From the IMG/VR virus record IMGVR_UViG_3300006141_000001: a DNA stretch of 64,000 bases; one strand, written 5' to 3'. Each line of letters starts with the position of its first letter. Within the stretch, counting starts at the first letter, position 1. Position numbers and translations under genes: made by a program. Source of the DNA: a virus. Shown one piece after another: positions 1-64,000 of this stretch. The notes beneath the pieces were generated by a model. That model was not told where the DNA came from. It ran no database searches and saw only the letters and a list, made by a program, of their open reading frames with translations.

Positions 1-270
1 TTGTCAATGTACATTTTTTTGAAAATTTGACTTGAAATAGTCCAGAAAGTACGATAGAATATAATTGACTTTGGACTATGTTCAAATCATGTAATGAATG
101 ACAACTTCTAAACTTTGGTCGGGATAGGGTTGTCATTCTTTTTTCAAATTATATTCAAACATATTATTGCTCAACATAAGTATTTTACGCATTATGTATG
201 CCGTTTGAATACTTTTCGAATTATATTATTATTGTATGCTATCTGCATACATATGTCAAGGGGTGATTTT

Positions 271-519
271 ATGTTTTTATTTGATTGTCATAGTTTCGCA
301 TCACGTTTAAGAGATCTTCGCAATTCAGAAGGTTCAACAATGCTACAACTAGCAAATGCAATAGGTACTACAAAATCTACTATTAGCAATTTTGAAAACG
401 CTCAAAGAAAGCCAAGTATTGAGATGCTAATCAAAATTGCCGATCATTTTAATGTGTCTATTGATTTTTTAATAGGTCGCACTAATGATCCAGAATTTCA
501 CAAAAGAATTGATTATTGA
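271..519 (+). CDS. XRE-family HTH transcriptional regulator
   Basis: RLRDLR...QLANAIGTTKSTISNFENAQRKPSIEMLIKIADHFNVSIDFLIGR. ATG at 271 follows an AAGGGGTGA RBS; the track start at 115 is likely too long. Confidence 0.85.
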   Translation: MFLFDCHSFASRLRDLRNSEGSTMLQLANAIGTTKSTISNFENAQRKPSIEMLIKIADHFNVSIDFLIGRTNDPEFHKRIDY

Positions 520-525
520 ATTTAC

Positions 526-560
526 AAAAAAGAGTGTTGCTTATATTATGCAGCACTCTT
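526..560. terminator. Intrinsic terminator between convergent genes
   Basis: aagagtgttgc...gcagcactctt inverted repeat with flanking A tract. Confidence 0.6.
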
Positions 561-573
561 ACATATCAATATG

Positions 574-819
574 TCAAATTATATTATTTATTGGTCTTAT
601 AGTTTCTCTCTTTCCTTCAATAACATCAATGTAATATGTTACGTATTCATCAACCTCAAAGTCAGATGTGTTAATGGACGTCCATTCTTCATTTTCCAGT
701 AATCCACAACCCTTAGTAGAAACTAAACGCCCATCGTTTGAAATCCAAATAATGTCTCCTATTTCTAAACTTCCATCTGTGCTTTGTTTTGTTACAACAT
801 ATGGTTTTAATTTTTCCAT
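574..819 (-). CDS. Hypothetical phage protein
   Basis: 81-aa ORF, last gene of the leftward arm. Confidence 0.55.
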   Translation of the reverse strand: MEKLKPYVVTKQSTDGSLEIGDIIWISNDGRLVSTKGCGLLENEEWTSINTSDFEVDEYVTYYIDVIEGKRETIRPINNII

Positions 820-1135
820 ATCTGATGATTTTATATTAACCTCCTCAATAAATCTTGGAAACGCCTACTATATGCATCTTCCAATGATTGTAACATATTT
901 TCTCAATTTAGAATCCTGTATCCTGCTAATTCCTTCATTATTTAATGTTTTCTTAAATTGTTGTATAATAGTCAAGTATCCATTTTTCATATGTAAATAC
1001 TCTCCTTCCTCAAAATTGTGTGCGATAGCGAAATTATTCTTACTTCTGTCGGCTTTGTTTCATCTTTACGGGAATCGCATACGCTTTCCTCGTAAAGATA
1101 ACACCGACTTATGCAAATACACTAATATAATAACT

Positions 1136-1218
1136 TAGATGGAAAGGATTCGAACCTCCATGCCCCCGCAGGGCAACCACATTAAAAAATGCGTACCTTA
1201 CAATTCAGTCACCATCCA
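1136..1218 (-). pseudogene. Degenerate long-variable-arm tRNA (Leu/Ser-like scaffold)
   Basis: Minus strand: TGGATGG/CCATCTA acceptor, GGAGGTTCGAATCCTTT T arm, TGCCC-TGCGG-GGGCA variable arm. The anticodon loop is only 6 nt (CGCAT-TTTTTA-ATGTG). Confidence 0.6.
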
Positions 1219-1279
1219 AAACGTATGACAGATTGCAAATCATTCAATATTGCAACTCATATAAACTGCGGAACATCTG

Positions 1280-2365
1280 CTAAATGCCAGATTTTAATAA
1301 TTCCAACCTTTCACAAAACATCTGGTAAAATTGCGGCAATTCGCAAAAACATTCTTTACCAACATCTTTTAATTGATTTAACCCAATCCTTTTTACAGAT
1401 TTAATGGCAGCATCTTTTTGAGTAATATGTTCCCCAAACATAGTCTGACAATTTGCTCCCTCTATATTGTCGTAAGCATTAAATGATTGGTTGAAATCCA
1501 TAAGATCGTATAATCTAATCGGCTTATTATTTGAATTTCTAACCAAAACTCCCCAATTGCCCCAATGCCTATCCGTATTCCCAATCAAATAATCTATGAT
1601 ATTCATCATATAATAATTGTGTCTATCCAGGGAAAGTATATAATTTTTTGTATTTCTGTTATGATTCAAAGAATATATTTCAAAAAACTCCATAGGCACA
1701 ATTGAGTAATCTATGCTTGTAATATTACTGCTTACGCTTACTTTTTCTCCATCAAAATAGTCTCTTTCATATAATACCTGTGCAACATCAAAACACCTGC
1801 ATATTTTGCTGGCAAGAATTTCACGCTCAACCGCATCTTGATCCCCATCTTTTAATAACCTAAATCCACTCTCAACCCTCTGCCAAGCTTTTGGGAAACA
1901 GCCATTTGTTGACAAATCCCTGGCCAAACACTCATTTTGTACCGTATACTGTCTTCCTCTCAAAGCAATGTCAATAAAAGTATTATTCAGATGATTTTCA
2001 TACAAATTTATTTCACTAAATGAAATCTTTTCTTTGCTTAATTTAACCCAAAAAACATCTGTTAACGAAGCACATCTATATGATAACGCGATTTTTGCCC
2101 TTTCTTTATCTGTTACTGCTTGTAGCATACCTATGCTATTTAATATCTCTTTTGCATATTTTCTATCTAAAGTAAGGACTCTTGTGGCACACCAATAATT
2201 AAAATTTGTAATATTATTAACTAACGTGTCCACATCTTCGTCCTCTTCTAAATACAAATTATATGGCATAAACGAACTAAAATATATCTTACAATGTCCA
2301 GATTCGCTAATTCTTGCAACCCTTCTGTCCATATGCATAATCTCATATATTATCTTCTCATCCAT
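1280..2365 (-). CDS. HipA-like Ser/Thr kinase domain protein
   Basis: TNGCFPKAW, DYLIGNTDRHWGNWG catalytic loop and LYDLMDF. Extended -10 (TGATATAAT) and RBS upstream. Confidence 0.8.
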   Translation of the reverse strand: MDEKIIYEIMHMDRRVARISESGHCKIYFSSFMPYNLYLEEDEDVDTLVNNITNFNYWCATRVLTLDRKYAKEILNSIGMLQAVTDKERAKIALSYRCASLTDVFWVKLSKEKISFSEINLYENHLNNTFIDIALRGRQYTVQNECLARDLSTNGCFPKAWQRVESGFRLLKDGDQDAVEREILASKICRCFDVAQVLYERDYFDGEKVSVSSNITSIDYSIVPMEFFEIYSLNHNRNTKNYILSLDRHNYYMMNIIDYLIGNTDRHWGNWGVLVRNSNNKPIRLYDLMDFNQSFNAYDNIEGANCQTMFGEHITQKDAAIKSVKRIGLNQLKDVGKECFCELPQFYQMFCERLELLKSGI

Positions 2366-2574
2366 TTAACCACCTCTTTTCATTATATCAAATAATTTGC
2401 TTATGATTATAATTCACATCAATTCCAACTGTTGCTGTTCCGTAAAACATAATATACTTTTCAGTATTTGCCGCATTTGTTTTTCTCCAATTCTATTTAC
2501 AGTAAAAATGTAACCATCTTTAGAATAAACAGAATCTCCAATTTTTATTTTCTCGGCCTTTTTATGTGCCATAG

Positions 2575-4370
2575 GTAACTATTCAGAACCCCCCTCATTC
2601 AAAGATGAAATCCGAGTGACCTGAAATTGCATTTTTGATTGCTTCGTAAGCATTGTATCCCTGCTTATGTGCTGTACCAACGTAGGACATGATTTTCAGA
2701 TAATCTCTGGCTCCTTCTTCCGTTCGGAAACAGCCGGATACTTTGGTCTTGACCTTTATCATCCGTAGATCACGCTCCGCCTGGTTATTATCAAACGGAA
2801 CCATGAAGTTATGGATAAAAAGGCAGACTGATCCCTTGTATTTCGCAAGGCGTTCTACCAGGGCAAGGATTTTCCCTTTTTTCTTCCGTCCACGCTTTTT
2901 CTTTGCGGTTTCCGGAAGGGGATTTTCTTTCCTTGCCAGTTCGAGGAGTTCATCATACTTCTTATCGAACTTATGACAGTGATAGTAGCTCAGGGAGTCC
3001 TTGCCCTTCCCTACAGCTTTCTCTTTAACCTTTTTCATTTCCAGTAAAAGGTTTATAAATCCAGATGCCCATCTCTGCCCGGGATGGTTTTCACTGATCC
3101 CGGCCAGCTCATGGAGAAGATGGGCACAGCAGACTGCATGCTGAATATCCGGATAATTCCAGTAGGAAGCCCAGCAGTCATGCATGGCAATCCCTTTGAA
3201 TTCCGGAAGAACGCCGCATTGCTCCATACCTGCAGTTCCACGTTTGGGACTGATATCAAGATAGGTGTATTCACAGTTTGAGGCGCCATGAACCCACCAG
3301 AGTTTTTTATCCACTCTGGTTCCGGTTTCGTCGAAATGTCCAAGCGCAGAACCGATCATCTTATCCTTGATCTTACCTACTGTTTCACTCAGACTGTCAG
3401 CGCATCTTTTTACCATGCTGCTGACCGTTCCTGTTGCAATCGGAATGTTAAATACTCCGGAAAGAATCTCATGGGTACGTTTGATGCTGACTGCGCCTAC
3501 GGTATTTAGTGCAACAGCTAATGCCTGAAGGTTTTCACCATACTGTACGGTTGCTTTTACGCCAGAAGGGAAAGCGCCTCTGCGGGTGTCCCCATGCAGC
3601 ATACAGATTGGAAGCTCCAGTGCCTGATGCTCCGTCACATTGACTGTAACAGCTGCATCAATCACATGGCGCTTTTCTGCAATGCATGCGGTGCTTTTGC
3701 ACATCTGATAGTGTGGGCATCCTTCGCATGGGGACGGCATATGCCTGACGGTTTCATCCGGGGCTGTTACCACCGCCAGATGTGTCCCCTGGTGCCCACT
3801 CTGCCCACCGGCCTTTTTCCCGGATGGCTTCCGGAGGCTCTTTGGGGGCAGGCTTTTTAAAGCCATCGGTGGATGGCGGTTTGGAACTATTTTGGGAATT
3901 CTTGTTAAGCTGTTCCTTCAGTTCCTGTATGGTCTGATTGAGTCGGGCAATCAACTGGGACTGGGCAGCGACTGTTGCTGATAATGTTTCATTTTGTTGT
4001 AATAGCTGTTTGATCAGTTCATCGTGTTTCAATCAGGCCACCTTCTTTCGGTAAATTTGATACTTCTATTATACTGGAAAATAAGCCAAAAAGCGAATCA
4101 TATTGTTTTGGTGTACTGTCAAAATGACTGTGGATAACTAGAAAAAAGCAGGGGTTAACTGCCGATAACTCTTGGATAAAATCCACAGATAGTACATTAT
4201 TTGGCTATAATCAGGGATTGATGGTTCCATAATCCACAGGCCAGAAGCATTTGGCAGTTATATTAAAAAGTTATCCACTTTTTGCAATAAAACAATGGTA
4301 AAACAGAAAATTTATTTTCTCTGTTTTGACCAAAAATTAATATACCCTAAACGGGGTGCTGAATAGTTAC
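2575..4370 (-). mobile_element. IS66-family element (single-transposase type), 1796 bp
   Basis: Terminal IRs GTAACTATTCAGAACCCC / GGGGTGCTGAATAGTTAC. 8-bp target duplication TGCCATAG at 2567-2574 and 4371-4378. Higher GC than flanks. Confidence 0.95.
2595..4032 (-). pseudogene. IS66 transposase split by a 1-nt frameshift near 3845
   Basis: N-terminal coiled coil plus NSQNSSKPPSTDG (3754-4032) continues into KSLRKPSGKKAGGQ, DETG and DNNQAERDLR (2595-3866) after an extra base in a C run. Confidence 0.85.
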
Positions 4371-4418
4371 TGCCATAGTTTATATACTCCAAATAAAAAT
4401 CGAACATTTATTATAACC

Positions 4419-5159
4419 TTACATAAAGTACTTACACTTTTCCAAATAGAACTGCTGCTCTTTTCCAAACAGACTTTTCAACTTTTTCAAAGATTTTTCT
4501 TCTCTATATTCTTTCAAAGCCTCCAAATATTCGTTTCTTTTTACATCTTCAACCACAACAGGTACAATACTATTCTTTAGACATTCTCTGAAAAGAATCA
4601 GCCTGCCTGTTCTACCATTTCCATCCTGAAACGGATGAATGCTTTCGTATCTAGCATGAAACTCAGCCAATACAGAAATATTTATATCCTGATTATTATA
4701 CCACTCCATAAGTAAATACATCTCATGTGTCACATTTTCTGGTCTTACAGTCTGATACATGCCAATCATATTAGGACGCTTCTTATAATCACCAATAGCA
4801 TATCCATTGGCACGATCTTCAAATACTCCAGATTTCAACTCATAATGGAATCGTTTTATCAGTTCCTGCGATAATGCCTTATCCAACGTATCCAACATCT
4901 TATTAAACATAAGAAAATGCCCATTCATTTCCTCAACATCCTTCGCCCTATAATAATCGTTAGATTTTGGCAAAGTTCCATTATCAAACAAAGAAGCTGT
5001 TTGTTCCTCCGTAAGTGTACTTCCCTCAATTTTATTTGAATTATAGGCAAGTAAACGCTGCGTATATGCATATACGCCAGATCGGTCAAACTTCTCTCTT
5101 TCTATTTTAAATCTTTCTAAAAGGAAATCTAAAAAATCTTTATTTGTAGGATTGCTCAT
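4419..5159 (-). CDS. Fic-domain protein (class II-like, auto-inhibited)
   Basis: HPFQDGNGRTGR catalytic motif; N-terminal SNKIEG matches the (S/T)xxxE(G/N) inhibitory motif. Confidence 0.9.
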   Translation of the reverse strand: MSNPTNKDFLDFLLERFKIEREKFDRSGVYAYTQRLLAYNSNKIEGSTLTEEQTASLFDNGTLPKSNDYYRAKDVEEMNGHFLMFNKMLDTLDKALSQELIKRFHYELKSGVFEDRANGYAIGDYKKRPNMIGMYQTVRPENVTHEMYLLMEWYNNQDINISVLAEFHARYESIHPFQDGNGRTGRLILFRECLKNSIVPVVVEDVKRNEYLEALKEYREEKSLKKLKSLFGKEQQFYLEKCKYFM

Positions 5160-5185
5160 GTCAACACCTCACATATATTATTAAT

Positions 5186-5717
5186 TATCCAAGTTCCCGA
5201 ATCATTTTCTTTACTCGTTCAATCTCATCATTTGTATGTGGTGTTCCGCCAGAATTCATATCCACATACCATTGTAATACTTCTTTTTCTGTTTTCAAAT
5301 CATTTACATTACTGCATCAGTAATATTTATTCTATCCTCATATTCAGAGAAATAAGATCCAAACACTTTGATTTCGTTGTTTATGAATCTCTGTGCTGCA
5401 GTTATTCTTTGTAAACCATCTACACATACATAGTCTTTATATTCACCATCTTTAGGTTGCCTATCACTATGCCAAAATGGATTGTTCAGATAAATTGTAT
5501 TTCCCGATTTTCCTCCTCTAAGATGATATTCTAACCATGCAATCTGTTGATTCTCAGTCCAAACATGTCCACGCTGAAATTCCGGATTCAGTTGCAAACT
5601 CATCTCTTCTATTTCTTCTGCGATGTATTTCACAAGACTTGGAAGAGGGTAACACACATTGTAATTACCATCAGTTGTAAATTGCTTTATATCCTTGAAT
5701 TTTGTTATTTTCTCCAT
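5186..5717 (-). pseudogene. Solo DUF262 (ParB-like/GmrS N-terminal) protein, frame-disrupted near 5310
   Basis: LNPEFQRGHVW and DGLQR motifs; the C-terminus VNDLKTEKEVLQWYVDMNSGG continues in another frame. Confidence 0.7.
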
Positions 5718-5864
5718 AATATCACCTCTGATCTACGACTTAAAACTAGATTTTTATTTAATTCAAATACATTTTTAAATCATACCAAAAACCATTTTTC
5801 CCCCAACTTTTGATGTTTTCAATTATTATATCATTTTGAGATAACCATCTCTTAATCTCAATTT

Positions 5865-6218
5865 CTATATTTTTTTCGCCTCTCGATCTGCATGAAGTAT
5901 TTCTAAATAGTATTCATCCATATCACGCTTTTCATAAGATATTCTACCACTATAAGAATAATCAACTTCACTTATATGAAAATTTATTTTTAAAACTTTC
6001 CTATCTGTATATATTCTTTTTCCAAACCAATTTTCTATGTATTCATTTTCAGGAGATACATTTCTAAAAGATTCTTTTATAATATCCACAAATATATTAA
6101 CGACTTTTTTGATATCTTCTTCTCTATACTTATCTTTATCAACTTTCATCTGCTCTACCTTTTCTCTTGATGTCATAATATCTCCTTTTTCATTTATCAT
6201 TTCATCTCGAAAATTCAT
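5865..6218 (-). CDS. Hypothetical protein (probably frameshifted at 3' A run)
   Basis: ORF with RBS; ends in an A7 run. Confidence 0.45.
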   Translation of the reverse strand: MNFRDEMINEKGDIMTSREKVEQMKVDKDKYREEDIKKVVNIFVDIIKESFRNVSPENEYIENWFGKRIYTDRKVLKINFHISEVDYSYSGRISYEKRDMDEYYLEILHADREAKKI

Positions 6219-6495
6219 ACAACCCCCCTTAAAAAAAGCATTTTATTTAACTATAATATTTTCCTTTATAAAATCATCTATAATAGAATTAAATAAAGTT
6301 CTAACTTCCTCAATATCCTCAAGCGATACATTGTCCATTGTATATCATATCATGTATTTTCTACAGTAATTCTAATATTTAATTCTTATCCATACATCTT
6401 CCTCCAATTTATAACATAACTAATTCTTTTACTTTATCTGGATTTATATTCATGTTATCCCCATCCACACATAAAAATAGCTTTCAAAATCTAAT

Positions 6496-6957
6496 CTATT
6501 CTATTCTAATCTCCACAGGTTTTCCAATAATCTTTTCATTAAATAGAGTTTCCGCAATAGAATCCAGATCATCAAAATAATAATCAAACTCATCACTCTG
6601 GAACCCATCTTCTGTATCATTGATATAATAAGTCTGTTCTGTATCTGTTTCTATCGCTAAAACAATACTATCAAAATCTTTTCCTTTTGCATCATCATAA
6701 GCAGAATTGACTTCCTCAATGAAATCATCAACTGTATACCCAGGAGGAATTTCTACATCTCTACAAGAAGAAATTTCAATTGCATAGATGATCCGTTCTC
6801 CATCACCTCTTCTCTCAACAGCATCCGCCCGAAGATCATTTTCATTATTCCACCAACAATAAGATACATTTCCATCTACATCCTCTGTAAGTAAAAAAAA
6901 AGGACTCTCTGGCTGTATAAAAGGTTTTCCACCATCTAATGCTTTAAATTCACTCAT
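6496..6957 (-). CDS. Hypothetical acidic phage protein
   Basis: 153-aa ORF with GGAGG RBS. Confidence 0.6.
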   Translation of the reverse strand: MSEFKALDGGKPFIQPESPFFLLTEDVDGNVSYCWWNNENDLRADAVERRGDGERIIYAIEISSCRDVEIPPGYTVDDFIEEVNSAYDDAKGKDFDSIVLAIETDTEQTYYINDTEDGFQSDEFDYYFDDLDSIAETLFNEKIIGKPVEIRIE

Positions 6958-7031
6958 AATATTTCCTCCAATATTTTCAACAATTACTTCTTCAAATTTA
7001 ACTATAGGGATTGATTATCTCAACCCCTATA

Positions 7032-7295
7032 TCAATCATTATAATGTCCCTTACAAGATTTTACAATAATTTGGTCATCAGAAACCTCATAAATCAAACG
7101 ATTTGCTTCATCTATTCGCCTACTAAATGAACCAGACTTTCCATATTTTAACGGCTCTGGTTTACCTATTCCATGTAATACTCCATCCCGTTCTATACTT
7201 TGCAATAACTGGTTTATCTTCTTTACTATCTTTTTATCCTGAGTCTGCCAATAGAGATATTCACTCCATCCGTCTTCTGCAAAAGTGGTTTTCAT
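7032..7295 (-). CDS. yoeB: Txe/YoeB family toxin
   Basis: WSEYLYWQTQDKK...GIGKPEPLK...SRRIDEANRLIY...SCKGHY. Confidence 0.95.
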   Translation of the reverse strand: MKTTFAEDGWSEYLYWQTQDKKIVKKINQLLQSIERDGVLHGIGKPEPLKYGKSGSFSRRIDEANRLIYEVSDDQIIVKSCKGHYND

Positions 7296-7298
7296 AGA

Positions 7299-7556
7299 CT
7301 ATTCCTCCATTGCCAGAAGTTCATCCATAGTTTTTGTTACCACCTGACCGTTTTTAATCTGCTCATCTGCCCTATTCAATTTTTCCAAATACTCAGCATT
7401 CTTCTTAGCTTTTGCTAATTCGTTATATTCTGCCTCTGAAATAATAACAACATTTTTGTTCTCTTTACGGGAAACAATCACCGGCTCCCCATCAAATGCC
7501 ATATCAAAATATTTTTTTATATTTGCCCTTACATCCATCTGTTTTGTTGCAATCAT
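7299..7556 (-). CDS. yefM: Phd/YefM family antitoxin
   Basis: VRANIKKYFD...EPVIVSRKENKNVVIISEAEYNEL, directly upstream of yoeB. Confidence 0.92.
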   Translation of the reverse strand: MIATKQMDVRANIKKYFDMAFDGEPVIVSRKENKNVVIISEAEYNELAKAKKNAEYLEKLNRADEQIKNGQVVTKTMDELLAMEE

Positions 7557-7570
7557 AACACACCTCTTTC

Positions 7571-7632
7571 TGTACTTAAAACCGTACTGTTTATTGTACT
7601 TATATTATATGCTGTTATTATACACAAGTCAA
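7571..7632 (-). promoter_or_regulatory. Sigma-A promoter and TGTAC-type operator of yefM-yoeB
   Basis: TTGACT-17-TATAAT on the minus strand (7632-7604); three GTAC-core repeats at 7571-7600. Confidence 0.8.
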
Positions 7633-7638
7633 CAGAAT

Positions 7639-7854
7639 TTATGAGCTAAAATCGCTTTCATAATAACTGCATGGAGCTTCACACTCTCCTGATGATGTAG
7701 CAGCCGGATTTTTACCACATAATCCATTATTCCTCATATGTCTACATCCCTCTTTTCTTTTCCCTAAATTGCGAGAATTACAATTATTACAATGATATGA
7801 TTTTTCTTTTTCATCATATCTAATATCCATATTACCACAATCCAAACAAATCAT
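7639..7854 (-). CDS. Small Cys-rich (zinc-ribbon) protein
   Basis: CxxC...CxxC; GGAGG RBS. Confidence 0.55.
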   Translation of the reverse strand: MICLDCGNMDIRYDEKEKSYHCNNCNSRNLGKRKEGCRHMRNNGLCGKNPAATSSGECEAPCSYYESDFSS

Positions 7855-7888
7855 AATTTACCTCCACTTGAAAGCAACAATTCATTGC

Positions 7889-8353
7889 CTATTTTAATTC
7901 ATAAAACGCTACACATTCTGGGTTTTCAGTTAAATCATTATTGATCACTATTTTTTCTTTATATACATAATGCTTTTCATCCAATTTAATAATTCTTACC
8001 CTGTGATATTCTCCACCAGGAGCATCAGAATAATATGATTCATATCCAGCACTATCCTCTATAATTTCACCATTTCTAAATAATTCGTCCGATGTAATAC
8101 TTTTATCTACTTCATCAAGTATTTCTTGAAAAGACTTACTATCAGCAGAATATCCGCCCAAAATTTTTACACTCTTAACTCCTATTTCTTCATTAGCATT
8201 AACCTGTTCTTTTCTTTCAATATTCCAAACAGAATATCTATTTTCTCTGAATAACTGAATAGCCCTTACTATATCATCAGATATACAAATTCCAGAAAAT
8301 AAGGAACCTGTGTTACCATCAATACCATTTACTTCATATATATGTTTAATCAT
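7889..8353 (-). CDS. Hypothetical phage protein
   Basis: 154-aa ORF with GGAGG RBS. Confidence 0.6.
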   Translation of the reverse strand: MIKHIYEVNGIDGNTGSLFSGICISDDIVRAIQLFRENRYSVWNIERKEQVNANEEIGVKSVKILGGYSADSKSFQEILDEVDKSITSDELFRNGEIIEDSAGYESYYSDAPGGEYHRVRIIKLDEKHYVYKEKIVINNDLTENPECVAFYELK

Positions 8354-8842
8354 TCTTATTCCTCCAAATTTCTAATTACGCTACTTTCCTTCTTCTCTTA
8401 ACATTTCTGATTTTCCACATTTTCCTTTCAGGAATATAACACCCTCCCCATAATACGGTAGGATCAGAAATAGTTATCAATTTCTCCCAGTTACAGTCAT
8501 AGCACTCAATATCATCAGGAACCTCAGCTTCCCAACACGGAACTTTGTGTTTAAGGTGATTCAGTGATTGATTGCTCTTGTGTCCGTCTACAAAACACTA
8601 GATGCCATATCTTAAGTCTTCTAAGTATTCTTTATAGAAAGCAACCTTTTGTTCATGAATACGCTGGATTTCATATCTTAAAAACTCAGGCCTCTATATT
8701 AAATTCGCCAGAAAGATGATACTGGATATGTTCGGCGTGATGTGCCTGCTCCTGTGGTTCAAATGCTGCTACTGAATATCGGATAATCTTCATAAACATT
8801 CCTCTTTTAAAACAATATTAACCCCTTTACACTTTTTCAAAA

Positions 8843-9175
8843 TTATGCCTTTACAAATGCTAAATTTTCTAAATCTGGCTTGATACTTTCCCACGCTTCC
8901 ATTACAGCCTCTTTCAACTTATCTTCACCAACAAATTCTATGTATTTTTCTTTAACATATTGTTCACGTCCTTTTTGATCTAATTGTCTATACTCATATC
9001 TGTCCCTAATCGTTGTGGATAAATATGTATATTTCCGCTGTCTTGAAGTCTTATATCCTATATCGACAATTTGCCAAATATTATTATTTTGATAGCCATA
9101 TCCTACCTGCAAATCTACCACAATAATAATATCTTGGTTATTCTCTGTTCTATACTTTAAAGCATCTATCCTCAT
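8843..9175 (-). CDS. Hypothetical phage protein
   Basis: 110-aa ORF with RBS. Confidence 0.6.
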   Translation of the reverse strand: MRIDALKYRTENNQDIIIVVDLQVGYGYQNNNIWQIVDIGYKTSRQRKYTYLSTTIRDRYEYRQLDQKGREQYVKEKYIEFVGEDKLKEAVMEAWESIKPDLENLAFVKA

Positions 9176-9211
9176 ACATTATCCTCCATTTTTTGCTATG
9201 AAGACCAGATT

Positions 9212-9490
9212 TTAATGTTTATTTATATTCAAAATCTCTTCCGCTGTCCTTCTCTCAAATTCAGACCATCTAAATTCTTCTGTCGAAAAATCGCTCTCAA
9301 CAGAATCATCATAAACATCTATTTCTGCGTCTTTATATAACTTTTCGATTGCTTTAATTATTTTATTTTTGTCAGACATAAATTCAAACTTATCTGGATT
9401 TTCTTTTATATAATCTAATACTTTTTGACCATCTTCATCTGATAACGAGCATGTATAATACACAGTTGCTACTGCTTCAATCTTAAACAT
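9212..9490 (-). CDS. Hypothetical phage protein
   Basis: 92-aa ORF with GGAGGTG RBS. Confidence 0.6.
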   Translation of the reverse strand: MFKIEAVATVYYTCSLSDEDGQKVLDYIKENPDKFEFMSDKNKIIKAIEKLYKDAEIDVYDDSVESDFSTEEFRWSEFERRTAEEILNINKH

Positions 9491-9621
9491 ATCTCTTCAC
9501 CTCCATTAACACCTCCATTAATGAATTCATCCCAAGTATAATATTAATTAAACACATCTTGCCTCCGCTTAAAATAATATTTTATCTACTAAATTCAACT
9601 AGATTTCCATTGTATTGTATT

Positions 9622-9864
9622 CTATTCAATTGGTTTTCTGTTTACAACCAAGACAGGTTTAATTGTGCTTGCTAATTCCAACCAATTTACACTTACATGC
9701 TTTTGTTCAATTTCTCCATCTTCTGTCTCAAAATCAACATCACACTCATCATCAGACTCCCATGCATAACCAATAAAAGTACCATACTGTTTCAAATTCC
9801 TATGATATACTCTATCTCCATGCTTAAATTTTTTATCCATACTTATATACTCCATTCTATACAT
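9622..9864 (-). CDS. Small SH3-like barrel hypothetical protein
   Basis: FKHGDRVYH pattern; overlaps the upstream ORF stop. Confidence 0.55.
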   Translation of the reverse strand: MYRMEYISMDKKFKHGDRVYHRNLKQYGTFIGYAWESDDECDVDFETEDGEIEQKHVSVNWLELASTIKPVLVVNRKPIE

Positions 9865-10087
9865 TGCTAGGTAAATAATGTCCTTCTATGTGATACTCTC
9901 CCTCTTCCAAAACCAATGACGTATTTTTCCTTGCCCATTCTACTAATTCCTTCGGACTCAAAAAATACTTTGCTACATTAAAATCTCTTCCACACAACGG
10001 AAGGCCTTCACCAGGCTCTTCACAATCTGAAACGTAATCATTATTTTCATTATTTAGAACTATAAAATATCTCCATTCACATTCCAT
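9857..10087 (-). CDS. Hypothetical phage protein
   Basis: GAGGTG RBS, tightly packed. Confidence 0.55.
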   Translation of the reverse strand: MECEWRYFIVLNNENNDYVSDCEEPGEGLPLCGRDFNVAKYFLSPKELVEWARKNTSLVLEEGEYHIEGHYLPSNV

Positions 10088-10108
10088 TTTATCACCTCAA
10101 CCATTATC

Positions 10109-10360
10109 TTACTTTTTATAATTTCCCAAAGCTTCTTTTACATCATTAATAATATTGCATGAATGATATTTATAAAAAACTGTCTTATCAAGGTAATCAA
10201 TAAGAGTATGCATTATTTCTTTATCAAATGATTCCTCATATTTGAACAACTTCTCTAACGGTTCCTGCATAGACTGATTAGTTTCAAAATCAGCCTCTCC
10301 ATATACAAACATATCTCCATAACCAAAATTTATTTTTTGTACTAATCGTCCCATATTCAC
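10109..10360 (-). CDS. Hypothetical phage protein
   Basis: Coupled to the upstream ORF by a GTGA overlap. Confidence 0.5.
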   Translation of the reverse strand: MNMGRLVQKINFGYGDMFVYGEADFETNQSMQEPLEKLFKYEESFDKEIMHTLIDYLDKTVFYKYHSCNIINDVKEALGNYKK

Positions 10361-10525
10361 TTTACCTCACATCTGGCAGCATACTTCAAAATATCATCAT
10401 CTGTTGAATATGTATCCTCCCATCCTGAAACAGTATAACTTTCACCACTCTTAATGTCGTTTACAATTCCTCTTAGTTCTTCGCCATCTAATTTATATAA
10501 ACATTTCCAAGTAATCATTTTACCA

Positions 10526-10792
10526 TTACCCTTCTTCACAAGCAACATACTTCTCAAAACTATCATCTATTATCATATGCTCTTCATCATTCCATGCATT
10601 TAGTACAATACTCTTATCTTTTTCCGATGTAAGCTCATACCAATGACAATGATGATCGTCAGGAAAATCATCTTTGTCAGTGACCTTATATTGATCGCCA
10701 CATTTAATATCAAAATCAGGATTACTCATTTCTAAGCATCGTGCATTCACAGTATTTTTACATGCAAGTACATCTCCAATATTATATAACAC
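10526..10792 (-). CDS. Hypothetical phage protein
   Basis: 88-aa ORF with GAGGAG RBS. Confidence 0.55.
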   Translation of the reverse strand: MLYNIGDVLACKNTVNARCLEMSNPDFDIKCGDQYKVTDKDDFPDDHHCHWYELTSEKDKSIVLNAWNDEEHMIIDDSFEKYVACEEG

Positions 10793-10824
10793 AATTTTCT
10801 CCTCTCAATGAAAATCGAAATTCG

Positions 10825-11061
10825 TTATTGAATAACGTTTAAATTATCATCAATTTTAAATAAACGCTTTCCACAATCAGTACAAATAGCATATTTACCA
10901 GAATTTTTATAAGATAACCCACTATGTAATTCTGTAGACTCAATTTCCCCAGTTTCTAAATTTACATAATATTCCCCATATCCGTGTATATACTGCTTAA
11001 CTGTAAATAATTTTCCTTCACAGTTTGGACACTGTTTAATTGGAAAAATTTTATTAATCAT
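10825..11061 (-). CDS. Zinc-ribbon protein
   Basis: CPNC...CTDCGKRLF. Confidence 0.6.
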   Translation of the reverse strand: MINKIFPIKQCPNCEGKLFTVKQYIHGYGEYYVNLETGEIESTELHSGLSYKNSGKYAICTDCGKRLFKIDDNLNVIQ

Positions 11062-11117
11062 CTTATCTCTCCTATCACTCCTTCACTTTGAAACATTTCC
11101 TTTCTAACAAATTGATT

Positions 11118-11330
11118 TTAACGTACATCCAATACTAAGATAGAATATTTATATCTATCCGATTTCCAGTTATAATCATCTATTTGTATCGGATTATCCA
11201 ATCTGCTACTACAAAATTCTTTTGCCAATTCATAACTACTGTATGCTTCTTGACTTACTTTAGTTGTAAGATATAAACCTCCCAATGTCATAGCTTCTAT
11301 CGCATAAACTTTCATAATATTTCTTTTCAT
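11118..11330 (-). CDS. Hypothetical phage protein
   Basis: 70-aa ORF in array. Confidence 0.5.
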   Translation of the reverse strand: MKRNIMKVYAIEAMTLGGLYLTTKVSQEAYSSYELAKEFCSSRLDNPIQIDDYNWKSDRYKYSILVLDVR

Positions 11331-11339
11331 ACTTTAAAA

Positions 11340-11522
11340 CTACTCACTTTCCTGTTGAAGCCATTTAATTTCCGCTTGAATTGCTTTTTCTTCAGAATCA
11401 AAATACCTAGCAGCGTGTACACTAAAATAGTGTCCTTTGCCTTCCCAATCAGAAGACAAAAACATTTTTGCCATACCTTCCATAGTGGCTGTTTCTTCTC
11501 TTATTTTATCAAAGTTATTCAT
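11340..11522 (-). CDS. Hypothetical phage protein
   Basis: 60-aa ORF with GAGGAG RBS. Confidence 0.5.
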   Translation of the reverse strand: MNNFDKIREETATMEGMAKMFLSSDWEGKGHYFSVHAARYFDSEEKAIQAEIKWLQQESE

Positions 11523-11566
11523 ACTTTTCTCTCCTCTCTATCAGTTGAAATCAAGTTTTCAGCTAT

Positions 11567-12388
11567 CTATTCCATACTGTTCAATTTCTTTTCTATTTCT
11601 GATAAATGTGATTCATCCATAGATTTTCCAGTCCTATTAAGCATCAAGAAATATTTCAAAACTGTCTTTTTATCTGTTTCACTTACTTCTGCGACAGATA
11701 CTTGATGTTCTACAAAAGCCATTTTATCCATTCTACTTAAATCATTAAAATATTTTCCTTTATATGACAATTTGTTTTCATAAAATTCAATCAATGTACT
11801 TAAACGCTGTTTGCCATCAAGTATTTCATAACTTAAACCTCTTTCATACCACTCTTCATCAGATAAATGTATTAGAACAAATTTCCCAATGTCAATATTT
11901 TTAAATATACTGTCTAATAAAAGTTCCTTATCTGTCTCATCCCAAACATATCCTCTTTGATAATCTGGATCAAAGTCTATTCCAAAACCATATTTTTTAG
12001 ACAGCAAACCTTCTATTGAAGAACTATAATAATTTAACCTAACATCTTGATTTTCAGAAAAATTAGTATCTATAGATCCATTTATAGGTCTTACTTCTAT
12101 CCACGGAACAACTCTACATGTTTCATAATCATATGGATTGCCATAACTGTTATTTGTTGCTAAACACTTCAAAACATAAACTTTTCCATCAAACAAAACT
12201 TCTTCAACGATGCTGTCCTTGAAAGATCCAAAACTTACTTTATCACCTACGTCAAAAAAATATGATGGAGTATTAAGATGTATAATTTTTCTTTTTATAT
12301 TCTTTAATTCATTCTCTTTTTCCATTTGTAATCTATCTTCTTGAGATAATTCCTTTTTCTTCGACATTTTTGTATTCTCCATGCTCAC
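11567..12388 (-). CDS. DUF262 domain protein with N-terminal extension, no HNH domain
   Basis: DFDPDYQRGYVW, LLDSI, EILDGKQRLSTL, YFLMLNRTGKSM. Confidence 0.8.
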   Translation of the reverse strand: MSMENTKMSKKKELSQEDRLQMEKENELKNIKRKIIHLNTPSYFFDVGDKVSFGSFKDSIVEEVLFDGKVYVLKCLATNNSYGNPYDYETCRVVPWIEVRPINGSIDTNFSENQDVRLNYYSSSIEGLLSKKYGFGIDFDPDYQRGYVWDETDKELLLDSIFKNIDIGKFVLIHLSDEEWYERGLSYEILDGKQRLSTLIEFYENKLSYKGKYFNDLSRMDKMAFVEHQVSVAEVSETDKKTVLKYFLMLNRTGKSMDESHLSEIEKKLNSME

Positions 12389-12742
12389 ATAAATAACTAT
12401 ACAGAAATTCCCTCTGAAATTGTGTGATTGCCAAATTCAGCCGGATAAAATATTCCATCCAGAAACAGTCCTCCGTGCCTTGTTTAACATCAATGATCTT
12501 GTTTCCAGAAATTCTTTTTCTTCCTTGGATTACAGCTCAAGCGTCATCACAACATTGTTGCAAAATAGTTTTCATAAAAACACCTCATTTCTTCTTGCGC
12601 TTTTCCAAGTATTCTGTTATACCAATCCATCCAGCACATACAATAACCTCCCAAAATCCCAAGTGTTAGGATAATCAACAATAAACATTAGCAATCCGCT
12701 TAATGCGATTAAAGAAAGCCAGCCTTATAATTCCAGGCTTTA

Positions 12743-13132
12743 TCACACTAGATATCCCTCCCTTACAACTTCAAACTCTACCCATTTTAAGAATTTCTTA
12801 AAATCGTAGAGGTTTTCAAAAACATATTCCTCGATTTCGTCATTGAAATAATCAGCACCAGTATAGGCAATTATTTCTTCATCACAACCACTTTCTCCCC
12901 TCACATCATAACAAAGTTGATTGTCTGGATTTCTAAGATAACTATGGGTAATTCCGTTTTCGTGATTATCGGATTCCATTATAGCGACAATTTCAAGTCC
13001 GTCCTCAAAATTCTCAATACACCATTTATCACATTCCCCATACAAATACCTTTGTTCTTCTTCTGAGAGTAAATTGATTTGTTGGATTTGTTCAGCAATT
13101 TTTTCTTTGCTCATTCTATCAATCCTCCGCAC
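12743..13132 (-). CDS. Hypothetical phage protein
   Basis: 129-aa ORF. Confidence 0.55.
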   Translation of the reverse strand: MRRIDRMSKEKIAEQIQQINLLSEEEQRYLYGECDKWCIENFEDGLEIVAIMESDNHENGITHSYLRNPDNQLCYDVRGESGCDEEIIAYTGADYFNDEIEEYVFENLYDFKKFLKWVEFEVVREGYLV

Positions 13133-13392
13133 AATTCTACTCTTGTTTTGTACATTTCCAAACTAATATTCCCAGCGCAACGCTCACACAAATGAAGTCC
13201 GAGAGTACGGCAGTTAATATCATTAAATGGATAGCATAATTCAGCTTTCCAAGCCTATAATATTCCCTTTCGATTCCAAAAATATCTTTCTTCTTAACCT
13301 TCGGAATTTCTTCTCCGCAACAATCGCAGATAATTGTTTCTATCTTCATTTCCCTATCCTCTCCTTACCACATTGGCAGATGCTTCAAAGAA

Positions 13393-13623
13393 TCAATCAT
13401 CTTTTCCCACATGAAATACCCAATACAGAAATTGAGCAACATAGAAAAGCGGATTCAGCACAAGCATAATCAAAAATAACACCACACACGCAAACATATT
13501 CATGTCGTTACATTCGTATATTTCTTTTGGCGTAACAGCAACATTGTTGAAATCTTTGATTGTGCCAAAAAACATCCCTGCAGCAATACAAGTATAAATT
13601 CTTAAAAATAATTTTATTTCCAT
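13393..13623 (-). CDS. Small membrane protein
   Basis: Two hydrophobic segments; likely start MEIKLF after an AAAGG RBS. Confidence 0.5.
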   Translation of the reverse strand: MEIKLFLRIYTCIAAGMFFGTIKDFNNVAVTPKEIYECNDMNMFACVVLFLIMLVLNPLFYVAQFLYWVFHVGKDD

Positions 13624-13652
13624 TTCTTTTCCCTTTCTATCACATATCCGTT

Positions 13653-14060
13653 TTAATATTTCCACCTCAACCGCCGCCGCAGGAAGGTATAGCAATAATA
13701 CCTGTCGCTATCCATACAGTGATCAAACTCCTTTATAACAGCGTCCTCCGGGCTTTCCATATCCCAGGAATACAGTCCATACTCATTTATGGTTGCCTCA
13801 CACTCTTTGTAATAGCTGATAATTCCTCTGTTCAGGAATGTAGTCTGCACACGTATGCCGTCAAGAACATCATTTTCCGCGCCCTTTGCAATGTATTTCC
13901 CGTGCTTCTTGATTGTTTCAATAAACGAAGCTGCGGACGGGTCAACGATTACAAAAGACACTTTCTTGTCGCCTATCAGTTTACACAATTCCTGATAATG
14001 CGTTTCATCATCACGCCTTACCCCAGTTTCGCGGCTGTCATAGTAATATTCGTACTCCAT
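13653..14060 (-). pseudogene. C-terminal (nuclease) fragment of a PBSX-type terminase large subunit
   Basis: EYYYDSRE, IVDPSAASFI, AENDVLDGI, KEFDHCMDSDRY; ATPase half absent; higher GC. Confidence 0.75.
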
Positions 14061-14064
14061 TTGT

Positions 14065-14240
14065 GCGTGCCGCCCATTCCTGGAGACGGCATTGCTCAGC
14101 CACCACGGTTGTTTCTGAACTCATAGACTTACCTCCGTATGTCGGTATCAAAAGTTGAGACTTAACTTTTAATACCCGTAATAGAAATATAGTCTATTAT
14201 CACACACTTTTTCCCTATGGTCGAGGTACACATTATCTAC
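14065..14240 (-). mobile_element. Truncated IS66 left end with 5' fragment of tnpA (orf1)
   Basis: GGAGGT RBS plus MSSETTVVAEQCRLQEWAA (ATG at 14124) resembles Firmicutes IS66 TnpA N-termini; GTAGATAATG candidate IR at 14240. Confidence 0.5.
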
Positions 14241-14413
14241 CGGTTCTTTCCATCGTTAGTTGAAGTTATTTTGATAAAGTGCCATTTTACTGCGTAAATA
14301 TGGATAAGAAGTAGAGGAAAATATGGAGTAATACTTTAAAATCAACAAAGTTTGGAAAGAACCTATCTACCGTTTACCCTTCGGAGTTGTTGCGTGATAT
14401 AATTTCATTTCAT

Positions 14414-14797
14414 TTAATCAACCTCCTTTGGAATTTCCTCTAAATACAATTCATTCTCTTTCAACATTTGCAATGCCATTATCTGCTGTTCCGTCAGATT
14501 GTCACATTGAATGAAATTCTCCCAGACCGCACAAGCACCACTTATTTTGCAAAGCCATGTCATAAGATCAAAATAGTATTCCTGTGGACACATGGCATTT
14601 AATTCTTCCCTTGTGATATTCAGTTTTTTGCAGGCAAAACTTATCAGTTTTTCTTGATGTGACGGAACAGCGTACATTATCTTTCCGCTTTCATCAATCA
14701 CCACTTCAAGATAATGAATAAAGGTTTTCTTGTGTTGTTCCATGTCAAAGTCGGAATATACGGTATATGCCATTCCATCAACCTCCCATAAAATCAA
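14414..14797 (-). CDS. Hypothetical phage protein
   Basis: 127-aa ORF; likely true start at 14773 (MAYTV) after GGAGG. Confidence 0.6.
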   Translation of the reverse strand: MILWEVDGMAYTVYSDFDMEQHKKTFIHYLEVVIDESGKIMYAVPSHQEKLISFACKKLNITREELNAMCPQEYYFDLMTWLCKISGACAVWENFIQCDNLTEQQIMALQMLKENELYLEEIPKEVD

Positions 14798-14853
14798 ATA
14801 AATTCATCCGCGCCATTTCCCTGTTAAGTCATATTTTGGGCAAGTTTTTAAAT

Positions 14854-15858
14854 TTACATATATGCAAGTTTTTCTCTTATACCATATCCACCATCAACAT
14901 ATGTATTTATTGTTATGTTTTGGCTTTTATGCCCTAACTGCTGTTGCGCAAATGCCGCATCAAATTCCTTCGTAGCAACCGTTCCATACCAGTGCCTCAT
15001 CATATGTGGCTTAATTTTTCCTTTTCCATACACTTTAAATATATTATAAATATCAGACTCACTAATTCTATTTCCTGTTTTTGTAAGGAACACGGCGTTT
15101 TTATCAACGATATTATCCCTAGAATCCCTTATTCCAAGCCATTTCACAAATGCATCTTTTGCTGTTTTTGTAAGCAATACATTCCTGGCATATTCCATAT
15201 TATATACACCTTTCCCCATAATACGTATGAACGGAGCAGATTCATACTCATCACCGTCTAAGAATAAACATGATAATTCCAATTCTTTCAGTTCACACTC
15301 CCTTATTCCCGTTTCTTTTAAAATTGTCAGGATCAACAGATTTCTGTCCCTCACAAAAACATCTTTCCTCTTTTTCCTCTTTATATTTTCTTCCATTTCT
15401 TTTATGTCATTTTCTGTGGGCATCTTTGTATACCTGTTGTTATTTGAAGCCACACCATCATATGCCACATCTACAATGATGTTATTTTCCACAGGAATAT
15501 TTGGAGAGATTACCATATATTTCCAAAAGCTTCTAAAAATGTTTTTCCTTGTGTTCAAAGTTGTTGGAGATATTCCATTCCCCTGGCTTTCCTTTAAATA
15601 CATGTTTACATAAGCTGCTTCAATAAATTGCATATCAGACGGCTCTATATCAGAAATGGTGTTTTTTTTAATTATACCTTTATCAATAAACCATTGCAGT
15701 AGACTATTTATCACACCAAAATATTTTAATGCTCCTAATTGGCTTTTCCTATTCAAAAGATACAGTTGAATAAATAACGGCGTATTATTCTCTTCTATTT
15801 TTTTCATCAGCTTCTCTTCATTTTTTTTCTGTTCAATGTCTTTATAACACATAAACAT
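14854..15858 (-). CDS. Tyrosine recombinase/integrase (Xer-like)
   Basis: TGIRECEL (R), IMGKG (K), HMMRH, QLGH, TINTYV (Y). Confidence 0.92.
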   Translation of the reverse strand: MFMCYKDIEQKKNEEKLMKKIEENNTPLFIQLYLLNRKSQLGALKYFGVINSLLQWFIDKGIIKKNTISDIEPSDMQFIEAAYVNMYLKESQGNGISPTTLNTRKNIFRSFWKYMVISPNIPVENNIIVDVAYDGVASNNNRYTKMPTENDIKEMEENIKRKKRKDVFVRDRNLLILTILKETGIRECELKELELSCLFLDGDEYESAPFIRIMGKGVYNMEYARNVLLTKTAKDAFVKWLGIRDSRDNIVDKNAVFLTKTGNRISESDIYNIFKVYGKGKIKPHMMRHWYGTVATKEFDAAFAQQQLGHKSQNITINTYVDGGYGIREKLAYM

Positions 15859-16217
15859 TACCTCCCACTACATAATAATGAATATAGACTTCCAATCATT
15901 TTTCCTATTTTGCGGTCATCATTATCCCACACAGATTCCTCCACAATATCATAAATTAATTCTTTTGTGGCATCGGGGATACACTTATTTTTATCAGAAA
16001 AATAACCAACAACCTCTTCCGATGAACACGCATAAAATTCTATCCCACTGTTTGCCCATCTATTAAAGTAGCATCTTACCGCATTTCTGACAAGATATTT
16101 TCCCTCCGCCTTTTTCACAACCGCAACATGTAAAAATTTGCTATCTGCTGTAATCAAATTATCTGATTCGTATATTTCATATCCATTCTCTGTAAAAAAT
16201 TTTTTTATTTTTTCCAT
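15858..16217 (-). CDS. Hypothetical protein translationally coupled to the recombinase
   Basis: TAATG overlap with the recombinase start. Confidence 0.6.
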   Translation of the reverse strand: MEKIKKFFTENGYEIYESDNLITADSKFLHVAVVKKAEGKYLVRNAVRCYFNRWANSGIEFYACSSEEVVGYFSDKNKCIPDATKELIYDIVEESVWDNDDRKIGKMIGSLYSLLCSGR

Positions 16218-16339
16218 ACATATCTCCCACTTATTTCAACATGGCTGTTTTTTGCATATCATGCTTATTAACTGCCTTTTTCGCAACGAGAAATCATAAA
16301 CTCATTTCTGTTGTTTTTCAATTATTTCTAATAATATAT

Positions 16340-17217
16340 TTATTTATCAAAAAATTCATTGTAACTTTTCTCTAATTCTTTAAGCCTTATCTTTATTTTC
16401 GCATTTTTCCCAGTACCATCTCTACCAGCCGCTTTATTGTATTCTTCCGATTTTGTTGCTGCTCCTTTAGGATTGAACATGCTAATGAACCATTCTTCCA
16501 TTTCTTTATCTGAACGGCCATCTTCTATAGACTTATTCATAATAGGAACCAGGCTTACAAAATGCGTCTTTTGGTACAACCTTCTCGCTGTAGCTTTATC
16601 CTCAACCAGACCATAAACATTATACATCCTATCAAATATTTCAGAAATTTCTTTCTCTTCCTCTTCTGTAACTTCAGTATTTTTTTGTACTTATTCATCC
16701 ATGAAGAATCAACACAAACATCATCTGTGTGCAAAATTGCGTGTGCCCTTTCCCAGTCCATTTCATCTTTTATGGATATTATAATATTCGCCTCACGGAT
16801 AACCTTCTGCACAACTTCTGGCAATTCACTGAAAAGCATTCCATTAATATCAATGCCACCTTCATTTCCATCCTCATCCTTAGTTGGAATTAGTCCAAGT
16901 CCTTCCAATGCAAACTTGTCATTCAGGAACTCACAAAACGTAATTGCTCGTTGTTTTCCATCAATCCCATCATATTTTCCATCTGTTTTATTAAAGTAAA
17001 GCGGTGGAATGAAATTATTTAAAATAGCAGATTGCACTAGTAGAGATTTCTGTTCATTATCATTCCATACATATTTTCTTTGGATATCAATATCAAAATC
17101 AACTTCTTTATCATCCATTTTGCCAACAAGCTTCTCGATTGTCCAATTCATCATTGTAGGTTCCGATCCTCTGTCTATTTTGTATTTAGCCATATCTTTA
17201 TTCCTCCATCTAATCAT
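16340..17217 (-). pseudogene. DUF262 domain protein, disrupted
   Basis: DIDIQRKYVW, IPPLYF, DGIDGKQR; the C-terminus continues in another frame (16340-16627). Confidence 0.65.
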
Positions 17218-17222
17218 ATATG

Positions 17223-18095
17223 TTATTTTTTGACCCTTATTTTATTGTCATTGTCTACATATATTTTCTTCTTTATTCCAAGCGAATCACAGACAATATC
17301 TTCTGTATAAAGCATACAGCAGATCCTATTGTCACGTTTCGGATACTTCGTCCTTGCATTTGCGCTGAAATGGCTTGGATCAATTTGTCTTAATGACCTT
17401 GACAAAAACATATGTATTTTATCCCTATCCATGGGATGTGCAATCCAAACTTCCTTTAAAGCTTTCATGACAAAAGTCGCATACCCATTTGGTTCATTGT
17501 TCCATCCGGCATTTTCAATAATTGAAAATATAAAATCTAAGCATTTCTCCCCATGGTTCTTTGCAATAGAATATGTATCCGAATAACTCCCAAGCACTGC
17601 TCCTTCTCTATTTCCTTTAGTTGAAACAAATTTTATTTTATATTTAGAAAGAAGATTTTCCAAAATAACAGCTGCCTCCTCTCCAAGAATCACTCTTGCT
17701 AAATGTTTTTCTACTGGTTTTACTTCTTCGGTCTCATTGTCTTGTCCAATGAAAAAATCTGCTTCAAATTTCAGTCTCTCTGCATCACTATCTGGAATAT
17801 CCATTAAAACCGTAGCATTGAGCCTATCTAATCCTTTCATAGGAGCAACCCAAAATCTTCCTTGTCCATCAACTATTGCAAACCGATATTCTTCGTAGTG
17901 TGGGACAATAGTGATGGGGGATAATTTTCTGGGATCCCATCTGTTTATCAGCCTGTTTAAGTGCTTATGCATACGCATCCCCTGATACCTCGGATCAACA
18001 TAACAGCAGGATAATGGAACTGTCACATTTCCAGTAATGGTCTTCATATTCTTTCCCTTGCCTTCTACTACATCTGGACGAATATTCGATAACAC
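17223..18095 (-). CDS. ParB/Srx-fold protein (DUF6551-like)
   Basis: VDPRYQ...WDPRKLSPITIV...IVDGQGR. Confidence 0.65.
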   Translation of the reverse strand: MLSNIRPDVVEGKGKNMKTITGNVTVPLSCCYVDPRYQGMRMHKHLNRLINRWDPRKLSPITIVPHYEEYRFAIVDGQGRFWVAPMKGLDRLNATVLMDIPDSDAERLKFEADFFIGQDNETEEVKPVEKHLARVILGEEAAVILENLLSKYKIKFVSTKGNREGAVLGSYSDTYSIAKNHGEKCLDFIFSIIENAGWNNEPNGYATFVMKALKEVWIAHPMDRDKIHMFLSRSLRQIDPSHFSANARTKYPKRDNRICCMLYTEDIVCDSLGIKKKIYVDNDNKIRVKK

Positions 18096-18429
18096 ATCGT
18101 TAAATTACTCTATTCTTCTTGTTTCTTCATTCATAGCTACTACTGTACTCATACTAAAATCCTCCTTAATATGTATTTTTTGTATAATAAAAAGCACTCG
18201 GAATTTTGTTTTCCAAATGCTTTCATTAACCACTTGTTTCAGTTTATTTTTAAAAAAATTTTATACCAATTTATTTATTCTTCTAGCACTCTGCTTAGAA
18301 TAATGTTTTTCATCTTATTCAATGCTTCTATTGCCTTATCGCAAGCCTCATATACTTCCTTTTCATTAGGATTCCCTTTATATGTACGTTTAAACGCTTC
18401 TTGCCATTCAGTTGCCTTCTTAATATCCA

Positions 18430-18753
18430 TTACTGTTCCTCCCAAAATTTGATCTCATCTTCATCCATTACTTCTTCTAAGTAAGATACAATTTGTCCTT
18501 TTTTATTGATCGTAATCAAATATCTGTGAATTTCTCCTTCTGGATTCTTATAACAAAAAGAATCTTTCCTTAATTCTGGATCTCCAACACGTTCAATAGC
18601 CTGTTTGTTTAAAAATTCCTGTGCTGATACTTCACTATCAAACCAAAATGTTTCATCAATATCTTTTAAATGAATACTGATAACTTCATCATTTTCTCCA
18701 TGTACAAATCCTTCCACAAACTTTTGTATGCGCTTATCTATCAAAAATACCAT
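18430..18753 (-). CDS. Hypothetical phage protein
   Basis: GGGAGG RBS. Confidence 0.55.
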   Translation of the reverse strand: MVFLIDKRIQKFVEGFVHGENDEVISIHLKDIDETFWFDSEVSAQEFLNKQAIERVGDPELRKDSFCYKNPEGEIHRYLITINKKGQIVSYLEEVMDEDEIKFWEEQ

Positions 18754-18824
18754 TCATATACCTCCCAAGGAAATAATCCTTTCAAATTCTTTACAATTTT
18801 TCAGAAAATCCAGTTTCCACATCC

Positions 18825-19097
18825 TCACGTTTCTTTTAAAATATTATTTATACTGGCATCCTTCACACTCCAAATCTGAACGTCAAAAACATCTTCTGTC
18901 TTTCTCTGTATCAATATAGTTTCCTCGAAACTGTGTGATTCTTTTAAGCATTCCGAAAAATACCTAGCAGCATTAAAATGATTATCACCTATAATTACAA
19001 AATCTCCAAAACTATATAATCCACCATCAATAATTTCATAATTTTCATTTTTTATATCAATATCTCTTTTTTCTATGTATTTTTCATACTCATTCAT
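18825..19097 (-). CDS. Hypothetical phage protein
   Basis: 90-aa ORF. Confidence 0.45.
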   Translation of the reverse strand: MNEYEKYIEKRDIDIKNENYEIIDGGLYSFGDFVIIGDNHFNAARYFSECLKESHSFEETILIQRKTEDVFDVQIWSVKDASINNILKET

Positions 19098-19193
19098 GAT
19101 TAAACCTACCTATGCAATTTATACAAATATCATGTCCCTTCTATGCCAATAAGGCAACCAATAATATGTTGGTTGCCTTATCAGATTTTACTC

Positions 19194-19388
19194 TCACTTC
19201 TTATTGTACTTACCATTTAAAACATTTTTGTTGACCTGGCTATTACTCAGATCATTCAGAATTCGATCATCATTCATTTTTCCAAAATCTATATCGTGTC
19301 CATTGAGATAGTCACAAGTTTTATTGTCCAATAATTTAAAATATCCCCAAATTGCAATCAAAAATAAAACACTTAAAATAATTTCCAT
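19194..19388 (-). CDS. Small single-TM protein in its own transcription unit (moron)
   Basis: N-terminal TM; promoter TTGATA-17-TATAAT (19480-19452); terminator aaggcaacca...tggttgcctt (19151-19179). Confidence 0.65.
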   Translation of the reverse strand: MEIILSVLFLIAIWGYFKLLDNKTCDYLNGHDIDFGKMNDDRILNDLSNSQVNKNVLNGKYNKK

Positions 19389-19476
19389 AGTATTCCTTTC
19401 TTTTCTCCATTTTATGAGAAGCCTTTGCTTTATGCTATCTATACCACCTAAATTATATCAAATATCCCAGGACATA

Positions 19477-20145
19477 TCAATGTCTATTCTGAATCTTTTT
19501 AACTTCTATGACAGACACTTCATAAGCCACTCTATGCTTTACTTCTGTCTCTGAAAGCTTTTTCACATATTCCCTGCTCTGAATCCTGCCATTTACCTGC
19601 ACATGCCCGCCAACCTCAAAGCCTGAGGCATATCTGGCATTCCTTCCCCAGCAAATGCATGGTATGTAATCGGATTTCCCATAAGATCGGTTCACGGCAA
19701 TCAGCAAATCCGCAATCTCCCTTCCCAGAGGCGTCTTGCGGTATATCGGCTCTTTGCAGATATAGCCATCCAGGAAAATCTGATTGCTCTTATCCCCTTC
19801 GGGAACCTCATCTACAAATTCTAGCTCTCTTACAAATACAGAAAGCACCAGGCGGTTTCGCTTTTCTTCATGCCTGTTGTAGGAACGGAACTGCCCGTCT
19901 ACTCGGATATAGCGGCCAATGTAACTCTTCTGGACATCAATCAGACGCTCTGAAACCATTATCGGAATCGTGTCCGCAAAATTACTGAGGCGGTTTACAG
20001 ATACCTCTGCCATATGAAACCTTTCCCCGAAAACTTCGTGGCTGTACTGAAATTCTGAAACGATTTCACCTATAATGGTTACCCAGTTGTTTTCCATCTT
20101 GCACTCCGCTTTCTTTCCCGTTTTGTTTTCTACTTTTTTGTCCAT
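19477..20145 (-). CDS. ssb: Single-stranded DNA-binding protein, clostridial double-OB type
   Basis: SHEVFGE, GQFRSYN, YRKTPLGREIADLLIAVNRSYGKSDYIPCICWGRNA, GRIQSREY. Confidence 0.92.
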   Translation of the reverse strand: MDKKVENKTGKKAECKMENNWVTIIGEIVSEFQYSHEVFGERFHMAEVSVNRLSNFADTIPIMVSERLIDVQKSYIGRYIRVDGQFRSYNRHEEKRNRLVLSVFVRELEFVDEVPEGDKSNQIFLDGYICKEPIYRKTPLGREIADLLIAVNRSYGKSDYIPCICWGRNARYASGFEVGGHVQVNGRIQSREYVKKLSETEVKHRVAYEVSVIEVKKIQNRH

Positions 20146-20330
20146 TGTTTTTCTCCTTTTTTGTATTTAAAATATATAAAATTTGCAAATTACAAATCTT
20201 TTCTACACTTTGTCGGTTTTCTTCCATTTAAGAATACAAAAACTCTTCTAATCTATTTTCCATTTCTTCTAATTCATCATCTACGCTAGCATTGTGATCA
20301 CACTCCTGATTGCAGCATACGCATTTTAAA

Positions 20331-20870
20331 TCAGGATAATATTTGCACATTCCAGTTTTGTTGATATTTTTTTCTGTAGGTGTTGTCATTCTTTTTTATA
20401 ATTGTAAACCCCACTCTATCCTCTAATCTCTTTTTTTGACTTACCCAATAGTTTCCGATGTATCCACCTGTACTATCCCATATATCAAATACTTTAAATG
20501 AACCATGTAAACCTTCTGTTTCTTTAATACATACAATATGATGTCCTCCGATATTTGCAATAACACTCTTCCCTACTGCTAATATATCGTGATTTAATTT
20601 ACTACAAAACTCATCACCAGTATATTTTTTATTATCTGATTTTCTTGGCTGCTTTTGTTTTATCCATCCTTTTGATTCAAGATATTTTCCATGACATTTT
20701 ACATCTGAAATGTCATAGCCTGTTTTTAACTGCATCTTTACAAGTTCCTGCAACGTTGTTTCATAACTTTGATTTAAAGCGGTACAGATTGTCCGTATAA
20801 CGCAATCTGTAGTATGTTTATTTTTCGGATTAGCGTTATAATACTTAAAAGTATATGTATCTTATGGTAT
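20331..20870 (-). pseudogene. Disrupted papain-like/peptidase-like phage protein
   Basis: The upstream frame encodes YYNANPKNKHTTDCVIRTI; the downstream part has HIVCI and DIWDS; frame breaks at both ends. Confidence 0.4.
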
Positions 20871-20937
20871 TTTCACTTTTGATTTCCTCCATTCTTAATA
20901 ATTATATCACTATCATTCAACAGATGAAATGCGAATT

Positions 20938-21243
20938 TTATTTCACATTTTCTACAATATCTTTCCACCCATCTTTACTCCAAAATATAGAACCATCATT
21001 ATTGTAAGACAGTTCTATACCTCTTTTGCTAAAAAACTCTTCCAAAACTTTATAAAATTCCTCTGTAAGATTAATGATTGAGCTTTGAATAAACATATCA
21101 TTTGATGGAATAACTTTACACTGTCCATTTCCACACATTCCACTCTCATACTTCAATTTGAAACTACAATTCAAATTTTCCAAAGTTTGATTAAAAACTA
21201 TTACCATATCTTCTTTTATCTTCATGATATTTCCTCCAATCAC
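20938..21243 (-). CDS. Hypothetical phage protein
   Basis: ORF with GGAGG RBS (start likely 21225). Confidence 0.55.
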   Translation of the reverse strand: MIGGNIMKIKEDMVIVFNQTLENLNCSFKLKYESGMCGNGQCKVIPSNDMFIQSSIINLTEEFYKVLEEFFSKRGIELSYNNDGSIFWSKDGWKDIVENVK

Positions 21244-21253
21244 TCATTTTTTA

Positions 21254-21535
21254 TTAAAGGCTTAATTCTGCGCTCAAAACATAAGAATGTGCTTCCTCAT
21301 AATTTTCGTTCCGATATATACCAAGAACAGAATAATAGATACTATCCTTTTCTGCTTTACTTAATTCTTTTCCATGTTTATGATACCTTTCTTCTGCTAT
21401 TTGAATAAGATATTCCATTTTTTTCTTAAAATCTGGTTTATAATGCGGACATTTCTCACATTCACTACATTCACATCTTCCATTATAGTATATCCACATA
21501 CATTTACCGTCTGCTTCCATATAATATTCCTCCAA
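21254..21535 (-). CDS. Hypothetical phage protein
   Basis: 93-aa ORF in array. Confidence 0.5.
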   Translation of the reverse strand: MEEYYMEADGKCMWIYYNGRCECSECEKCPHYKPDFKKKMEYLIQIAEERYHKHGKELSKAEKDSIYYSVLGIYRNENYEEAHSYVLSAELSL

Positions 21536-21844
21536 TCACTCTAATCTCACATAATTAAATCCTGTACAATCGTCCTGTTCTCCATTCCTAGCATCTTCAT
21601 ACGGATCATACCAGCCTGTAATCAGTGTATAATTTCCAAACTCTCTAAAAATATCATTCAGAAATTCATACACCATATTCATTTCAGCTTCTGAAGGACA
21701 AAGAATTTCTTCACCGTTTGTCCAAAAGCCAGGATCATCGCTTGTATCAAAACTTCTCGGTTGCGTTGGAAGCATATTGATGATTCCATTCCATAAGTTT
21801 GTGATTTTCTTCTGATTTTCTTCAATAATATTTTCTTTACTCAT
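21536..21844 (-). CDS. Hypothetical phage protein
   Basis: 102-aa ORF with RBS. Confidence 0.55.
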   Translation of the reverse strand: MSKENIIEENQKKITNLWNGIINMLPTQPRSFDTSDDPGFWTNGEEILCPSEAEMNMVYEFLNDIFREFGNYTLITGWYDPYEDARNGEQDDCTGFNYVRLE

Positions 21845-21858
21845 ATTCCTTTCGCTCC

Positions 21859-22044
21859 TTATCTATCTAAACAAACTTTTACACGTTTTTCACAACAAAT
21901 CCAATTATTAACAATTTCTTTTTCAATTTCTTCTGGTATATCCCATTTATCATTACATTGACACACTGTAGTCTTTCTATCCTTTTCTGTTATCCAGATT
22001 TTAAAACATCCATCAATATGTTTCATCAATTCTTCTACTGTCAT
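21859..22044 (-). CDS. Hypothetical phage protein
   Basis: GGAGG RBS. Confidence 0.5.
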   Translation of the reverse strand: MTVEELMKHIDGCFKIWITEKDRKTTVCQCNDKWDIPEEIEKEIVNNWICCEKRVKVCLDR

Positions 22045-22085
22045 AGATTTCCCTCCAATCCATAAATTGAAATGAAATACAAGTT

Positions 22086-22448
22086 TTAAGGTATCTTTCC
22101 TTCTGCAAATTCTTCATAATGTACAACGATGTAATAATAAACAATATCATTAAAAAATTGCTTTGCACCTTCTCCAAGAAATTCCATAGTAGGAATTACA
22201 TAATCCCTATCCCACATTCTATAAAACAGATCTCCTAATTCTTCTCTGTATTTATACAAAAGTCCTTCATAATCAATATCTGTACGGCTAATATCATCTT
22301 CCAAAATTTCCTCTGCCATTTCCAAAATATAGTCCCTTCGTTCCTCATGGTCTTCCGTTTCTACTTCTATTGGAATATTATTATAGATACAAGATGCAAA
22401 ATTCTTTAATGTGGTATCATTTTCAATCATTTTTGTCCCATAAGGCAT
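22086..22448 (-). CDS. Hypothetical acidic protein (5' end possibly disrupted)
   Basis: 120-aa ORF with no clear RBS. Confidence 0.45.
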   Translation of the reverse strand: MPYGTKMIENDTTLKNFASCIYNNIPIEVETEDHEERRDYILEMAEEILEDDISRTDIDYEGLLYKYREELGDLFYRMWDRDYVIPTMEFLGEGAKQFFNDIVYYYIVVHYEEFAEGKIP

Positions 22449-22717
22449 ATCTTGAAATTCCGATTCAATTGCCCACTAATAATATATTAGTTTAGTTTTT
22501 CTGTTTCAATAAAATTATCATCTTACAAATTCATATCTTTTTGGAATTGTTTCATATCTAGGTTTTAAATTCTTTTTCATTTAACATACCTGCTTTCATT
22601 TTTTAAAAAACACTTCTGTCTTACTCACGATCCAGATTTCCTTTCATTCAACACAACCTTAAAAGCATCTTTTATCGCATACTCATGGCTCATTTAATCT
22701 TCATAAGATTTTCTTCC

Positions 22718-23308
22718 TTAAATGTTTATAATATACGCTTTATCTTGCAACTGCTCTTTTGGTTCCACCATTAGGCAATTGATTTCCTTGACAATACGTG
22801 TAAAATCACCAATTGTCGTATTCTCGTCATGTGGGGACAATATGACCTCATGGATCGAACTGGGTAACATAACCCATTTGCAAATCCCCGTTCTCTTTTT
22901 TAAAATATTCATTGTTTCCTCATTTAATATAGCAGACGCACCACGAAGTTTTTCTTTATTTGTTAAGACAAAAGAAAAAGTATCAAAGCCTCTTCCTGGT
23001 ATAGGAAGCATTTCTTCTAATCTTAATATCACTGTTTCTTTCTTTAGGTTCTCATATGCATACTTCCATAAATCATCTTCATTCATATCAATATATTTTA
23101 AGCACGACATCGGCAATTCCATAATACATCTTGTCCTATCTTCCAATAACAGAAAGATATATAGATAACATTCCATTCCATCCAGTTTACAATTTTTCTT
23201 TAAAATATTTCTTTTAGTTGTTTTTTGCAATCCAATATGTATATTTTCTTTTAGGAATGCAGTATCCTTAAAAAAATCTTTTAAATCTCTTGTGTTATAT
23301 TCCTTCAC
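22718..23308 (-). CDS. DUF5688-like protein
   Basis: VLTNKEKLRGASAIL...LPSSIHEVIL...VKEIN. Confidence 0.7.
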   Translation of the reverse strand: MKEYNTRDLKDFFKDTAFLKENIHIGLQKTTKRNILKKNCKLDGMECYLYIFLLLEDRTRCIMELPMSCLKYIDMNEDDLWKYAYENLKKETVILRLEEMLPIPGRGFDTFSFVLTNKEKLRGASAILNEETMNILKKRTGICKWVMLPSSIHEVILSPHDENTTIGDFTRIVKEINCLMVEPKEQLQDKAYIINI

Positions 23309-23410
23309 AATATGTCCTCCTTTTATTTATTCGCCTACTTATGTTATACGATTTTTTCCACAAAACAGCAGGTATGGCATTTAATCCACACCTGCTTTAT
23401 TTCTGATACA

Positions 23411-24496
23411 CTATTCACTTTCAAGCATTTCTTTTACTGATTTTTTGAATATCCTTCTAAGCCTTACATTGTTTGTCAACAGTTCTTTCCTAGATGGTTC
23501 AACATCTGTATTATACCTATTCTTAAACCTTGTCGCATTTATGTTCCATTTTATCTTGTAAACATCTGTCATATATTTATAGACCTTTCTATATGTTTCA
23601 TTTCCATTGCTGCTAGTATCATTATATTTATTTGCTAACGGCCTTATTATTTCATCTATATCATTTCTTTCCTCTCCTGTAGAATTTGCCATACAACTTA
23701 AATCCTTCAATACAGACTCAAATATTGACCTATAGGTTTCTTTCTCATATATCAAATCAATAGTTGCTAGTTTTCTACACTTGTATTTTTCACGATATTC
23801 CTTTTCTTCTTGTTCCCACACTATCCCATAGTTTCTTCTCATATAACCATATAGATAGGAAAGCACATCCATCCTATCAGCAAAGCGACTATCCTGTTTT
23901 ATAATGTTTTCAATTTCTATATAAATCAGATGTTTCCAGGCCTTACATGGATCTACGGGTTTCAATTCTACTTCGGCAGATTTATCACAATGAAAATTTT
24001 CTAATTCTTCTAATGGGTTTCCCTCAAACTTATTCAGCATATAGTTTACAAATTTTCCAAAATCTAAGTATAATTTATCTATCTTTTGATTTAATTCTTC
24101 AAACTGTTCTTTATATGAATACTCCCTTTTCTCATTTTCACAACAATCAGCAAAAGCCAATGATACAGTATCTTTCAATCTCAATTGATAATTTAATAAT
24201 CTTTTATCTATTCCTGGATTATTTTTTATCGTCTTTGAAGTAGCAGGGACTTTTGCAAGCCATATTGGGACGAAATCTAATTTCATGAACAAAACTCCCA
24301 ATAGATAGTATTTGACCCCAGAAGATAATACTGGATCATTTTGAATTTTCTTCGTCTCATTCCTTGCCTGAATACTCGATAACCCAATATTGTCACAAAT
24401 GCATTTGATCTCAACCCAAATTGTCCCATCATCATCTTGAATCACACGTATTTTATCATCGTCAAATTCAATATCTTTTATAGTTAAATTATCCAT
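23411..24496 (-). CDS. Phage antirepressor-like protein (P22 AR N-terminal domain)
   Basis: IEFDDDKI...IWVEIKCICDNIGL...FVPIWLAK...LLNYQL. Confidence 0.7.
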   Translation of the reverse strand: MDNLTIKDIEFDDDKIRVIQDDDGTIWVEIKCICDNIGLSSIQARNETKKIQNDPVLSSGVKYYLLGVLFMKLDFVPIWLAKVPATSKTIKNNPGIDKRLLNYQLRLKDTVSLAFADCCENEKREYSYKEQFEELNQKIDKLYLDFGKFVNYMLNKFEGNPLEELENFHCDKSAEVELKPVDPCKAWKHLIYIEIENIIKQDSRFADRMDVLSYLYGYMRRNYGIVWEQEEKEYREKYKCRKLATIDLIYEKETYRSIFESVLKDLSCMANSTGEERNDIDEIIRPLANKYNDTSSNGNETYRKVYKYMTDVYKIKWNINATRFKNRYNTDVEPSRKELLTNNVRLRRIFKKSVKEMLESE

Positions 24497-24636
24497 GCCA
24501 ATTTCCTTTCTATCCCCTAATTTTTATCCTGTATATTTTATTATCGTCTTCTCTGTGTTTAATATTATCTTATTCTCTGTAATTATTACCACATTTTAGC
24601 GCTTTTTTGATAACACCTTCTAACTGACTATAAACA

Positions 24637-24867
24637 TCATTCTTCTATTTCAAATTCACTCATTTCTATGAAAGCATCAGGAGAAATAGTAAATACCCGG
24701 CGCAAATAATCATTTCCACCGTCAACAGAACAACGGCCACATTTGCAACTCACATAATTGTGGGTACGTCTTGAAACAATAACATCACCACAATAATTGC
24801 ATTTTATTGAATTTTTCTTTATTCTTTCCATGATACGCCACTCCCATCTACATTTAATAATACGCAA
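24637..24867 (-). CDS. Small zinc-binding phage protein
   Basis: IKCNYCGDVIVS...CKCGRCSVDGG. Confidence 0.7.
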   Translation of the reverse strand: MRIIKCRWEWRIMERIKKNSIKCNYCGDVIVSRRTHNYVSCKCGRCSVDGGNDYLRRVFTISPDAFIEMSEFEIEE

Positions 24868-24892
24868 TTTTATGTATGTTTCTCATTTCTTT

Positions 24893-25222
24893 CTATTCAA
24901 AATTTTCTAACGTACAACCATTGCCTTTCATTTCCCTTGGAATAATTTCTTCTGGATAAACACTTGCAATAGACCCATCTTCAAATTTAATATTCCACAT
25001 AGGAAGTGAAGATAAATCACTATTTTCATTTGTACACCTTCCTACAACTTCAAAACTTTCCCCTTCCTTATCCTTATGGTCTCCAAAAGGACTCCAGAAT
25101 TTCTTTGAAAACCCTTCGTTCTCATAGCATGAAAAACAATCATTTACAAATTGCTTTTCTCTTTCTTCTGTCATATTCTCTCTATCTTCTGGGTATTTTA
25201 CTCTCATATCTTCCCACATCAT
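24893..25222 (-). CDS. Hypothetical phage protein
   Basis: GGAGGT RBS. Confidence 0.6.
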   Translation of the reverse strand: MMWEDMRVKYPEDRENMTEEREKQFVNDCFSCYENEGFSKKFWSPFGDHKDKEGESFEVVGRCTNENSDLSSLPMWNIKFEDGSIASVYPEEIIPREMKGNGCTLENFE

Positions 25223-25235
25223 AATTATACCTCCG

Positions 25236-25918
25236 TTATTTTGCTGATGTTTCTATACTTCTTGACATAGCTACATTTTTCCCAACCTTCACTCCTTCTG
25301 ATTTTGCTAAATCCCCTCTATTGTTCACCTTCACTTTAAAACTGGCATTAAACCTATGAAATTTTGATGTTCTGTCTTTATATTTTTTTCTACTTCTTCT
25401 GGGATTACTACCATAAGTGCTGTACATTGTTTCTCTAACACTTCTTTTATGCCTAAAAGAAAACCATTTAAAAAAGCATTTTTTATACCTCTCCCATCAA
25501 AGCACCTACCATGGTTTATATATTCTTGTCTCTGCTTTTGGTAATACTTTACAGATTCTCTATTCCCAACCCTAAAAAGCATATCAAAACTCATTGCTGC
25601 TATTTTTGCATCCTTTTCATACCCATAAAATACAATACAGCTTTTCCCAATACAAAAATACTTGCATCTAAAATTTTTAGCTACTATTCCAGATAGCGTA
25701 TATTTCCACTTATTCCCTGTTCCTACATCAATTTTTTCTTCCACGATATCTTCAACATTTTCAATTTCATCAATCTCTGCCATAGTTATACGATATTTTA
25801 CCATTAATTCTTGTGCTTTAAGGGCAGCACTTTCTGCTTCCTCTATAGATGGGTTATTTTTTGATAATGCCAATACTTTCTTAATTTTTCTATTATTTTT
25901 TCGCTCGAATCATTTTTC
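25236..25918 (-). pseudogene. DUF2786 domain protein, frameshifted
   Basis: KIKKVLALS...EEAESAALKAQELMVKY; frame breaks at A runs at both ends. Confidence 0.65.
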
Positions 25919-25934
25919 ATAATATTTCTCCTTT

Positions 25935-26165
25935 TTATCCTCTAATCATTTCAAAATCATCCATTTCTTTCTGTGTTAATTCTCTATCATAATATATTTC
26001 TGCCCATACTTTATACCCATTCACTTCTTCCCTGGTATCATAATTGATAAAATCCATCATGCCCTTTTCCGGATGTGTTCCAATAGATACTGGGCGCATA
26101 GTGGAATAGTATTTGCTCCAATGATATTTCTGTGCTGATTGTCTAATATAATCATTAGTACTCAT
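25935..26165 (-). CDS. Small protein resembling DarA C-terminal-like domain
   Basis: YYSTMRPVSIGTHP...YYDRELTQKEMDDFEM pattern, recalled from polyvalent-protein domains. Confidence 0.5.
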   Translation of the reverse strand: MSTNDYIRQSAQKYHWSKYYSTMRPVSIGTHPEKGMMDFINYDTREEVNGYKVWAEIYYDRELTQKEMDDFEMIRG

Positions 26166-26274
26166 AAATTTTCCTTTCTAATTCAATTCTACATATTTAT
26201 TCCAATTCCATAAATACAAAACATCGTGTATAATCTACACGATGCTTTGTTTCTACCATATATTAATAATCCTA

Positions 26275-26511
26275 TTAAACCTTTATCCCATAACCTTTTA
26301 TTTCATCAATCCTACAAGACACTTCTTCCTTTGTCCGTTTCCATTCTTCTTTTCTCATACAAGATTCAACAGTAGGAACATGTGCGATTCTTTGAGTTCC
26401 CTTGCCACTTAATTTCATAGACCACAACGCACTTGCTATATCCATCATGTTTCCATAACCTATGCTTTCTCCAACTTCTTTCACAGCTATAATTTCTTGT
26501 TGCCTCAGCAT
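26275..26511 (-). CDS. Hypothetical phage protein
   Basis: GGAGG RBS. Confidence 0.55.
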   Translation of the reverse strand: MLRQQEIIAVKEVGESIGYGNMMDIASALWSMKLSGKGTQRIAHVPTVESCMRKEEWKRTKEEVSCRIDEIKGYGIKV

Positions 26512-26664
26512 AACTACTCCTCCATTTTATATCAAAAAACTACAAACACTTTTCTCTTTCAGGCATCCAATTTGGATACATCCACAATATATAGTATAGT
26601 TATTTTTTTACCACAATATATTGTATTTTTCTACCAATGAAAGGGCAATTTCATTATTAAATTA

Positions 26665-27378
26665 TCATTCTTTTACTTCAATAACTTCCCCATTAACCAT
26701 TGTATACCATGTATCAGGTTTGATTTTATCTCCATCAACTCGAACCATTTTTGCACCTTTTAAATTCCATTCACTTTGTTTCCAATAATGATTTTCATTT
26801 CCTTCCCAATCCGCCAACACAAGGAATGAATCTAAAACACCTTTCACTTTCCCATGGTATCCCCACGCAACTGCAATAGAACAAGGATCTTTTGCCTCAG
26901 ACGATCCCTTATATCCTATAGCACTTGAAGCCCCATAATCGCCTGTAGCACTTGAAGCCCCCCAATTTCCTGTAGCACTTGAAGCCCCCCAATTTCCTGT
27001 AGCACTTGAAGCCCCATAATTTCCTGTAGCACTTGAAGCCCCATAATCGCTATTTGAATCGCTTTCTGGATACACCCTTTCTTTTGTGTATTCAATAGCT
27101 GCCTTTACTAATCCTACAATAGAAAGTCTTGCCCCAATCTTGATTTTACTTGACGCAACTTTCGTATCATTATTATTTTTTGACACATCACCACTCTGTT
27201 CTACCTCGTGATATACAGAATTACTTGGAATATAATACCTAAAGCAATCCAATGGGTACTCACAGGCGTGAAATCCTGTTTCACAAACAATCGCTCTATC
27301 TTCTTCGTACTCTTTCCCTTCTTTATACTGAAGTCCTCTGCATGTCATATCTTTTTTAAACCCTTTAAATGCTTTCAT
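26665..27378 (-). CDS. Phage protein with GASSATG nonapeptide repeats (DUF7666-like)
   Basis: KAFKGF..DMTCRG.QY...GFHACEYPLDCF; repeat block; VDGDKIKPDTWY. Confidence 0.75.
   Translation of the reverse strand: MKAFKGFKKDMTCRGLQYKEGKEYEEDRAIVCETGFHACEYPLDCFRYYIPSNSVYHEVEQSGDVSKNNNDTKVASSKIKIGARLSIVGLVKAAIEYTKERVYPESDSNSDYGASSATGNYGASSATGNWGASSATGNWGASSATGDYGASSAIGYKGSSEAKDPCSIAVAWGYHGKVKGVLDSFLVLADWEGNENHYWKQSEWNLKGAKMVRVDGDKIKPDTWYTMVNGEVIEVKE
26915..27049. repeat. Five in-frame 27-bp tandem repeats
   Basis: cctgtagcacttgaagcccc(c/a)... units encoding xYGASSATG/xWGASSATG. Confidence 0.9.
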
Positions 27379-27735
27379 CTTTTATCCTCCATATTTTTCT
27401 AAAAATTTTTATTTTTGAAGCAACAAATACTTAAAAACATCTTCCTCATTTTTTCTAACTCATTCTCTGGTATAGTTCCTATGTTTTCAAATTCCTTTAA
27501 CTGTTTAAGTAATACCCTTAACTCTTCATCCATTTTATTATTAAACAAATTTTTTATTTAATCATATATCCTTTCTTAATTATATCTTAGCCAAAAAAAT
27601 CCATTATTTTCTCGAATATCCAGATTGAAACTTTTATAAAGCACAATAATAGTAAAGCAAGGCCAAACGGAAGCAATCCTCCAATAAAAAATTTTATAAC
27701 CTCAAAATATACACCAAACATATTATTCCTTTTCT

Positions 27736-28023
27736 TCATAATGTTAATAAACACATGACCTCTCTAATCATTCCCTTTATTGTCCTTCTATTCTTTCTTC
27801 TTTCATATTCAATTTTCTTCATTCGTTGCCTTTTCATCTTATCCAGGAAAGCAAGTGACTCATGTACTACCATGTATTCTTGTTTCATTTCAAGGTTAAG
27901 TGAATCTACAGATGTCCTGATTTTCCTGTCGATAATCTGCGTTCCATCATTTTGTTCAATTATTTTGAAATCAAAACATACTGGTTCCGAATTGCTGACT
28001 CCGCTATAAATAATATCTATCAT
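27736..28023 (-). CDS. Hypothetical phage protein
   Basis: GGGAGG RBS. Confidence 0.55.
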   Translation of the reverse strand: MIDIIYSGVSNSEPVCFDFKIIEQNDGTQIIDRKIRTSVDSLNLEMKQEYMVVHESLAFLDKMKRQRMKKIEYERRKNRRTIKGMIREVMCLLTL

Positions 28024-28040
28024 TTATTTATACCTCCCTC

Positions 28041-28400
28041 CTATAATCCCATTAAATCTTCCGCAACACTTATATTAAAGGTTTCTTCAAACCAGTGCCA
28101 AATGTCCTCTCGATGCGTCCCTGCCGAAAAACCGTTCCACTCAATTTCAATTTCTTCTGTGTCTGGATTTATTGGGGTATTTCCAAATTCTTCCCATAAC
28201 TTTCTTATGTACGTTTCTTTCCAAAAACTCAAAACTTTCCCATAACCCCTACCTTTAATAACTGCTATATCGTCAGAGCCAAGAACATAACCACAATTTT
28301 CACAATATGTTTGAATTGTCGTATATTCTGCTTCTTCAAATTCCTGATCGTTTTCTATCTGATCTAATTTATTTTTTTCTAAATATTTTCTAAGTGACAT
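28041..28400 (-). CDS. Hypothetical phage protein
   Basis: LWEEFGN...GTHREDIWHWFEE. Confidence 0.6.
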   Translation of the reverse strand: MSLRKYLEKNKLDQIENDQEFEEAEYTTIQTYCENCGYVLGSDDIAVIKGRGYGKVLSFWKETYIRKLWEEFGNTPINPDTEEIEIEWNGFSAGTHREDIWHWFEETFNISVAEDLMGL

Positions 28401-28434
28401 AATACTTCCCTCCGTTCCTGATCAAATTGTGTTT

Positions 28435-28698
28435 TTATTGTTTTACATACTGATATATTTCTTCCAATTTTCCAAGTGCATTATCAATTCTTTGTTTGGT
28501 TGAATCATATATTCTTACAAATTCATCAAGATTAATTTCTTCTAGGCACTCAATAAAGGCGTGATATTTTCCAATTCCATGTTCAATGTTTAAATATTCA
28601 GTAATTTTCCTTGTTCCATTTACCTTTTGCAAAGTATCAATACTTGAATCAATGTCAAACACAAGCTTTAAAATATGGTCTATTAAAAATTTTTCCAT
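28435..28698 (-). CDS. Hypothetical phage protein
   Basis: Bounded by two junction motifs. Confidence 0.55.
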   Translation of the reverse strand: MEKFLIDHILKLVFDIDSSIDTLQKVNGTRKITEYLNIEHGIGKYHAFIECLEEINLDEFVRIYDSTKQRIDNALGKLEEIYQYVKQ

Positions 28699-28733
28699 GT
28701 GTTATTCCTCACTTTCCAATTAAAATCATTATT

Positions 28734-29027
28734 TCATTCCATAACTTTCAATGCATCGTCAAGAGTTTCATACTGATTTTTTACATTGGCATTTTCATTG
28801 AATCCGTTTAACACATGCAAGAAAGCCCTCTCAGCGTTTATATATCTTCTGCCTATTGTTTCATTAGAATTACATTTCTTTCCATTAATAGAAAAACTAA
28901 AAGGACTATAAATAAGTTCCTCTTTTCTAAGAACTAATTCCCAGTCTTTATACTTAAAGATAACAACTTGTCCTTCTTCCCAGGTTTTACAATTTTTTAA
29001 AACTTCAATAATAAAAGCCTTATTCAT
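28734..29027 (-). CDS. Hypothetical phage protein
   Basis: GGAGG RBS. Confidence 0.55.
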   Translation of the reverse strand: MNKAFIIEVLKNCKTWEEGQVVIFKYKDWELVLRKEELIYSPFSFSINGKKCNSNETIGRRYINAERAFLHVLNGFNENANVKNQYETLDDALKVME

Positions 29028-29030
29028 AAC

Positions 29031-29225
29031 TTAATCCTCCATATACTCTGTAATTTTCCTTGCAAGGTTCCAACTCGCTTTTGCTCTGTCCGATAAACTA
29101 TCAAGAATAACTCCTCCCTCATTTGGAATACTTTTAAGTATTTGTGATAACTTGTCTCCATAACTCATACAAGCAGCATAAAGCAACTGCAATTCTTCCT
29201 GAGTAAATTCCATTTTATTATTCAT
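29031..29225 (-). CDS. Hypothetical phage protein
   Basis: Tightly packed with neighbours. Confidence 0.5.
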   Translation of the reverse strand: MNNKMEFTQEELQLLYAACMSYGDKLSQILKSIPNEGGVILDSLSDRAKASWNLARKITEYMED

Positions 29226-29228
29226 AAT

Positions 29229-30098
29229 CTATTCCTCCATTCCAGCCATGCACATAGTAACTGCCAATAATCCTGCTTCTGTACTGCTATCTGATCCACT
29301 AATAATATTTTCTAAAGAGTTTATAAAAGAATCTCCTTCTCCATGTTCCATCTGTGGATTCCTTTTAACCATTTCAGGCATTAAAACCTCAATAATATCA
29401 TGCTCTCCCATTCCTTCAATACTTTTCGTATCTCCACGGTCAGCGGCTACTTTTTTCCCATACGCAATAGCATTTTGTCGTTCTAAAGCATTGAAATAAT
29501 TCTTATAACTTATATTTTTGTTATAATGATATTGAATGAAAAATTCTGTTCTTCCATGATTATGTCCTAATCCAAATGTAGTGATATTATACATTGGTTC
29601 ACCACAAGTTTCCCAAACTTTTCCGTCAAAGATAATATAATCTTCCGCTCTATCAAGAATAGCTTTCTGACACTCTACAATATTATTTTCCTTGACAATA
29701 GATTCTTCTGTAAACTCCTCTCCACCTTTCCAATATGGAGCATAGTCTTCTATTTGCTTTTTAATGTATTCTAATGGCTCAAAACACAAACTAATTGCGG
29801 AACCATGCGTAACTCTAACAGGCCTATACAATCTTTCGTTGTTTGTTCTGATCTCTTCAGCAAACATTTTAAATTCGCCATTTCCATTAAAATCATCATA
29901 AGACTTTGCATTTTCAAACACACTTTGATAATCATGAACAATAAAAGCAACCGGGAACTCTTTCTCGGTTACTTCTTTAATTTCTATATCAAAACTATTC
30001 TTTACATAACGTTCTCTTAATTTTCTGTGTCTCTTTGTAGGTAAATACTTTTCCATATTCCAAAATTCAATGTTAAATAACATAATTAATTCCTCCAT
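29229..30098 (-). CDS. Hypothetical phage protein
   Basis: 289-aa ORF; likely start at 30083. Confidence 0.65.
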   Translation of the reverse strand: MEELIMLFNIEFWNMEKYLPTKRHRKLRERYVKNSFDIEIKEVTEKEFPVAFIVHDYQSVFENAKSYDDFNGNGEFKMFAEEIRTNNERLYRPVRVTHGSAISLCFEPLEYIKKQIEDYAPYWKGGEEFTEESIVKENNIVECQKAILDRAEDYIIFDGKVWETCGEPMYNITTFGLGHNHGRTEFFIQYHYNKNISYKNYFNALERQNAIAYGKKVAADRGDTKSIEGMGEHDIIEVLMPEMVKRNPQMEHGEGDSFINSLENIISGSDSSTEAGLLAVTMCMAGMEE

Positions 30099-30260
30099 TC
30101 TATATACATAAAACCATTTTAACTACTACTATATATTTCTTCATCTACTTTTTTTCAACCGGGAAGTATAGACCAATTCTTTCCGCTTCATATCAGCGTT
30201 AAGAGAAAACAAGCGATACCGTTTGACCGATACCGCCCGTGTGTATGTACGAAGACCTGT

Positions 30261-31064
30261 TTAATTTTCCGTGTATTCCCAACTCTGAATCCATTTCTTA
30301 GCTGTATCATCTGCCATATACAAAGGGTTTAAATCTTTATATGAACCACATTCAAACGCTTTACAAAAATCCTGCCACAGATTCTTAAAATAGATTCTGG
30401 AATACTCTTTATACTCTGGACTATGTGCGCCACCTAAAAGATGGTTGATTCTATCTTTAGTAGCTTTATATAGTTTCTGTTGCTGTCTTGTGGATAATGT
30501 CATATTGTCCATGACAGAATCAAGTTTTTCCATCTGCTCACACATCATATTTTCCATGTTATTAATCTGAATCTGCATACCTTCTATTCTGCCCTCTAAG
30601 CCCATTCTTGCATTAAATGTAGACTTCTGTTCCTCTGAATCATAAAATGCCTTGTGAAGAACGTCAGCGGCTTCTAACTGGTATGTAAGTAACTTCTGTA
30701 CTGCTTCTGAATTCTTCTTTTGCATTGATGGCGTAAGGTTAATTTGTGCCAGCCACAAAGGAACAAATTTTTCCGCAAGAATAACTATATTGCGTTTTAC
30801 TTCTCTATTCCCTTCTTTTTGAACCGTGTCAAATTTAACCCAGTTCCCTTTAAAAAGAATAGAAGATTCAATTTTCTTGACTTCTGCTTGTGCCTGTGCA
30901 TCTGTTAGCCCAATATCACGGCAAGCCTTTCTTACACCTAACCAAACTTTTCCATCTTCTGTTTTAATTCCAAGTAAGGAACCATCAGAAAAAGGAATTT
31001 CTTTGATTTCTGTTTTCATGGTTCTATCAATCCTTTCTTTTTTTGAACCGTTGCAAGTTTGCAA
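30261..31064 (-). CDS. Phage antirepressor (P22 AR N-terminal plus ORF6C-like C-terminal)
   Basis: EIPFSDGSL...VRKACRDIGL...VPLWLAQI...YQLE; C-terminal FECGSYKDL; likely start at 31019. Confidence 0.75.
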   Translation of the reverse strand: MQTCNGSKKERIDRTMKTEIKEIPFSDGSLLGIKTEDGKVWLGVRKACRDIGLTDAQAQAEVKKIESSILFKGNWVKFDTVQKEGNREVKRNIVILAEKFVPLWLAQINLTPSMQKKNSEAVQKLLTYQLEAADVLHKAFYDSEEQKSTFNARMGLEGRIEGMQIQINNMENMMCEQMEKLDSVMDNMTLSTRQQQKLYKATKDRINHLLGGAHSPEYKEYSRIYFKNLWQDFCKAFECGSYKDLNPLYMADDTAKKWIQSWEYTEN

Positions 31065-31229
31065 TACCTCAATTTCTATTTGATAGCGTTTTTATGTGGG
31101 TTTTATCGCCACATCTGCCGACACACTATCAAGAGTATTCCAACTCTATCACCGCAACTATTCGAGGTAGTCAACCCTCTATTTAATTTTCAAGGTGCGA
31201 TAGTTGGAATAGTGAACGATTGTTCTGAC

Positions 31230-31345
31230 TTGAAAGAATTAGAAATTACTGATATACTCTAACTTGCTAGGTTGAGTAGGAATTTTCTTTCAAGTTCCTA
31301 TTCCATTAAGGGCGGTTAGCGTGTCAGGCTTTCCGCTCTTTGTTA
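31230..31345 (+). ncRNA. Candidate two-hairpin small RNA locus upstream of the antirepressor
   Basis: Plus-strand TTGAAA-17-TATACT (31230-31258); hairpins gagtaggaa/ttcctattc and gggcgg/ccgctc followed by T-rich sequence. Confidence 0.45.
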
Positions 31346-31436
31346 TTCCGTTCAAAAGTATAACTTGCATCTTCACAAGTTGAATGAGTGCGAATAACTG
31401 AATATTCCACGGCTTGACCGTCACACCCTATATTAT

Positions 31437-31811
31437 TTATGCAGCTTCTAATCTGTTTCTAATCTCTTCCGCTTTTTCTTCTTCTCCGTTTGATTCGCAA
31501 ATATCGGCTAACTGTTCCCAGTCCTCTTCTTGAATGTTCCCGTTATCATAATCAATAAGCAGTTCATCAAGAAAGCCCTCATTGCCGTGATATGATAAGA
31601 AATACCAGCTTTCCAACTTGTCACCGTTCATCATTGCAACCTGATATTCTGAATTTGTAAGAAATACATTTCCGCTGATCTGGTTCATCATTGGATGCAC
31701 TTCATCGTTATAAAAATCTTCTGGCAGCCCCTGTTCTCTCATTGCTCTAAGTAATTCCTCAAGCATTTCTAATTCTCTGTATCCAAAATCTGATAAATTT
31801 GTTGTTGTCAT
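31437..31811 (-). CDS. Hypothetical acidic phage protein
   Basis: 124-aa ORF downstream of a consensus promoter. Confidence 0.65.
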   Translation of the reverse strand: MTTTNLSDFGYRELEMLEELLRAMREQGLPEDFYNDEVHPMMNQISGNVFLTNSEYQVAMMNGDKLESWYFLSYHGNEGFLDELLIDYDNGNIQEEDWEQLADICESNGEEEKAEEIRNRLEAA

Positions 31812-31946
31812 AATTTTTCACCTGTGCTACAATGTAGCTACCTTTCTTTTTTGATTGGTGGCAGTCGGTCTAGTTTCTCAGGCTCTCCGGCTGTCTTTTT
31901 TAGTTATTACTACTTATTATTAGGATTTCCTTATTTCTATGATTAA

Positions 31947-31975
31947 ATTATACTACTTGTTTTCCTACTTGTCAA
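31947..31975 (-). promoter_or_regulatory. Consensus sigma-A promoter with AGTAG(G)AAA operator-like repeats
   Basis: TTGACA-agtaggaaaacaagtag(17)-TATAAT. Confidence 0.85.
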
Positions 31976-32055
31976 CAGTTTTTTATAATTTTTATTAGGT
32001 TTTTCTACTTTATATTTTGAAATAAAAAAGCACTTACATTTTATAGTAAATGCTT

Positions 32056-32265
32056 TTAGTATTCTTTTCCATCGGAAAATCTGAAAAAAGAAATATATTC
32101 ACATCCTATAATAGTAGCTATCTTTTCCAGTTCTTCCCTTGTAAATTTTCCTGTTTTCATGCGTTGAGAAAATCCAGATTGACTAATCCCAAATTGTTTT
32201 GCAAGTTCTGTAATGCTTATATTTGCATGAATACAGGCTGTTTTGATCTGTTCCTGTATTGTAAT
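32056..32265 (-). CDS. XRE-family HTH regulator with ATT start (missing from ORF track)
   Basis: AGGAGG-8nt-ATT; (M)TIQEQIKTACIHANISITELAKQFGISQSGFSQRMKTGKFTREELEKIA...DGKEY, 69 aa. Confidence 0.75.
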   Translation of the reverse strand: MTIQEQIKTACIHANISITELAKQFGISQSGFSQRMKTGKFTREELEKIATIIGCEYISFFRFSDGKEY

Positions 32266-32514
32266 AACTATCGCCTCCTATCTAAAACCACTACACTATT
32301 GAAAAAATGTGATTCTGGTATAGAACTCCCTACATTCCACATTTCTATTATATCAGATTCCACAATTTCAAGCAAGAAAAATTAAATTTCATCTTCTATC
32401 TGTTCCCAATACTCCTTTGGAACATCTTCTCTTAATTTTATTTTTCCCCTTTCTTATTCTTTTTATATTTAGGGCATACAATTTTAATTTAAGCCATATG
32501 TCTTATTTTCAGGA

Positions 32515-33372
32515 TTATTCAGTTTCACATTCCCCCAAGATAAATTTCACGGATTTTTCTGCCCGACTGGCAGCCAACACGATAAATTTTGTGTCATTTT
32601 TTAATACTTTCAACCAGTTTTGGATATATGCAACATTATTTTTGAACGTTTTGTTCGTTTCTATGCCGCATATATTCAGCAAATTTGAAGCCCCTATTTC
32701 TGCCACCAGCTCTTCTTTTGAATATGTTTCGCTTTCAAACTTTGCATTTTTATCGTTCTCCCCGAATCTTTTAAGTCTGGTTGCATGCCCAGTACTATGT
32801 ACGGACTCATGGAATGCAGTTGAATAATACTCTTCGGAATTACCAAACTGCTCAATTAGAGGCAGATGGATCAAATCTAACTTAGGCGAATAATACGCCC
32901 TGTTACTCGCCATATTCTCAAAAGAAATGCCTTCTCTGCCTATGTAATCTGCGATTATCTTTTCAGCATGAGTAATAGGCTCAATTTGGTTTAGTTCTGG
33001 TTTTTCCATTGGTTCTACGCCTTCCACCTGGGAAATATGAAATACATTGTAATACCTTAGAATGGGGATGTTTTTTACAATTTTATTCCCCTCCTTATCT
33101 GTATCCTGAAATGGCTGGATTTTCCAAAATACTACCATTTCAGATTTTTCTCCTTTTCGTACATGTCCGCCAAACTGTTGCCATTGCTTAAATGTGGCGT
33201 ATTCACCATCGTTCTGGAGTAGCATCTGATTTAAAAAAGAATAGGGCTTTCTAGTAATACGATTAAAAGCCCCAGAGCAAAGCCCAGTCCATGGTTTTTG
33301 CCATGGGATTATGCCAGCCTCAAGCTGAGAAATAATCTTTTCCGTTACTAATTCGTATACATTTTTTCCCAT
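32515..33372 (-). CDS. ardC: ArdC-family antirestriction protein (ssDNA-binding plus zincin-like domain)
   Basis: YELVTEKII..LEAGIIPWQKPW, ATFKQW...GGHVRKGEK, FHESVHSTGH, EELVAEIGA. Confidence 0.9.
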   Translation of the reverse strand: MGKNVYELVTEKIISQLEAGIIPWQKPWTGLCSGAFNRITRKPYSFLNQMLLQNDGEYATFKQWQQFGGHVRKGEKSEMVVFWKIQPFQDTDKEGNKIVKNIPILRYYNVFHISQVEGVEPMEKPELNQIEPITHAEKIIADYIGREGISFENMASNRAYYSPKLDLIHLPLIEQFGNSEEYYSTAFHESVHSTGHATRLKRFGENDKNAKFESETYSKEELVAEIGASNLLNICGIETNKTFKNNVAYIQNWLKVLKNDTKFIVLAASRAEKSVKFILGECETE

Positions 33373-33408
33373 AATTTTTTCTCCTTTTATGTTAAGAAGC
33401 GCTAGGTG

Positions 33409-33675
33409 TTATCCTGCCGCCTGTTTCATTACTATATCTCCTGCATTCTTCTTAATGTACCACTTGATGTATTTCTTTCGTTCTTTTGTCTTTGGACTTT
33501 TTATAGGTGATATGTTTTTTAAGTATTCTGCCTTAATCCACAGTTTGTTGCCGTCCTTATCCTTACACCCGGCAATCAACTCTGTACCATATCCGGTGTA
33601 TGTTGGTCTTTCCCCTACCCTGGTATGTACAGACGGTATGCAACTACCCAAGCGCACTTTTTCGGTATACGCCAT
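33409..33675 (-). CDS. Hypothetical basic protein
   Basis: 88-aa ORF between the structured tract and ardC. Confidence 0.45.
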   Translation of the reverse strand: MAYTEKVRLGSCIPSVHTRVGERPTYTGYGTELIAGCKDKDGNKLWIKAEYLKNISPIKSPKTKERKKYIKWYIKKNAGDIVMKQAAG

Positions 33676-33719
33676 GAATCATACTCAGAAGCCCGTCCCA
33701 TATGGATCATTTTAGGCTT

Positions 33720-34880
33720 CTTTTCAGACAACCTTTTATATTAGGAAGGGAAATATAAGGCCTTGCTGCCTTTTTTTGTTTCCCTTCCTTGAATTTTTCA
33801 AGGAACTATTTCATAAGAACGCCCGTATTAGCACTATTCGGGGAAAGAATGTCCCCTATCTTATGAAATTTTGTGAAATTAGTTTCGGGAAATCCCCTAC
33901 TTACGGCACCGCCACGGGAAGGCTTTCACATGGTGCCATCTTTGCCAGCAGGGGCTTTAGTCTTACGTGGCGTAGTGCTTTGCCACTGCCTTGCCCCTAT
34001 GCGAATCCGCATTCTGGCATATATCTTGACTGCCCTTGCCTAGTGTTTTTCAAAGCCTGAGTGCTTCATCCATCCGCTTCCTAGTCTGATAGTGGCTTTT
34101 ATGTCCCGGTGGTGCCCGGTGGTTATTATGCCACGTACTAGGAAGTTTCTGCTTCCTCAGTGTTTGCCACTTCTGGAAAGTGCCTCCTATGGTTCAATCC
34201 CAGCTTTTCTTGCCGTGCCCTTACTGGGCTAGGATTTCACTGCCATAGAAGGCTGGCAGCCCGATATACGCCTTATGCGGCGGGTCTCTATCGCTATAGA
34301 CCATTTGCGCCCTTATTTACGGCCAGCAGTGACCGTCACTGTATTTATAGGTTTACTGTCCCTTTTTTTACCAGGTGGGCAAGACGCTTATCCTGGTTGC
34401 TTTGGTCTACGGGTTCCCGGCCTTCCCATTTACGGCTGGAAAGGTACTTATGTACCGTCCTCTTGAGTGCTTTGCTCTATGGATACTCACCAGGCACATG
34501 CACGGATGCACCTGGCTTTCGCCATATCCTCTACACTCTTGAGGATATATACCCCATAACTTTTTGGGGGAGTGGCAGGGTTTGATGCCCTGTCAGTATT
34601 TAAGAGATTCGCTCTCTTTTCGCGCCCACCTTCTGTTGATAAGGGATTGTGGGGAATCCCGGTGCAGGCACAATTTTTTACAGAGGCGTTGCCCGTCTTG
34701 AGCCTCTTTTGGGATGATTACGCTGTCCCCCTTGCGCCAACCAGGTTATTATTTTTTCGTCCCCTATCCTGGTTTGGTATATGGGACTAGATAGATATAT
34801 CCACTTATTACCCTAAAGAACGATGTATGCACTCATTGCCACGTGGGCAGCCCTCACGTCCTTAACTGGTAGGCCTCACT
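33720..34880 (-). ncRNA. Candidate large structured non-coding RNA (~1.15 kb)
   Basis: GC-rich, no credible ORF, about 20 consecutive or nested stems, purine-rich linkers on the minus strand. Confidence 0.6.
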
Positions 34881-35004
34881 ACCTTTTTTTATTCACTACC
34901 AGATTTATCAAAGCTATAATAAACAAGGCAAATGAATACTTATTTCTAATCATTACCATGCAAATTATGGAAATGATTAGTAAGGAGATGTTGATTTTTT
35001 TCAT
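34879..35004 (-). CDS. 41-aa hydrophobic peptide
   Basis: MKKINISLLIISIICMVMIRNKYSFALFIIALINLVVNKKR; no obvious RBS. Confidence 0.45.
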   Translation of the reverse strand: MKKINISLLIISIICMVMIRNKYSFALFIIALINLVVNKKR

Positions 35005-35019
35005 ATTGTTTGGTATAAT
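34991..35019 (+). promoter_or_regulatory. Antisense promoter facing the 44-aa peptide gene
   Basis: TTGATT-17-TATAAT with extended TG. Confidence 0.7.
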
Positions 35020-35063
35020 GGGCTTGTGTTGTCGGGCGGGTTTCCCCGCCCCAACACTTCTAG

Positions 35064-35198
35064 CTACCCAACAAGAGCCTTTAACAGACCCGCAATAGCG
35101 TCTATTAAAACTGAAATTGCTGTTATGACAGCGGCGACTGCCAATAGCATTTCAGAAGGCTTTTGATTGGGCTTTTTCTTTTTAGGTTTCTTGCCCAA
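35064..35198 (-). CDS. 44-aa basic/hydrophobic peptide, type I toxin-like
   Basis: AAGGAGG RBS plus TTG; MGKKPKKKKPNQKPSEMLLAVAAVITAISVLIDAIAGLLKALVG. Confidence 0.65.
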   Translation of the reverse strand: MGKKPKKKKPNQKPSEMLLAVAAVITAISVLIDAIAGLLKALVG

Positions 35199-35288
35199 AA
35201 CCTATCGCCTCCTTTCTTTAATTTTTAAGGTACGGCGGCGTGGGACTGCCTAGTCAAGAGGTTGTTTCTTATCTCTTAACTTGTATAT

Positions 35289-35317
35289 ATTATAGCATAC
35301 AAGTTTTGATATGTCAA
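35289..35317 (-). promoter_or_regulatory. Perfect extended sigma-A promoter heading the leftward arm
   Basis: TTGACA-tatcaaaacttgtatgc(17)-TATAAT with TG at -15/-14. Confidence 0.88.
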
Positions 35318-35390
35318 TACTTTTTTTCAAAAAAATTTATTGTTTTTTCTACTTTTTTTTGATATACTTACACTACAGAAGAAAGGGAGG

Positions 35391-35627
35391 ATGATGCAGT
35401 TGGTATACGATGGTGACACTAAAAAGATTATAGACGAAATCAGGCATAAAATGATTGATACAAACACAAGACAGAAAGACATAGTTGACAAATTAGGTTT
35501 GAGCAAGTCTACGGTATCTAACTTTTTAAGTTGTAAAAGTAAAAACCCAACATTAGATACACTTAAAATGTTTTGTGATGCAATGGACTGCGACCTAATT
35601 ATCAAAATACAAGAACGCGAAAATTAA
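35391..35627 (+). CDS. XRE-family HTH regulator divergent from the leftward promoter
   Basis: RQKDIVDKLGLSKSTVSNFL...NPTLDTLKMFCDAMDC; GGGAGG RBS. Confidence 0.85.
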   Translation: MMQLVYDGDTKKIIDEIRHKMIDTNTRQKDIVDKLGLSKSTVSNFLSCKSKNPTLDTLKMFCDAMDCDLIIKIQEREN

Positions 35628-37569
35628 AATTTGCACTTAAATTTAATAGGATTAAACAAGAATGACAATATTTTTTAATACTTTAATCCTTGCGTAACTG
35701 GAAAGAAATGACTGCTCGAAAAGGACTAGAGATATTAGTCTTTATATTGCTTGGTGTATCTAGGTGTGTTGTATGCAGTATTTTAGGTTTAGTTTAGGCT
35801 TGTTTTTATGAAGTTTGTGTGTATTGCTTAATATAGTACTAAAATGTAAAAATCGAAACACACGTTCGAAACGGCAATTTCGAACTATATCATATCATTT
35901 TGCTATGAAATACTTTTATAAATTGTGTACATTTTTTTGTTTTTAGCATAAATTTTCAGATATTTTTATGCTCATTTTTGTATTTGTATAGAAGACATAT
36001 GTACGCGCACAAAGGACTTTATGCCCCCTGGTGCTGTGTATGCTCATAGCATATATAGATTTTAAGACCTAAGATTTAAAAAACATACAGGAATACTATA
36101 CTATTCCTGTATGTTCTGTACCGGGCGGGGGTTGGTTTACATAATTTTTTAAACCTATAATTTATTAGGTCGCCCTATCATATCTGCTCAGACGCAACTT
36201 ACAAAAAATTCGCTTCTCTTTTAAAATTATCTGACAATTTAAAAGCAACACCCATAAACATCTCGAAAAAAGGCTCGGAAAATGCTCGGGACACAAAAAT
36301 AAATCTCTTAAAAATAAGTGAACACTAAATTGTCTGACAATTATAAAGAGACCAATTATCTGCCCAACAACCATAAAGCACCAACTAAATGACCAATAAA
36401 TCAAATAAAAATCCATCAATTTCCCGAACCCAATACCCGAACCAAACTCCTACAGAAAATTTCCCATAAAAATACCGATAAATTAGCCAAGAAAATCCAA
36501 TCAACATATCCCATAAAAATAGGCATTTTCAGAAAGAAAAAATCAATCCAAAAATACCTCAATTTTATCTAATTTCCCGAACTCCCTCTCATTGCGTTAA
36601 CTCACCAGACACATCAATATCATAATTACATAGCCAAAAAATGCATATGACATTATAGAGCCTCCATAAAATAAAGGAAAAACATTATACGATATCCTAT
36701 GAAAATCAAGAAGAAACTAAAAAAGAAAATAACAAGAAATTTAAGACCCCCACATAGACCATCATTTAAAGTTCCTAAAATTATATAGCCAGATATCAGA
36801 AAATCAAAAGCATGTTATGCATTTCCGTAAAAATTCCATAAACGCAGCACATGCCATACCATCAAGACAGCCCGTATTATCATTATTATTGCCTAACTAC
36901 TCTCCCACTATTCCAAAAATTCTCTCCTGGTAATCGTCTATCAGAAATTCCGTATAATTTCGGCGTGAAATCTGCATCCTATACAATCCACACCTCCAGA
37001 AATCCCTTAATAAATATGAGATAAAATTTTTATATGTTTAAATTACAGAAAAACACACCTAAAATCAATTTTAACTCATTATGGCACAACTTTACCCTTA
37101 CGATATTAAAATTGAAATTTGCCGTCTAAAGTGAAATTCAATCAACAGATCTTACCAAGCAAATATTCTGTCATATAAGTCATTTATAGAGATATTCATA
37201 TCATACTCAGTTTACAGGCTCAAACATATTATAGCAAACCATATAACATAAAACCCATAAGAGGGGTGTATTTAACATTTTTCACAATACACATTGCACA
37301 GAAGAGTAGTATTGAAAATATAGATGAAGATAATTGCCAGATATAATTTGAAATTTGATTGATTTAATATTTTCTTTTCATCCAGAAATAAAAACCACAA
37401 TAAATATTTATTTACATATCTATTGATTGTCAGATATCATCTTTTGCTTAGAAAAATATAATATCAATATTTGTAATAGATATCATATCATTTAATTATA
37501 ACTCTATTTCTGTAATTTTAAATCACTACTGCTATCCATATTTTTCTATTTTATATAGTTATAGAAAAT

Positions 37570-38220
37570 GAAAGAACTGAACCACTACCGGCTAAAGCCG
37601 GTAGGTTCGGTGTGCTGCTGAAGCAGCCTAAAGCTGTTTCCCCCGTAAAGTTTTCATTTACCCCGATACGTTTATCCTATCTCAAAGTTATCGAATTTTG
37701 TTTTCTCCTGCAAATCCTGATTTTTGATATACTCCTTGATAATTTCATCCGTCACATTCCCGCTGCTTGCCACAAAGTATCCCCTTGCCCATAAATGCTG
37801 TCCCCAAAACTGTTTATTTAATTCCTTATATTCCATCTGCAGTTTCCGGGATGTATTTCCTTTTATATATTGCACCAGCTTACTTGCTGAAAGATGTGGC
37901 GGAACAGAAACCAACAGATGTATATGGTCACTTCCCACATGTCCTGCCAGTATCTCCACTTCATTACTCTGGCATACCATGCGGATCAGCTCCCTTGTCC
38001 TTATAGCTATCTTCCCAACTATTACGGGTTTGCGGTATTTCGTGATCCATACCAGATGGTATTTAATATCATACGTGCAATGTGACGATTTCCTGTAATT
38101 TTCCATATCTTCACCTCAGGTTTAGTATTCCTATTTTTGCTTTATCTAAACCTGAAGCTATGGGGTTTACCTAAAGGTTTCGCCTAAAGGCGAGGGTTTT
38201 AACCCCATTATACAGACAAT
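37570..38220 (-). mobile_element. IS200-family element (tnpA only); ends approximate
   Basis: Subterminal hairpins ctaccggctaaagccggtag (37584-37603) and tcgcctaaaggcga (~38180-38193) flank a Y1 transposase. Confidence 0.85.
37672..38106 (-). CDS. tnpA: IS200/IS605 Y1 (HUH) transposase
   Basis: YHLVWITKYRK, DHIHLLV, LWARGYF, IKEYI. Confidence 0.95.
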   Translation of the reverse strand: MENYRKSSHCTYDIKYHLVWITKYRKPVIVGKIAIRTRELIRMVCQSNEVEILAGHVGSDHIHLLVSVPPHLSASKLVQYIKGNTSRKLQMEYKELNKQFWGQHLWARGYFVASSGNVTDEIIKEYIKNQDLQEKTKFDNFEIG

Positions 38221-39100
38221 AAATTATTCTTTCAGATTCTATATTTTTTTGCAATACGGAAATTTCTGTAAAGCCGTACAAAACATATCTCTGTAAATCG
38301 GAAGACTACATAATGTAGACTTGCAAAAAAATCACTACATGGTGTAGAAGTATTGAAAGATGACCGTTTTCCTGCAATACATAAATAAAAAATGTGAATT
38401 GATATGGTAGAGATTTTTATATTGCAGAATATATGCCTAATAAAAATACTATCCAAAGTGATTGCCACAAGTTCTGAGGAGGAAAAATCAAAAACATGAA
38501 AAATCTACAGATACAAATATGTGATATAAGAAATATGAAGAAGATGGTTTTGATAAGAAAAATTTGGATGTGTTTCAATAGATATAATTTTTACAAATGT
38601 TCCAGGAGAAAAATAAGAACATATTATATTCTGTCATTAAAGATATCCTAAAAATATGAAAACCTTATAGCAAACAGATATTTCATAAAAAATCATATGG
38701 CTTATTATAAAAATTATGTATTTATCCTAAAAAGAAAAAATTTGTATTGTGGCCGGGGGTTTGGGGGCGGGCAAAGTCGTATTCGCAAGAATACGACTAG
38801 CCCCCAATATATAGGAGTAACAGATCACATCGCTATATAAAATACATAAATATATCTGATTACTAGTATAGAAAGATTTAGAAAAATACAGAAGAAAAAT
38901 ATTATACAAAGATATATAAAGGGATAGGCTCGTCTTGCCTTCTGCAAGCCAAGCCTATGTTCGCAATCTGGAGATTGCTCACCTTTGTCAAAAAAATGGA
39001 AATAAAATAACTGCACCTTGAAAAATAGTAATTATTTGAATTACTTATATAGATAGATGTACAAATCATATATAAATCACAAAAATATATGGGGAAAATA

Positions 39101-39312
39101 AAAAATCATTCAAACCCTCCCTATATATATTAATACTTAAGGGAGGGTTCGAATGATTTTTTCAGAAAATTTATTATATTATCGTTTAATTATAGCATTT
39201 ATCAATAAATTATCAGAATATTTATGTTTATTTATTGAATTATGCAAAACTTCCTTCAAACCCTCCCTATATATATTAATACTTAAGGGAGGGTACGAAG
39301 GAAGTTTTTGCA
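39101..39312. repeat. Two copies of a 40-bp core, each inside a longer inverted repeat (candidate replication origin)
   Basis: ttcaaaccctccctatatatattaatacttaagggagggt at 39109-39148 and 39255-39294. Confidence 0.85.
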
Positions 39313-39508
39313 ACCCATATTTTCCCCTTATGACATATTACGAATTATGAATGTATATCAACATGCATTGTTTTGTAATCTGTTTTTTTATATTTTTAAT
39401 CCAAGATTTACTCTCGCATTGACAAACACAAATTACGGATAAGATGAATTATTAAATGGCAACCAACGACATCTTATTTTTATCACTTCAAAAGTAGTAA
39501 GTATTAAT

Positions 39509-40660
39509 GTGGCAATCAAAACCATCACAATTATAACACAAAATCAAAAAAGGAGAAACAAAAAAATGGAAAAAGAAAATATTAAATTAGGAGAAATTAG
39601 TGAGGAAGAATTAGTCAAAGCATTCGGATCAGACGCACAAAAGAAATCTTATGAAGAAAATGGAAGATTTATTGGCAATTATAAAAACGCATTATTAAAG
39701 AAGATGTCAAGGTATTGCAACATCAAAGAATCAAAGAAACGCACATATGAAATATCTGAAGTGTATGAATATCCATTGCCATCAAATTTCAATAAAATGA
39801 ACAAATCGCTGTATAAGTACATAGTCCCATTGCTGCTCAATAGTCTGATAAATGGGCATGACAAAAATAACAAAATTGACATCACCATTGGAAGATGGGC
39901 AAGAGAAATCAATATGGTAAATAAAAATTACAGTCTAGTAAAATCACAGAAAGAGGCGACAAGCAAGGAAATCCAGTATCCCCTTGAGACAATAAATGAA
40001 TTTTACAACAAAGCGGATGACATGATTGACTGGTATATCACAAACGCATTAGATTACCTAAAATCTGCCGGTTTAATTATCTGGCGGGATGTATACCGCA
40101 TCAATAAGGAGGTATCGGATGAGAAAATTACAATTGATGAAAATGGCACTGTATATGCAGATATATCTATTGAAAGCCACCAGGCATCCAAGGACGAAAT
40201 GGATTTTTACTCAAAATGCATTGACATTGCAGATAAGGAAGCAAACATAAGCAACGAGTCTGAACGGTATTACAGCAAAAAATCAAGACGCTTCAACGAA
40301 GTGTTAAAAAGGGAACTCTACAAAGAGAAGATAAAATGCGTATATATGACTTATGAGGCATACTACATCAACCTTGACAAATGCAACTACCTGCTCTCCA
40401 AATTTGGCAGCTTAAATATAGAAGATGTAATAAAGGACTTCAACCAGGAGTTTACGGACATGCTCATTGAGAATGCCGGAAAGAGGTTTGACAAACAGCC
40501 GGGCAAGTACATTTACCATCACGACAAAGACGATTATAAACTATGCTTCCAAGGACTGTGTGAGATGACAATTGATAAGGATACAGAATTTCTTGGATAT
40601 AGGATAAAGAAGAAGACGATTGAAGATGACTATAAATTACAGATACAGGAAGGACAGTAA
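39509..40660 (+). CDS. Hypothetical protein, putative replication initiator (likely start 39566)
   Basis: First rightward gene, next to the origin-like repeats and upstream of the helicase; function inferred from position only. Confidence 0.55.
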   Translation: MAIKTITIITQNQKRRNKKMEKENIKLGEISEEELVKAFGSDAQKKSYEENGRFIGNYKNALLKKMSRYCNIKESKKRTYEISEVYEYPLPSNFNKMNKSLYKYIVPLLLNSLINGHDKNNKIDITIGRWAREINMVNKNYSLVKSQKEATSKEIQYPLETINEFYNKADDMIDWYITNALDYLKSAGLIIWRDVYRINKEVSDEKITIDENGTVYADISIESHQASKDEMDFYSKCIDIADKEANISNESERYYSKKSRRFNEVLKRELYKEKIKCVYMTYEAYYINLDKCNYLLSKFGSLNIEDVIKDFNQEFTDMLIENAGKRFDKQPGKYIYHHDKDDYKLCFQGLCEMTIDKDTEFLGYRIKKKTIEDDYKLQIQEGQ

Positions 40661-40663
40661 AAA

Positions 40664-42517
40664 ATGAATTTTAACAGACAACAGGAAGAGATAATCAACT
40701 CTATTAATGGGAATATCGCCGTTATAGCATCGGCAGGTTCCGGGAAAACCACCGCCCTTACCAATAGGATAAAGAATATGGTAGAAAACCACGACTGCAC
40801 GCCATCCACAATCCTTGCCGTCACATTCAGCAAAAAAGCACGCGATGCAATTTCAGAAAAATTAGAAGGGTTAAATGTCTATGGTGTAAATGTCGAGACA
40901 TTCCACTCACTGGCATTGAAAATAATCGTGTCAGTGCATGGACAGAAATACAAAGTATGGAACCTCCAGTGGGAAAAGGAAAAATTTATACAGGAAATAT
41001 GCAAGTCAAAATGCAACTTATGCGGATCAGAAATTCCATTCAATGAGATCTGTTCCTTTATATCATTGCAGAAAGTAAATATGCTAAAGCCAACAGATGA
41101 GGCGATCCCGCAAAGTGATATGCCATTCCGTTTTGGAAAAATGAAAGAAATTTACTCTACATACGAAGATATGAAAAAAGATAAGGGATATATTGAGTTT
41201 GATGATTTCCTCAACATGGCAAATGACATTTTCGCCTCCCGGCCAGATATCCTTAACTCATACAAAAAATCTTTTAAGTACATTTTAGTGGATGAGTTCC
41301 AGGATGTTTCCTTATCCCAATATATGCTGCTAAAGAATCTTGGGACGGGAAATACCATGATTGTAGGAGACCCATTACAGGCAATCTATTCATTTAGGGG
41401 CGGCGATGACAAATATATCTTAAACTTTGACACGGAATATCCGGACACTAAAGTAATCAACTTAAACACTAACTACAGGTGCAGTTCCGATATTGTCAAT
41501 ACTGCAAATATGCTATCACACAGCGTATCGTATTCCAAACACAGGAATTATGTAGAAAGCATTGCGCATAATGGGAAAAATAAGATCCCGGAACTGAAGA
41601 GATTCCCAGACAATGAGCATGAAAGCACATGGATTGCAGAAAAAATCAAAAATTTAATTGGCGAAGGATATAAATATGAGGATATTTCCATCCTTTCAAG
41701 GACAAATGCCCAACTGCAGGCAACAGAGAATGTGTTCCATAAAGAGAAAATCCCATTTGAAGTTGTCAATGGGCGGCTTTTCACAGAGCTTCCTGAAATA
41801 AAACTCATCATATCTTACTTGAAACTTGCCATAGATCAGGATGACGATTCTTCATTTCGGTATCTGTACAACAAGCCAAACAGATGGTTGGACAAGAAAT
41901 TCTTGAAGGAAGTGGAGGACAACAGCTCTTACCGTAAAAATTCCTTGTATGAGTCAATGCTCACAATCCGTAGGAGGAACTGGAGGTTTAAAAACGGGAT
42001 CGATGAAATTGTGGAAGTGGTTAAATATTTAAAGAAAAAGAAAGATTCTCCTGTATCCGATTTAGTCCATTACCTCCGGGAAAGGTTGGAAATCGACTAT
42101 TTTGTATCAAAAGGAAAACAATCTGATGATGGAAGTTATATAGAACAGGTTGAGAACCTTGATACTTTCGAGGATATGTGCGAAAAATACGAGTCAATTG
42201 AAGACCTGATTTATTACTTAGATGATATGGACAAAGAGATCAGAAGCAATACGGGAGACAAAGTGAAGCTACTGACAATCCATAAGTCAAAAGGCATGGA
42301 GTATCCAGTCGTATTCATTATTGGATGTAGTGATGGGTTATTGCCACATTATAAAAGCAATAATGACGAAGATGAGAGGAGGCTGTTGTATGTCGCTATT
42401 ACAAGGGCTGAGAAGGAACTGTATATGTCATATGTTGACTTCTCCAATGGCAAGTCAATGGGGATAAGCCCGTTTATGAAAGATATTATGGAGACTGTAA
42501 ATTTTGTAAAAGAATAA
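40664..42517 (+). CDS. UvrD/PcrA-family SF1 helicase
   Basis: ASAGSGKTT, LVDEFQD, VGDPLQAIYSFRG, NYRCS, TIHKSKGMEY, EDERRLLYVAITRA. Confidence 0.95.
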   Translation: MNFNRQQEEIINSINGNIAVIASAGSGKTTALTNRIKNMVENHDCTPSTILAVTFSKKARDAISEKLEGLNVYGVNVETFHSLALKIIVSVHGQKYKVWNLQWEKEKFIQEICKSKCNLCGSEIPFNEICSFISLQKVNMLKPTDEAIPQSDMPFRFGKMKEIYSTYEDMKKDKGYIEFDDFLNMANDIFASRPDILNSYKKSFKYILVDEFQDVSLSQYMLLKNLGTGNTMIVGDPLQAIYSFRGGDDKYILNFDTEYPDTKVINLNTNYRCSSDIVNTANMLSHSVSYSKHRNYVESIAHNGKNKIPELKRFPDNEHESTWIAEKIKNLIGEGYKYEDISILSRTNAQLQATENVFHKEKIPFEVVNGRLFTELPEIKLIISYLKLAIDQDDDSSFRYLYNKPNRWLDKKFLKEVEDNSSYRKNSLYESMLTIRRRNWRFKNGIDEIVEVVKYLKKKKDSPVSDLVHYLRERLEIDYFVSKGKQSDDGSYIEQVENLDTFEDMCEKYESIEDLIYYLDDMDKEIRSNTGDKVKLLTIHKSKGMEYPVVFIIGCSDGLLPHYKSNNDEDERRLLYVAITRAEKELYMSYVDFSNGKSMGISPFMKDIMETVNFVKE

Positions 42518-42532
42518 TGGGGCTATCATTAT

Positions 42533-43288
42533 ATGGGAATAAGGAAGGTAATTACAGATAATTATTCATTGTTTTTGGGTGATTGTATAGATGTAATGTC
42601 AATATTAGATGATAATTCCGTAGATATGATATTATGCGACTTACCATACGGGACAACAAAATGTCCTTGGGATATTATCATACCATTCCACAAACTATGG
42701 GGACAGTATAGGAGAATAGCAAAGGATAATGCTGCCATTCTCCTATTCGGGCAGGAACCATTTGCATCCTTATTGAGGACAAGCAATATTGACAATTACA
42801 AATATGACATCTATTGGGAGAAAGAACGCCTCACGAATATTAACCAAGTCAAAAGAAGGGTTGGCAAGACGGTCGAAACGATTTCTGTGTTTTATAAAAA
42901 GCAATGTACATACAATCCTCAGATGGTCAAATATGAAGGGAAACCCAGAAGCAATAAAGTAAAAAACGGAAAACTTGGAATGCTTACGGATGAGAAGGAA
43001 CATAAAGCTGTTGAGTACCATGACACAGGTTGGAGATATCCAACACAGGTATGGAAGTATAAAAGGGATTGCTTAAAATCTAATTTACATCCCACACAGA
43101 AGCCATTGGCATTGTGTGAAGATCTAATAAAAACTTTTAGCAATGAAGGCGATTTAGTGCTTGATAACTGTATGGGAAGCAATACTACAGGGTTGGCATG
43201 TGTGAATACCGGAAGGAAATTCATAGGGATTGAAAAAGAAGAGAAATTTTTTGATATCTCAGTAGATAGGATAAAGGGCAATATTTAA
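42533..43288 (+). CDS. Orphan N6A/N4C DNA methyltransferase (beta class)
   Basis: DLPYG, HPTQKP, VLDNCMGSNTTG. Confidence 0.92.
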   Translation: MGIRKVITDNYSLFLGDCIDVMSILDDNSVDMILCDLPYGTTKCPWDIIIPFHKLWGQYRRIAKDNAAILLFGQEPFASLLRTSNIDNYKYDIYWEKERLTNINQVKRRVGKTVETISVFYKKQCTYNPQMVKYEGKPRSNKVKNGKLGMLTDEKEHKAVEYHDTGWRYPTQVWKYKRDCLKSNLHPTQKPLALCEDLIKTFSNEGDLVLDNCMGSNTTGLACVNTGRKFIGIEKEEKFFDISVDRIKGNI

Positions 43289-43507
43289 TATTTAATTTTT
43301 AAAATAAGAGAAAAAAGATAGGAGACAAAAAGGAATGAATAATAATGAAAAGAAAGAACCAATAAATGCAAAAAATAATGAGGGAAATTTTATTACACCA
43401 GAAAATTATCCATCTATACTGAGGTTATTAGCCGATGAATATGAGAAACGGCAATTATCAGAAAAAGAGAGTAAAGAACGTAATTAGGAAAAAAAGAGAG
43501 GCTTACT

Positions 43508-44302
43508 ATGAGGAAAAAAGATATCCAAATTGAGAACATAAGCGGCGTTGACTGTTACGAAAAGGATGGGACAGTATACCTGAAATTGGAAACGGTAGCA
43601 AGGGGATTAGGATTTACAAGGATTGCAAAAAGCGGAAATGAGGTTGTTATGTGGAGTAGAGTTGAGGGGTATTTGGAAAATTTAGGCGTGCACACAAGTG
43701 CGCACGACGATTTCATCCCAGAAAACATCTTTTATCGTCTTGCGATGAAAGCAAAAAACGAGACAGCCGAGAAATTCCAGGCGAAGGTTGCCGATGAGAT
43801 CATACCGACTATCCGTAAGACGGGAGGGTATGTGAATGACGATGAAGTATTCATCAATACTTATCTTCCCTTTGCAGATGATGCAACAAGATTATTATTC
43901 AAAAGCACTTTATCCACTGTAAGAAAATTGAATGACGTTATTGAAAAACAGAAAAAAGATATTGTACATAAACAAAATGTAATTACCGGATTTACTGATG
44001 ACATAACCCTTGCAGAGAAGAGGCAGATCCTCAATCGGGTTGTCAGGTATAAGAATGCGAATTATAGGGATAGATGGGGTGTCCTCTACAGGGAATTTGA
44101 GAATAAGTTCCATATTAATCTCCAATATAGGTATGACGCATATAACAAAAGACACAAACCAAAATGTACGAGCAAACTAGATTATGTAGATAAAGTTATG
44201 GGCAAAGTTCCTGAATTATATGAGATTGCAGCAAAATTGTATGAGAACGATGTGAATGCATTGGTGAAAGAAATGTATGGGGTGGTAGGCAGTAACGGAT
44301 GA
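43508..44302 (+). CDS. Bro-N-type phage antirepressor
   Basis: LETVARGLGF...FIPENIFYRLAMKAKNETAEKFQ...IPTIRKTGGY. Confidence 0.8.
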   Translation: MRKKDIQIENISGVDCYEKDGTVYLKLETVARGLGFTRIAKSGNEVVMWSRVEGYLENLGVHTSAHDDFIPENIFYRLAMKAKNETAEKFQAKVADEIIPTIRKTGGYVNDDEVFINTYLPFADDATRLLFKSTLSTVRKLNDVIEKQKKDIVHKQNVITGFTDDITLAEKRQILNRVVRYKNANYRDRWGVLYREFENKFHINLQYRYDAYNKRHKPKCTSKLDYVDKVMGKVPELYEIAAKLYENDVNALVKEMYGVVGSNG

Positions 44303-44405
44303 TTGGTATTATCCAATCATCTGCTTATCCATATAAGCCACAATATAGACCAGTATAAGAAAATTGCGGGATATTAAATGAAATGAATAAATATAAGGAG
44401 GATTT

Positions 44406-45446
44406 ATGCAACAGATTGATATTAATGAATTAACACCACATCCACGCAACAACGAATTCTTCGATGACATGAGTGGAGAAAAGTGGAATGAATTTTTAGA
44501 ATCTATAAAATCAAGAGGAGTTATTGAACCAATAGTAATCACACCTGATAAAGTTATTGTATCTGGTCATCAACGGGTAAGGGCTTGTAAGGAACTTGGA
44601 ATTGACAGTGTTATGTGTGACGTGCATACATATAACAATGAAGATGAAATCCTGCAAGACCTATTGGAAACAAATATTCGGCAACGCGGGAGTATTGGTG
44701 GATCAGACAAAAAAATCAGCTTGAGGATTAAAGAATTGGAAAGGATTTATGGAATTGAGCATGGTGGAGACAGAACGCAACACGAAAAAAATTCGTCTTG
44801 CAAAACTCAAACCGATTTAGCTTCTTATATGAACATGGATGTCCGTACCCTCCAAAATTATAAACGCCTAGCAGATATGATACCAGAATTGGAAGAACTG
44901 GTTGACACTGGCATTGTAACTAAGACTACTGCGCTTGCGATGATAAAGAACTTATCTGAAGAAGAACAACTGAACCTAATTTCTTCATTAGACACGACAA
45001 AGAAAATTACAAAGAAAGAAATACAACGATACATTGACAAGATAAAAAGACTTGAAGAGGATAATGAAAAGATCATTTCCTTAGAGAATCAAATTTCAGA
45101 TTTAAAAGCAGAAAAGAGCATTCTTGAAAGGAAAGTCAGATTAACACAAGAAGACTCTGATAGATTTAATAAATTAAAATCTGATATTGAATTTCTAACA
45201 AAAAGGAAATCAGATATTGGAAGGCAAATTGATTCCGCAACTGAATTGGCTGGATTAACAGTAAAATTGCAAAAATTATTAGAAGATGAACTTGCCCCTA
45301 TAAAATTCAAAAGATGTATGGAACGGTTGGATTCCAGTGATGTATGCGTTTCAAATTTAGTAGAAATTATTGAAAATATTGACAATTGGTCTTCAGAAAT
45401 GAAAAAAATATTAGGCGACAAATACGAAGATATTATTGATATTTAA
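44406..45446 (+). CDS. ParB N-terminal domain protein with HTH and coiled coil
   Basis: INELTPHPRN, ESIKSRGVIEPIVI, IVSGHQRVRA, ETNIRQR. Confidence 0.85.
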   Translation: MQQIDINELTPHPRNNEFFDDMSGEKWNEFLESIKSRGVIEPIVITPDKVIVSGHQRVRACKELGIDSVMCDVHTYNNEDEILQDLLETNIRQRGSIGGSDKKISLRIKELERIYGIEHGGDRTQHEKNSSCKTQTDLASYMNMDVRTLQNYKRLADMIPELEELVDTGIVTKTTALAMIKNLSEEEQLNLISSLDTTKKITKKEIQRYIDKIKRLEEDNEKIISLENQISDLKAEKSILERKVRLTQEDSDRFNKLKSDIEFLTKRKSDIGRQIDSATELAGLTVKLQKLLEDELAPIKFKRCMERLDSSDVCVSNLVEIIENIDNWSSEMKKILGDKYEDIIDI

Positions 45447-45460
45447 AGGAGAAAATATAT

Positions 45461-46075
45461 ATGAAAAATTTAACAACAAAACCTATAAATGAAATGACAA
45501 AAAATGAGCGGGAATATATTAGAAATGAACTGAATGAGATTGATAAAGACAATATTAGAAAAGAACTTGAAGAAATACAAGAAGAACAGAAGAAAAACAA
45601 CGAAAGAATTGATGGACTTGAAGATGATGTTAAAAAAACAAAAGATGACGTTGAAAAATTACAAAAAAATACAAATGTACTTGGTTCACCTTTTCATTCC
45701 AAAAGGAAAAGGAACTTTAATAATCTATGCAAAAAAAGAGTATGGAAATTATTCAATAACGACAAAAACACATGTGAATATGTATTATTTTCTCCGTTTT
45801 TATTTAAGAAGATTTATAGTTCTGTTGCAATCAATTTTGATTTGGATACTTGGCATGATATTAGTATGGAAAACTACGAAGAAGAATATAGTATGTATTC
45901 ACAGGCAAAAGAGTTTGCTACATATTGGACTCCATCAGATTGGTATATTTCCCAATGCATTGATGGAATGATTATTAAACGGGATAGTGGAATCTTAAGT
46001 CCTGAAAGATGTCGTGCATTAACAGAATATTTGAAGATAACAAATGGCGGAGAAATAAATCCGTTCTCTAACTAA
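45461..46075 (+). CDS. Hypothetical coiled-coil protein
   Basis: AAGGAG RBS, 204 aa. Confidence 0.65.
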   Translation: MKNLTTKPINEMTKNEREYIRNELNEIDKDNIRKELEEIQEEQKKNNERIDGLEDDVKKTKDDVEKLQKNTNVLGSPFHSKRKRNFNNLCKKRVWKLFNNDKNTCEYVLFSPFLFKKIYSSVAINFDLDTWHDISMENYEEEYSMYSQAKEFATYWTPSDWYISQCIDGMIIKRDSGILSPERCRALTEYLKITNGGEINPFSN

Positions 46076-46561
46076 CTTAGCCAACAAAGCGATGATTGCA
46101 ACTGGCACTCGTTAACTCAGCACAAGAAAGAAGGCATCAAATGAGACACCTTCTTTCAAAAGAGCATGTACATGCACCCTCAGTAGGGGTTCCTACTGGC
46201 GACAAAACTTTAGTTCCCTTTAAACTGGCCACATATAAAGAATTTACGTTCCGTTATGTGTGGCACAATTTAAAACTTGATTAGATTTTTCGCAAACTTC
46301 GACACAATTTCTGTCATATGGTGCATTTCTCCTTCCGTACCTATATTTTTTAATAGTTGAGAATATGTTTACAAGTTCCTTTGGTACGCACCATATAACT
46401 ATTATAACAGCAATTGCCGCTTTCGTTAATAGATATTTAGAATTAATTTCAAGATTTAAGAATTAAAGAAACCATAAATAACGATTTTGTAAGGAGTCAT
46501 ATTATGGAAAATTATTTAAAAAAGAAAATATTAAATGTAAAAAGGAGAATTTTAGAAACAT

Positions 46562-46810
46562 ATGGATGGAACTTGCAACGTAGGAAATTATGAAGTAGAT
46601 TACACAAAATTCGGGGGCGTTATTTATCCTTCAGATTTTTATCCTGGATTTAATAGTGGTGATATCGCTAGAAGAATTATAAGTGACTGGAATTTTGACA
46701 AACAATGCAGAAAAAATATTGAAGAGCGTAAAAGAACAGATGTCTGGAGGTTTGAAAATGGACAGAAAAAAGAAGATAAAAAAGAAGGTAAAATTGAAAC
46801 TAATGGATGA
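46562..46810 (+). CDS. Hypothetical phage protein
   Basis: AAGGAG RBS. Confidence 0.5.
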   Translation: MDGTCNVGNYEVDYTKFGGVIYPSDFYPGFNSGDIARRIISDWNFDKQCRKNIEERKRTDVWRFENGQKKEDKKEGKIETNG

Positions 46811-47136
46811 AGGAAGATGCCTAAGTGTCAAGCTACCAGAAGAATGCGGAGGCCTTGGATATTCTGTCAGGTGCATTTACAGGTATGATGAAAAAGAGCA
46901 GAAAAATATTTTTATCCATGTGGTTATTGAAAGACGGTATTGACGATGAGTTTAGGATCAATTCACAGGAAATAGATACACAGTATTTTCATGGAGCGTC
47001 TATCTGTCCTGAACGGTATATAAAAAACATTATTGAACATGGAAGCATGAGCGGGTATTTTTCAGAATATATCGAAAGGCTTGAATATACATATAAGTGT
47101 TTTGACAAAGGCAATGAATTTTATTCTCAGATTTAG
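46758..47136 (+). pseudogene. Hypothetical protein split by a frameshift near 46905
   Basis: MDRKKK... frame switches into ...IFLSMWLLKDGIDD at an A run. Confidence 0.45.
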
Positions 47137-47571
47137 GTGTACAAAATGACAAAGAACGATTATAAGTATTTTAATAAAGCCAGGCAGGTTGCTTTGGTAT
47201 CTGATTATAAGAACATACATGTTGGGTGTGTCGCCGTATATCAGAAAACCGTTATAGGGATTGGATGTAACTGCAATAAGACGCATCCTATCCAGAAACA
47301 TTATAATAGATACCGTGAAAAATCTGATCTGCTTCCAAAACTACATGCTGAGATAAGCTGTATAAATTCAATAAAGAATCTGTGTATTAATTTTTCGAAG
47401 GTAAGGCTATATATTTACCGAATAAGGAATGACACGCCATTTGGGATATCACGTCCTTGTCCATCATGTATGGCAGCAATCAGGGATTTGGGCATCAAAG
47501 ATATCTATTATACGACAAATGATGGATATGCCCATGAGACAGTTAAAAATATGGAAGGAGGTGTTGCGTAA
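47137..47571 (+). CDS. Zinc-dependent cytidine/dCMP deaminase-fold protein
   Basis: HVGCV, LHAEI, SRPCPSC, IYYT. Confidence 0.85.
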   Translation: MYKMTKNDYKYFNKARQVALVSDYKNIHVGCVAVYQKTVIGIGCNCNKTHPIQKHYNRYREKSDLLPKLHAEISCINSIKNLCINFSKVRLYIYRIRNDTPFGISRPCPSCMAAIRDLGIKDIYYTTNDGYAHETVKNMEGGVA

Positions 47572-47807
47572 TTTGTAGCGTATGTAAGAAAAACCCATGC
47601 GATTCAAGGTGTCCTAATTATTCACCGAAAAAATATAGGCACTACTGCTCTTTTTGTGGCGATGGGATACATGAGGGCGAAGAATATATTGAAAACGGGA
47701 ACGGAGAATACCGTCACTATGAATGTTTTTATGGCTTGAGGGAACTTCTCGGATGGCTAGGATATGATGTTAAAACTATGGAGGATTTTGAGGATGAAGA
47801 TTATTGA
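47571..47807 (+). CDS. Cys-rich zinc-finger protein with ATT start (missing from ORF track)
   Basis: AGGAGGT RBS, TAATT overlap; CSVC..PC..RCP...CSFCGDGI...HYEC, 78 aa. Confidence 0.6.
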   Translation: MCSVCKKNPCDSRCPNYSPKKYRHYCSFCGDGIHEGEEYIENGNGEYRHYECFYGLRELLGWLGYDVKTMEDFEDEDY

Positions 47808-48072
47808 AAAAATGAAGAGAATGCTTAAACGAAGAAAACCTAAAACTGAATACTGGATTAATATAAACCAGATACACGTCAATCCCGCGTGGAGACAGAC
47901 AAAGATTGGTTCAAAGAAGTTTAGGCGCAAGATGAAATACTGGTATCGCACTGGCGAATTTGAGTCAAAGATTATCCTGGACAAGGATTTCAATCTGATT
48001 GATGGATATAGTTCCGTGAGGATTGCGGAGATTAAGGGGATTATTAAGCTTCCAGTTTATTTTGTGGATTAG
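47764..48072 (+). CDS. Minimal ParB-like protein (likely start 47794)
   Basis: IILDKDFNLIDGYS motif. Confidence 0.55.
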   Translation: MMLKLWRILRMKIIEKMKRMLKRRKPKTEYWININQIHVNPAWRQTKIGSKKFRRKMKYWYRTGEFESKIILDKDFNLIDGYSSVRIAEIKGIIKLPVYFVD

Positions 48073-48099
48073 GAAATTATACATAGAGGAGGTTACTGG

Positions 48100-49950
48100 A
48101 TGGATGTTTTTGAATATTTGCCGCAACTGATTGTTGCTTACGATGGCAACGATAAATTTGCGAATCTTATTCATGTGAGTAAATCAAATAAAGATAACGA
48201 CTACTACTGCCCTTGTTGTGGGGGAATTGTCAAACCAAGGGCATTGCATAGTAAAAAAGAGCAGTCTCATTATTACCATAAAACAGGGAAATGCAGCAAA
48301 GAAAGCCAGTTGCATTTTTTCTGTAAAAATTGGTTATTTGAAAAGGGAAGTAAATTTTGTATAAATGGGGATATATTCAAAGTTGATTCTATTGACATAG
48401 AAAAATCATGGCCTACCAAATTTGGAGACTATAAGCCGGATATCACTGTCTATACGACATCTGGTAAAATAATTTATTTTGAAATGTTTTTCTCTAACAG
48501 AAAAAATGGTGATGATTATTTTTGTAAGTGGGACGCACTTGGGAATGATGTTGTTGAGGTCAATATAAAAGAATATATGTTTAAAACGGATGAGGATGTT
48601 ATCCCATCATTCGCGTACTTATACCATGACAGTATCTGCTATTCCAAATCATATGTGAAGAAGGATTTGTACGCGAATACAATTGCCAGAATAAAAGATA
48701 ATTTAACCAGGCAGAAAATGCTTAACTATAAATCCCGAAATGAGCAGTTGGACTGGTTTTGGCAGAAAGTCAGGTTAAACGAAAGCAAGGACTCTATATT
48801 AGATTCGGTTAAATGCATGGATTATGAAGACATGGTGTCCTGCTATTCTATTATCAAAAGAAAGCAGTGTGTTTCGTATTTAAAGGACGAAATTTTAGAG
48901 ATTATAAACAAAAAGGTTGTGTCTGAAGTTAGAGAATCTTTAAACTTGCCATATGATGAAAATGTGTATTTTGACTTAATCCATATCCATGGGAGAACAT
49001 ATGAAGCTGGGATAAGGTTGGACATAAAGACAACGCATATTTCATACAATAAATTCCGCTATAAATGTCTATATTATGATAAGCGCAAGTATAGTTTTGA
49101 ACATACAACAATTGTTTTTAGCAAAAATGTGCATGACGCAAAAGAAGTAATAATATTAGGCGAACAGCTAAATGAATTTAATAATATATTCAGAAAGACG
49201 TTAAAATTTAAAGATATGCTTTTAAATTTTGAGGACAAATTATCTGAATTTGAGGGAGATAAATACAAGATAAGAATTAATAACGATTATTGCACTGTCC
49301 TATCAAAGACGCAGGACGGCAGATTTGAAGTGGTATTGGATAAATTTCAATTGAATAATTATGAGATAAATAGTTTGTCTGATGCTATCCAGAATGGAAT
49401 CCAGGAGAGAAAAAACGAAGAATTTTTAAAAACAATCTTATCTAATGAAAAATATCAGTCAGAGATAAGAAGCTTAAAAAATTATAAAGATTTTGAATAT
49501 CAGGTTTCTGTAACACATAAAAAAAGTACATGGAATCATGAAAAAGATGGCATTTATCTCAAACTTTATGTAAATAAAAATTGCGAATATAATGAAATGA
49601 TACAGCCAAATTTTTACGGTTTTATTGCGGGAATAAATAAATGTAAAGTTCTTCTGGATAATTTTGTAAAAGAATATGATATCTTAATCAAAATCGTAGG
49701 ACAAATAAATGCTTGTAAAAATGGTTTTTGGAAGGCAAAATTATCGTTTGATTTTTGGGGCAATCCTGAAATAAAAATTAATCAGACATATATTGAATCT
49801 ATATGGACGGAAAGTCATGTCTTATTACATGATTTTTATTCGCTAACCAAACAGGATATCATATCCAAATTAGAAAACGCAATGCATTCTGTATTAAAAA
49901 ATATGGAAAAGTACGGATGCTATATAATGGAGGTGAAAGATAATGGGTAA
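48100..49950 (+). CDS. CoiA-like protein: zinc finger plus PD-(D/E)xK nuclease-like N-terminus
   Basis: YYCPCCGG...HYYH...ESQLH; KPDITV...YFEM; overlaps the RNAP start. Confidence 0.6.
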   Translation: MDVFEYLPQLIVAYDGNDKFANLIHVSKSNKDNDYYCPCCGGIVKPRALHSKKEQSHYYHKTGKCSKESQLHFFCKNWLFEKGSKFCINGDIFKVDSIDIEKSWPTKFGDYKPDITVYTTSGKIIYFEMFFSNRKNGDDYFCKWDALGNDVVEVNIKEYMFKTDEDVIPSFAYLYHDSICYSKSYVKKDLYANTIARIKDNLTRQKMLNYKSRNEQLDWFWQKVRLNESKDSILDSVKCMDYEDMVSCYSIIKRKQCVSYLKDEILEIINKKVVSEVRESLNLPYDENVYFDLIHIHGRTYEAGIRLDIKTTHISYNKFRYKCLYYDKRKYSFEHTTIVFSKNVHDAKEVIILGEQLNEFNNIFRKTLKFKDMLLNFEDKLSEFEGDKYKIRINNDYCTVLSKTQDGRFEVVLDKFQLNNYEINSLSDAIQNGIQERKNEEFLKTILSNEKYQSEIRSLKNYKDFEYQVSVTHKKSTWNHEKDGIYLKLYVNKNCEYNEMIQPNFYGFIAGINKCKVLLDNFVKEYDILIKIVGQINACKNGFWKAKLSFDFWGNPEIKINQTYIESIWTESHVLLHDFYSLTKQDIISKLENAMHSVLKNMEKYGCYIMEVKDNG

Positions 49951-52765
49951 AAATTTATATATCCCATCCATTGATTGTAAAGATTTGTATTTATCGAATA
50001 ATTATTTTAAGAATGTCCCATATGGTTACAAACTCACAAAGAAAGATGGGACAGATAATTTCAACAAATATATCAATAGTTTTGATTATAGTTTGGATTT
50101 AATTGAACTCCGTGAAGTGGCAGATAGAATATATGGGAAAAAAGATTCCTTGTCATTTACAAGCAAAGGAAAAGAATACTCATCAAAAATAATAAACATA
50201 ACGTTTAAATATGCCGTGAAAGAATTTAATAAGGTAGCTCAGAATACATACGTTAGAAACGGCTATAATTTAAGGGATTATTCTTTGGATAACGGTTATG
50301 CCACAGATTTTGACGGTGATGGCTCTGAAATTTTAGTGGCATTAAAAATAAATGAGCCATATTGTAATCATATGGATACAAACTTGCTCCCCCATTTCTT
50401 TTCCTGCAATTATGATGACGAAACAATGTTATATACATATAACCTATGTGGGACAATCAAGACCGTAAAATCAGCAAAAGAACTGAGGAGATGGTGCTAT
50501 AAAAAAGGATTCATCTGTAATGGAATAAATTATTGCAGGTTTAAAAGATCCAGCGGGTCATCAAGGGTAGGGAAATGTCTGTTTATAGACAAAAGATTGT
50601 ATTCAGATATGCATAGGTCAGAACAATGCGGTCTGGATGTGAAGAATGGGGACGAGTTGGACATCGCAGCATTTGAGGCGTATATTTCGCTTCCAACAAG
50701 CAGTATTATTGGAACTGTAGATATAAAACCAGAAAATTTCTTAGTAATAAAAGACTGGGAAAGCGTATTCCATGAAGATGCGATATGCACTGATTTAGGT
50801 GAAGACGGATGGCTAAAAACAGAAGAAAAAAATATGAAAATAACCAATTCCATTTGGGACGGGCAGTCATTGATTGATATTTCCTTAATGGGAGAATACC
50901 GCACAAAAGGCATGATATTGTTAAGGAATAAATTTTTCAAATCATGCTGTTTCAACACTAATATCCAGAAATTTTTCATGGATAATGATATCACAGATAT
51001 TTCTCAGCTTAATGGAGAAACAATCGCCACAGATATAAGAGATATCAAGATAATAACCACGCCATCAAGCATCAAATTCTATAAATTTGGTGATTTAAGC
51101 ACATGGTTTAAGAATATTTATCCGTATTTTGGTGTAGTGAAGTATGATAAAGACACTTATTATTTTGATGGCCGCATGGTACAGGCACATTATCAGCTAT
51201 TAAACACTGTGCAATTGTCAAAAGAGGAAATGAAAGAATTAGTAAAAGATGGTATTGAATATATAAACCTGCTTAATACTGATGTCGATGTTATGCGATA
51301 TCATCTTAAATTTAAAGCAAGTGATAATTATGAATTAGATAATGTAATGAAAGATAAGAGTGAGATTGTGTACAAGCTTTTAAATTACGACTGCAAATTT
51401 GATGAAACCAAGACTTATTATGACTTCAAGAAAAAATTATGTCATGCATACTTAAAGAATATAAAAAAAGGACACATACTTTTAGATGGTACATACGCCA
51501 CACTTTTTGGAAATCCTTACGAAATGCTTTTACAATCAATAGGAAAATTTAATGGGGAATCTATTTTACAGATAGGGACAGTACATAATACAAGATATGA
51601 ATACAATACAACGATTCTTGGAAGCCGTAGCCCACATGTGACAATGGGAAATTTATTGCTTGCGAAAAATGTTGCGTGTGAAAAGATTGATAAGTATTTC
51701 AATCTTACACCAACTATCATATGCATAAATAGCATCAATGAAAATATTTTAGAAAGATTATCTGGGAGTGACTTTGACAGCGATACTTTGCTTATCACAA
51801 ATAATAAAATACTGATAAATGCCGCAAAAAAGAATTATCATATTTTTAAAGTTCCAACACGAAATATCAATCCTCCAAAATCTAAACGCCATTATACCTC
51901 TGAGGATCTTGCAGACTTAGACCATAAAACGAGTAATAATAAAATTGGAGAAATTGTAAATCTCTCTCAGGAATTGAATTCTTTGTTGTGGGATATGGCG
52001 GCAAAATCTGGACAAGATGTCGAAAGCCAATATGAATATGTAAAAGAAATTTATTATGACGTGTGCCAGTTGGATGTTTTAAGTAACATTGAAATAGACA
52101 AAGCGAAAAAAGAATTCCCTGTTGACACGACAAAAGAATTAAAGAAAATGCGTAAGAAGTATGAACAATTGCTGGTAATGTCAGATGGAAGGAAAAGGAT
52201 GCCATTTTTCTTAGGTTTTATCGCCGAAACTAAAAATTATAAAAATGTTGACAAAAAAGATTATCAGAAATATGAAACGAGCATGGATTACTTGCATAGC
52301 TGTGTTAGTAAAAAACGTTCATCTAAATCAAAAGGAAGCGACTTCCTTCCTTTATATGAAATATTTAAACCAGATGATTATGATAAAAATAAAGTACGAA
52401 AACCACAAATAAATAAAATTATTGAATTAGCAAACACTACACTCTCTTATATTCAAATAATTATACAGAATCCATGTTTAACTGGTGATGAGAAGCGGTT
52501 TTATTCTATAAACGCAAAAGAAGAATTACTATATGAAATTAATCGTATGAAGATAAATGAGCATACAATCTATCGTCTCTTATATCGCCTGGAAACACAA
52601 GAATCTATATCAGTGAAAAATATTTTATTTTATATTTTATTTAATTACAAAAATAATGTATTAACAAATTTGTTGAATAATTATAATCGAATTAATACTT
52701 ATTTAACTGAAGATAAACACGGTGAGATTATTGTATATGGTCGTAAATTTACAAAATCCACCTAA
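49943..52765 (+). CDS. yonO: YonO-like single-subunit (cRdRP-fold) DNA-dependent RNA polymerase
   Basis: RSSGSSRVGK, WDGQSL, LLRN, GSRSPH, LSGSDFDSD (DxDxD), IGEIVN, IEIDKAK. Confidence 0.82.
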   Translation: MGKNLYIPSIDCKDLYLSNNYFKNVPYGYKLTKKDGTDNFNKYINSFDYSLDLIELREVADRIYGKKDSLSFTSKGKEYSSKIINITFKYAVKEFNKVAQNTYVRNGYNLRDYSLDNGYATDFDGDGSEILVALKINEPYCNHMDTNLLPHFFSCNYDDETMLYTYNLCGTIKTVKSAKELRRWCYKKGFICNGINYCRFKRSSGSSRVGKCLFIDKRLYSDMHRSEQCGLDVKNGDELDIAAFEAYISLPTSSIIGTVDIKPENFLVIKDWESVFHEDAICTDLGEDGWLKTEEKNMKITNSIWDGQSLIDISLMGEYRTKGMILLRNKFFKSCCFNTNIQKFFMDNDITDISQLNGETIATDIRDIKIITTPSSIKFYKFGDLSTWFKNIYPYFGVVKYDKDTYYFDGRMVQAHYQLLNTVQLSKEEMKELVKDGIEYINLLNTDVDVMRYHLKFKASDNYELDNVMKDKSEIVYKLLNYDCKFDETKTYYDFKKKLCHAYLKNIKKGHILLDGTYATLFGNPYEMLLQSIGKFNGESILQIGTVHNTRYEYNTTILGSRSPHVTMGNLLLAKNVACEKIDKYFNLTPTIICINSINENILERLSGSDFDSDTLLITNNKILINAAKKNYHIFKVPTRNINPPKSKRHYTSEDLADLDHKTSNNKIGEIVNLSQELNSLLWDMAAKSGQDVESQYEYVKEIYYDVCQLDVLSNIEIDKAKKEFPVDTTKELKKMRKKYEQLLVMSDGRKRMPFFLGFIAETKNYKNVDKKDYQKYETSMDYLHSCVSKKRSSKSKGSDFLPLYEIFKPDDYDKNKVRKPQINKIIELANTTLSYIQIIIQNPCLTGDEKRFYSINAKEELLYEINRMKINEHTIYRLLYRLETQESISVKNILFYILFNYKNNVLTNLLNNYNRINTYLTEDKHGEIIVYGRKFTKST

Positions 52766-52973
52766 TATTAATTATATGAGCAAAAACTTTATTAGTTTAA
52801 ATTTTAACCATCTAGCAAGTTTTACTCAAGGGATTTTTACCCAAAAAAGACCCCCTGACCAAAAAAAATGGGAAGAAAACCCTAGATTTTTAAGGAAAAT
52901 CTCAAGCCTCCATAAGTACGTATTAGGAGAGACAAAAAACGAAATAAAAATTAGCTAATAAGGAGACCAATAT

Positions 52974-53606
52974 ATGAGAAAAATTAGTATCACAGAAGCA
53001 CTCAATGAATTGAAATTATACGACTCAAAAATCACAAAGGCAATCAATTCCGCCAAGTTCTGTGGAGCAGCTAAAAAGTCTTCAAGCAAAATTGGAGCAA
53101 TTACAAAAGAAGATTTCAATGAACGCGCAAAAGCATCTTACCAGTCTATCACAGATTTGATTTCAAACAGGAACACATTAAAATCTGCAATCGTAAAATC
53201 AAATGCGACAACTGAGGTTATCATCAATAACAAAACAATGACAGTTGCGGAGGCTATTGAGCGTAAGAACTCCATTGCATATGACGAGATGCTATTGTCA
53301 ACAATGGTTGCCCAGTATAATGCCACAAATCTAACTGTAGAAAGAGAAAATAAGCGTGTAGACAATAAAGTCGATGAACTCCTCGCCACGTTAATTGGCA
53401 AAGATGGCGATAAGAAGATTGACAAGGCAACCCAGGAGGCAGTAGAAATCCCATACAGGGAAAAGAACGAGTTCGAATTGCTGGATATTATTGGACTTTA
53501 TAACAAAATCACGGCACTTGAGTCAGAAATTGATGGATTTAAGTCAGAAGTCGATACAAAGCTAAGTATCTCAAATTCTATAACATATATTGAAGTTGAT
53601 TTTTAA
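52974..53606 (+). CDS. Coiled-coil protein resembling the DIP1984/'septicolysin-like' family
   Basis: ISITEALNELK...LKSAIVKSNATT...MTVAEAIERK...FKSEVDTKLSISNSIT; family assignment from recall. Confidence 0.6.
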   Translation: MRKISITEALNELKLYDSKITKAINSAKFCGAAKKSSSKIGAITKEDFNERAKASYQSITDLISNRNTLKSAIVKSNATTEVIINNKTMTVAEAIERKNSIAYDEMLLSTMVAQYNATNLTVERENKRVDNKVDELLATLIGKDGDKKIDKATQEAVEIPYREKNEFELLDIIGLYNKITALESEIDGFKSEVDTKLSISNSITYIEVDF

Positions 53607-53624
53607 GGTTTTTGTATAATGTTT

Positions 53625-53980
53625 TGCAGTTATCACGTAAATCTTAAACTTACGCCCTGTGCCTATGCAGGAAATCATAGGCAAATTAAATCTTGAATGG
53701 TATGTTAAGAGAACAAGCAGAATTAAATGTTTAGGAGATATTTATGTTTGATTGAATTGAATACTAATTCGCAATTTATACATAATTTAATGCGAAATTC
53801 AAACAAAACACATACTAAAAGTTCAACGTTTATTTCTTAACTTTTAAAATTCATTCATCAAAATTCTTTTTACATAACGTTTAAAGCATAAATAATAAAG
53901 ATCGATAAAATCCGCTTATTAAGGTTTATATGGGATGCGTAATTGCCATGAAGATTTCACCAGTGGCTGTGATGGCTGCA
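53625..53980 (+). ncRNA. Candidate ~355-nt structured RNA with a 7-nt periodic tract
   Basis: 12-bp closing stem with G-U pairs, inner stems, TATAAT immediately upstream, heptads at 53814-53906. Confidence 0.7.
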
Positions 53981-54048
53981 TAGATAGATATGATTTACTG
54001 TTTCGTAGGTGGCAATGCTGTTTATCGGCATTGCTGCTTATCAAATAA

Positions 54049-54121
54049 GTGCCTATAACTCAATTGGTAGAGTAACCGGCTTTTAACCGGTAGGTTTTGG
54101 GTTCAAGTCCCAATGGGCGCA
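54049..54121 (+). tRNA. tRNA-Lys(TTT)
   Basis: GTGCCTA/TGGGCGC acceptor, ACCGG-CTTTTAA-CCGGT, GGGTTCAAGTCCC. Confidence 0.92.
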
Positions 54122-54122
54122 T

Positions 54123-54203
54123 TGCTGGCGAGTAGAACGGATATATAAACCATACCAGACTCATAATCTGCGTGGTACCAGGTTCGACTCCTGGGCTTCA
54201 GCA
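54123..54203 (+). tRNA. Atypical or pseudo tRNA with CAT anticodon
   Basis: CAGA-CTCATAA-TCTG, CCAGG-TTCGACT-CCTGG, TGCTGG/TCAGCA acceptor; D arm aberrant. Confidence 0.55.
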
Positions 54204-54285
54204 ATTTTTCAATAGATGCATGGTAACTCTACATATTTCTATAAATAAAAATTTAGAGTTAGAAGTTCATTATGGAGGAATAAAC

Positions 54286-54465
54286 ATGAAAAATGAGAAG
54301 AATTGGTACAGATGTACTACAAGGGAAGAAATGGTGTTGTTAGTGGCTTCTGGTTTCGATTATACGAATTTCAGGCCAGATAAATATAACAATGGAAACA
54401 ATACTTATTTCTTTGAAAGAACTGAGAAATTGGAAAAATTTTTAGAACTTTGGAAACAGCAATAA
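54286..54465 (+). CDS. Small DUF5659-like phage protein
   Basis: GGAGG RBS; LVASGF...PDK.N..NTYFFERTEKL. Confidence 0.55.
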   Translation: MKNEKNWYRCTTREEMVLLVASGFDYTNFRPDKYNNGNNTYFFERTEKLEKFLELWKQQ

Positions 54466-54466
54466 G

Positions 54467-55264
54467 TTGAGAAAGGAAAATATTATGAACAAGATTGATA
54501 TTTTTAGGAATGAAGAATTTGGAGAAATTAGGACAACAATAATTGATGGAGAACCGTGGTTTGTAGGAAAAGATGTGGCACAGTCATTAGGATATGAAAA
54601 GGCAAGGAATGCCATAGCAACACATGTTGATAAAGATGACGCCCTGAAATGGGGCGTCACCGATTCACTTGGAAGAAAGCAAGAAACAACCATTATCAAT
54701 GAATCCGGACTTTACTCACTTATCTTATCAAGCAAATTAGATTCAGCAAAACGATTCAAACATTGGATAACTTCAGAAGTATTGCCATCAATCCGCAAGC
54801 ACGATGCCTATATGACAAACGAAGCAATAGAACGTACACTGACGGATCCAGACTATCTTATCCAGTTGGCTACCGCCCTCAAAAAAGAACGTGAGGAAAA
54901 AGAACTAGAAAAGAATAAACGGAAATTAGCGGAACAAACTATTGAGAAGCAAAAACCACTTGTCGAATTTGCCAACCAGGTTTCTGATACAAAAGACTTG
55001 ATAGACATGAAAACGATGGCAAAATTACTAAAAGATGAAAATATCAATATCGGCAGAAATCGCCTGTTCACATTTTTGAGAAATCATAAAATCTTGATGG
55101 ATGATAATCAACCATACCAAAGATATATAGATGCTGGATATTTCAAAGTAAATGAGTATACATACAAAAACTCTTCTGGAGATCCGAAAATAAAAAGACA
55201 AACTTTTGTCACTGGAAAAGGACAAGTGTATATTGTAAATAAAGTGAAAAAGATTTTGAGTTAA
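54467..55264 (+). CDS. Phage antirepressor, Bro-N plus KilA-C (ANT)
   Basis: FGEIRT...PWFVGKDVA...INESGLYSLILSSKL; IGRNRLF...TFVTGKGQ. Confidence 0.92.
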   Translation: MRKENIMNKIDIFRNEEFGEIRTTIIDGEPWFVGKDVAQSLGYEKARNAIATHVDKDDALKWGVTDSLGRKQETTIINESGLYSLILSSKLDSAKRFKHWITSEVLPSIRKHDAYMTNEAIERTLTDPDYLIQLATALKKEREEKELEKNKRKLAEQTIEKQKPLVEFANQVSDTKDLIDMKTMAKLLKDENINIGRNRLFTFLRNHKILMDDNQPYQRYIDAGYFKVNEYTYKNSSGDPKIKRQTFVTGKGQVYIVNKVKKILS

Positions 55265-55301
55265 AAATAATTGGGGCGGATTACTCCTGCCCTCATAATA
55301 T

Positions 55302-55374
55302 TGGCATATAGTTCAATCGGTAGAACACTTGGCTGTTAACCAAGGGGATGTAGGTTCGAATCCTACTATGCCAG
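55302..55374 (+). tRNA. tRNA-Asn(GTT)
   Basis: TGGCATA/TATGCCA acceptor, CTTGG-CTGTTAA-CCAAG, GTAGGTTCGAATCCTAC. Confidence 0.93.
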
Positions 55375-55410
55375 CTACTCCCTTGCATGGGAGAATTTTA
55401 AGGAAAGCGA

Positions 55411-55602
55411 GTGAATAATATAGTCAGAATTTCAAGGAAAGAAATGGAGTTTCTGCAAAAAAACGGTGTCAGGTTTGGCGAAGAAGGCATAGTCGCCACA
55501 ACAGGGCATCACAAGTCATGGTATTTGACGGAATCAGAGGAAAACAAATATTTAATGAGGAAATACCATGCGGAAAATTATAAAAAACGAATAGGAAAGT
55601 AG
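55411..55602 (+). CDS. Hypothetical phage protein
   Basis: 63-aa ORF with RBS. Confidence 0.5.
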   Translation: MNNIVRISRKEMEFLQKNGVRFGEEGIVATTGHHKSWYLTESEENKYLMRKYHAENYKKRIGK

Positions 55603-55611
55603 GGATTCTAT

Positions 55612-57054
55612 ATAGCTAAGAAAAAGAAAAACATAGCTTTGGAAGTTATAGGAGGGAATGCGTCTGGTATTACTGGAAGCTGCACAAAGATAGAGTTCAA
55701 TAAAAGGACTATTTTGTTTGAACTTGGGATGATACAGGACTGCCCTACAATCCTTGGCAATTATAAGGAAAACTGTGCTATCCTAAATAAGATAAAAGCA
55801 AAGAATATTGAAATGGTCATTATAGGGCATTGCCATTGCGACCATATCGCATTGATTCCAACGCTTTTTGCGCGAGGTAACAGGACAGTTAGGATTATTG
55901 CCCCAAAGGACAGTGCCTGCATTTTAAAAGAAATGTGGTCTGATTCTGCGTGTATAAACAATAGGGACTGTGAAATATTGAACAGGCGCAGTGGCAAGTC
56001 GTATACGCCTTTATACACACAGGAAGAAGTAGACATGGCGCTAAATAATGTGGAGGAGTTAGAAATCGGGGAACTAGTAGAGATAGATGAAGATATATCC
56101 ATCCGATACACTCCTGCTGGACATATTTTGAGGTCATGCCAGACAGAACTGTATATTAAGGCTGGCTCACACACAAAAAAGATATTATTCTCTTCTGATT
56201 TGGGGAACACAATGATACAGGACAGAAAGGTTTTTGTTGAGCATTTTGAGCCTGTAAACAGTGCAAACATAGCGTTTGTTGAAAGCACATATGGCAGGCG
56301 CGGATCCTCAATGACAGGAAAAAATATCCTTCTGGATAGGGAAAAGATGAAGACAGTAATACGCCAGTTCTGTATTGACAATAAAAAGCGTGTATTGATA
56401 CCTACATTTTCCCTGGATAGGATGCCTCAGATATTATGGGAACTATACCAGATATTTGGGGATGACAAGTCTTTTAAAATCCCAGTCCTTGTAGATAGTC
56501 CTTTGGCAAATAGATTATTAGACTGCTACTCTTCTATTTTAAGCGGGGCTTCTAAAGAAAAATTTGATGAAATGATGTCATGGGGGAATATAAAAAGAAT
56601 CATTTCTCCAGAAGACAGCAAATTAGCCATTGCGGATGGTTCAGCAAAAATAATTTGCGCATCATCTGGGATGCTGACTGCCGGAAGGAGTATAAAATGG
56701 GTTCAAAGTATCCTGCCAAACAAAAACGACTGTATATTGTGCGTTGGATATGCTGGCGAAGATACGTTGGCCTGGAAGATAAAAAATGGCTCCGATAAGA
56801 AAACCATCAATATAAACGGAAAACCTTATAAGAATAAAGCACAGTTGGTTGACCTGCATTCTTATAGCAGTCATATGCAAAGGAATGATCTGATTGATTA
56901 TTACAAGGGGATTAGGTGTGAAAAATTATATTTAATACACGGAGACTTGCAGGCACGTATAGAATTAAAAGAGGATTTGGGAAAAGCCATATCGGATTGC
57001 TGCAGTTCAACAAGAGTTTTAATCGTAAATAAAGGAATGAAAATCTCATTGTGA
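55612..57054 (+). CDS. Metallo-beta-lactamase/beta-CASP nuclease (probable ATA start)
   Basis: ITGSC, HCHCDH, AGHI, ESTYG, SSGML..GR, VGY, SSH, LIHGD. Confidence 0.88.
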   Translation: MAKKKKNIALEVIGGNASGITGSCTKIEFNKRTILFELGMIQDCPTILGNYKENCAILNKIKAKNIEMVIIGHCHCDHIALIPTLFARGNRTVRIIAPKDSACILKEMWSDSACINNRDCEILNRRSGKSYTPLYTQEEVDMALNNVEELEIGELVEIDEDISIRYTPAGHILRSCQTELYIKAGSHTKKILFSSDLGNTMIQDRKVFVEHFEPVNSANIAFVESTYGRRGSSMTGKNILLDREKMKTVIRQFCIDNKKRVLIPTFSLDRMPQILWELYQIFGDDKSFKIPVLVDSPLANRLLDCYSSILSGASKEKFDEMMSWGNIKRIISPEDSKLAIADGSAKIICASSGMLTAGRSIKWVQSILPNKNDCILCVGYAGEDTLAWKIKNGSDKKTININGKPYKNKAQLVDLHSYSSHMQRNDLIDYYKGIRCEKLYLIHGDLQARIELKEDLGKAISDCCSSTRVLIVNKGMKISL

Positions 57055-57719
57055 GAAATATAAAGAAACTGGAGAAGCGTTGTATGAATAAAGATTATTT
57101 AGATATGGACATAACAGAAAGCATAGGGGAATTTGCGAATTACAAACTGCCAGAGCCAACATTACTGGATTATTACAGGAGAATACAGCAGCGTGAAATC
57201 CTTCTAAATTGCGAAATTGATGACGGGATTGTTGAATGGACGCAGCAGATAATTATGTGGAATAAGGAAGATGAGGGAAAGGGTATCCAAGAAAGGAGGC
57301 CAATTAAAATTTTCATCAACTCAAATGGCGGAAGCTTGAATGCCATTATGGAATTTATTACCATATGTAACCTGAGCCGTACCCCTGTCAAAGCCATTGG
57401 GATGGGGAAATGCTATTCATCGGGAGGATTGCTGCTTATGGGCGTCCCAAAAGGGAACAGGTACATTTTATCCACCACGGAGGCCTTAGTCCATGATGGG
57501 GCGACAGGAAGTTATGGCGATACAGGGAAAGTACTGGATGATTTGGAATATACAAAAAAGGTAGAAGAATCTACTAAAAAATTCATACTCGGACATACAA
57601 AAATTACAGAAGAAGAGTATGATGCAAATTATCGGAGGAACTGGTGGCTAGATTCAGATGAGATAATCAAATACGGGTTAGCCGACCATATTGTAAATAA
57701 TATTGAAGAATTATTCTAA
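57051..57719 (+). CDS. ClpP-like protease subunit (likely start 57084)
   Basis: PIKIFINSNGG, CYSSG (Ser), LVHDG (His), YGLADHI. Confidence 0.85.
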   Translation: MRNIKKLEKRCMNKDYLDMDITESIGEFANYKLPEPTLLDYYRRIQQREILLNCEIDDGIVEWTQQIIMWNKEDEGKGIQERRPIKIFINSNGGSLNAIMEFITICNLSRTPVKAIGMGKCYSSGGLLLMGVPKGNRYILSTTEALVHDGATGSYGDTGKVLDDLEYTKKVEESTKKFILGHTKITEEEYDANYRRNWWLDSDEIIKYGLADHIVNNIEELF

Positions 57720-57738
57720 AAAGAAAGGAAATAAAAAA

Positions 57739-57945
57739 ATGGCAAATTTTACATACAAGGAAACAAAAACAGAAAAGGTAGTAATAAAGGGGATGTTGTC
57801 TGATGATGGCAAGACGATCACTGTGACAGAAAAGAATGATGACAGAGACGTATCTATCCAGGAGTATATTGACAAATTCGCTGGCGGGTATGTTGAGATG
57901 ACACTTGGGACAAAATCAGAAAATGATCTGTTAGATAATGGTTAA
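57739..57945 (+). CDS. YonK-like small protein
   Basis: VIKG...ITVTEK...IDKFAG..VEMT resembles SPbeta YonK; sits just before the YonJ-like gene. Confidence 0.55.
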   Translation: MANFTYKETKTEKVVIKGMLSDDGKTITVTEKNDDRDVSIQEYIDKFAGGYVEMTLGTKSENDLLDNG

Positions 57946-57950
57946 GGGCG

Positions 57951-59165
57951 GTGGAAATACTGTTTGATGTAAAACGCAAAGATTCAGAAAACGAATCTCA
58001 ATATCTGTGGAGATTAGGCCAGGCTAAAGATACTGGCCTAATTGATATTGACTGGCAGGGAATCGCGGATATCATGAATAGTGAGTTTGGCAATCCAGAT
58101 AAACCCTATTCAGAAGCTGCATGGAGAAAGCCATATCAGATGGCCAAAAAGTTTTTTAACGATGGCGTATTTACCAGCTATGGTGATGAACACCATATAC
58201 AGATACTGGAACAGCGACAGGAATTGGAAAAAGAACGTGTGAAAGTGCGGGATGAGCGCAATGAACTGAGACGTATCCTGCGTAATGAGGCACGGAAAGA
58301 AAGTTACAGGGAGCAGATATTACGGAGCATTTCTGAACATAGTCATATTCCGCTTTCTTATGATGAATCAAAGAAATTTAGAGGAGTATTGAAGTCAGAT
58401 AATGATTTGCTAATCTCATTGTTTGACATACACGCTGGGATAAAAACTGTTAATTTCTGGAATAAATTTGATGAAAAAGTTTTAAAGAACAGATTAAATG
58501 CATACTTAGACAAGATATTTGAGATATGGCTAAGGCATGGTTCAGAAAATGCATTTGTAGTATTAAGCGAACTTATTTCTGGATTTATACATCCTACCAT
58601 TAGGATTGAGAATAACCAGGATGTAATCGAGCAGTTTTTATGTGTTACAGATTATGTGGCTGAATTTCTCAGTGAACTGAGTTACCGTTTCAACACGGTT
58701 CATGTCTATATAGCCCCTGGGAATCATGGGAGGCTATCCCCTAAAAAAGAAGACAATTTATCTAATGAAAACATGGACAATTTAGTCCTTCCATTTTTGG
58801 AGGCAAAATTGCAGAATTTCAAAAACATCCATTGCCACAAGAATAATATTGAGCAGTCAATCGCAATGTTCAGCGTACGTGGTACAACTGTATTCAGCAG
58901 TCATGGGGATAAGGAATCTTTGGATAATGCAATTCAGAATCTGACAATGTTTACAGGGACACGGCCAGATATTTACTTATGTGGACACAGGCATACTAAC
59001 GCAATGAAAACGGTATACGACTCAAAAGTATTGCAGGCAGGTTCTCTGTCTGGTTCTGACTCGTATTGTATGGATAAGAGATTAAAGAATAGGCCAGAAC
59101 AATTAGCGGCAGTCATAAATAATATATCAGGACTTGACTGTATATATGATATAAAATTTCAATAG
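57951..59165 (+). CDS. YonJ-like calcineurin-type metallophosphoesterase
   Basis: DIHAG, PGNHGR, SHGD, GHRH. Confidence 0.8.
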   Translation: MEILFDVKRKDSENESQYLWRLGQAKDTGLIDIDWQGIADIMNSEFGNPDKPYSEAAWRKPYQMAKKFFNDGVFTSYGDEHHIQILEQRQELEKERVKVRDERNELRRILRNEARKESYREQILRSISEHSHIPLSYDESKKFRGVLKSDNDLLISLFDIHAGIKTVNFWNKFDEKVLKNRLNAYLDKIFEIWLRHGSENAFVVLSELISGFIHPTIRIENNQDVIEQFLCVTDYVAEFLSELSYRFNTVHVYIAPGNHGRLSPKKEDNLSNENMDNLVLPFLEAKLQNFKNIHCHKNNIEQSIAMFSVRGTTVFSSHGDKESLDNAIQNLTMFTGTRPDIYLCGHRHTNAMKTVYDSKVLQAGSLSGSDSYCMDKRLKNRPEQLAAVINNISGLDCIYDIKFQ

Positions 59166-59178
59166 AAAGGAAATATAA

Positions 59179-59502
59179 ATGGATAAAATTTTAGAAGTAT
59201 TATTTGGAAACCCGCAGATGGTGGAACCTTTGCTCAAAGGATATATTGATAGATATAAGCCTGTTGTGTATTCTATAATGGGAGACTTATTTGGTGTATT
59301 CACCGATTTGACAGAAAACAAAAAATATTACCAAACACTTGCAAAGCATAAATGGAATATGTATAGCGCATATGTAGATGCAGGATTTACAAATGAGCAG
59401 GCTATGGCATTGATTCTGAACGACAACCTTCAGCTTGCGAAAAATATAAGTTCTGCAAATCAGTCCGCATCATCCACATTATCTGCTATTTCAAAATCAT
59501 AA
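59179..59502 (+). CDS. Hypothetical phage protein
   Basis: YVDAGFTNEQAMALI; AAAGG RBS. Confidence 0.6.
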   Translation: MDKILEVLFGNPQMVEPLLKGYIDRYKPVVYSIMGDLFGVFTDLTENKKYYQTLAKHKWNMYSAYVDAGFTNEQAMALILNDNLQLAKNISSANQSASSTLSAISKS

Positions 59503-59643
59503 ACAGATAAACAATATTGACAATAATGCTGCAATAGGTATGCAGCTTTTAATTTGGCTGAAAAAGCCATCAAAACACGCTAGAGAGTAACTTAGGTTGC
59601 TCTCTTTAATATTGAAAAAATAAAATAAAAAGGAGAAAATAAA

Positions 59644-59964
59644 ATGTTAAAAGCAGAATTAGTAAAAGAAATCGTAAACAAGGTAAATGAGGAAAATAAC
59701 AGCACTGATACATCTAATAAAATCGAAGTAACGAAAAACACTGTAACGGTAGTTTTAGACGCATTGGGAGATGTAATTGAAGACGTTGTAAAGAATGATG
59801 ACAAGGTAACACTTCCTAAGATTGGTACTTTTTCTGTAAAAACAGTTCCAGAAAGAAAAGGGACTATTTATCTTGGAAGTAAGAAAGGAGAAACCTATAC
59901 TGTCCCAGAACATAAGCAGCCAAAATTTACAATGAATTCAAAATTCAAGAAAATTTTAGTTTAA
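59644..59964 (+). CDS. hup: HU-family DNA-binding protein
   Basis: KAELVKEI...VTLPKIGTFSV..VPERKG...VPEH..PKF. Confidence 0.88.
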   Translation: MLKAELVKEIVNKVNEENNSTDTSNKIEVTKNTVTVVLDALGDVIEDVVKNDDKVTLPKIGTFSVKTVPERKGTIYLGSKKGETYTVPEHKQPKFTMNSKFKKILV

Positions 59965-59969
59965 AATGA

Positions 59970-60572
59970 TTGGTGGTGGCATTAATGAAAAGACTTGAAT
60001 TCTGTGTCTATGAGAATTTTGCGGCACATATTATAGATTCGCTTTTTGGTTTAGACGATGAGTATAGTGATATTTCTATTATCGCTAAATATAACGAGGC
60101 TAAAAGTATTGTCAAAGAATTAATTGCGTTTGCAGATTTTTCTATTGAATCAATTGAACTTGAGAAAGCGGAATACAATAATTATTTTGATGAATATATT
60201 GTGTCATTAACAAAGGATGGTGGGTTGTGGTGTGAGCCATTTAAACGTGACACTGGTTATTTGTTTAATGAGTCGGTTATAGCTTATGTTATGGATAACT
60301 GCTCTTCTAAAGTATTGCAGACATGTGACTGTAAGACAATTTACGAAGTTTCTGTTGGCGAAGAGGATGATGATGTTCATTCATATGACAAGATATTTTG
60401 TGATGAGGAACCTTGTAATGAAAAGACTTGTGATGAGGATGATATGCACGGATTCAGTGTAAGCGGTTCTAATGATAACGGTAATTATTCTTACAGTTTC
60501 TATACTACTGAGGATATTGATATGGAAGATATTAAAAAGTTGCTTAGTAAATTTTCACTTGCAATTAAGTAA
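59970..60572 (+). CDS. Hypothetical acidic protein (likely start 59985)
   Basis: 200-aa ORF. Confidence 0.6.
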   Translation: MVVALMKRLEFCVYENFAAHIIDSLFGLDDEYSDISIIAKYNEAKSIVKELIAFADFSIESIELEKAEYNNYFDEYIVSLTKDGGLWCEPFKRDTGYLFNESVIAYVMDNCSSKVLQTCDCKTIYEVSVGEEDDDVHSYDKIFCDEEPCNEKTCDEDDMHGFSVSGSNDNGNYSYSFYTTEDIDMEDIKKLLSKFSLAIK

Positions 60573-60924
60573 ATGATTGTTTTTGGCAAGTGAAATTATT
60601 TTATGTCAAATAGAACGGAATATTATGATAGGGGGAGATTTGTATGTCCACTTCTCTCCTATCAAAAACAGAATTTGGTTTTGTATTGCTAAGTCCATTG
60701 TGAAAAGAAATGTGTAGGGTATGCTCCTACAGTCACAATGCAATAGGGAGACTTGCAGGATAATTATTTGTCTTTTCCCTTTAGTAAATATAAAAATAGG
60801 CCATCTTGCTTAGAGGGTAAAGAGAATTATAGGGCAACACCTATCTCTGCCTATAATTATGGTAAATTATGATTATTGCCAATGATGATATTGGTTAATT
60901 AATGGATGGAAAGGAAGTGAGATT

Positions 60925-61965
60925 ATGAATGGTAAAACTGCAAAAAGAAGCGATGAAGTGACAGATGAAATCTGGAATCAAGTAAATAAAATAAACCGTG
61001 ATATGGTGCAAGATTATCTTGATAATCAAGCGGATCTTTCACCACAAACACGTCCAGCATATGAAAGCGGACTGAAAATATTTTTTGTATGGGTAAAGGA
61101 TAACCTAAATAATAAAAACTTTGCAAACATTAAGAAAAAAGAATTTCAAAAATATCTAAATTGGCTAACAAACAGAGGGCTATCTGATTCTGCAATAAAA
61201 TTCAAAAAATCATGTGTCAGCACATTCTGTAATTACGTCATGATGATGTATGAAGAAGAAATGCCTACTTTTCGTAACTTTACACAAGGATTAAAAGTAG
61301 TTAAGACAGGATATGTACATGAAAAAATCCCATTAACGCCAGATGAATATATTATGCTATGCGAAGAACTGGAAAAACGTGAAGAATGGCAAAAACTTGC
61401 ATATTTAGTATTCTCTTATAGTACAGGGTGTAGGCGCGGAGAAGCACGGCAGCTATTAAAAGAGGTTATTAATTATGCCCCAAAGGAAAAAGAGATTACT
61501 GTTATAAATGAAGACGGAACGGAAAAGAAAGCCATATCCAAGTCATACTTAACACATACAATACGATGTAAAGGGGCTTCGGTTGTTGGGAAGCCACGTA
61601 AATTGAAATTCGGAGAAGACGCTATGACATGGCTAAAAAAATGGATTGAAGAGCGAGGAGAAGATGACTGCCCATATATGTTTATAGTCAAACAGATAGA
61701 TAAAAATACTGGAAAATACAATATCCATCAAGTAGGAAAGGATACCTTTAACGGATGGTGCAACAAATTATTTACAGAAATTGTTGGCAGACGTGTTCAT
61801 CCACACCTCTTCAGAGAATCAAGAGCCACGAACATCGTCTTGTACGAGCATAAATCTGCTGAAGTAGCGCAAAAACTGTTAGGGCATAATGATGTAAGTA
61901 CAACCAAAAATCATTATATTATAAAAAGTTTGGAGGATGATGAGTCTGATGAAGCTTTTGTTTAA
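60925..61965 (+). CDS. Tyrosine recombinase (second copy)
   Basis: STGCRRGE, RCKG, HPHLFRES, LLGH, TTKNHY. Confidence 0.9.
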   Translation: MNGKTAKRSDEVTDEIWNQVNKINRDMVQDYLDNQADLSPQTRPAYESGLKIFFVWVKDNLNNKNFANIKKKEFQKYLNWLTNRGLSDSAIKFKKSCVSTFCNYVMMMYEEEMPTFRNFTQGLKVVKTGYVHEKIPLTPDEYIMLCEELEKREEWQKLAYLVFSYSTGCRRGEARQLLKEVINYAPKEKEITVINEDGTEKKAISKSYLTHTIRCKGASVVGKPRKLKFGEDAMTWLKKWIEERGEDDCPYMFIVKQIDKNTGKYNIHQVGKDTFNGWCNKLFTEIVGRRVHPHLFRESRATNIVLYEHKSAEVAQKLLGHNDVSTTKNHYIIKSLEDDESDEAFV

Positions 61966-62153
61966 TTCCAATTCTCAACCTGGTTTTTACATGCAAACAA
62001 AATAAATTTTACTTAATCCTTGATGTAAATTACATTTATTATTATATTGACAACTAAAAATTTTTACATTCTTATAAATTTACTGGATTTTTGGAAAATT
62101 ATGTTATATAATATAATTGTTTTATATAATATTTTACAAGGCGGAAAAAAGAA

Positions 62154-63074
62154 ATGGAAAAATTTTTTAATAAAATACCATTATGGGTGATAAATGCGCT
62201 ATCTATAATTTCAGCAATATTGACGATTTTAACTACAATTTTTACATTATTCTTTACATTCAAAGGATGGGAAAAGAATCATAAATTTATCTTTTTAACT
62301 TTAGGTTGCTTTGTTGTTTTAACATTAGTACGAATGAGAAAATACAAGAAAATTTCTTTTGATAGGCATGAAAAAACTTCTTTTTTATATCATAAATTAA
62401 CACATGATTCAAGAGATTTATATTTTGACATAATGCGATCTCATAAGGAAAAACGCGAAGATATCAGAAACCTTACGGAAATTTATCAAAATAGGCTTTC
62501 TAGTATTTTGACATATTTGTGCGATATTATGGAAATATACTGTGGACAAAAAATGTCAGCTTGTATAAAACTAATCACTCATCCAGACGAGAAGTTCGAC
62601 AATATTACTTTGACTACATTTTGTCGCTCAAATATGTCAGATACTAACAGGGGTTCATATGAAAGGGCATCAAACAAACAAATTAAATTAAGCGATAATA
62701 CAGATTTTTTATATATACTTAATCCAAATAATGATTCTAACTTGAATTATTTTTATCAAGGGAATTTAAAAGAATATTCAAATGAACTAAAAAAACAAGG
62801 AAAACAGTATATGAACACAAATGCAAATTGGGAAAATGATTACATAGGCACAATAGTTGTTCCTATTCAGATAGAGCATAAAAGACTATACGATTCAGCT
62901 AAAGAAGACTCTTTTTATGTAATTGGATTTTTGTGCATTGATTCTAAATCGTCCTCTGCTTTTTTAAAAAGACAAGAAAAATTTAATGTCGATATGGTTA
63001 AGTCATTTGCAGACATATTTTATATGCTTCTTTCTCAATATCATCATTATTTGAAAAAATTATCAAAAAAATAG
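62154..63074 (+). CDS. Two-TM protein with GAF-like C-terminal domain (moron)
   Basis: Two N-terminal hydrophobic helices; IVVPIQ...VIGFLCIDS; very AT-rich. Confidence 0.6.
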   Translation: MEKFFNKIPLWVINALSIISAILTILTTIFTLFFTFKGWEKNHKFIFLTLGCFVVLTLVRMRKYKKISFDRHEKTSFLYHKLTHDSRDLYFDIMRSHKEKREDIRNLTEIYQNRLSSILTYLCDIMEIYCGQKMSACIKLITHPDEKFDNITLTTFCRSNMSDTNRGSYERASNKQIKLSDNTDFLYILNPNNDSNLNYFYQGNLKEYSNELKKQGKQYMNTNANWENDYIGTIVVPIQIEHKRLYDSAKEDSFYVIGFLCIDSKSSSAFLKRQEKFNVDMVKSFADIFYMLLSQYHHYLKKLSKK

Positions 63075-63097
63075 TAGTTGATTTTATTATTTGTTTA

Positions 63098-63316
63098 GTG
63101 TATAATTATATGAAACACATGGGAGGTAAATATTATATGCAAAAATTACTTGATTATATCTATGTTGCCATTTTTGGGAAATATACTTTAAATGGTTTTG
63201 TTGAAAACGAAACAAGAAAAGAAAAATATGAATATGTTTTAGACTCTGTTTTTCCAGATGAGGAAACACTACAAGCAGCTTTATCTCCTTCTATTTCAAG
63301 TGTTGCAAAAATATAA
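63098..63316 (+). CDS. Small hypothetical partner protein (likely start 63137)
   Basis: GGAGGT RBS before MQKLL. Confidence 0.5.
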   Translation: MYNYMKHMGGKYYMQKLLDYIYVAIFGKYTLNGFVENETRKEKYEYVLDSVFPDEETLQAALSPSISSVAKI

Positions 63317-63367
63317 TACTATTAAATAAAAAGAAGCCTCCGGGCTTCTTTTTATTTAATAGTATTA
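63315..63367 (+). terminator. Long inverted-repeat terminator
   Basis: taatactattaaataaaaagaagcc-tccg-ggcttctttttatttaatagtatta. Confidence 0.85.
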
Positions 63368-63514
63368 TTACAATATACAATTTCATTATTGACAGATAGA
63401 TTAATGGTGAAATCACATGTCTTTCAAACAGACATACAGGAGTTCGGTTTCGTTCCCTCTATGCTAACTAAATAAATTAATGATAACAAAAATGAAAGTA
63501 GGTGGTGATGTTTT

Positions 63515-63799
63515 ATGGTAAAAGATTTAGATATCGTTGACAGGCAGATGAAGATTGGTCAGACAAAAGTCATAAGCAGGGATGGCGGGCGGATTGTTGA
63601 TTATGTGGAATTATTGTTTTCCCCTACTACAAAGATTCAGTTCGCGCCTTCTGATGACAGGACGCTTACAAAATTCAGTGTTAAGGATGTAGATTTATCA
63701 ATCCCGCAGCTTGAATGCAATGTGTCAAAGGAAACAATAAGGGACTTAATTTTAGGGTTAAAATCTGTCTATAAACAGATGGAAGACAGTAAAGAATAA
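63515..63799 (+). CDS. Hypothetical phage protein
   Basis: 94-aa ORF with RBS. Confidence 0.6.
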   Translation: MVKDLDIVDRQMKIGQTKVISRDGGRIVDYVELLFSPTTKIQFAPSDDRTLTKFSVKDVDLSIPQLECNVSKETIRDLILGLKSVYKQMEDSKE

Positions 63800-63819
63800 A
63801 AGAAAAGGGGGTGCTTATT

Positions 63820-64000
63820 ATGAATTTTATTGAAAGGATTAATATCGAAAATGGGATTGTGAAATACAATCTGAAGGCAAAATATAATGAAGAACTGACT
63901 GATGATGAAGCCATGGAAATTGAAACACTTCATGATTATATTAGGAAAATCAAATTTTCTGACATTGATTTTACTGCAAATATTAAGATGGTTTCTGATA
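63820..64000 (+). CDS. Hypothetical protein, truncated by the window edge
   Basis: AAGGGGG RBS plus ATG MNFIERINIENGIVKY..., open to the end of the window. Confidence 0.55.
   Translation, partial: MNFIERINIENGIVKYNLKAKYNEELTDDEAMEIETLHDYIRKIKFSDIDFTANIKMVSD

Follow-up and report, generated by a model that had tools for sequence, protein, structure and literature searches.

A mirror-symmetric 16-base motif with position-specific cores at gene junctions and module breakpoints of SPbeta-like phages

Phage genomes are mosaics, and whether special sequences direct the exchange of their modules has been debated since the modular theory was proposed. That theory, set out by Botstein in 1980, is said to have invoked 'linker' sequences, and Clark and colleagues reportedly described boundary sequences in lambdoid phages in 2001. 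Most phage module boundaries show no special sequence. Among repeated intergenic elements, the stoperators of cluster A mycobacteriophages, reportedly described by Brown and colleagues in 1997, are said to be 13-bp, asymmetric and oriented sites of a known repressor, L5 gp71. Cluster O mycobacteriophages are said to carry 17-bp dyad repeats (Cresawn, 2015) and those of cluster K the SAS/ESAS elements (Pope, 2011); we know of no report of a position-specific core or of an association with breakpoints for either. The PeSL (promoter-early stem-loop) cassettes of T4-type phages combine a sigma-70 promoter with a terminator hairpin (Arbiol et al. 2010, PMC2839356). The dif-like sites of XerH and XerS have 10-11-bp arms, such as AGTTATGAAAA, around a central region and occur as one site beside the xer gene (PMC5357621). 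In SPbeta itself, the SPBRE/SroF operators, recognized by MrpR and YopR, are asymmetric 24-bp elements present in about 10 copies at promoters and read by a monomer (PMC10516654; bioRxiv 10.1101/2025.11.27.690993).

The DNA analysed here (the window) is a 64,000-nt stretch of the virus record IMGVR_UViG_3300006141_000001, which was scanned over its full length for the 16-base mirror-symmetric motif TRAAA-N6-TTTYA, whose fuller consensus is W-TRAAA-N6-TTTYA-W (outer W as in the IUPAC code). Ten strict matches were found against 3.58 +/- 1.84 expected from dinucleotide shuffles, ten or more being reached in 0 of 100 shuffles, and nine of the ten lie between 4 and 29 kb, in a leftward arm of small genes. 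The intergenic gaps of this arm alone contain 7 matches, against 0.25 expected when the shuffles keep the stop codons. A scan of spacings in the arm, composition-matched by construction, reached its maximum at N6 (9 matches; 0-7 at other spacings), and the enrichment also held under reversed-pattern controls. A first-pass annotation of this DNA had proposed a junction element and named enrichment over shuffled sequence as a check; the enrichment is confirmed and the motif is real, located where a short gap separates one gene's stop codon from the ribosome-binding site of the next. The genes of the arm are co-oriented, as that annotation had also stated, and all lie on the minus strand. The copies in the arm, listed without a strand, and three genes considered further below are:

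5741..5756, strict copy in the gap that precedes the minus-strand gene 5304-5717; its core, ATCTAG/TTCTAG, recurs at junctions of relatives
6230..6245, strict copy immediately 5' of the SD of gene 5865-6218
7869..7884, one-mismatch copy with a TGAAT arm and core TGTTGC, before gene 7639-7854
9199..9214, one-mismatch copy; gene 9212-9490 takes its stop codon from the arm
10809..10824, decayed copy with two mismatches in one arm; core TTCGAT kept
11546..11561, strict copy with core ACTTGA, after the GmrSD_N gene
18769..18784, one-mismatch copy with core GGATTA, before gene 18430-18753
20925..20940, strict copy; gene 20938-21243 takes its stop codon from the arm
22073..22088, strict copy before gene 21859-22044; gene 22086-22448 takes its stop codon from the arm
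26638..26653, strict copy after gene 26665-27378
28422..28437, one-mismatch copy; gene 28435-28698 takes its stop codon from the arm; same core in metagenome locus L056
28721..28736, strict copy; gene 28734-29027 takes its stop codon from the arm
14854..15858, minus strand, Xer-like tyrosine recombinase inside the arm (Pfam Phage_integrase, 3e-17)
59644..59964, plus strand, HU-like protein, homologue of SPbeta YonN (Pfam Bac_DNA_binding, 1.9e-16)
60925..61965, plus strand, YomM-like tyrosine recombinase conserved in SPbeta-like phages

All seven strict copies in this list had been located by the first-pass annotation, and its observation that the right arm (plus strand) supplies the upstream gene's stop codon at 9212, 20938, 22086, 28435 and 28734 was borne out. 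Its near matches fared unevenly: 7869, 9199 and 28422 are one-mismatch N6 sites at junctions, whereas 6472 and 9570 have N5 and 7647 N4 geometry and 4394 has at least two mismatches, these four not having the motif's geometry. The near match at 10809 has two arm mismatches and carries the core found in full sites of relatives, and the site at 18769, absent from the earlier list, has a core that four relatives also have at junctions, there between unrelated flanks. The remaining strict matches, two inside ORFs (5977 and 23201) and one in the other arm (40658), are probably due to chance. Taking the window together with relatives G003 and G005, 58 of 64 strict sites are intergenic and 6 lie in ORFs, and 39 of the 64 lie at most 40 nt, typically 11-36 nt, 5' of a start codon.

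The N6-specific motif is shared by the window, five related phage records, 19 metagenome loci, a 176-kb human-gut phage and Bacillus phage SPbeta with four relatives; every related gut phage tested is enriched, and the SPbeta group carries 34-45 copies per genome (36 in SPbeta), with SPbeta sites also in 5' leaders and at operon ends. Other B. subtilis phages (SPP1, phi105 and SPO1) hold only 0-1 copies, so that the motif is not a generic host signal and this explanation was rejected. Enrichment was also not seen in LW81, Ef9183 and SEP9, and a megablast search of the window's arm against the phage collection returned no match. The motif is not described in the SPbeta literature covered (PMC8270828, PMC10516654, bioRxiv 10.1101/2021.11.22.469490, 10.1101/2025.11.27.690993 and 10.1101/2020.05.06.055103).

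In the SPbeta family the 6-bp core is position-specific and more conserved than its flanks, its columns being 97-100% identical in orthologous DNA that is otherwise ~92% identical. Site pairs with the same core number 255 against 3.5 expected, both flanks being unrelated in 88 of them; no core is used twice inside one genome, and the order of sites is collinear between genomes (tau 1.00). In the gut clade each arm variant accompanies its own flank, the core being common. Individual copies illustrate this pattern: the core ACTTGA follows the GmrSD_N gene in relatives too, but at least four different genes lie downstream of it there, and the 16-mer at 20925 is found identically in locus L052 between unrelated flanks.

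The data support that the motif marks the exact points of gene swapping between these phages. Of the crisp breakpoints mapped in the SPbeta family, 89 of 383 fall in motif windows (counted per genome, not as independent events), a density of 14.6 per kb as compared with 1.37 in other non-coding DNA and 0.21 in ORFs, with crude gene calls (~80% coding). Breakpoints are thus about 10 times denser at motif edges than in other non-coding DNA; their ends cluster at offsets -2..0 and +15..+18 of the motif, and copies bound blocks of 100% identity at both ends. In the gut clade 22 of 190 breakpoints lie within the 0.9% of sequence formed by the motif; divergent gut records alone are too coarse for breakpoint mapping, the SPbeta family giving the clear picture. 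In the window, a homology block common to three relatives begins exactly at the 7869 copy, with a crisp breakpoint at 7885. Gene order is conserved, alternative modules being replaced at fixed, collinear sites. The proposal of the first-pass annotation that gene gain and loss break inside the motif is therefore supported in two clades. A laboratory phi3Ts-SPbeta hybrid (MT366947.1) is uninformative, since its parents switch within long homologous tracts and not resolvably at the motif.

We consider it about an even call that the motif is a conserved double-stranded DNA element at the gene junctions of the accessory arms of SPbeta-like phages, combining protein half-sites, coded cores and module crossover points. 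W-TRAAA-N6-TTTYA-W would punctuate gene junctions in these arms, its generic arms most likely being the two half-sites of a putative symmetric, dimeric, phage-encoded DNA-binding protein, for which an HU-like YonN homologue, a small Cro/C1-type HTH protein or a recombinase are candidates, while the junction-specific core would be kept by selection. In 171 non-redundant sites, positions 2 and 15 combine as A-T in 35, G-C in 59, A-C in 38 and G-T in 39 (Fisher p = 0.35), no column pair shows Watson-Crick pairing above expectation, and the arm frequencies are mirror images (G at position 2 in 98 sites, C at position 15 in 97). Arms that vary independently with mirror-image base frequencies argue against a hairpin and for a double-stranded site read by a symmetric protein. 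We rank a protein-binding site first among the readings, and the repressor operator raised by the first-pass annotation is a viable alternative. As the 16-18-bp islands are the only sequence common to otherwise unrelated alternative genes, they may be where related phages cross over and trade modules with gene order kept; we infer that exchange proceeds through identity of the whole site, that is, by short-homology recombination. Against this explanation count the many breakpoints at junctions that have no motif and the presence of the motif at only ~20-30% of junctions, unexpected for a regulatory site. A length of 16-18 bp is also short for homologous recombination and counts against it as well.

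Among the candidate binders, HU-like YonN shows apparently perfect co-occurrence with the motif in 7 complete genomes, but HU genes are widespread in phages, which weakens the case and leaves it as a lead only; a search with the window's own HU-like protein returned no match. The YonO promoter was rejected, since YonO uses one promoter and most of the motif copies are in arms that the host polymerase transcribes.

It is possible, but in our view unlikely, that the copies are dedicated site-specific recombination sites, with a phage tyrosine recombinase binding the arms and exchanging strands across the 6-bp core. As identical cores would be required, each junction would have its own address, and such 'heterospecific' cores would allow cassettes to be swapped without scrambling their order, a natural counterpart of recombinase-mediated cassette exchange. 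The inverted arms around a 6-bp core do have the geometry of a tyrosine-recombinase core site, as the first-pass annotation had pointed out; cores that are position-specific, unique per genome and common between genomes despite differing flanks, breakpoints at arm edges and, in the gut clade, a common core with arm variants following their own flank are all consistent with it, and the arms of XerH/XerS sites end in GAAAA beside the central region (PMC5357621). Xer-like recombinases with catalytic residues are present in the arm of the window and of relatives G001-G004, upstream of the GmrSD_N gene; that of the window has R, K, HxxR, H and Y, with XerH as its best PDB match and XerC/XerS as its best NCBIfam models, all far below cut-off. 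In contrast, only 5-7 bp per arm are informative as compared with 9-13 bp in known core sites, difH (TGAAA-N8-TTTCA) differs in spacing, some 10% of the breakpoints at the motif separate an arm from a core that differs, and this mechanism does not require the core selection seen in long-undisturbed orthologous DNA. Across genomes, no one recombinase family follows the distribution of the motif. The enzyme at 14854-15858, the candidate of the first-pass annotation, has nothing that ties it to the motif: no SPbeta orthologue was detectable despite the 36 sites there, no meaningful similarity to SPbeta YopP, YopR or YomM was found, and relatives have two different recombinase subfamilies at its position. 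The YomM-like recombinase makes a poor candidate and was rejected as the binder, since LW81, Ef9183 and SEP9, in which the motif is not enriched, carry it too. A natural cassette-exchange system, in which a phage recombinase acts on 30-50 lox-like sites in each genome, all with the same arms but each junction with a 6-bp core of its own, is something we regard as rather doubtful; if it existed, co-infecting or resident relatives would swap single accessory, largely anti-defence, modules at matching addresses with gene order intact.

The central bases of the 434 operator tune affinity, and a conserved core would likewise fit a purely regulatory operator of the stoperator type, the breakpoints then arising secondarily, as random illegitimate recombination was followed by selection for junctions that are intact. 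The dyad, the location and the frequent breakpoints at junctions lacking the motif are compatible with this, but random breaks filtered by selection should scatter across the whole gap instead of piling up at -2..0 and +15..+18, and the identical core is retained although both flanks are unrelated, which makes the explanation improbable. We give still less credence to a signal carried by the polycistronic mRNA immediately 5' of the SD, whether as a small hairpin, as a site of processing or as an element acting in translation, the processing variant having been suggested by the first-pass annotation. The motif does lie on transcribed DNA 0-25 nt before the SD, and in 5' leaders, and no sigma-70-type promoter or terminator coincides with it; however, the putative stem would have just 5 A-U-rich pairs, covariation is absent, A-C mismatches would occur in 38 of 171 sites on the sense strand and 39 of 171 on the antisense strand, mirror-symmetric base frequencies would be meaningless for a single-stranded motif, no Rfam family matched and some SPbeta sites follow the last gene of an operon. 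Small unrelated co-oriented genes, AT-rich DNA and an arm that starts with a stop codon (TAA or TGA) are all that recommend an integron-like attC cassette array, as the earlier label had it, or a compositional accident of AT-rich junctions, and either is barely credible given that 16-bp sites without attC structure, no integron integrase and modules swapped at fixed collinear sites contradict the former, whereas enrichment through all shuffle, spacing and reversed-pattern controls and the lack of the motif in equally AT-rich phages contradict the latter.

A defined word with coded cores thus marks a large share of module boundaries, from SPbeta of B. subtilis to large human-gut Firmicutes phages, and since the motif family includes this model phage whether special sequences direct module exchange is testable by ordinary genetics in B. 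subtilis. The motif points to a putative DNA-binding factor of SPbeta. It also offers a practical ruler by which the small-gene arms of gut phages, long and lacking annotation, can be divided into exchangeable units; many of the genes in these arms are anti-defence-like.

With regard to known systems, integrons share small co-oriented cassettes separated by recombination sites, but attC sites measure 57-141 bp with imperfect R''-L''/L'-R' repeats and a GTTRRRY core, whereas the motif spans 16-18 bp with no further conserved flanks; an integron array is headed by an IntI-type integrase beside attI and Pc, and no integron integrase was found in the window, where protein P0001 matched no integron-integrase model and the protein at 60925-61965 reached 41 bits against a cut-off of 265. 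The SPBRE/SroF operators are likewise repeated, occur in the same phage family and are bound by a recombinase-fold protein, but their word, AAAATATGTATA..., differs; the word common upstream of 9 of 10 MrpR-bound genes, AATATGTATA, is unrelated to the motif, and the analogy with a repressor that binds ~10 promoters as a monomer was rejected. Sites such as lox, FRT, dif, difH and difSL have inverted arms around a 6-8-bp core, require partner identity and may end in GAAA(A) (PMC5357621), but the motif has much shorter arms and tens of sites with different cores per genome; with XerH/XerS sites only the GAAA part is common, the spacing being off by 2 bp. Cluster O repeats and SAS/ESAS are also repeated intergenic motifs just 5' of starts, with unrelated sequence. 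Stoperators, too, number in the dozens and sit in the narrow spaces between genes of co-oriented operons, where they often overlap stop codons, but the motif is a mirror-symmetric dyad rather than an asymmetric immunity-repressor site in one orientation relative to transcription. The linkers resemble it as short conserved module-boundary sequences proposed to direct exchange; they are sporadic with no common motif, whereas the present motif is one dyad word, its cores coded, that is found 30-50 times in each genome and in phages of distant hosts. PeSLs differ in their promoter and terminator, the motif being a 16-bp word with a position-specific core, no hairpin covariation and no coincident promoters or terminators (promoter-like sites are not enriched, 85 versus 103 in shuffles). 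PeSLs are, like the motif, short repeats between small non-essential early genes in plastic regions that bound insertions, deletions and replacements between relatives (PMC2839356), and copies of the motif do bound such differences.

The window is part of the genome of a large low-GC phage whose host is a gut Firmicute. Its 4-33 kb region is a single leftward arm on the minus strand, with about 60 small genes in the same orientation, among them genes for Fic, three GmrSD_N/DUF262 proteins, SSB, antirepressors, ArdC and a tyrosine recombinase. The rightward arm carries replication genes and an SPbeta-like set, and homologues of YonJ, HU/YonN and a YomM-like recombinase were confirmed there.

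Selected features of the window
2595-3866: IS66-family transposase
5304-5717, 11567-12388 and 16555-17217: three GmrSD_N/DUF262 paralogues in one arm
19477-20145: SSB extended at its N-terminus by about 120 aa
26665-27378: DUF7666 protein with a collagen-like repeat
32059-32265, minus strand: Cro/C1-type HTH protein of 69 aa, with an apparent ATT start behind a perfect AGGAGG; missing from the ORF list; possible regulator of the leftward operon
37672-38106: IS200/Y1 transposase

The first-pass annotation had noticed that TRAAA-N6-TTTYA, two 5-bp inverted arms around a 6-bp core, recurs at gene junctions, and this observation is real: the window holds 10 copies against 3.6 expected, nine of them in the leftward arm, where the intergenic gaps contain 7 copies against 0.25 in shuffles preserving stop codons. 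In a spacing scan, the count collapsed once the spacer length alone was altered. On the coding strand the sites directly follow or overlap the upstream stop codon and lie 0-15 nt before the next GGAGG, and a strict or near copy occupies 12 of the 42 gaps of at least 10 nt. The near hits previously listed at 4394, 6472, 7647 and 9570 do not belong to the motif set, from which the strict hits at 5977, 23201 and 40658 were also excluded, and a junction copy at 18769 had been overlooked.

The middle GmrSD_N paralogue (11567-12388) is present in all relatives, always with a tyrosine recombinase of either of two subfamilies upstream. The adjacent part of the arm (12389-14800) is devoid of the motif, contains long non-coding segments (12389-12745 and 14061-14416) and, just downstream of the recombinase, a 135-aa terminase large subunit fragment (13653-14060, PHROG matches to 7.7e-17), and may be a decayed inserted element.

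The same N6 peak was found in the loci of relatives detected through two arm proteins (58 copies summed over 19 loci, against 5-17 at other spacings), and the motif occurs 64 times against about 10 in nineteen metagenome loci. Five whole records of related gut phages (G001-G005) carry 18-29 copies against about 3-7, a reversed-pattern control giving 0-3 against 9-20 per strand, and the 176-kb human-gut phage MT835469.1 has 50 against 1-18 at other spacings. Unexpectedly, the motif is also frequent in Bacillus phage SPbeta, with 36 copies at the N6 spacing and 0-10 at any other, and it almost always takes the form a-TAAAA-N6-TTTTA-w. These copies follow stop codons or sit in 5' leaders or where operons end, and most belong to the early arms; phi3T, Goe14, SPbetaL8 and SPbetaL4 have 34-45. 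Bacillus phage Chewbecca is enriched too, at 18 versus about 4.5, as is Clostridium phage c-st, at 37 versus about 15; no enrichment was counted in Lactococcus LW81, Enterococcus 9183 or Staphylococcus SEP9, and SPP1, phi105 and SPO1 have 0, 0 and 1 copies. The motif thus characterizes the SPbeta-like phage lineage and reflects neither a host signal nor base composition.

Gene gain/loss breakpoints, whose position relative to the motif the first-pass annotation had proposed to test, do fall there in both the SPbeta family and the gut clade. Among SPbeta-family genomes, blocks of at least 88% identity have 743 ends, of which 84 lie in motif windows making up 0.6% of the DNA. Once the boundaries had been refined base by base, 89 of the 383 crisp breakpoints were at the motif, a density of 14.6 per kb compared with 1.37 in other non-coding DNA and 0.21 in ORFs, these being counts per genome rather than per event, with crude gene calls. 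Blocks tend to start at offsets -2 to 0 and to end at +15 to +18. The two genomes have the entire motif in common, core included, with an unrelated flank on one side; a break between an arm and a differing core accounts for only about 10% of the breakpoints at the motif. Motif copies bound both ends of SPbeta 83687-86899 and 86072-86907, which are 100% identical to phi3T and Goe14, respectively. In the gut clade, motif windows make up 0.9% of the sequence and take in 22 of 190 breakpoints, at offsets like those of the SPbeta family. A window block common to the related record G001 and two loci of relatives, L049 and L052, begins at site 7869, core ACTTGA at 11546 is kept with the GmrSD_N gene while the downstream gene differs in at least four ways, and a 98%-identical block shared by G001 and G005 terminates at motif arms on both sides. 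Gene order is collinear between the window and the related locus L015. Junctions lacking the motif hold many breakpoints as well. Laboratory phi3Ts-SPbeta hybrids recombined within long homologous tracts and are no test of the motif; the one hybrid junction that the publication calls "non-homologous", "following yosA", adjoins a 16-mer common to SPbeta and phi3T.

The cores are themselves position-specific. Identical 16-mers recur beside different neighbours in the gut clade, core TCCGGT at 8 sites in at least six contexts and TCATCG, TGATTG and TTCGAT in 3-4 contexts each. The five SPbeta-family genomes yield 255 same-core site pairs against 3.5 expected, with both flanks conserved in 75, one in 92 and neither in 88. 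SPbeta 116415, 117535 and 118470 are examples of 16-mers shared with phi3T between unrelated flanks. Each relative repeats 23-27 of the 36 SPbeta cores with their order fully collinear; any given core occurs only once per genome, and core columns are 97-100% identical inside orthologous DNA otherwise about 92% identical. The core is thus not a free spacer, and every junction carries its own conserved "address".

Two junctions deserve separate mention. In a GC-47% phage group (L002-L011), TGAAAGGCTGATTTTA lies at one junction with four upstream/downstream gene combinations (for example L002:5594, L003:7856, L004:7649 and L008:6467), overlapping the stop codon, the SD and sometimes the next ATG. 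At about 88.7 kb, SPbetaL4 (OQ921344.1) has two head-to-tail copies with core TAGGAA where SPbeta has one; an emptied cassette or an arm-level crossover may have left this arrangement behind.

We rank first, at roughly even chances, a dyad site that would be bound by a protein and whose same conserved 16-18 bp would double as a homology anchor for module exchange. A serious rival, in our judgement rather improbable, is a lox-like system dedicated to exchange between heterospecific cores. In its favour, the motif has a fitting geometry, the GmrSD_N gene of the window and of G001-G004 is adjoined by Xer-like recombinases whose catalytic residues are intact, and the inner arms of XerH/XerS sites are similar (PMC5357621). 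Against it stand the shortness of the motif arms, the lack of any recombinase family whose distribution follows that of the motif, and a core that is conserved even where no exchange has taken place. HU-like YonN co-occurs with motif enrichment in seven complete genomes, which carries no weight because HU genes are too common. In several large-siphophage families, virulent ones included, a YomM-like tyrosine recombinase directly precedes the tape-measure gene (LW81, L069; Chewbecca, L070; Staphylococcus SPbeta-like 2, L071).

The protein-bound site can be set against an RNA hairpin using 171 non-redundant SD-linked sites. Column base frequencies mirror those of the partner column (G 98 times at position 2 and C 97 times at position 15, W on either side, Y/R bordering the core), but at the variable arm positions (A-T 35, G-C 59, A-C 38, G-T 39; Fisher p = 0.35) Watson-Crick pairing of inner and outer column pairs did not exceed the column-frequency prediction, and this lack of covariation led us to reject the hairpin. 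Population-level symmetry without site-level covariation is the mark of a DNA duplex with two equivalent half-sites, presumably read by a symmetric protein, and not of a hairpin. An Rfam search of the motif sites gave no match, and sigma-70-type promoters and terminators did not coincide with them.

Two known SPbeta elements were rejected as explanations. The MrpR/SroF repressor, which has a recombinase fold, recognizes, at about 10 promoters, a word of 15-24 bp that is different and asymmetric (PMC10516654; bioRxiv 10.1101/2025.11.27.690993); this word, AATATGTATA, was recovered upstream of 9 of 10 target genes and is unrelated to TRAAA-N6-TTTYA. YonO initiates at one promoter only (PMC5467207).

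The integron-like cassette array initially proposed did not hold, since the motif fails every defining integron feature. Its location recalls that of stoperators, but unlike them it is symmetric. It works in the manner of the linkers of modular theory and of the PeSL cassettes found in T4-type phages (PMC2839356), yet contains neither promoter nor terminator. It is therefore classed with junction linker elements, its special trait being a common dyad combined with position-specific conserved cores, and it is shared by phages from Bacillus SPbeta to those of the gut; as far as the SPbeta literature examined goes, we found no description of it.

What the first reader, a model, noticed from the sequence alone, without database searches (positions are those of the whole stretch)
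33720..34880. ~1.15-kb ORF-free, GC-rich tract of continuous nested hairpins: candidate giant phage ncRNA or leader
Seen: GC rises sharply above the flanks and there is no minus-strand ORF. Stems tile the region: tttcataaga/tcttatgaaa, ggcacc/ggtgcc, a tgccag/ctggca junction enclosing aggggc/gcccct, gtggc/gccac and atgcg/cgcat, cttcctagt/actaggaag, atatcctc/gaggatat, ggcaggg/ccctgtc, gggatt/aatccc, agaggc/gcctct. A module is duplicated with different loops (minus strand AACCAGGATA...ACCTGGT...GGGACAG at ~34774-34723 and ~34398-34356). Linkers are A-rich on the minus strand, which lies downstream of the perfect promoter at 35317 and upstream of ardC. I saw no group II domain V or rRNA/tmRNA hallmarks. 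Inference: a large structured RNA in the size class of GOLLD/ROOL/OLE, a put-like antiterminator for the 35-kb arm, or a folded-ssDNA element.
Basis: partly seen in the sequence, partly recalled or inferred. Interest (0 to 1): 0.8.

Follow-up and report, generated by a model that had tools for sequence, protein, structure and literature searches.

The report
Ribozyme-capped giant gut phage RNA
Large gut-bacterium phages encode an uncatalogued, intricately folded RNA of about 600-950 bases that is followed by a self-cutting RNA which should trim its end, making it a new candidate among the few giant phage RNAs whose job is unknown.

Summary
Confirmed. The tract is a conserved minus-strand structured RNA of a large SPbeta-like phage or prophage from mouse gut. 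I found 13 distinct variants in phage contigs, gut assemblies and two Lachnospiraceae genomes; the distant ones are 43-55% identical. All 12 aligned variants keep a ~22-bp closing helix, two long arms, a loop-loop kissing helix spanning ~290 nt and a near-invariant loop (AUAACYACCG...CGGGACAUAAAA). No Rfam family matches; one related phage carries a true ROOL 14 kb from its own copy.

It should cut at 33938|33937. It follows the core in 12 of 13 variants; three also have a 5' hammerhead or twister. The RNA is not tied to ardC.

Best reading: a GOLLD/ROOL-like stand-alone RNA released from the early transcript, as theta ribozymes release tRNAs. Cleavage, expression level and function are untested. 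First readers in this scan had flagged a homologous leader in another genome; the excerpts shown mention no ribozyme.

The parts
35289..35317 (-). Consensus sigma-70/sigma-A promoter (TTGACA-17-TG-TATAAT), likely head of the leftward early transcript
   Evidence: conserved in L043
35064..35198 (-). 44-aa basic/hydrophobic small ORF (TTG start). It sits in a variable slot: relatives carry other small genes here
34879..35004 (-). 41-aa hydrophobic small ORF ending at the 5' edge of the RNA
34797..34878 (-). Two nested copies of a 5' module (GAGGNCU-RCC...GGY-NA-UAAGUG). Marks the 5' edge in W, L043/44/45, L049, L105, L120, L129; repeated without the core in L025 and L055; absent in L106, L122, L132
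34622..34796 (-). Optional domain B with a covarying pairing (GUCCC 34787-34783 with GGGAC 34763-34759; other sequences in L105, L120, L122). Deleted in L049; part of it also occurs outside the family (L055, L060)
   Evidence: pairing read by eye from the alignment
34555..34621 (-). Variable expansion segment: replaced by 191 nt in one strain group, absent in L049 and L105
34458..34545 (-). Core 5' arm. Its apical loop CCGUGC (34505-34500) is predicted to kiss the arm-1 loop
34283..34457 (-).
   Evidence: pseudoknots inferred by eye
34007..34280 (-). Core 3' domain. Closing helix 34280-34255/34034-34007; arm 1 34253-34182 with loop GCACGG 34218-34213; arm 2 34179-34036 ending in the near-invariant loop at about 34127-34097
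33950..33998 (-). Terminal helix before the ribozyme; equivalent helices in L044, L049, L105, L106, L122, L129, L132
33874..33937 (-). HDV-like self-cleaving ribozyme fold. P1 33937-33932/33910-33905 (6 bp); P2 33928-33924/33878-33874; P3 33923-33921/33913-33911; L3 UUCCCGU; P1.1 C33918-G33904; P4 with an AGUA/GAA motif; catalytic C33882. Predicted cut between U33938 and G33937
33700..33873 (-). 3' trailer hairpins, kept only in the closest relatives; not part of the conserved core
33409..33675 (-). 88-aa ORF of no Pfam family, first gene after the ribozyme; not conserved next to the RNA in distant relatives
32515..33372 (-). ArdC-like antirestriction gene; its adjacency to the RNA is not conserved
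35391..35627 (+). Divergent Cro/C1-type HTH gene; its homologues led to the first RNA homologues

Best explanation
The minus strand encodes a large, ornate non-coding RNA: a ~600-nt conserved core plus optional 5' modules, ~940 nt here. Shown by comparison: the fold, the strand, the non-coding nature and the HDV-like ribozyme fold behind it. Inferred: host RNA polymerase transcribes it from the consensus promoter at the head of the phage's early arm. The ribozyme then cuts co-transcriptionally at 33938|33937. This gives the large RNA a defined 2',3'-cyclic-phosphate end and releases it from the downstream early mRNA, as theta ribozymes do for phage tRNAs. In some relatives a hammerhead or twister also sets the 5' end. 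The freed RNA folds into a compact particle held by a loop-loop kissing helix, possibly between copies as in ROOL and GOLLD cages, and displays the near-invariant A-rich loop. My committed guess for its job is an accessory trans-acting scaffold or decoy that binds a host protein or complex early after infection or induction. Odds: structured minus-strand RNA ~0.95; active ribozyme ~0.85; acts as a released stand-alone RNA ~0.6; decoy/scaffold role specifically ~0.3.
For: 13 distinct variants, nhmmer E 7e-22 or better for those outside the model. The closing helix is kept in all 12 aligned variants with different sequences (duplex z -2.9 to -8.2); both arms form in all 12, though arm 2 is weak in some. 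On the sequence-only alignment 52 of 84 pairs show double-sided changes, 0/500 shuffles, covariation 0.384 against at most 0.159 in slid controls. The spacing from kissing loop to invariant loop is 381-401 nt in 10 of 13 sequences. Ribozyme: 94% of cells paired, 15/18 pairs covary, P1.1 swaps C-G/U-A, G1.U occurs in two variants, catalytic C in 13/13. It follows the core directly in 10 variants, after an insert in 2, and was not found in 1. 5' hammerhead in L049 and L105; twister-P1 in L125 (E 5e-8, below the gathering score). Helices are more stable on the minus strand in 12/12. No conserved ORF; 14 of 16 indels against L044 are not multiples of 3 and there is no third-position bias. Downstream genes differ, and five relatives (L106, L120, L121, L122, L128) have a new consensus-like promoter within ~210 nt after the RNA or ribozyme. 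Precedent for 3' maturation by HDV-like ribozymes in gut phages: PMC10879173.
Against: No cleavage assay and no raw-read RNA data. One metatranscriptome has contigs over most of the tract but cannot show strand, ends or level. The same ribozyme occurs without the core (L060, L072), and these operons are ribozyme-punctuated in general (PMC3088659), so it may serve the downstream mRNA instead. The RNA always lies near the head of the early arm, as a cis-acting leader would. The 5' modules are shuffled among phages. Whole-core folding z is modest in distant variants (-1.2 to -6.1, 12 shuffles). P1 is one pair shorter than the canonical 7 (from memory). Only about 6 independent lineages were sampled, so shuffle controls overstate significance.
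Confidence: 0.6

Rival explanations
1. Cis-acting processive antiterminator (put/EAR-like) that modifies RNA polymerase for the ~34-kb early arm; the ribozyme only punctuates the mRNA.
For: Position at the head of a long co-directional arm with about 8 terminator-like sites on this strand. A conserved UUGAAAA resembling boxA lies in arm 2, and boxA-like motifs occur in relatives' leaders.
Against: put is ~65 nt (PMC8632103). From memory, it acts while attached to the transcript, and a cut right behind the core would break that tether. Five relatives restart transcription just after the RNA. Related phages L117, L118 and L119 show no copy within 3-4 kb upstream of the same first gene. UUGAAAA is base-paired in the consensus.
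Confidence: 0.17
2. A patchwork leader: an array of independent small modules (protein-binding sites, ribozymes, spacers) with no single large functional RNA.
For: The GAGG module, domain B and the ribozyme each occur without the core (L025, L055, L060, L072). Strains are mosaic across the tract.
Against: The ~600-nt core stays intact and collinear in all variants. It has a closing helix spanning ~270 nt, a kissing helix spanning ~290 nt and conserved spacing. This reading fits only the 5' 300 nt.
Confidence: 0.1
3. The core is itself a large ribozyme or a derived group I/II intron (including a circularly permuted one), or is matured into a circle.
For: Size, pseudoknots and a near-invariant internal loop. 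Three variants are flanked by ribozymes that would leave 5'-OH and 2',3'-cyclic-phosphate ends, the substrate of RtcB-type ligases (established chemistry).
Against: No Rfam intron hit in the window or in 8 homologous loci. A domain-V-like helix appears in only 2 of 12. No conserved group I P7 in the right order. No reverse transcriptase among the window proteins I scanned. Most variants have no recognisable 5' ribozyme.
Confidence: 0.1
4. Folded single-stranded DNA element (ssi/Frpo-like) or a decayed gene.
For: ArdC is nearby, as in conjugative leading regions. The plus strand also folds well (z -9.9) and has a 141-aa ORF.
Against: G.U polarity favours the transcribed strand in 12/12. Strain variants swap G.U for G-C on the minus strand. 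A ribozyme fold is attached. Frames are broken by 1-2-nt indels. ardC adjacency is not conserved.
Confidence: 0.03

Closest known systems
ROOL (RF03087) and GOLLD (RF02032) large ornate phage RNAs (PMC5737381, PMC12286853)
   Same: Size (600-950 nt), multi-way junctions, pseudoknots and kissing loops, prophage location, conserved 3' region with a variable 5' region (as in GOLLD), unknown function.
   Different: No model match; no sequence similarity to the ROOL of a related phage. Sits at the head of the early arm, not by tRNA genes. Followed by a ribozyme. Oligomerisation untested.
Theta ribozymes, HDV-like, of gut phages (PMC10879173)
   Same: HDV-like fold whose G1 cut site lies at the 3' end of an upstream structured RNA in a gut phage.
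   Different: The upstream RNA is a large ornate RNA, not a tRNA. The ribozyme has a 6-bp P1 and a full P4 with an AGUA/GAA motif, so it is not minimal. Host is Bacillota, whereas ~90% of theta hosts are Bacteroidota.
CPEB3 / Ackermannviridae-type HDV-like ribozymes (PMC13635239)
   Same: Nested double pseudoknot, one Watson-Crick pair plus a U.U-type pair in P1.1, catalytic C in J4/2.
   Different: P1 is one pair shorter than canonical (from memory); not detected by any Rfam HDV model; activity not shown.
Ribozyme-punctuated prophage operons (Perreault et al. 2011, PMC3088659)
   Same: Self-cleaving ribozymes flank variable units in a long phage transcript; there too an antirestriction gene (ardA) is nearby.
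   Different: The unit flanked here is a large non-coding RNA, not a gene, and different ribozyme classes are mixed (hammerhead or twister 5', HDV-like 3').
HK022 put and B. subtilis EAR antiterminator RNAs (PMC8632103)
   Same: Structured RNA at the start of a long operon.
   Different: About ten times larger than put, predicted to be cut off from the transcript, and dispensable in close relatives.

Membership tests
ROOL | Match to Rfam RF03087 | tested here: not met
   No hit in the window or homologous loci. Positive control: 286.7 bits at G526:66314-66928, while that phage's copy of this RNA is at 80850.
ROOL | Located near tRNA islands | tested here: not met
   Nearest tRNAs are at 54049 and 55302, on the other arm.
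GOLLD | Match to Rfam RF02032 | tested here: not met
GOLLD/ROOL-like behaviour | High abundance and protein-free oligomeric cage | not testable with these tools
   Only contigs were available.
OLE, raiA, HEARO, ARRPOF, tmRNA, RNase P, SRP, 6S | Match to the Rfam model | tested here: not met
HDV-like ribozyme | Nested double pseudoknot P1/P2/P3/P1.1/P4 | tested here: met
   15 of 18 pairs covary, 94% paired, 0/500 shuffles, slid controls at most 0.159 against 0.750.
HDV-like ribozyme | Catalytic C in J4/2 followed by an A-rich linker | tested here: met
   C invariant in 13/13, context CUAA or CCAA; window C33882.
HDV-like ribozyme | G1 in a purine-pyrimidine pair at the cut site; U and G conserved in L3 | tested here: met
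   G-C in 11, G.U in 2; L3 UUYMCGY.
HDV-like ribozyme | P1 of 7 bp (canonical value, from memory) | tested here: not met
   The register fixed by P1.1 covariation gives 6 bp; a conserved AU at -2/-1 could extend pairing in the precursor.
HDV-like ribozyme | Mg2+-dependent self-cleavage, lost in a C-to-U mutant | not testable with these tools
   Needs an in vitro assay.
Theta ribozyme (tRNA-associated) | Cut site within 5 nt of a tRNA 3' end; minimal P4 | tested here: not met
   No tRNA there; P4 is extended.
Group II intron (including circularly permuted) | Conserved domain V with AGC/CGC triad | tested here: not met
   DV-like helix in 2 of 12 only; no Rfam group II hit.
Group I intron | Conserved P7 (R before S) | tested here: not met
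   UAGUC-like word absent in W and L044 and in the wrong order elsewhere; no Rfam hit.
put/EAR antiterminator | Confers terminator read-through in cis | not testable with these tools
   Context only.

The most novel reading that the evidence does not exclude
A third family of giant ornate phage RNA, unrelated to GOLLD and ROOL, that is excised from the early transcript by its own ribozymes (an unlisted 6-bp-P1 HDV-like variant at the 3' end; hammerhead or twister at the 5' end in some phages), may then be circularised, and self-assembles through kissing loops into a particle that acts on the host.
Probability: 0.3. Interest if true: 0.9.

Novelty: new variant of a known kind. Interest (0 to 1): 0.74.

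Why it matters
Only a handful of bacterial or phage RNA classes exceed 500 nt with this much conserved structure, and the function of the phage ones (GOLLD, ROOL) is a standing open question (PMC12286853). This family adds an independent fold with advantages for testing. It has a predicted exact 3' end. Natural deletion and insertion variants define a minimal core. It occurs in a cultured Lachnospiraceae isolate (C64_1) and next to a gene that NCBI assigns to Schaedlerella arabinosiphila. It would extend the theta-ribozyme idea from tRNAs to a large ncRNA. It also supplies a covarying HDV-like variant that Rfam misses.

Tried and rejected
blastn against phages and plasmids: nothing. ArdC relatives do not carry the RNA upstream. 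Two over-strict patterns found nothing in IMG/VR. The metagenome scan gave only chance hits. Of 30 GTDB hits to the ribozyme word, only three Lachnospiraceae contigs were real. The invariant motif was found in 1 of 401 sampled family genomes, the one already known. RNAalifold on the sequence-only alignment recovered only 28 pairs. The kissing helix scored 39% because its columns were misaligned, so I rely on per-sequence duplexes (6-12 bp in 12/12; individually not significant in the 6-bp cases). The gap in metatranscriptome contigs at 33896-34001 spans the predicted cut while a DNA contig runs through, but one study and contigs only make this no evidence. The GAGG module as a permuted twister: rejected, no P4/T1 partner. 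A domain-V resemblance: rejected. A possible alternative pairing of 34019-34015 with ribozyme P1 holds in only some variants; not claimed. A covariance model was not built (one search failed on a length slip). Two notebook slips are corrected here: the catalytic C is 33882, and the strain label ASF492 for L106 has no support.

Full report
Observation. The tract is real. GC is 48% against 32-39% in the flanks. There is no minus-strand ORF of 70 aa or more, folding z is -6.5 (minus) and -9.9 (plus), and Rfam gives no match. The promoter at 35317 is a 12/12 consensus, but two small hydrophobic ORFs separate it from the tract.

Setting. The window's proteins lie on a 243-kb contig. Near-identical DNA is in mouse-gut metagenomes of many studies. 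The window has a divergent HTH gene, antirepressors, ArdC, integrases and a 940-aa protein with weak RdRP-like similarity. I read the last as a YonO-type polymerase, hence a large SPbeta-like temperate phage (inference). The tract lies near the start of a ~34-kb leftward arm.

Homologues. DNA searches of named phages and plasmids failed, and ArdC relatives lack the tract. Walking from the HTH gene gave variants at 97% and 81% identity with shared limits 33620-34856. It also gave a distant copy in Lachnospiraceae isolate C64_1 (E 8e-38) and L105. The first operon gene of that phage led to L106, L120 and L121. The invariant motif then found L122, L125, L128, L129 and L132 in IMG/VR. That makes 13 distinct variants, plus the partial L115. 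Ten of them are 43-55% identical to the window. The motif is rare: 1 of 401 sampled family genomes.

Not coding; minus strand. No frame stays open across variants. 14 of 16 indels against L044 are not multiples of 3, and substitutions in the plus-strand ORF show no third-position bias. The three main helices are more stable on the minus strand in 12 of 12 variants. Strain polymorphisms include a compensatory pair (33786/33804) and swaps between G.U and G-C that work only on the minus strand (34425/34440, 34495/34510).

Core architecture. Independent folds of the variants share one plan. A 5' arm carries CCGUG(U/C) in its loop. A ~22-bp closing helix (34280-34255 with 34034-34007) opens a junction with two arms. 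Arm 1 carries (A/G)CACGG in its loop, complementary to the 5' loop with a U-A/C-G swap, which predicts a kissing helix across ~290 nt. Arm 2 ends in the near-invariant loop. The closing helix scores z -2.9 to -8.2 in all 12, arm 1 -2.2 to -6.6, and arm 2 -0.1 to -5.9. On the sequence-only alignment 52 of 84 pairs show double-sided changes, with 0/500 shuffles and clearly lower slid controls. 21 of those pairs came from the alignment's own consensus, and the variants represent about six lineages, so the numbers are not probabilities. The 5' 300 nt (nested GAGG modules, domain B, an expansion segment) are optional and shuffled among phages.

The ribozyme. 33937-33874 folds as an HDV-like nested double pseudoknot. 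Across 13 copies 94% of cells pair and 15 of 18 pairs covary. P1.1 swaps C-G for U-A, position 1 is G-C or G.U, and the J4/2 cytosine is invariant. A P1.1 with one Watson-Crick pair and one U.U or C.U pair is compatible with fast cleavage (PMC13635239). P1 has 6 bp and P4 carries an AGUA/GAA motif; no Rfam model detects the element. HDV-like ribozymes cut at their 5' edge, here predicted at 33938|33937, which defines the 3' end of the upstream RNA: ~940 nt from the GAGG module, ~1345 nt from the promoter. The ribozyme follows the core directly in 10 variants, after an insert in L120 and L125, and was not found in L128. It also occurs alone (L060, L072). L049 and L105 have a type I hammerhead just 5' of the RNA, and L125 has a twister-P1 (E 5e-8).

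How it most likely works. Transcription from the early promoter, co-transcriptional cutting and release of a compact RNA with a cyclic-phosphate end. The downstream mRNA keeps the ribozyme as its 5' end. This mirrors theta ribozymes, which mature phage tRNAs (PMC10879173). Downstream genes vary, five relatives restart transcription just after the RNA, and some close phages lack it at the syntenic site. I therefore favour an accessory trans-acting RNA (0.6) over a cis antiterminator (0.17), a mere patchwork leader (0.1) or a large ribozyme or intron relic (0.1). The scaffold/decoy role is a guess based on the kissing loops and the exposed invariant loop. A mouse metatranscriptome has contigs across most of the tract; this is compatible with expression but does not prove it.

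Comparison. It looks like GOLLD/ROOL in size, ornateness and prophage location, but fails membership. The ROOL model finds a true ROOL 14 kb away in the L129 phage and nothing at this RNA; GOLLD is negative. Group I and II hallmarks are not conserved. Literature searches found no description of the family, but the library omits most subscription journals.

Verdict. Observation confirmed; interpretation partly supported. A new family of large phage ncRNA with an attached, unlisted HDV-like ribozyme variant. Novelty: new variant of a known kind. Interest 0.74.

Noticed in passing
L043, L106, L120, L121, L122, L129 (small-gene cassettes next to the RNA): Each cassette is bracketed by a 21-33-bp inverted repeat. 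Its 5' arm is boxA-like and, in most, overlaps the cassette's own -35 box; its 3' arm is the 5' half of the cassette's terminator. Long transcripts from the upstream promoter would mask the terminator and read through, while cassette-initiated transcripts stop. The duplex also resembles an RNase III processing stalk that could set the RNA's 5' end.
   Followed up: partly
window 34879-35198: Two small hydrophobic ORFs face a plus-strand promoter (34991-35019) and a plus-strand hairpin with a U-tract near 35154-35184: a layout like a type I toxin-antitoxin pair.
   Followed up: no
window 34797-34878; L025 18-320; L055 1781-1813: The GAGGNCU-RCC...GGY-NA-UAAGUG module occurs singly, in tandem or nested, with covarying stems, at the start of early leaders. 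Unexplained: a protein-binding site or an unknown ribozyme.
   Followed up: partly
L055 1200-2400, L060 5200-6550, L105 1-900, L125 250-500, L128 1-280: A second set of conserved non-coding modules, apparently another large structured RNA family, is shared among these leaders and is sometimes inserted between the core and the ribozyme.
   Followed up: no
L049 4330-4385, L055 3345-3402, L102 1520-1575, L105 2440-2500 (approx.): Type I hammerheads with a short stem I directly after a small ORF; missed by Rfam.
   Followed up: partly
L020 3041-3109; L001 5879-5947; L106 8266-8347; L117 6287-6365: Pistol ribozymes (one right after ardC) and skipping-rope RNAs in related early operons.
   Followed up: no
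L101 1501-1535 (G407): A CRISPR array with type I-C-like repeats in a genus relative of isolate C64_1 holds a spacer matching the L049 RNA core at 34 of 35 nt, which points to the host genus.
   Followed up: partly
G526:C1 66314-66928 (L135): A full ROOL RNA followed by a tRNA-like sequence in a phage that also carries this RNA: two giant RNAs in one genome.
   Followed up: partly
L048 435-1650; L020 3000-4240: The same genomic slot in other related phages holds different 1.2-kb non-coding tracts with no similarity to this family.
   Followed up: no
window 1135-1218; 2595-3866; 37672-38106; 36082-36114: A weak tRNA-like hit with an aberrant anticodon arm, an IS66 transposase, an IS200 transposase, and a 33-bp near-palindrome in a long C/A-skewed non-coding stretch right of the HTH gene.
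   Followed up: no
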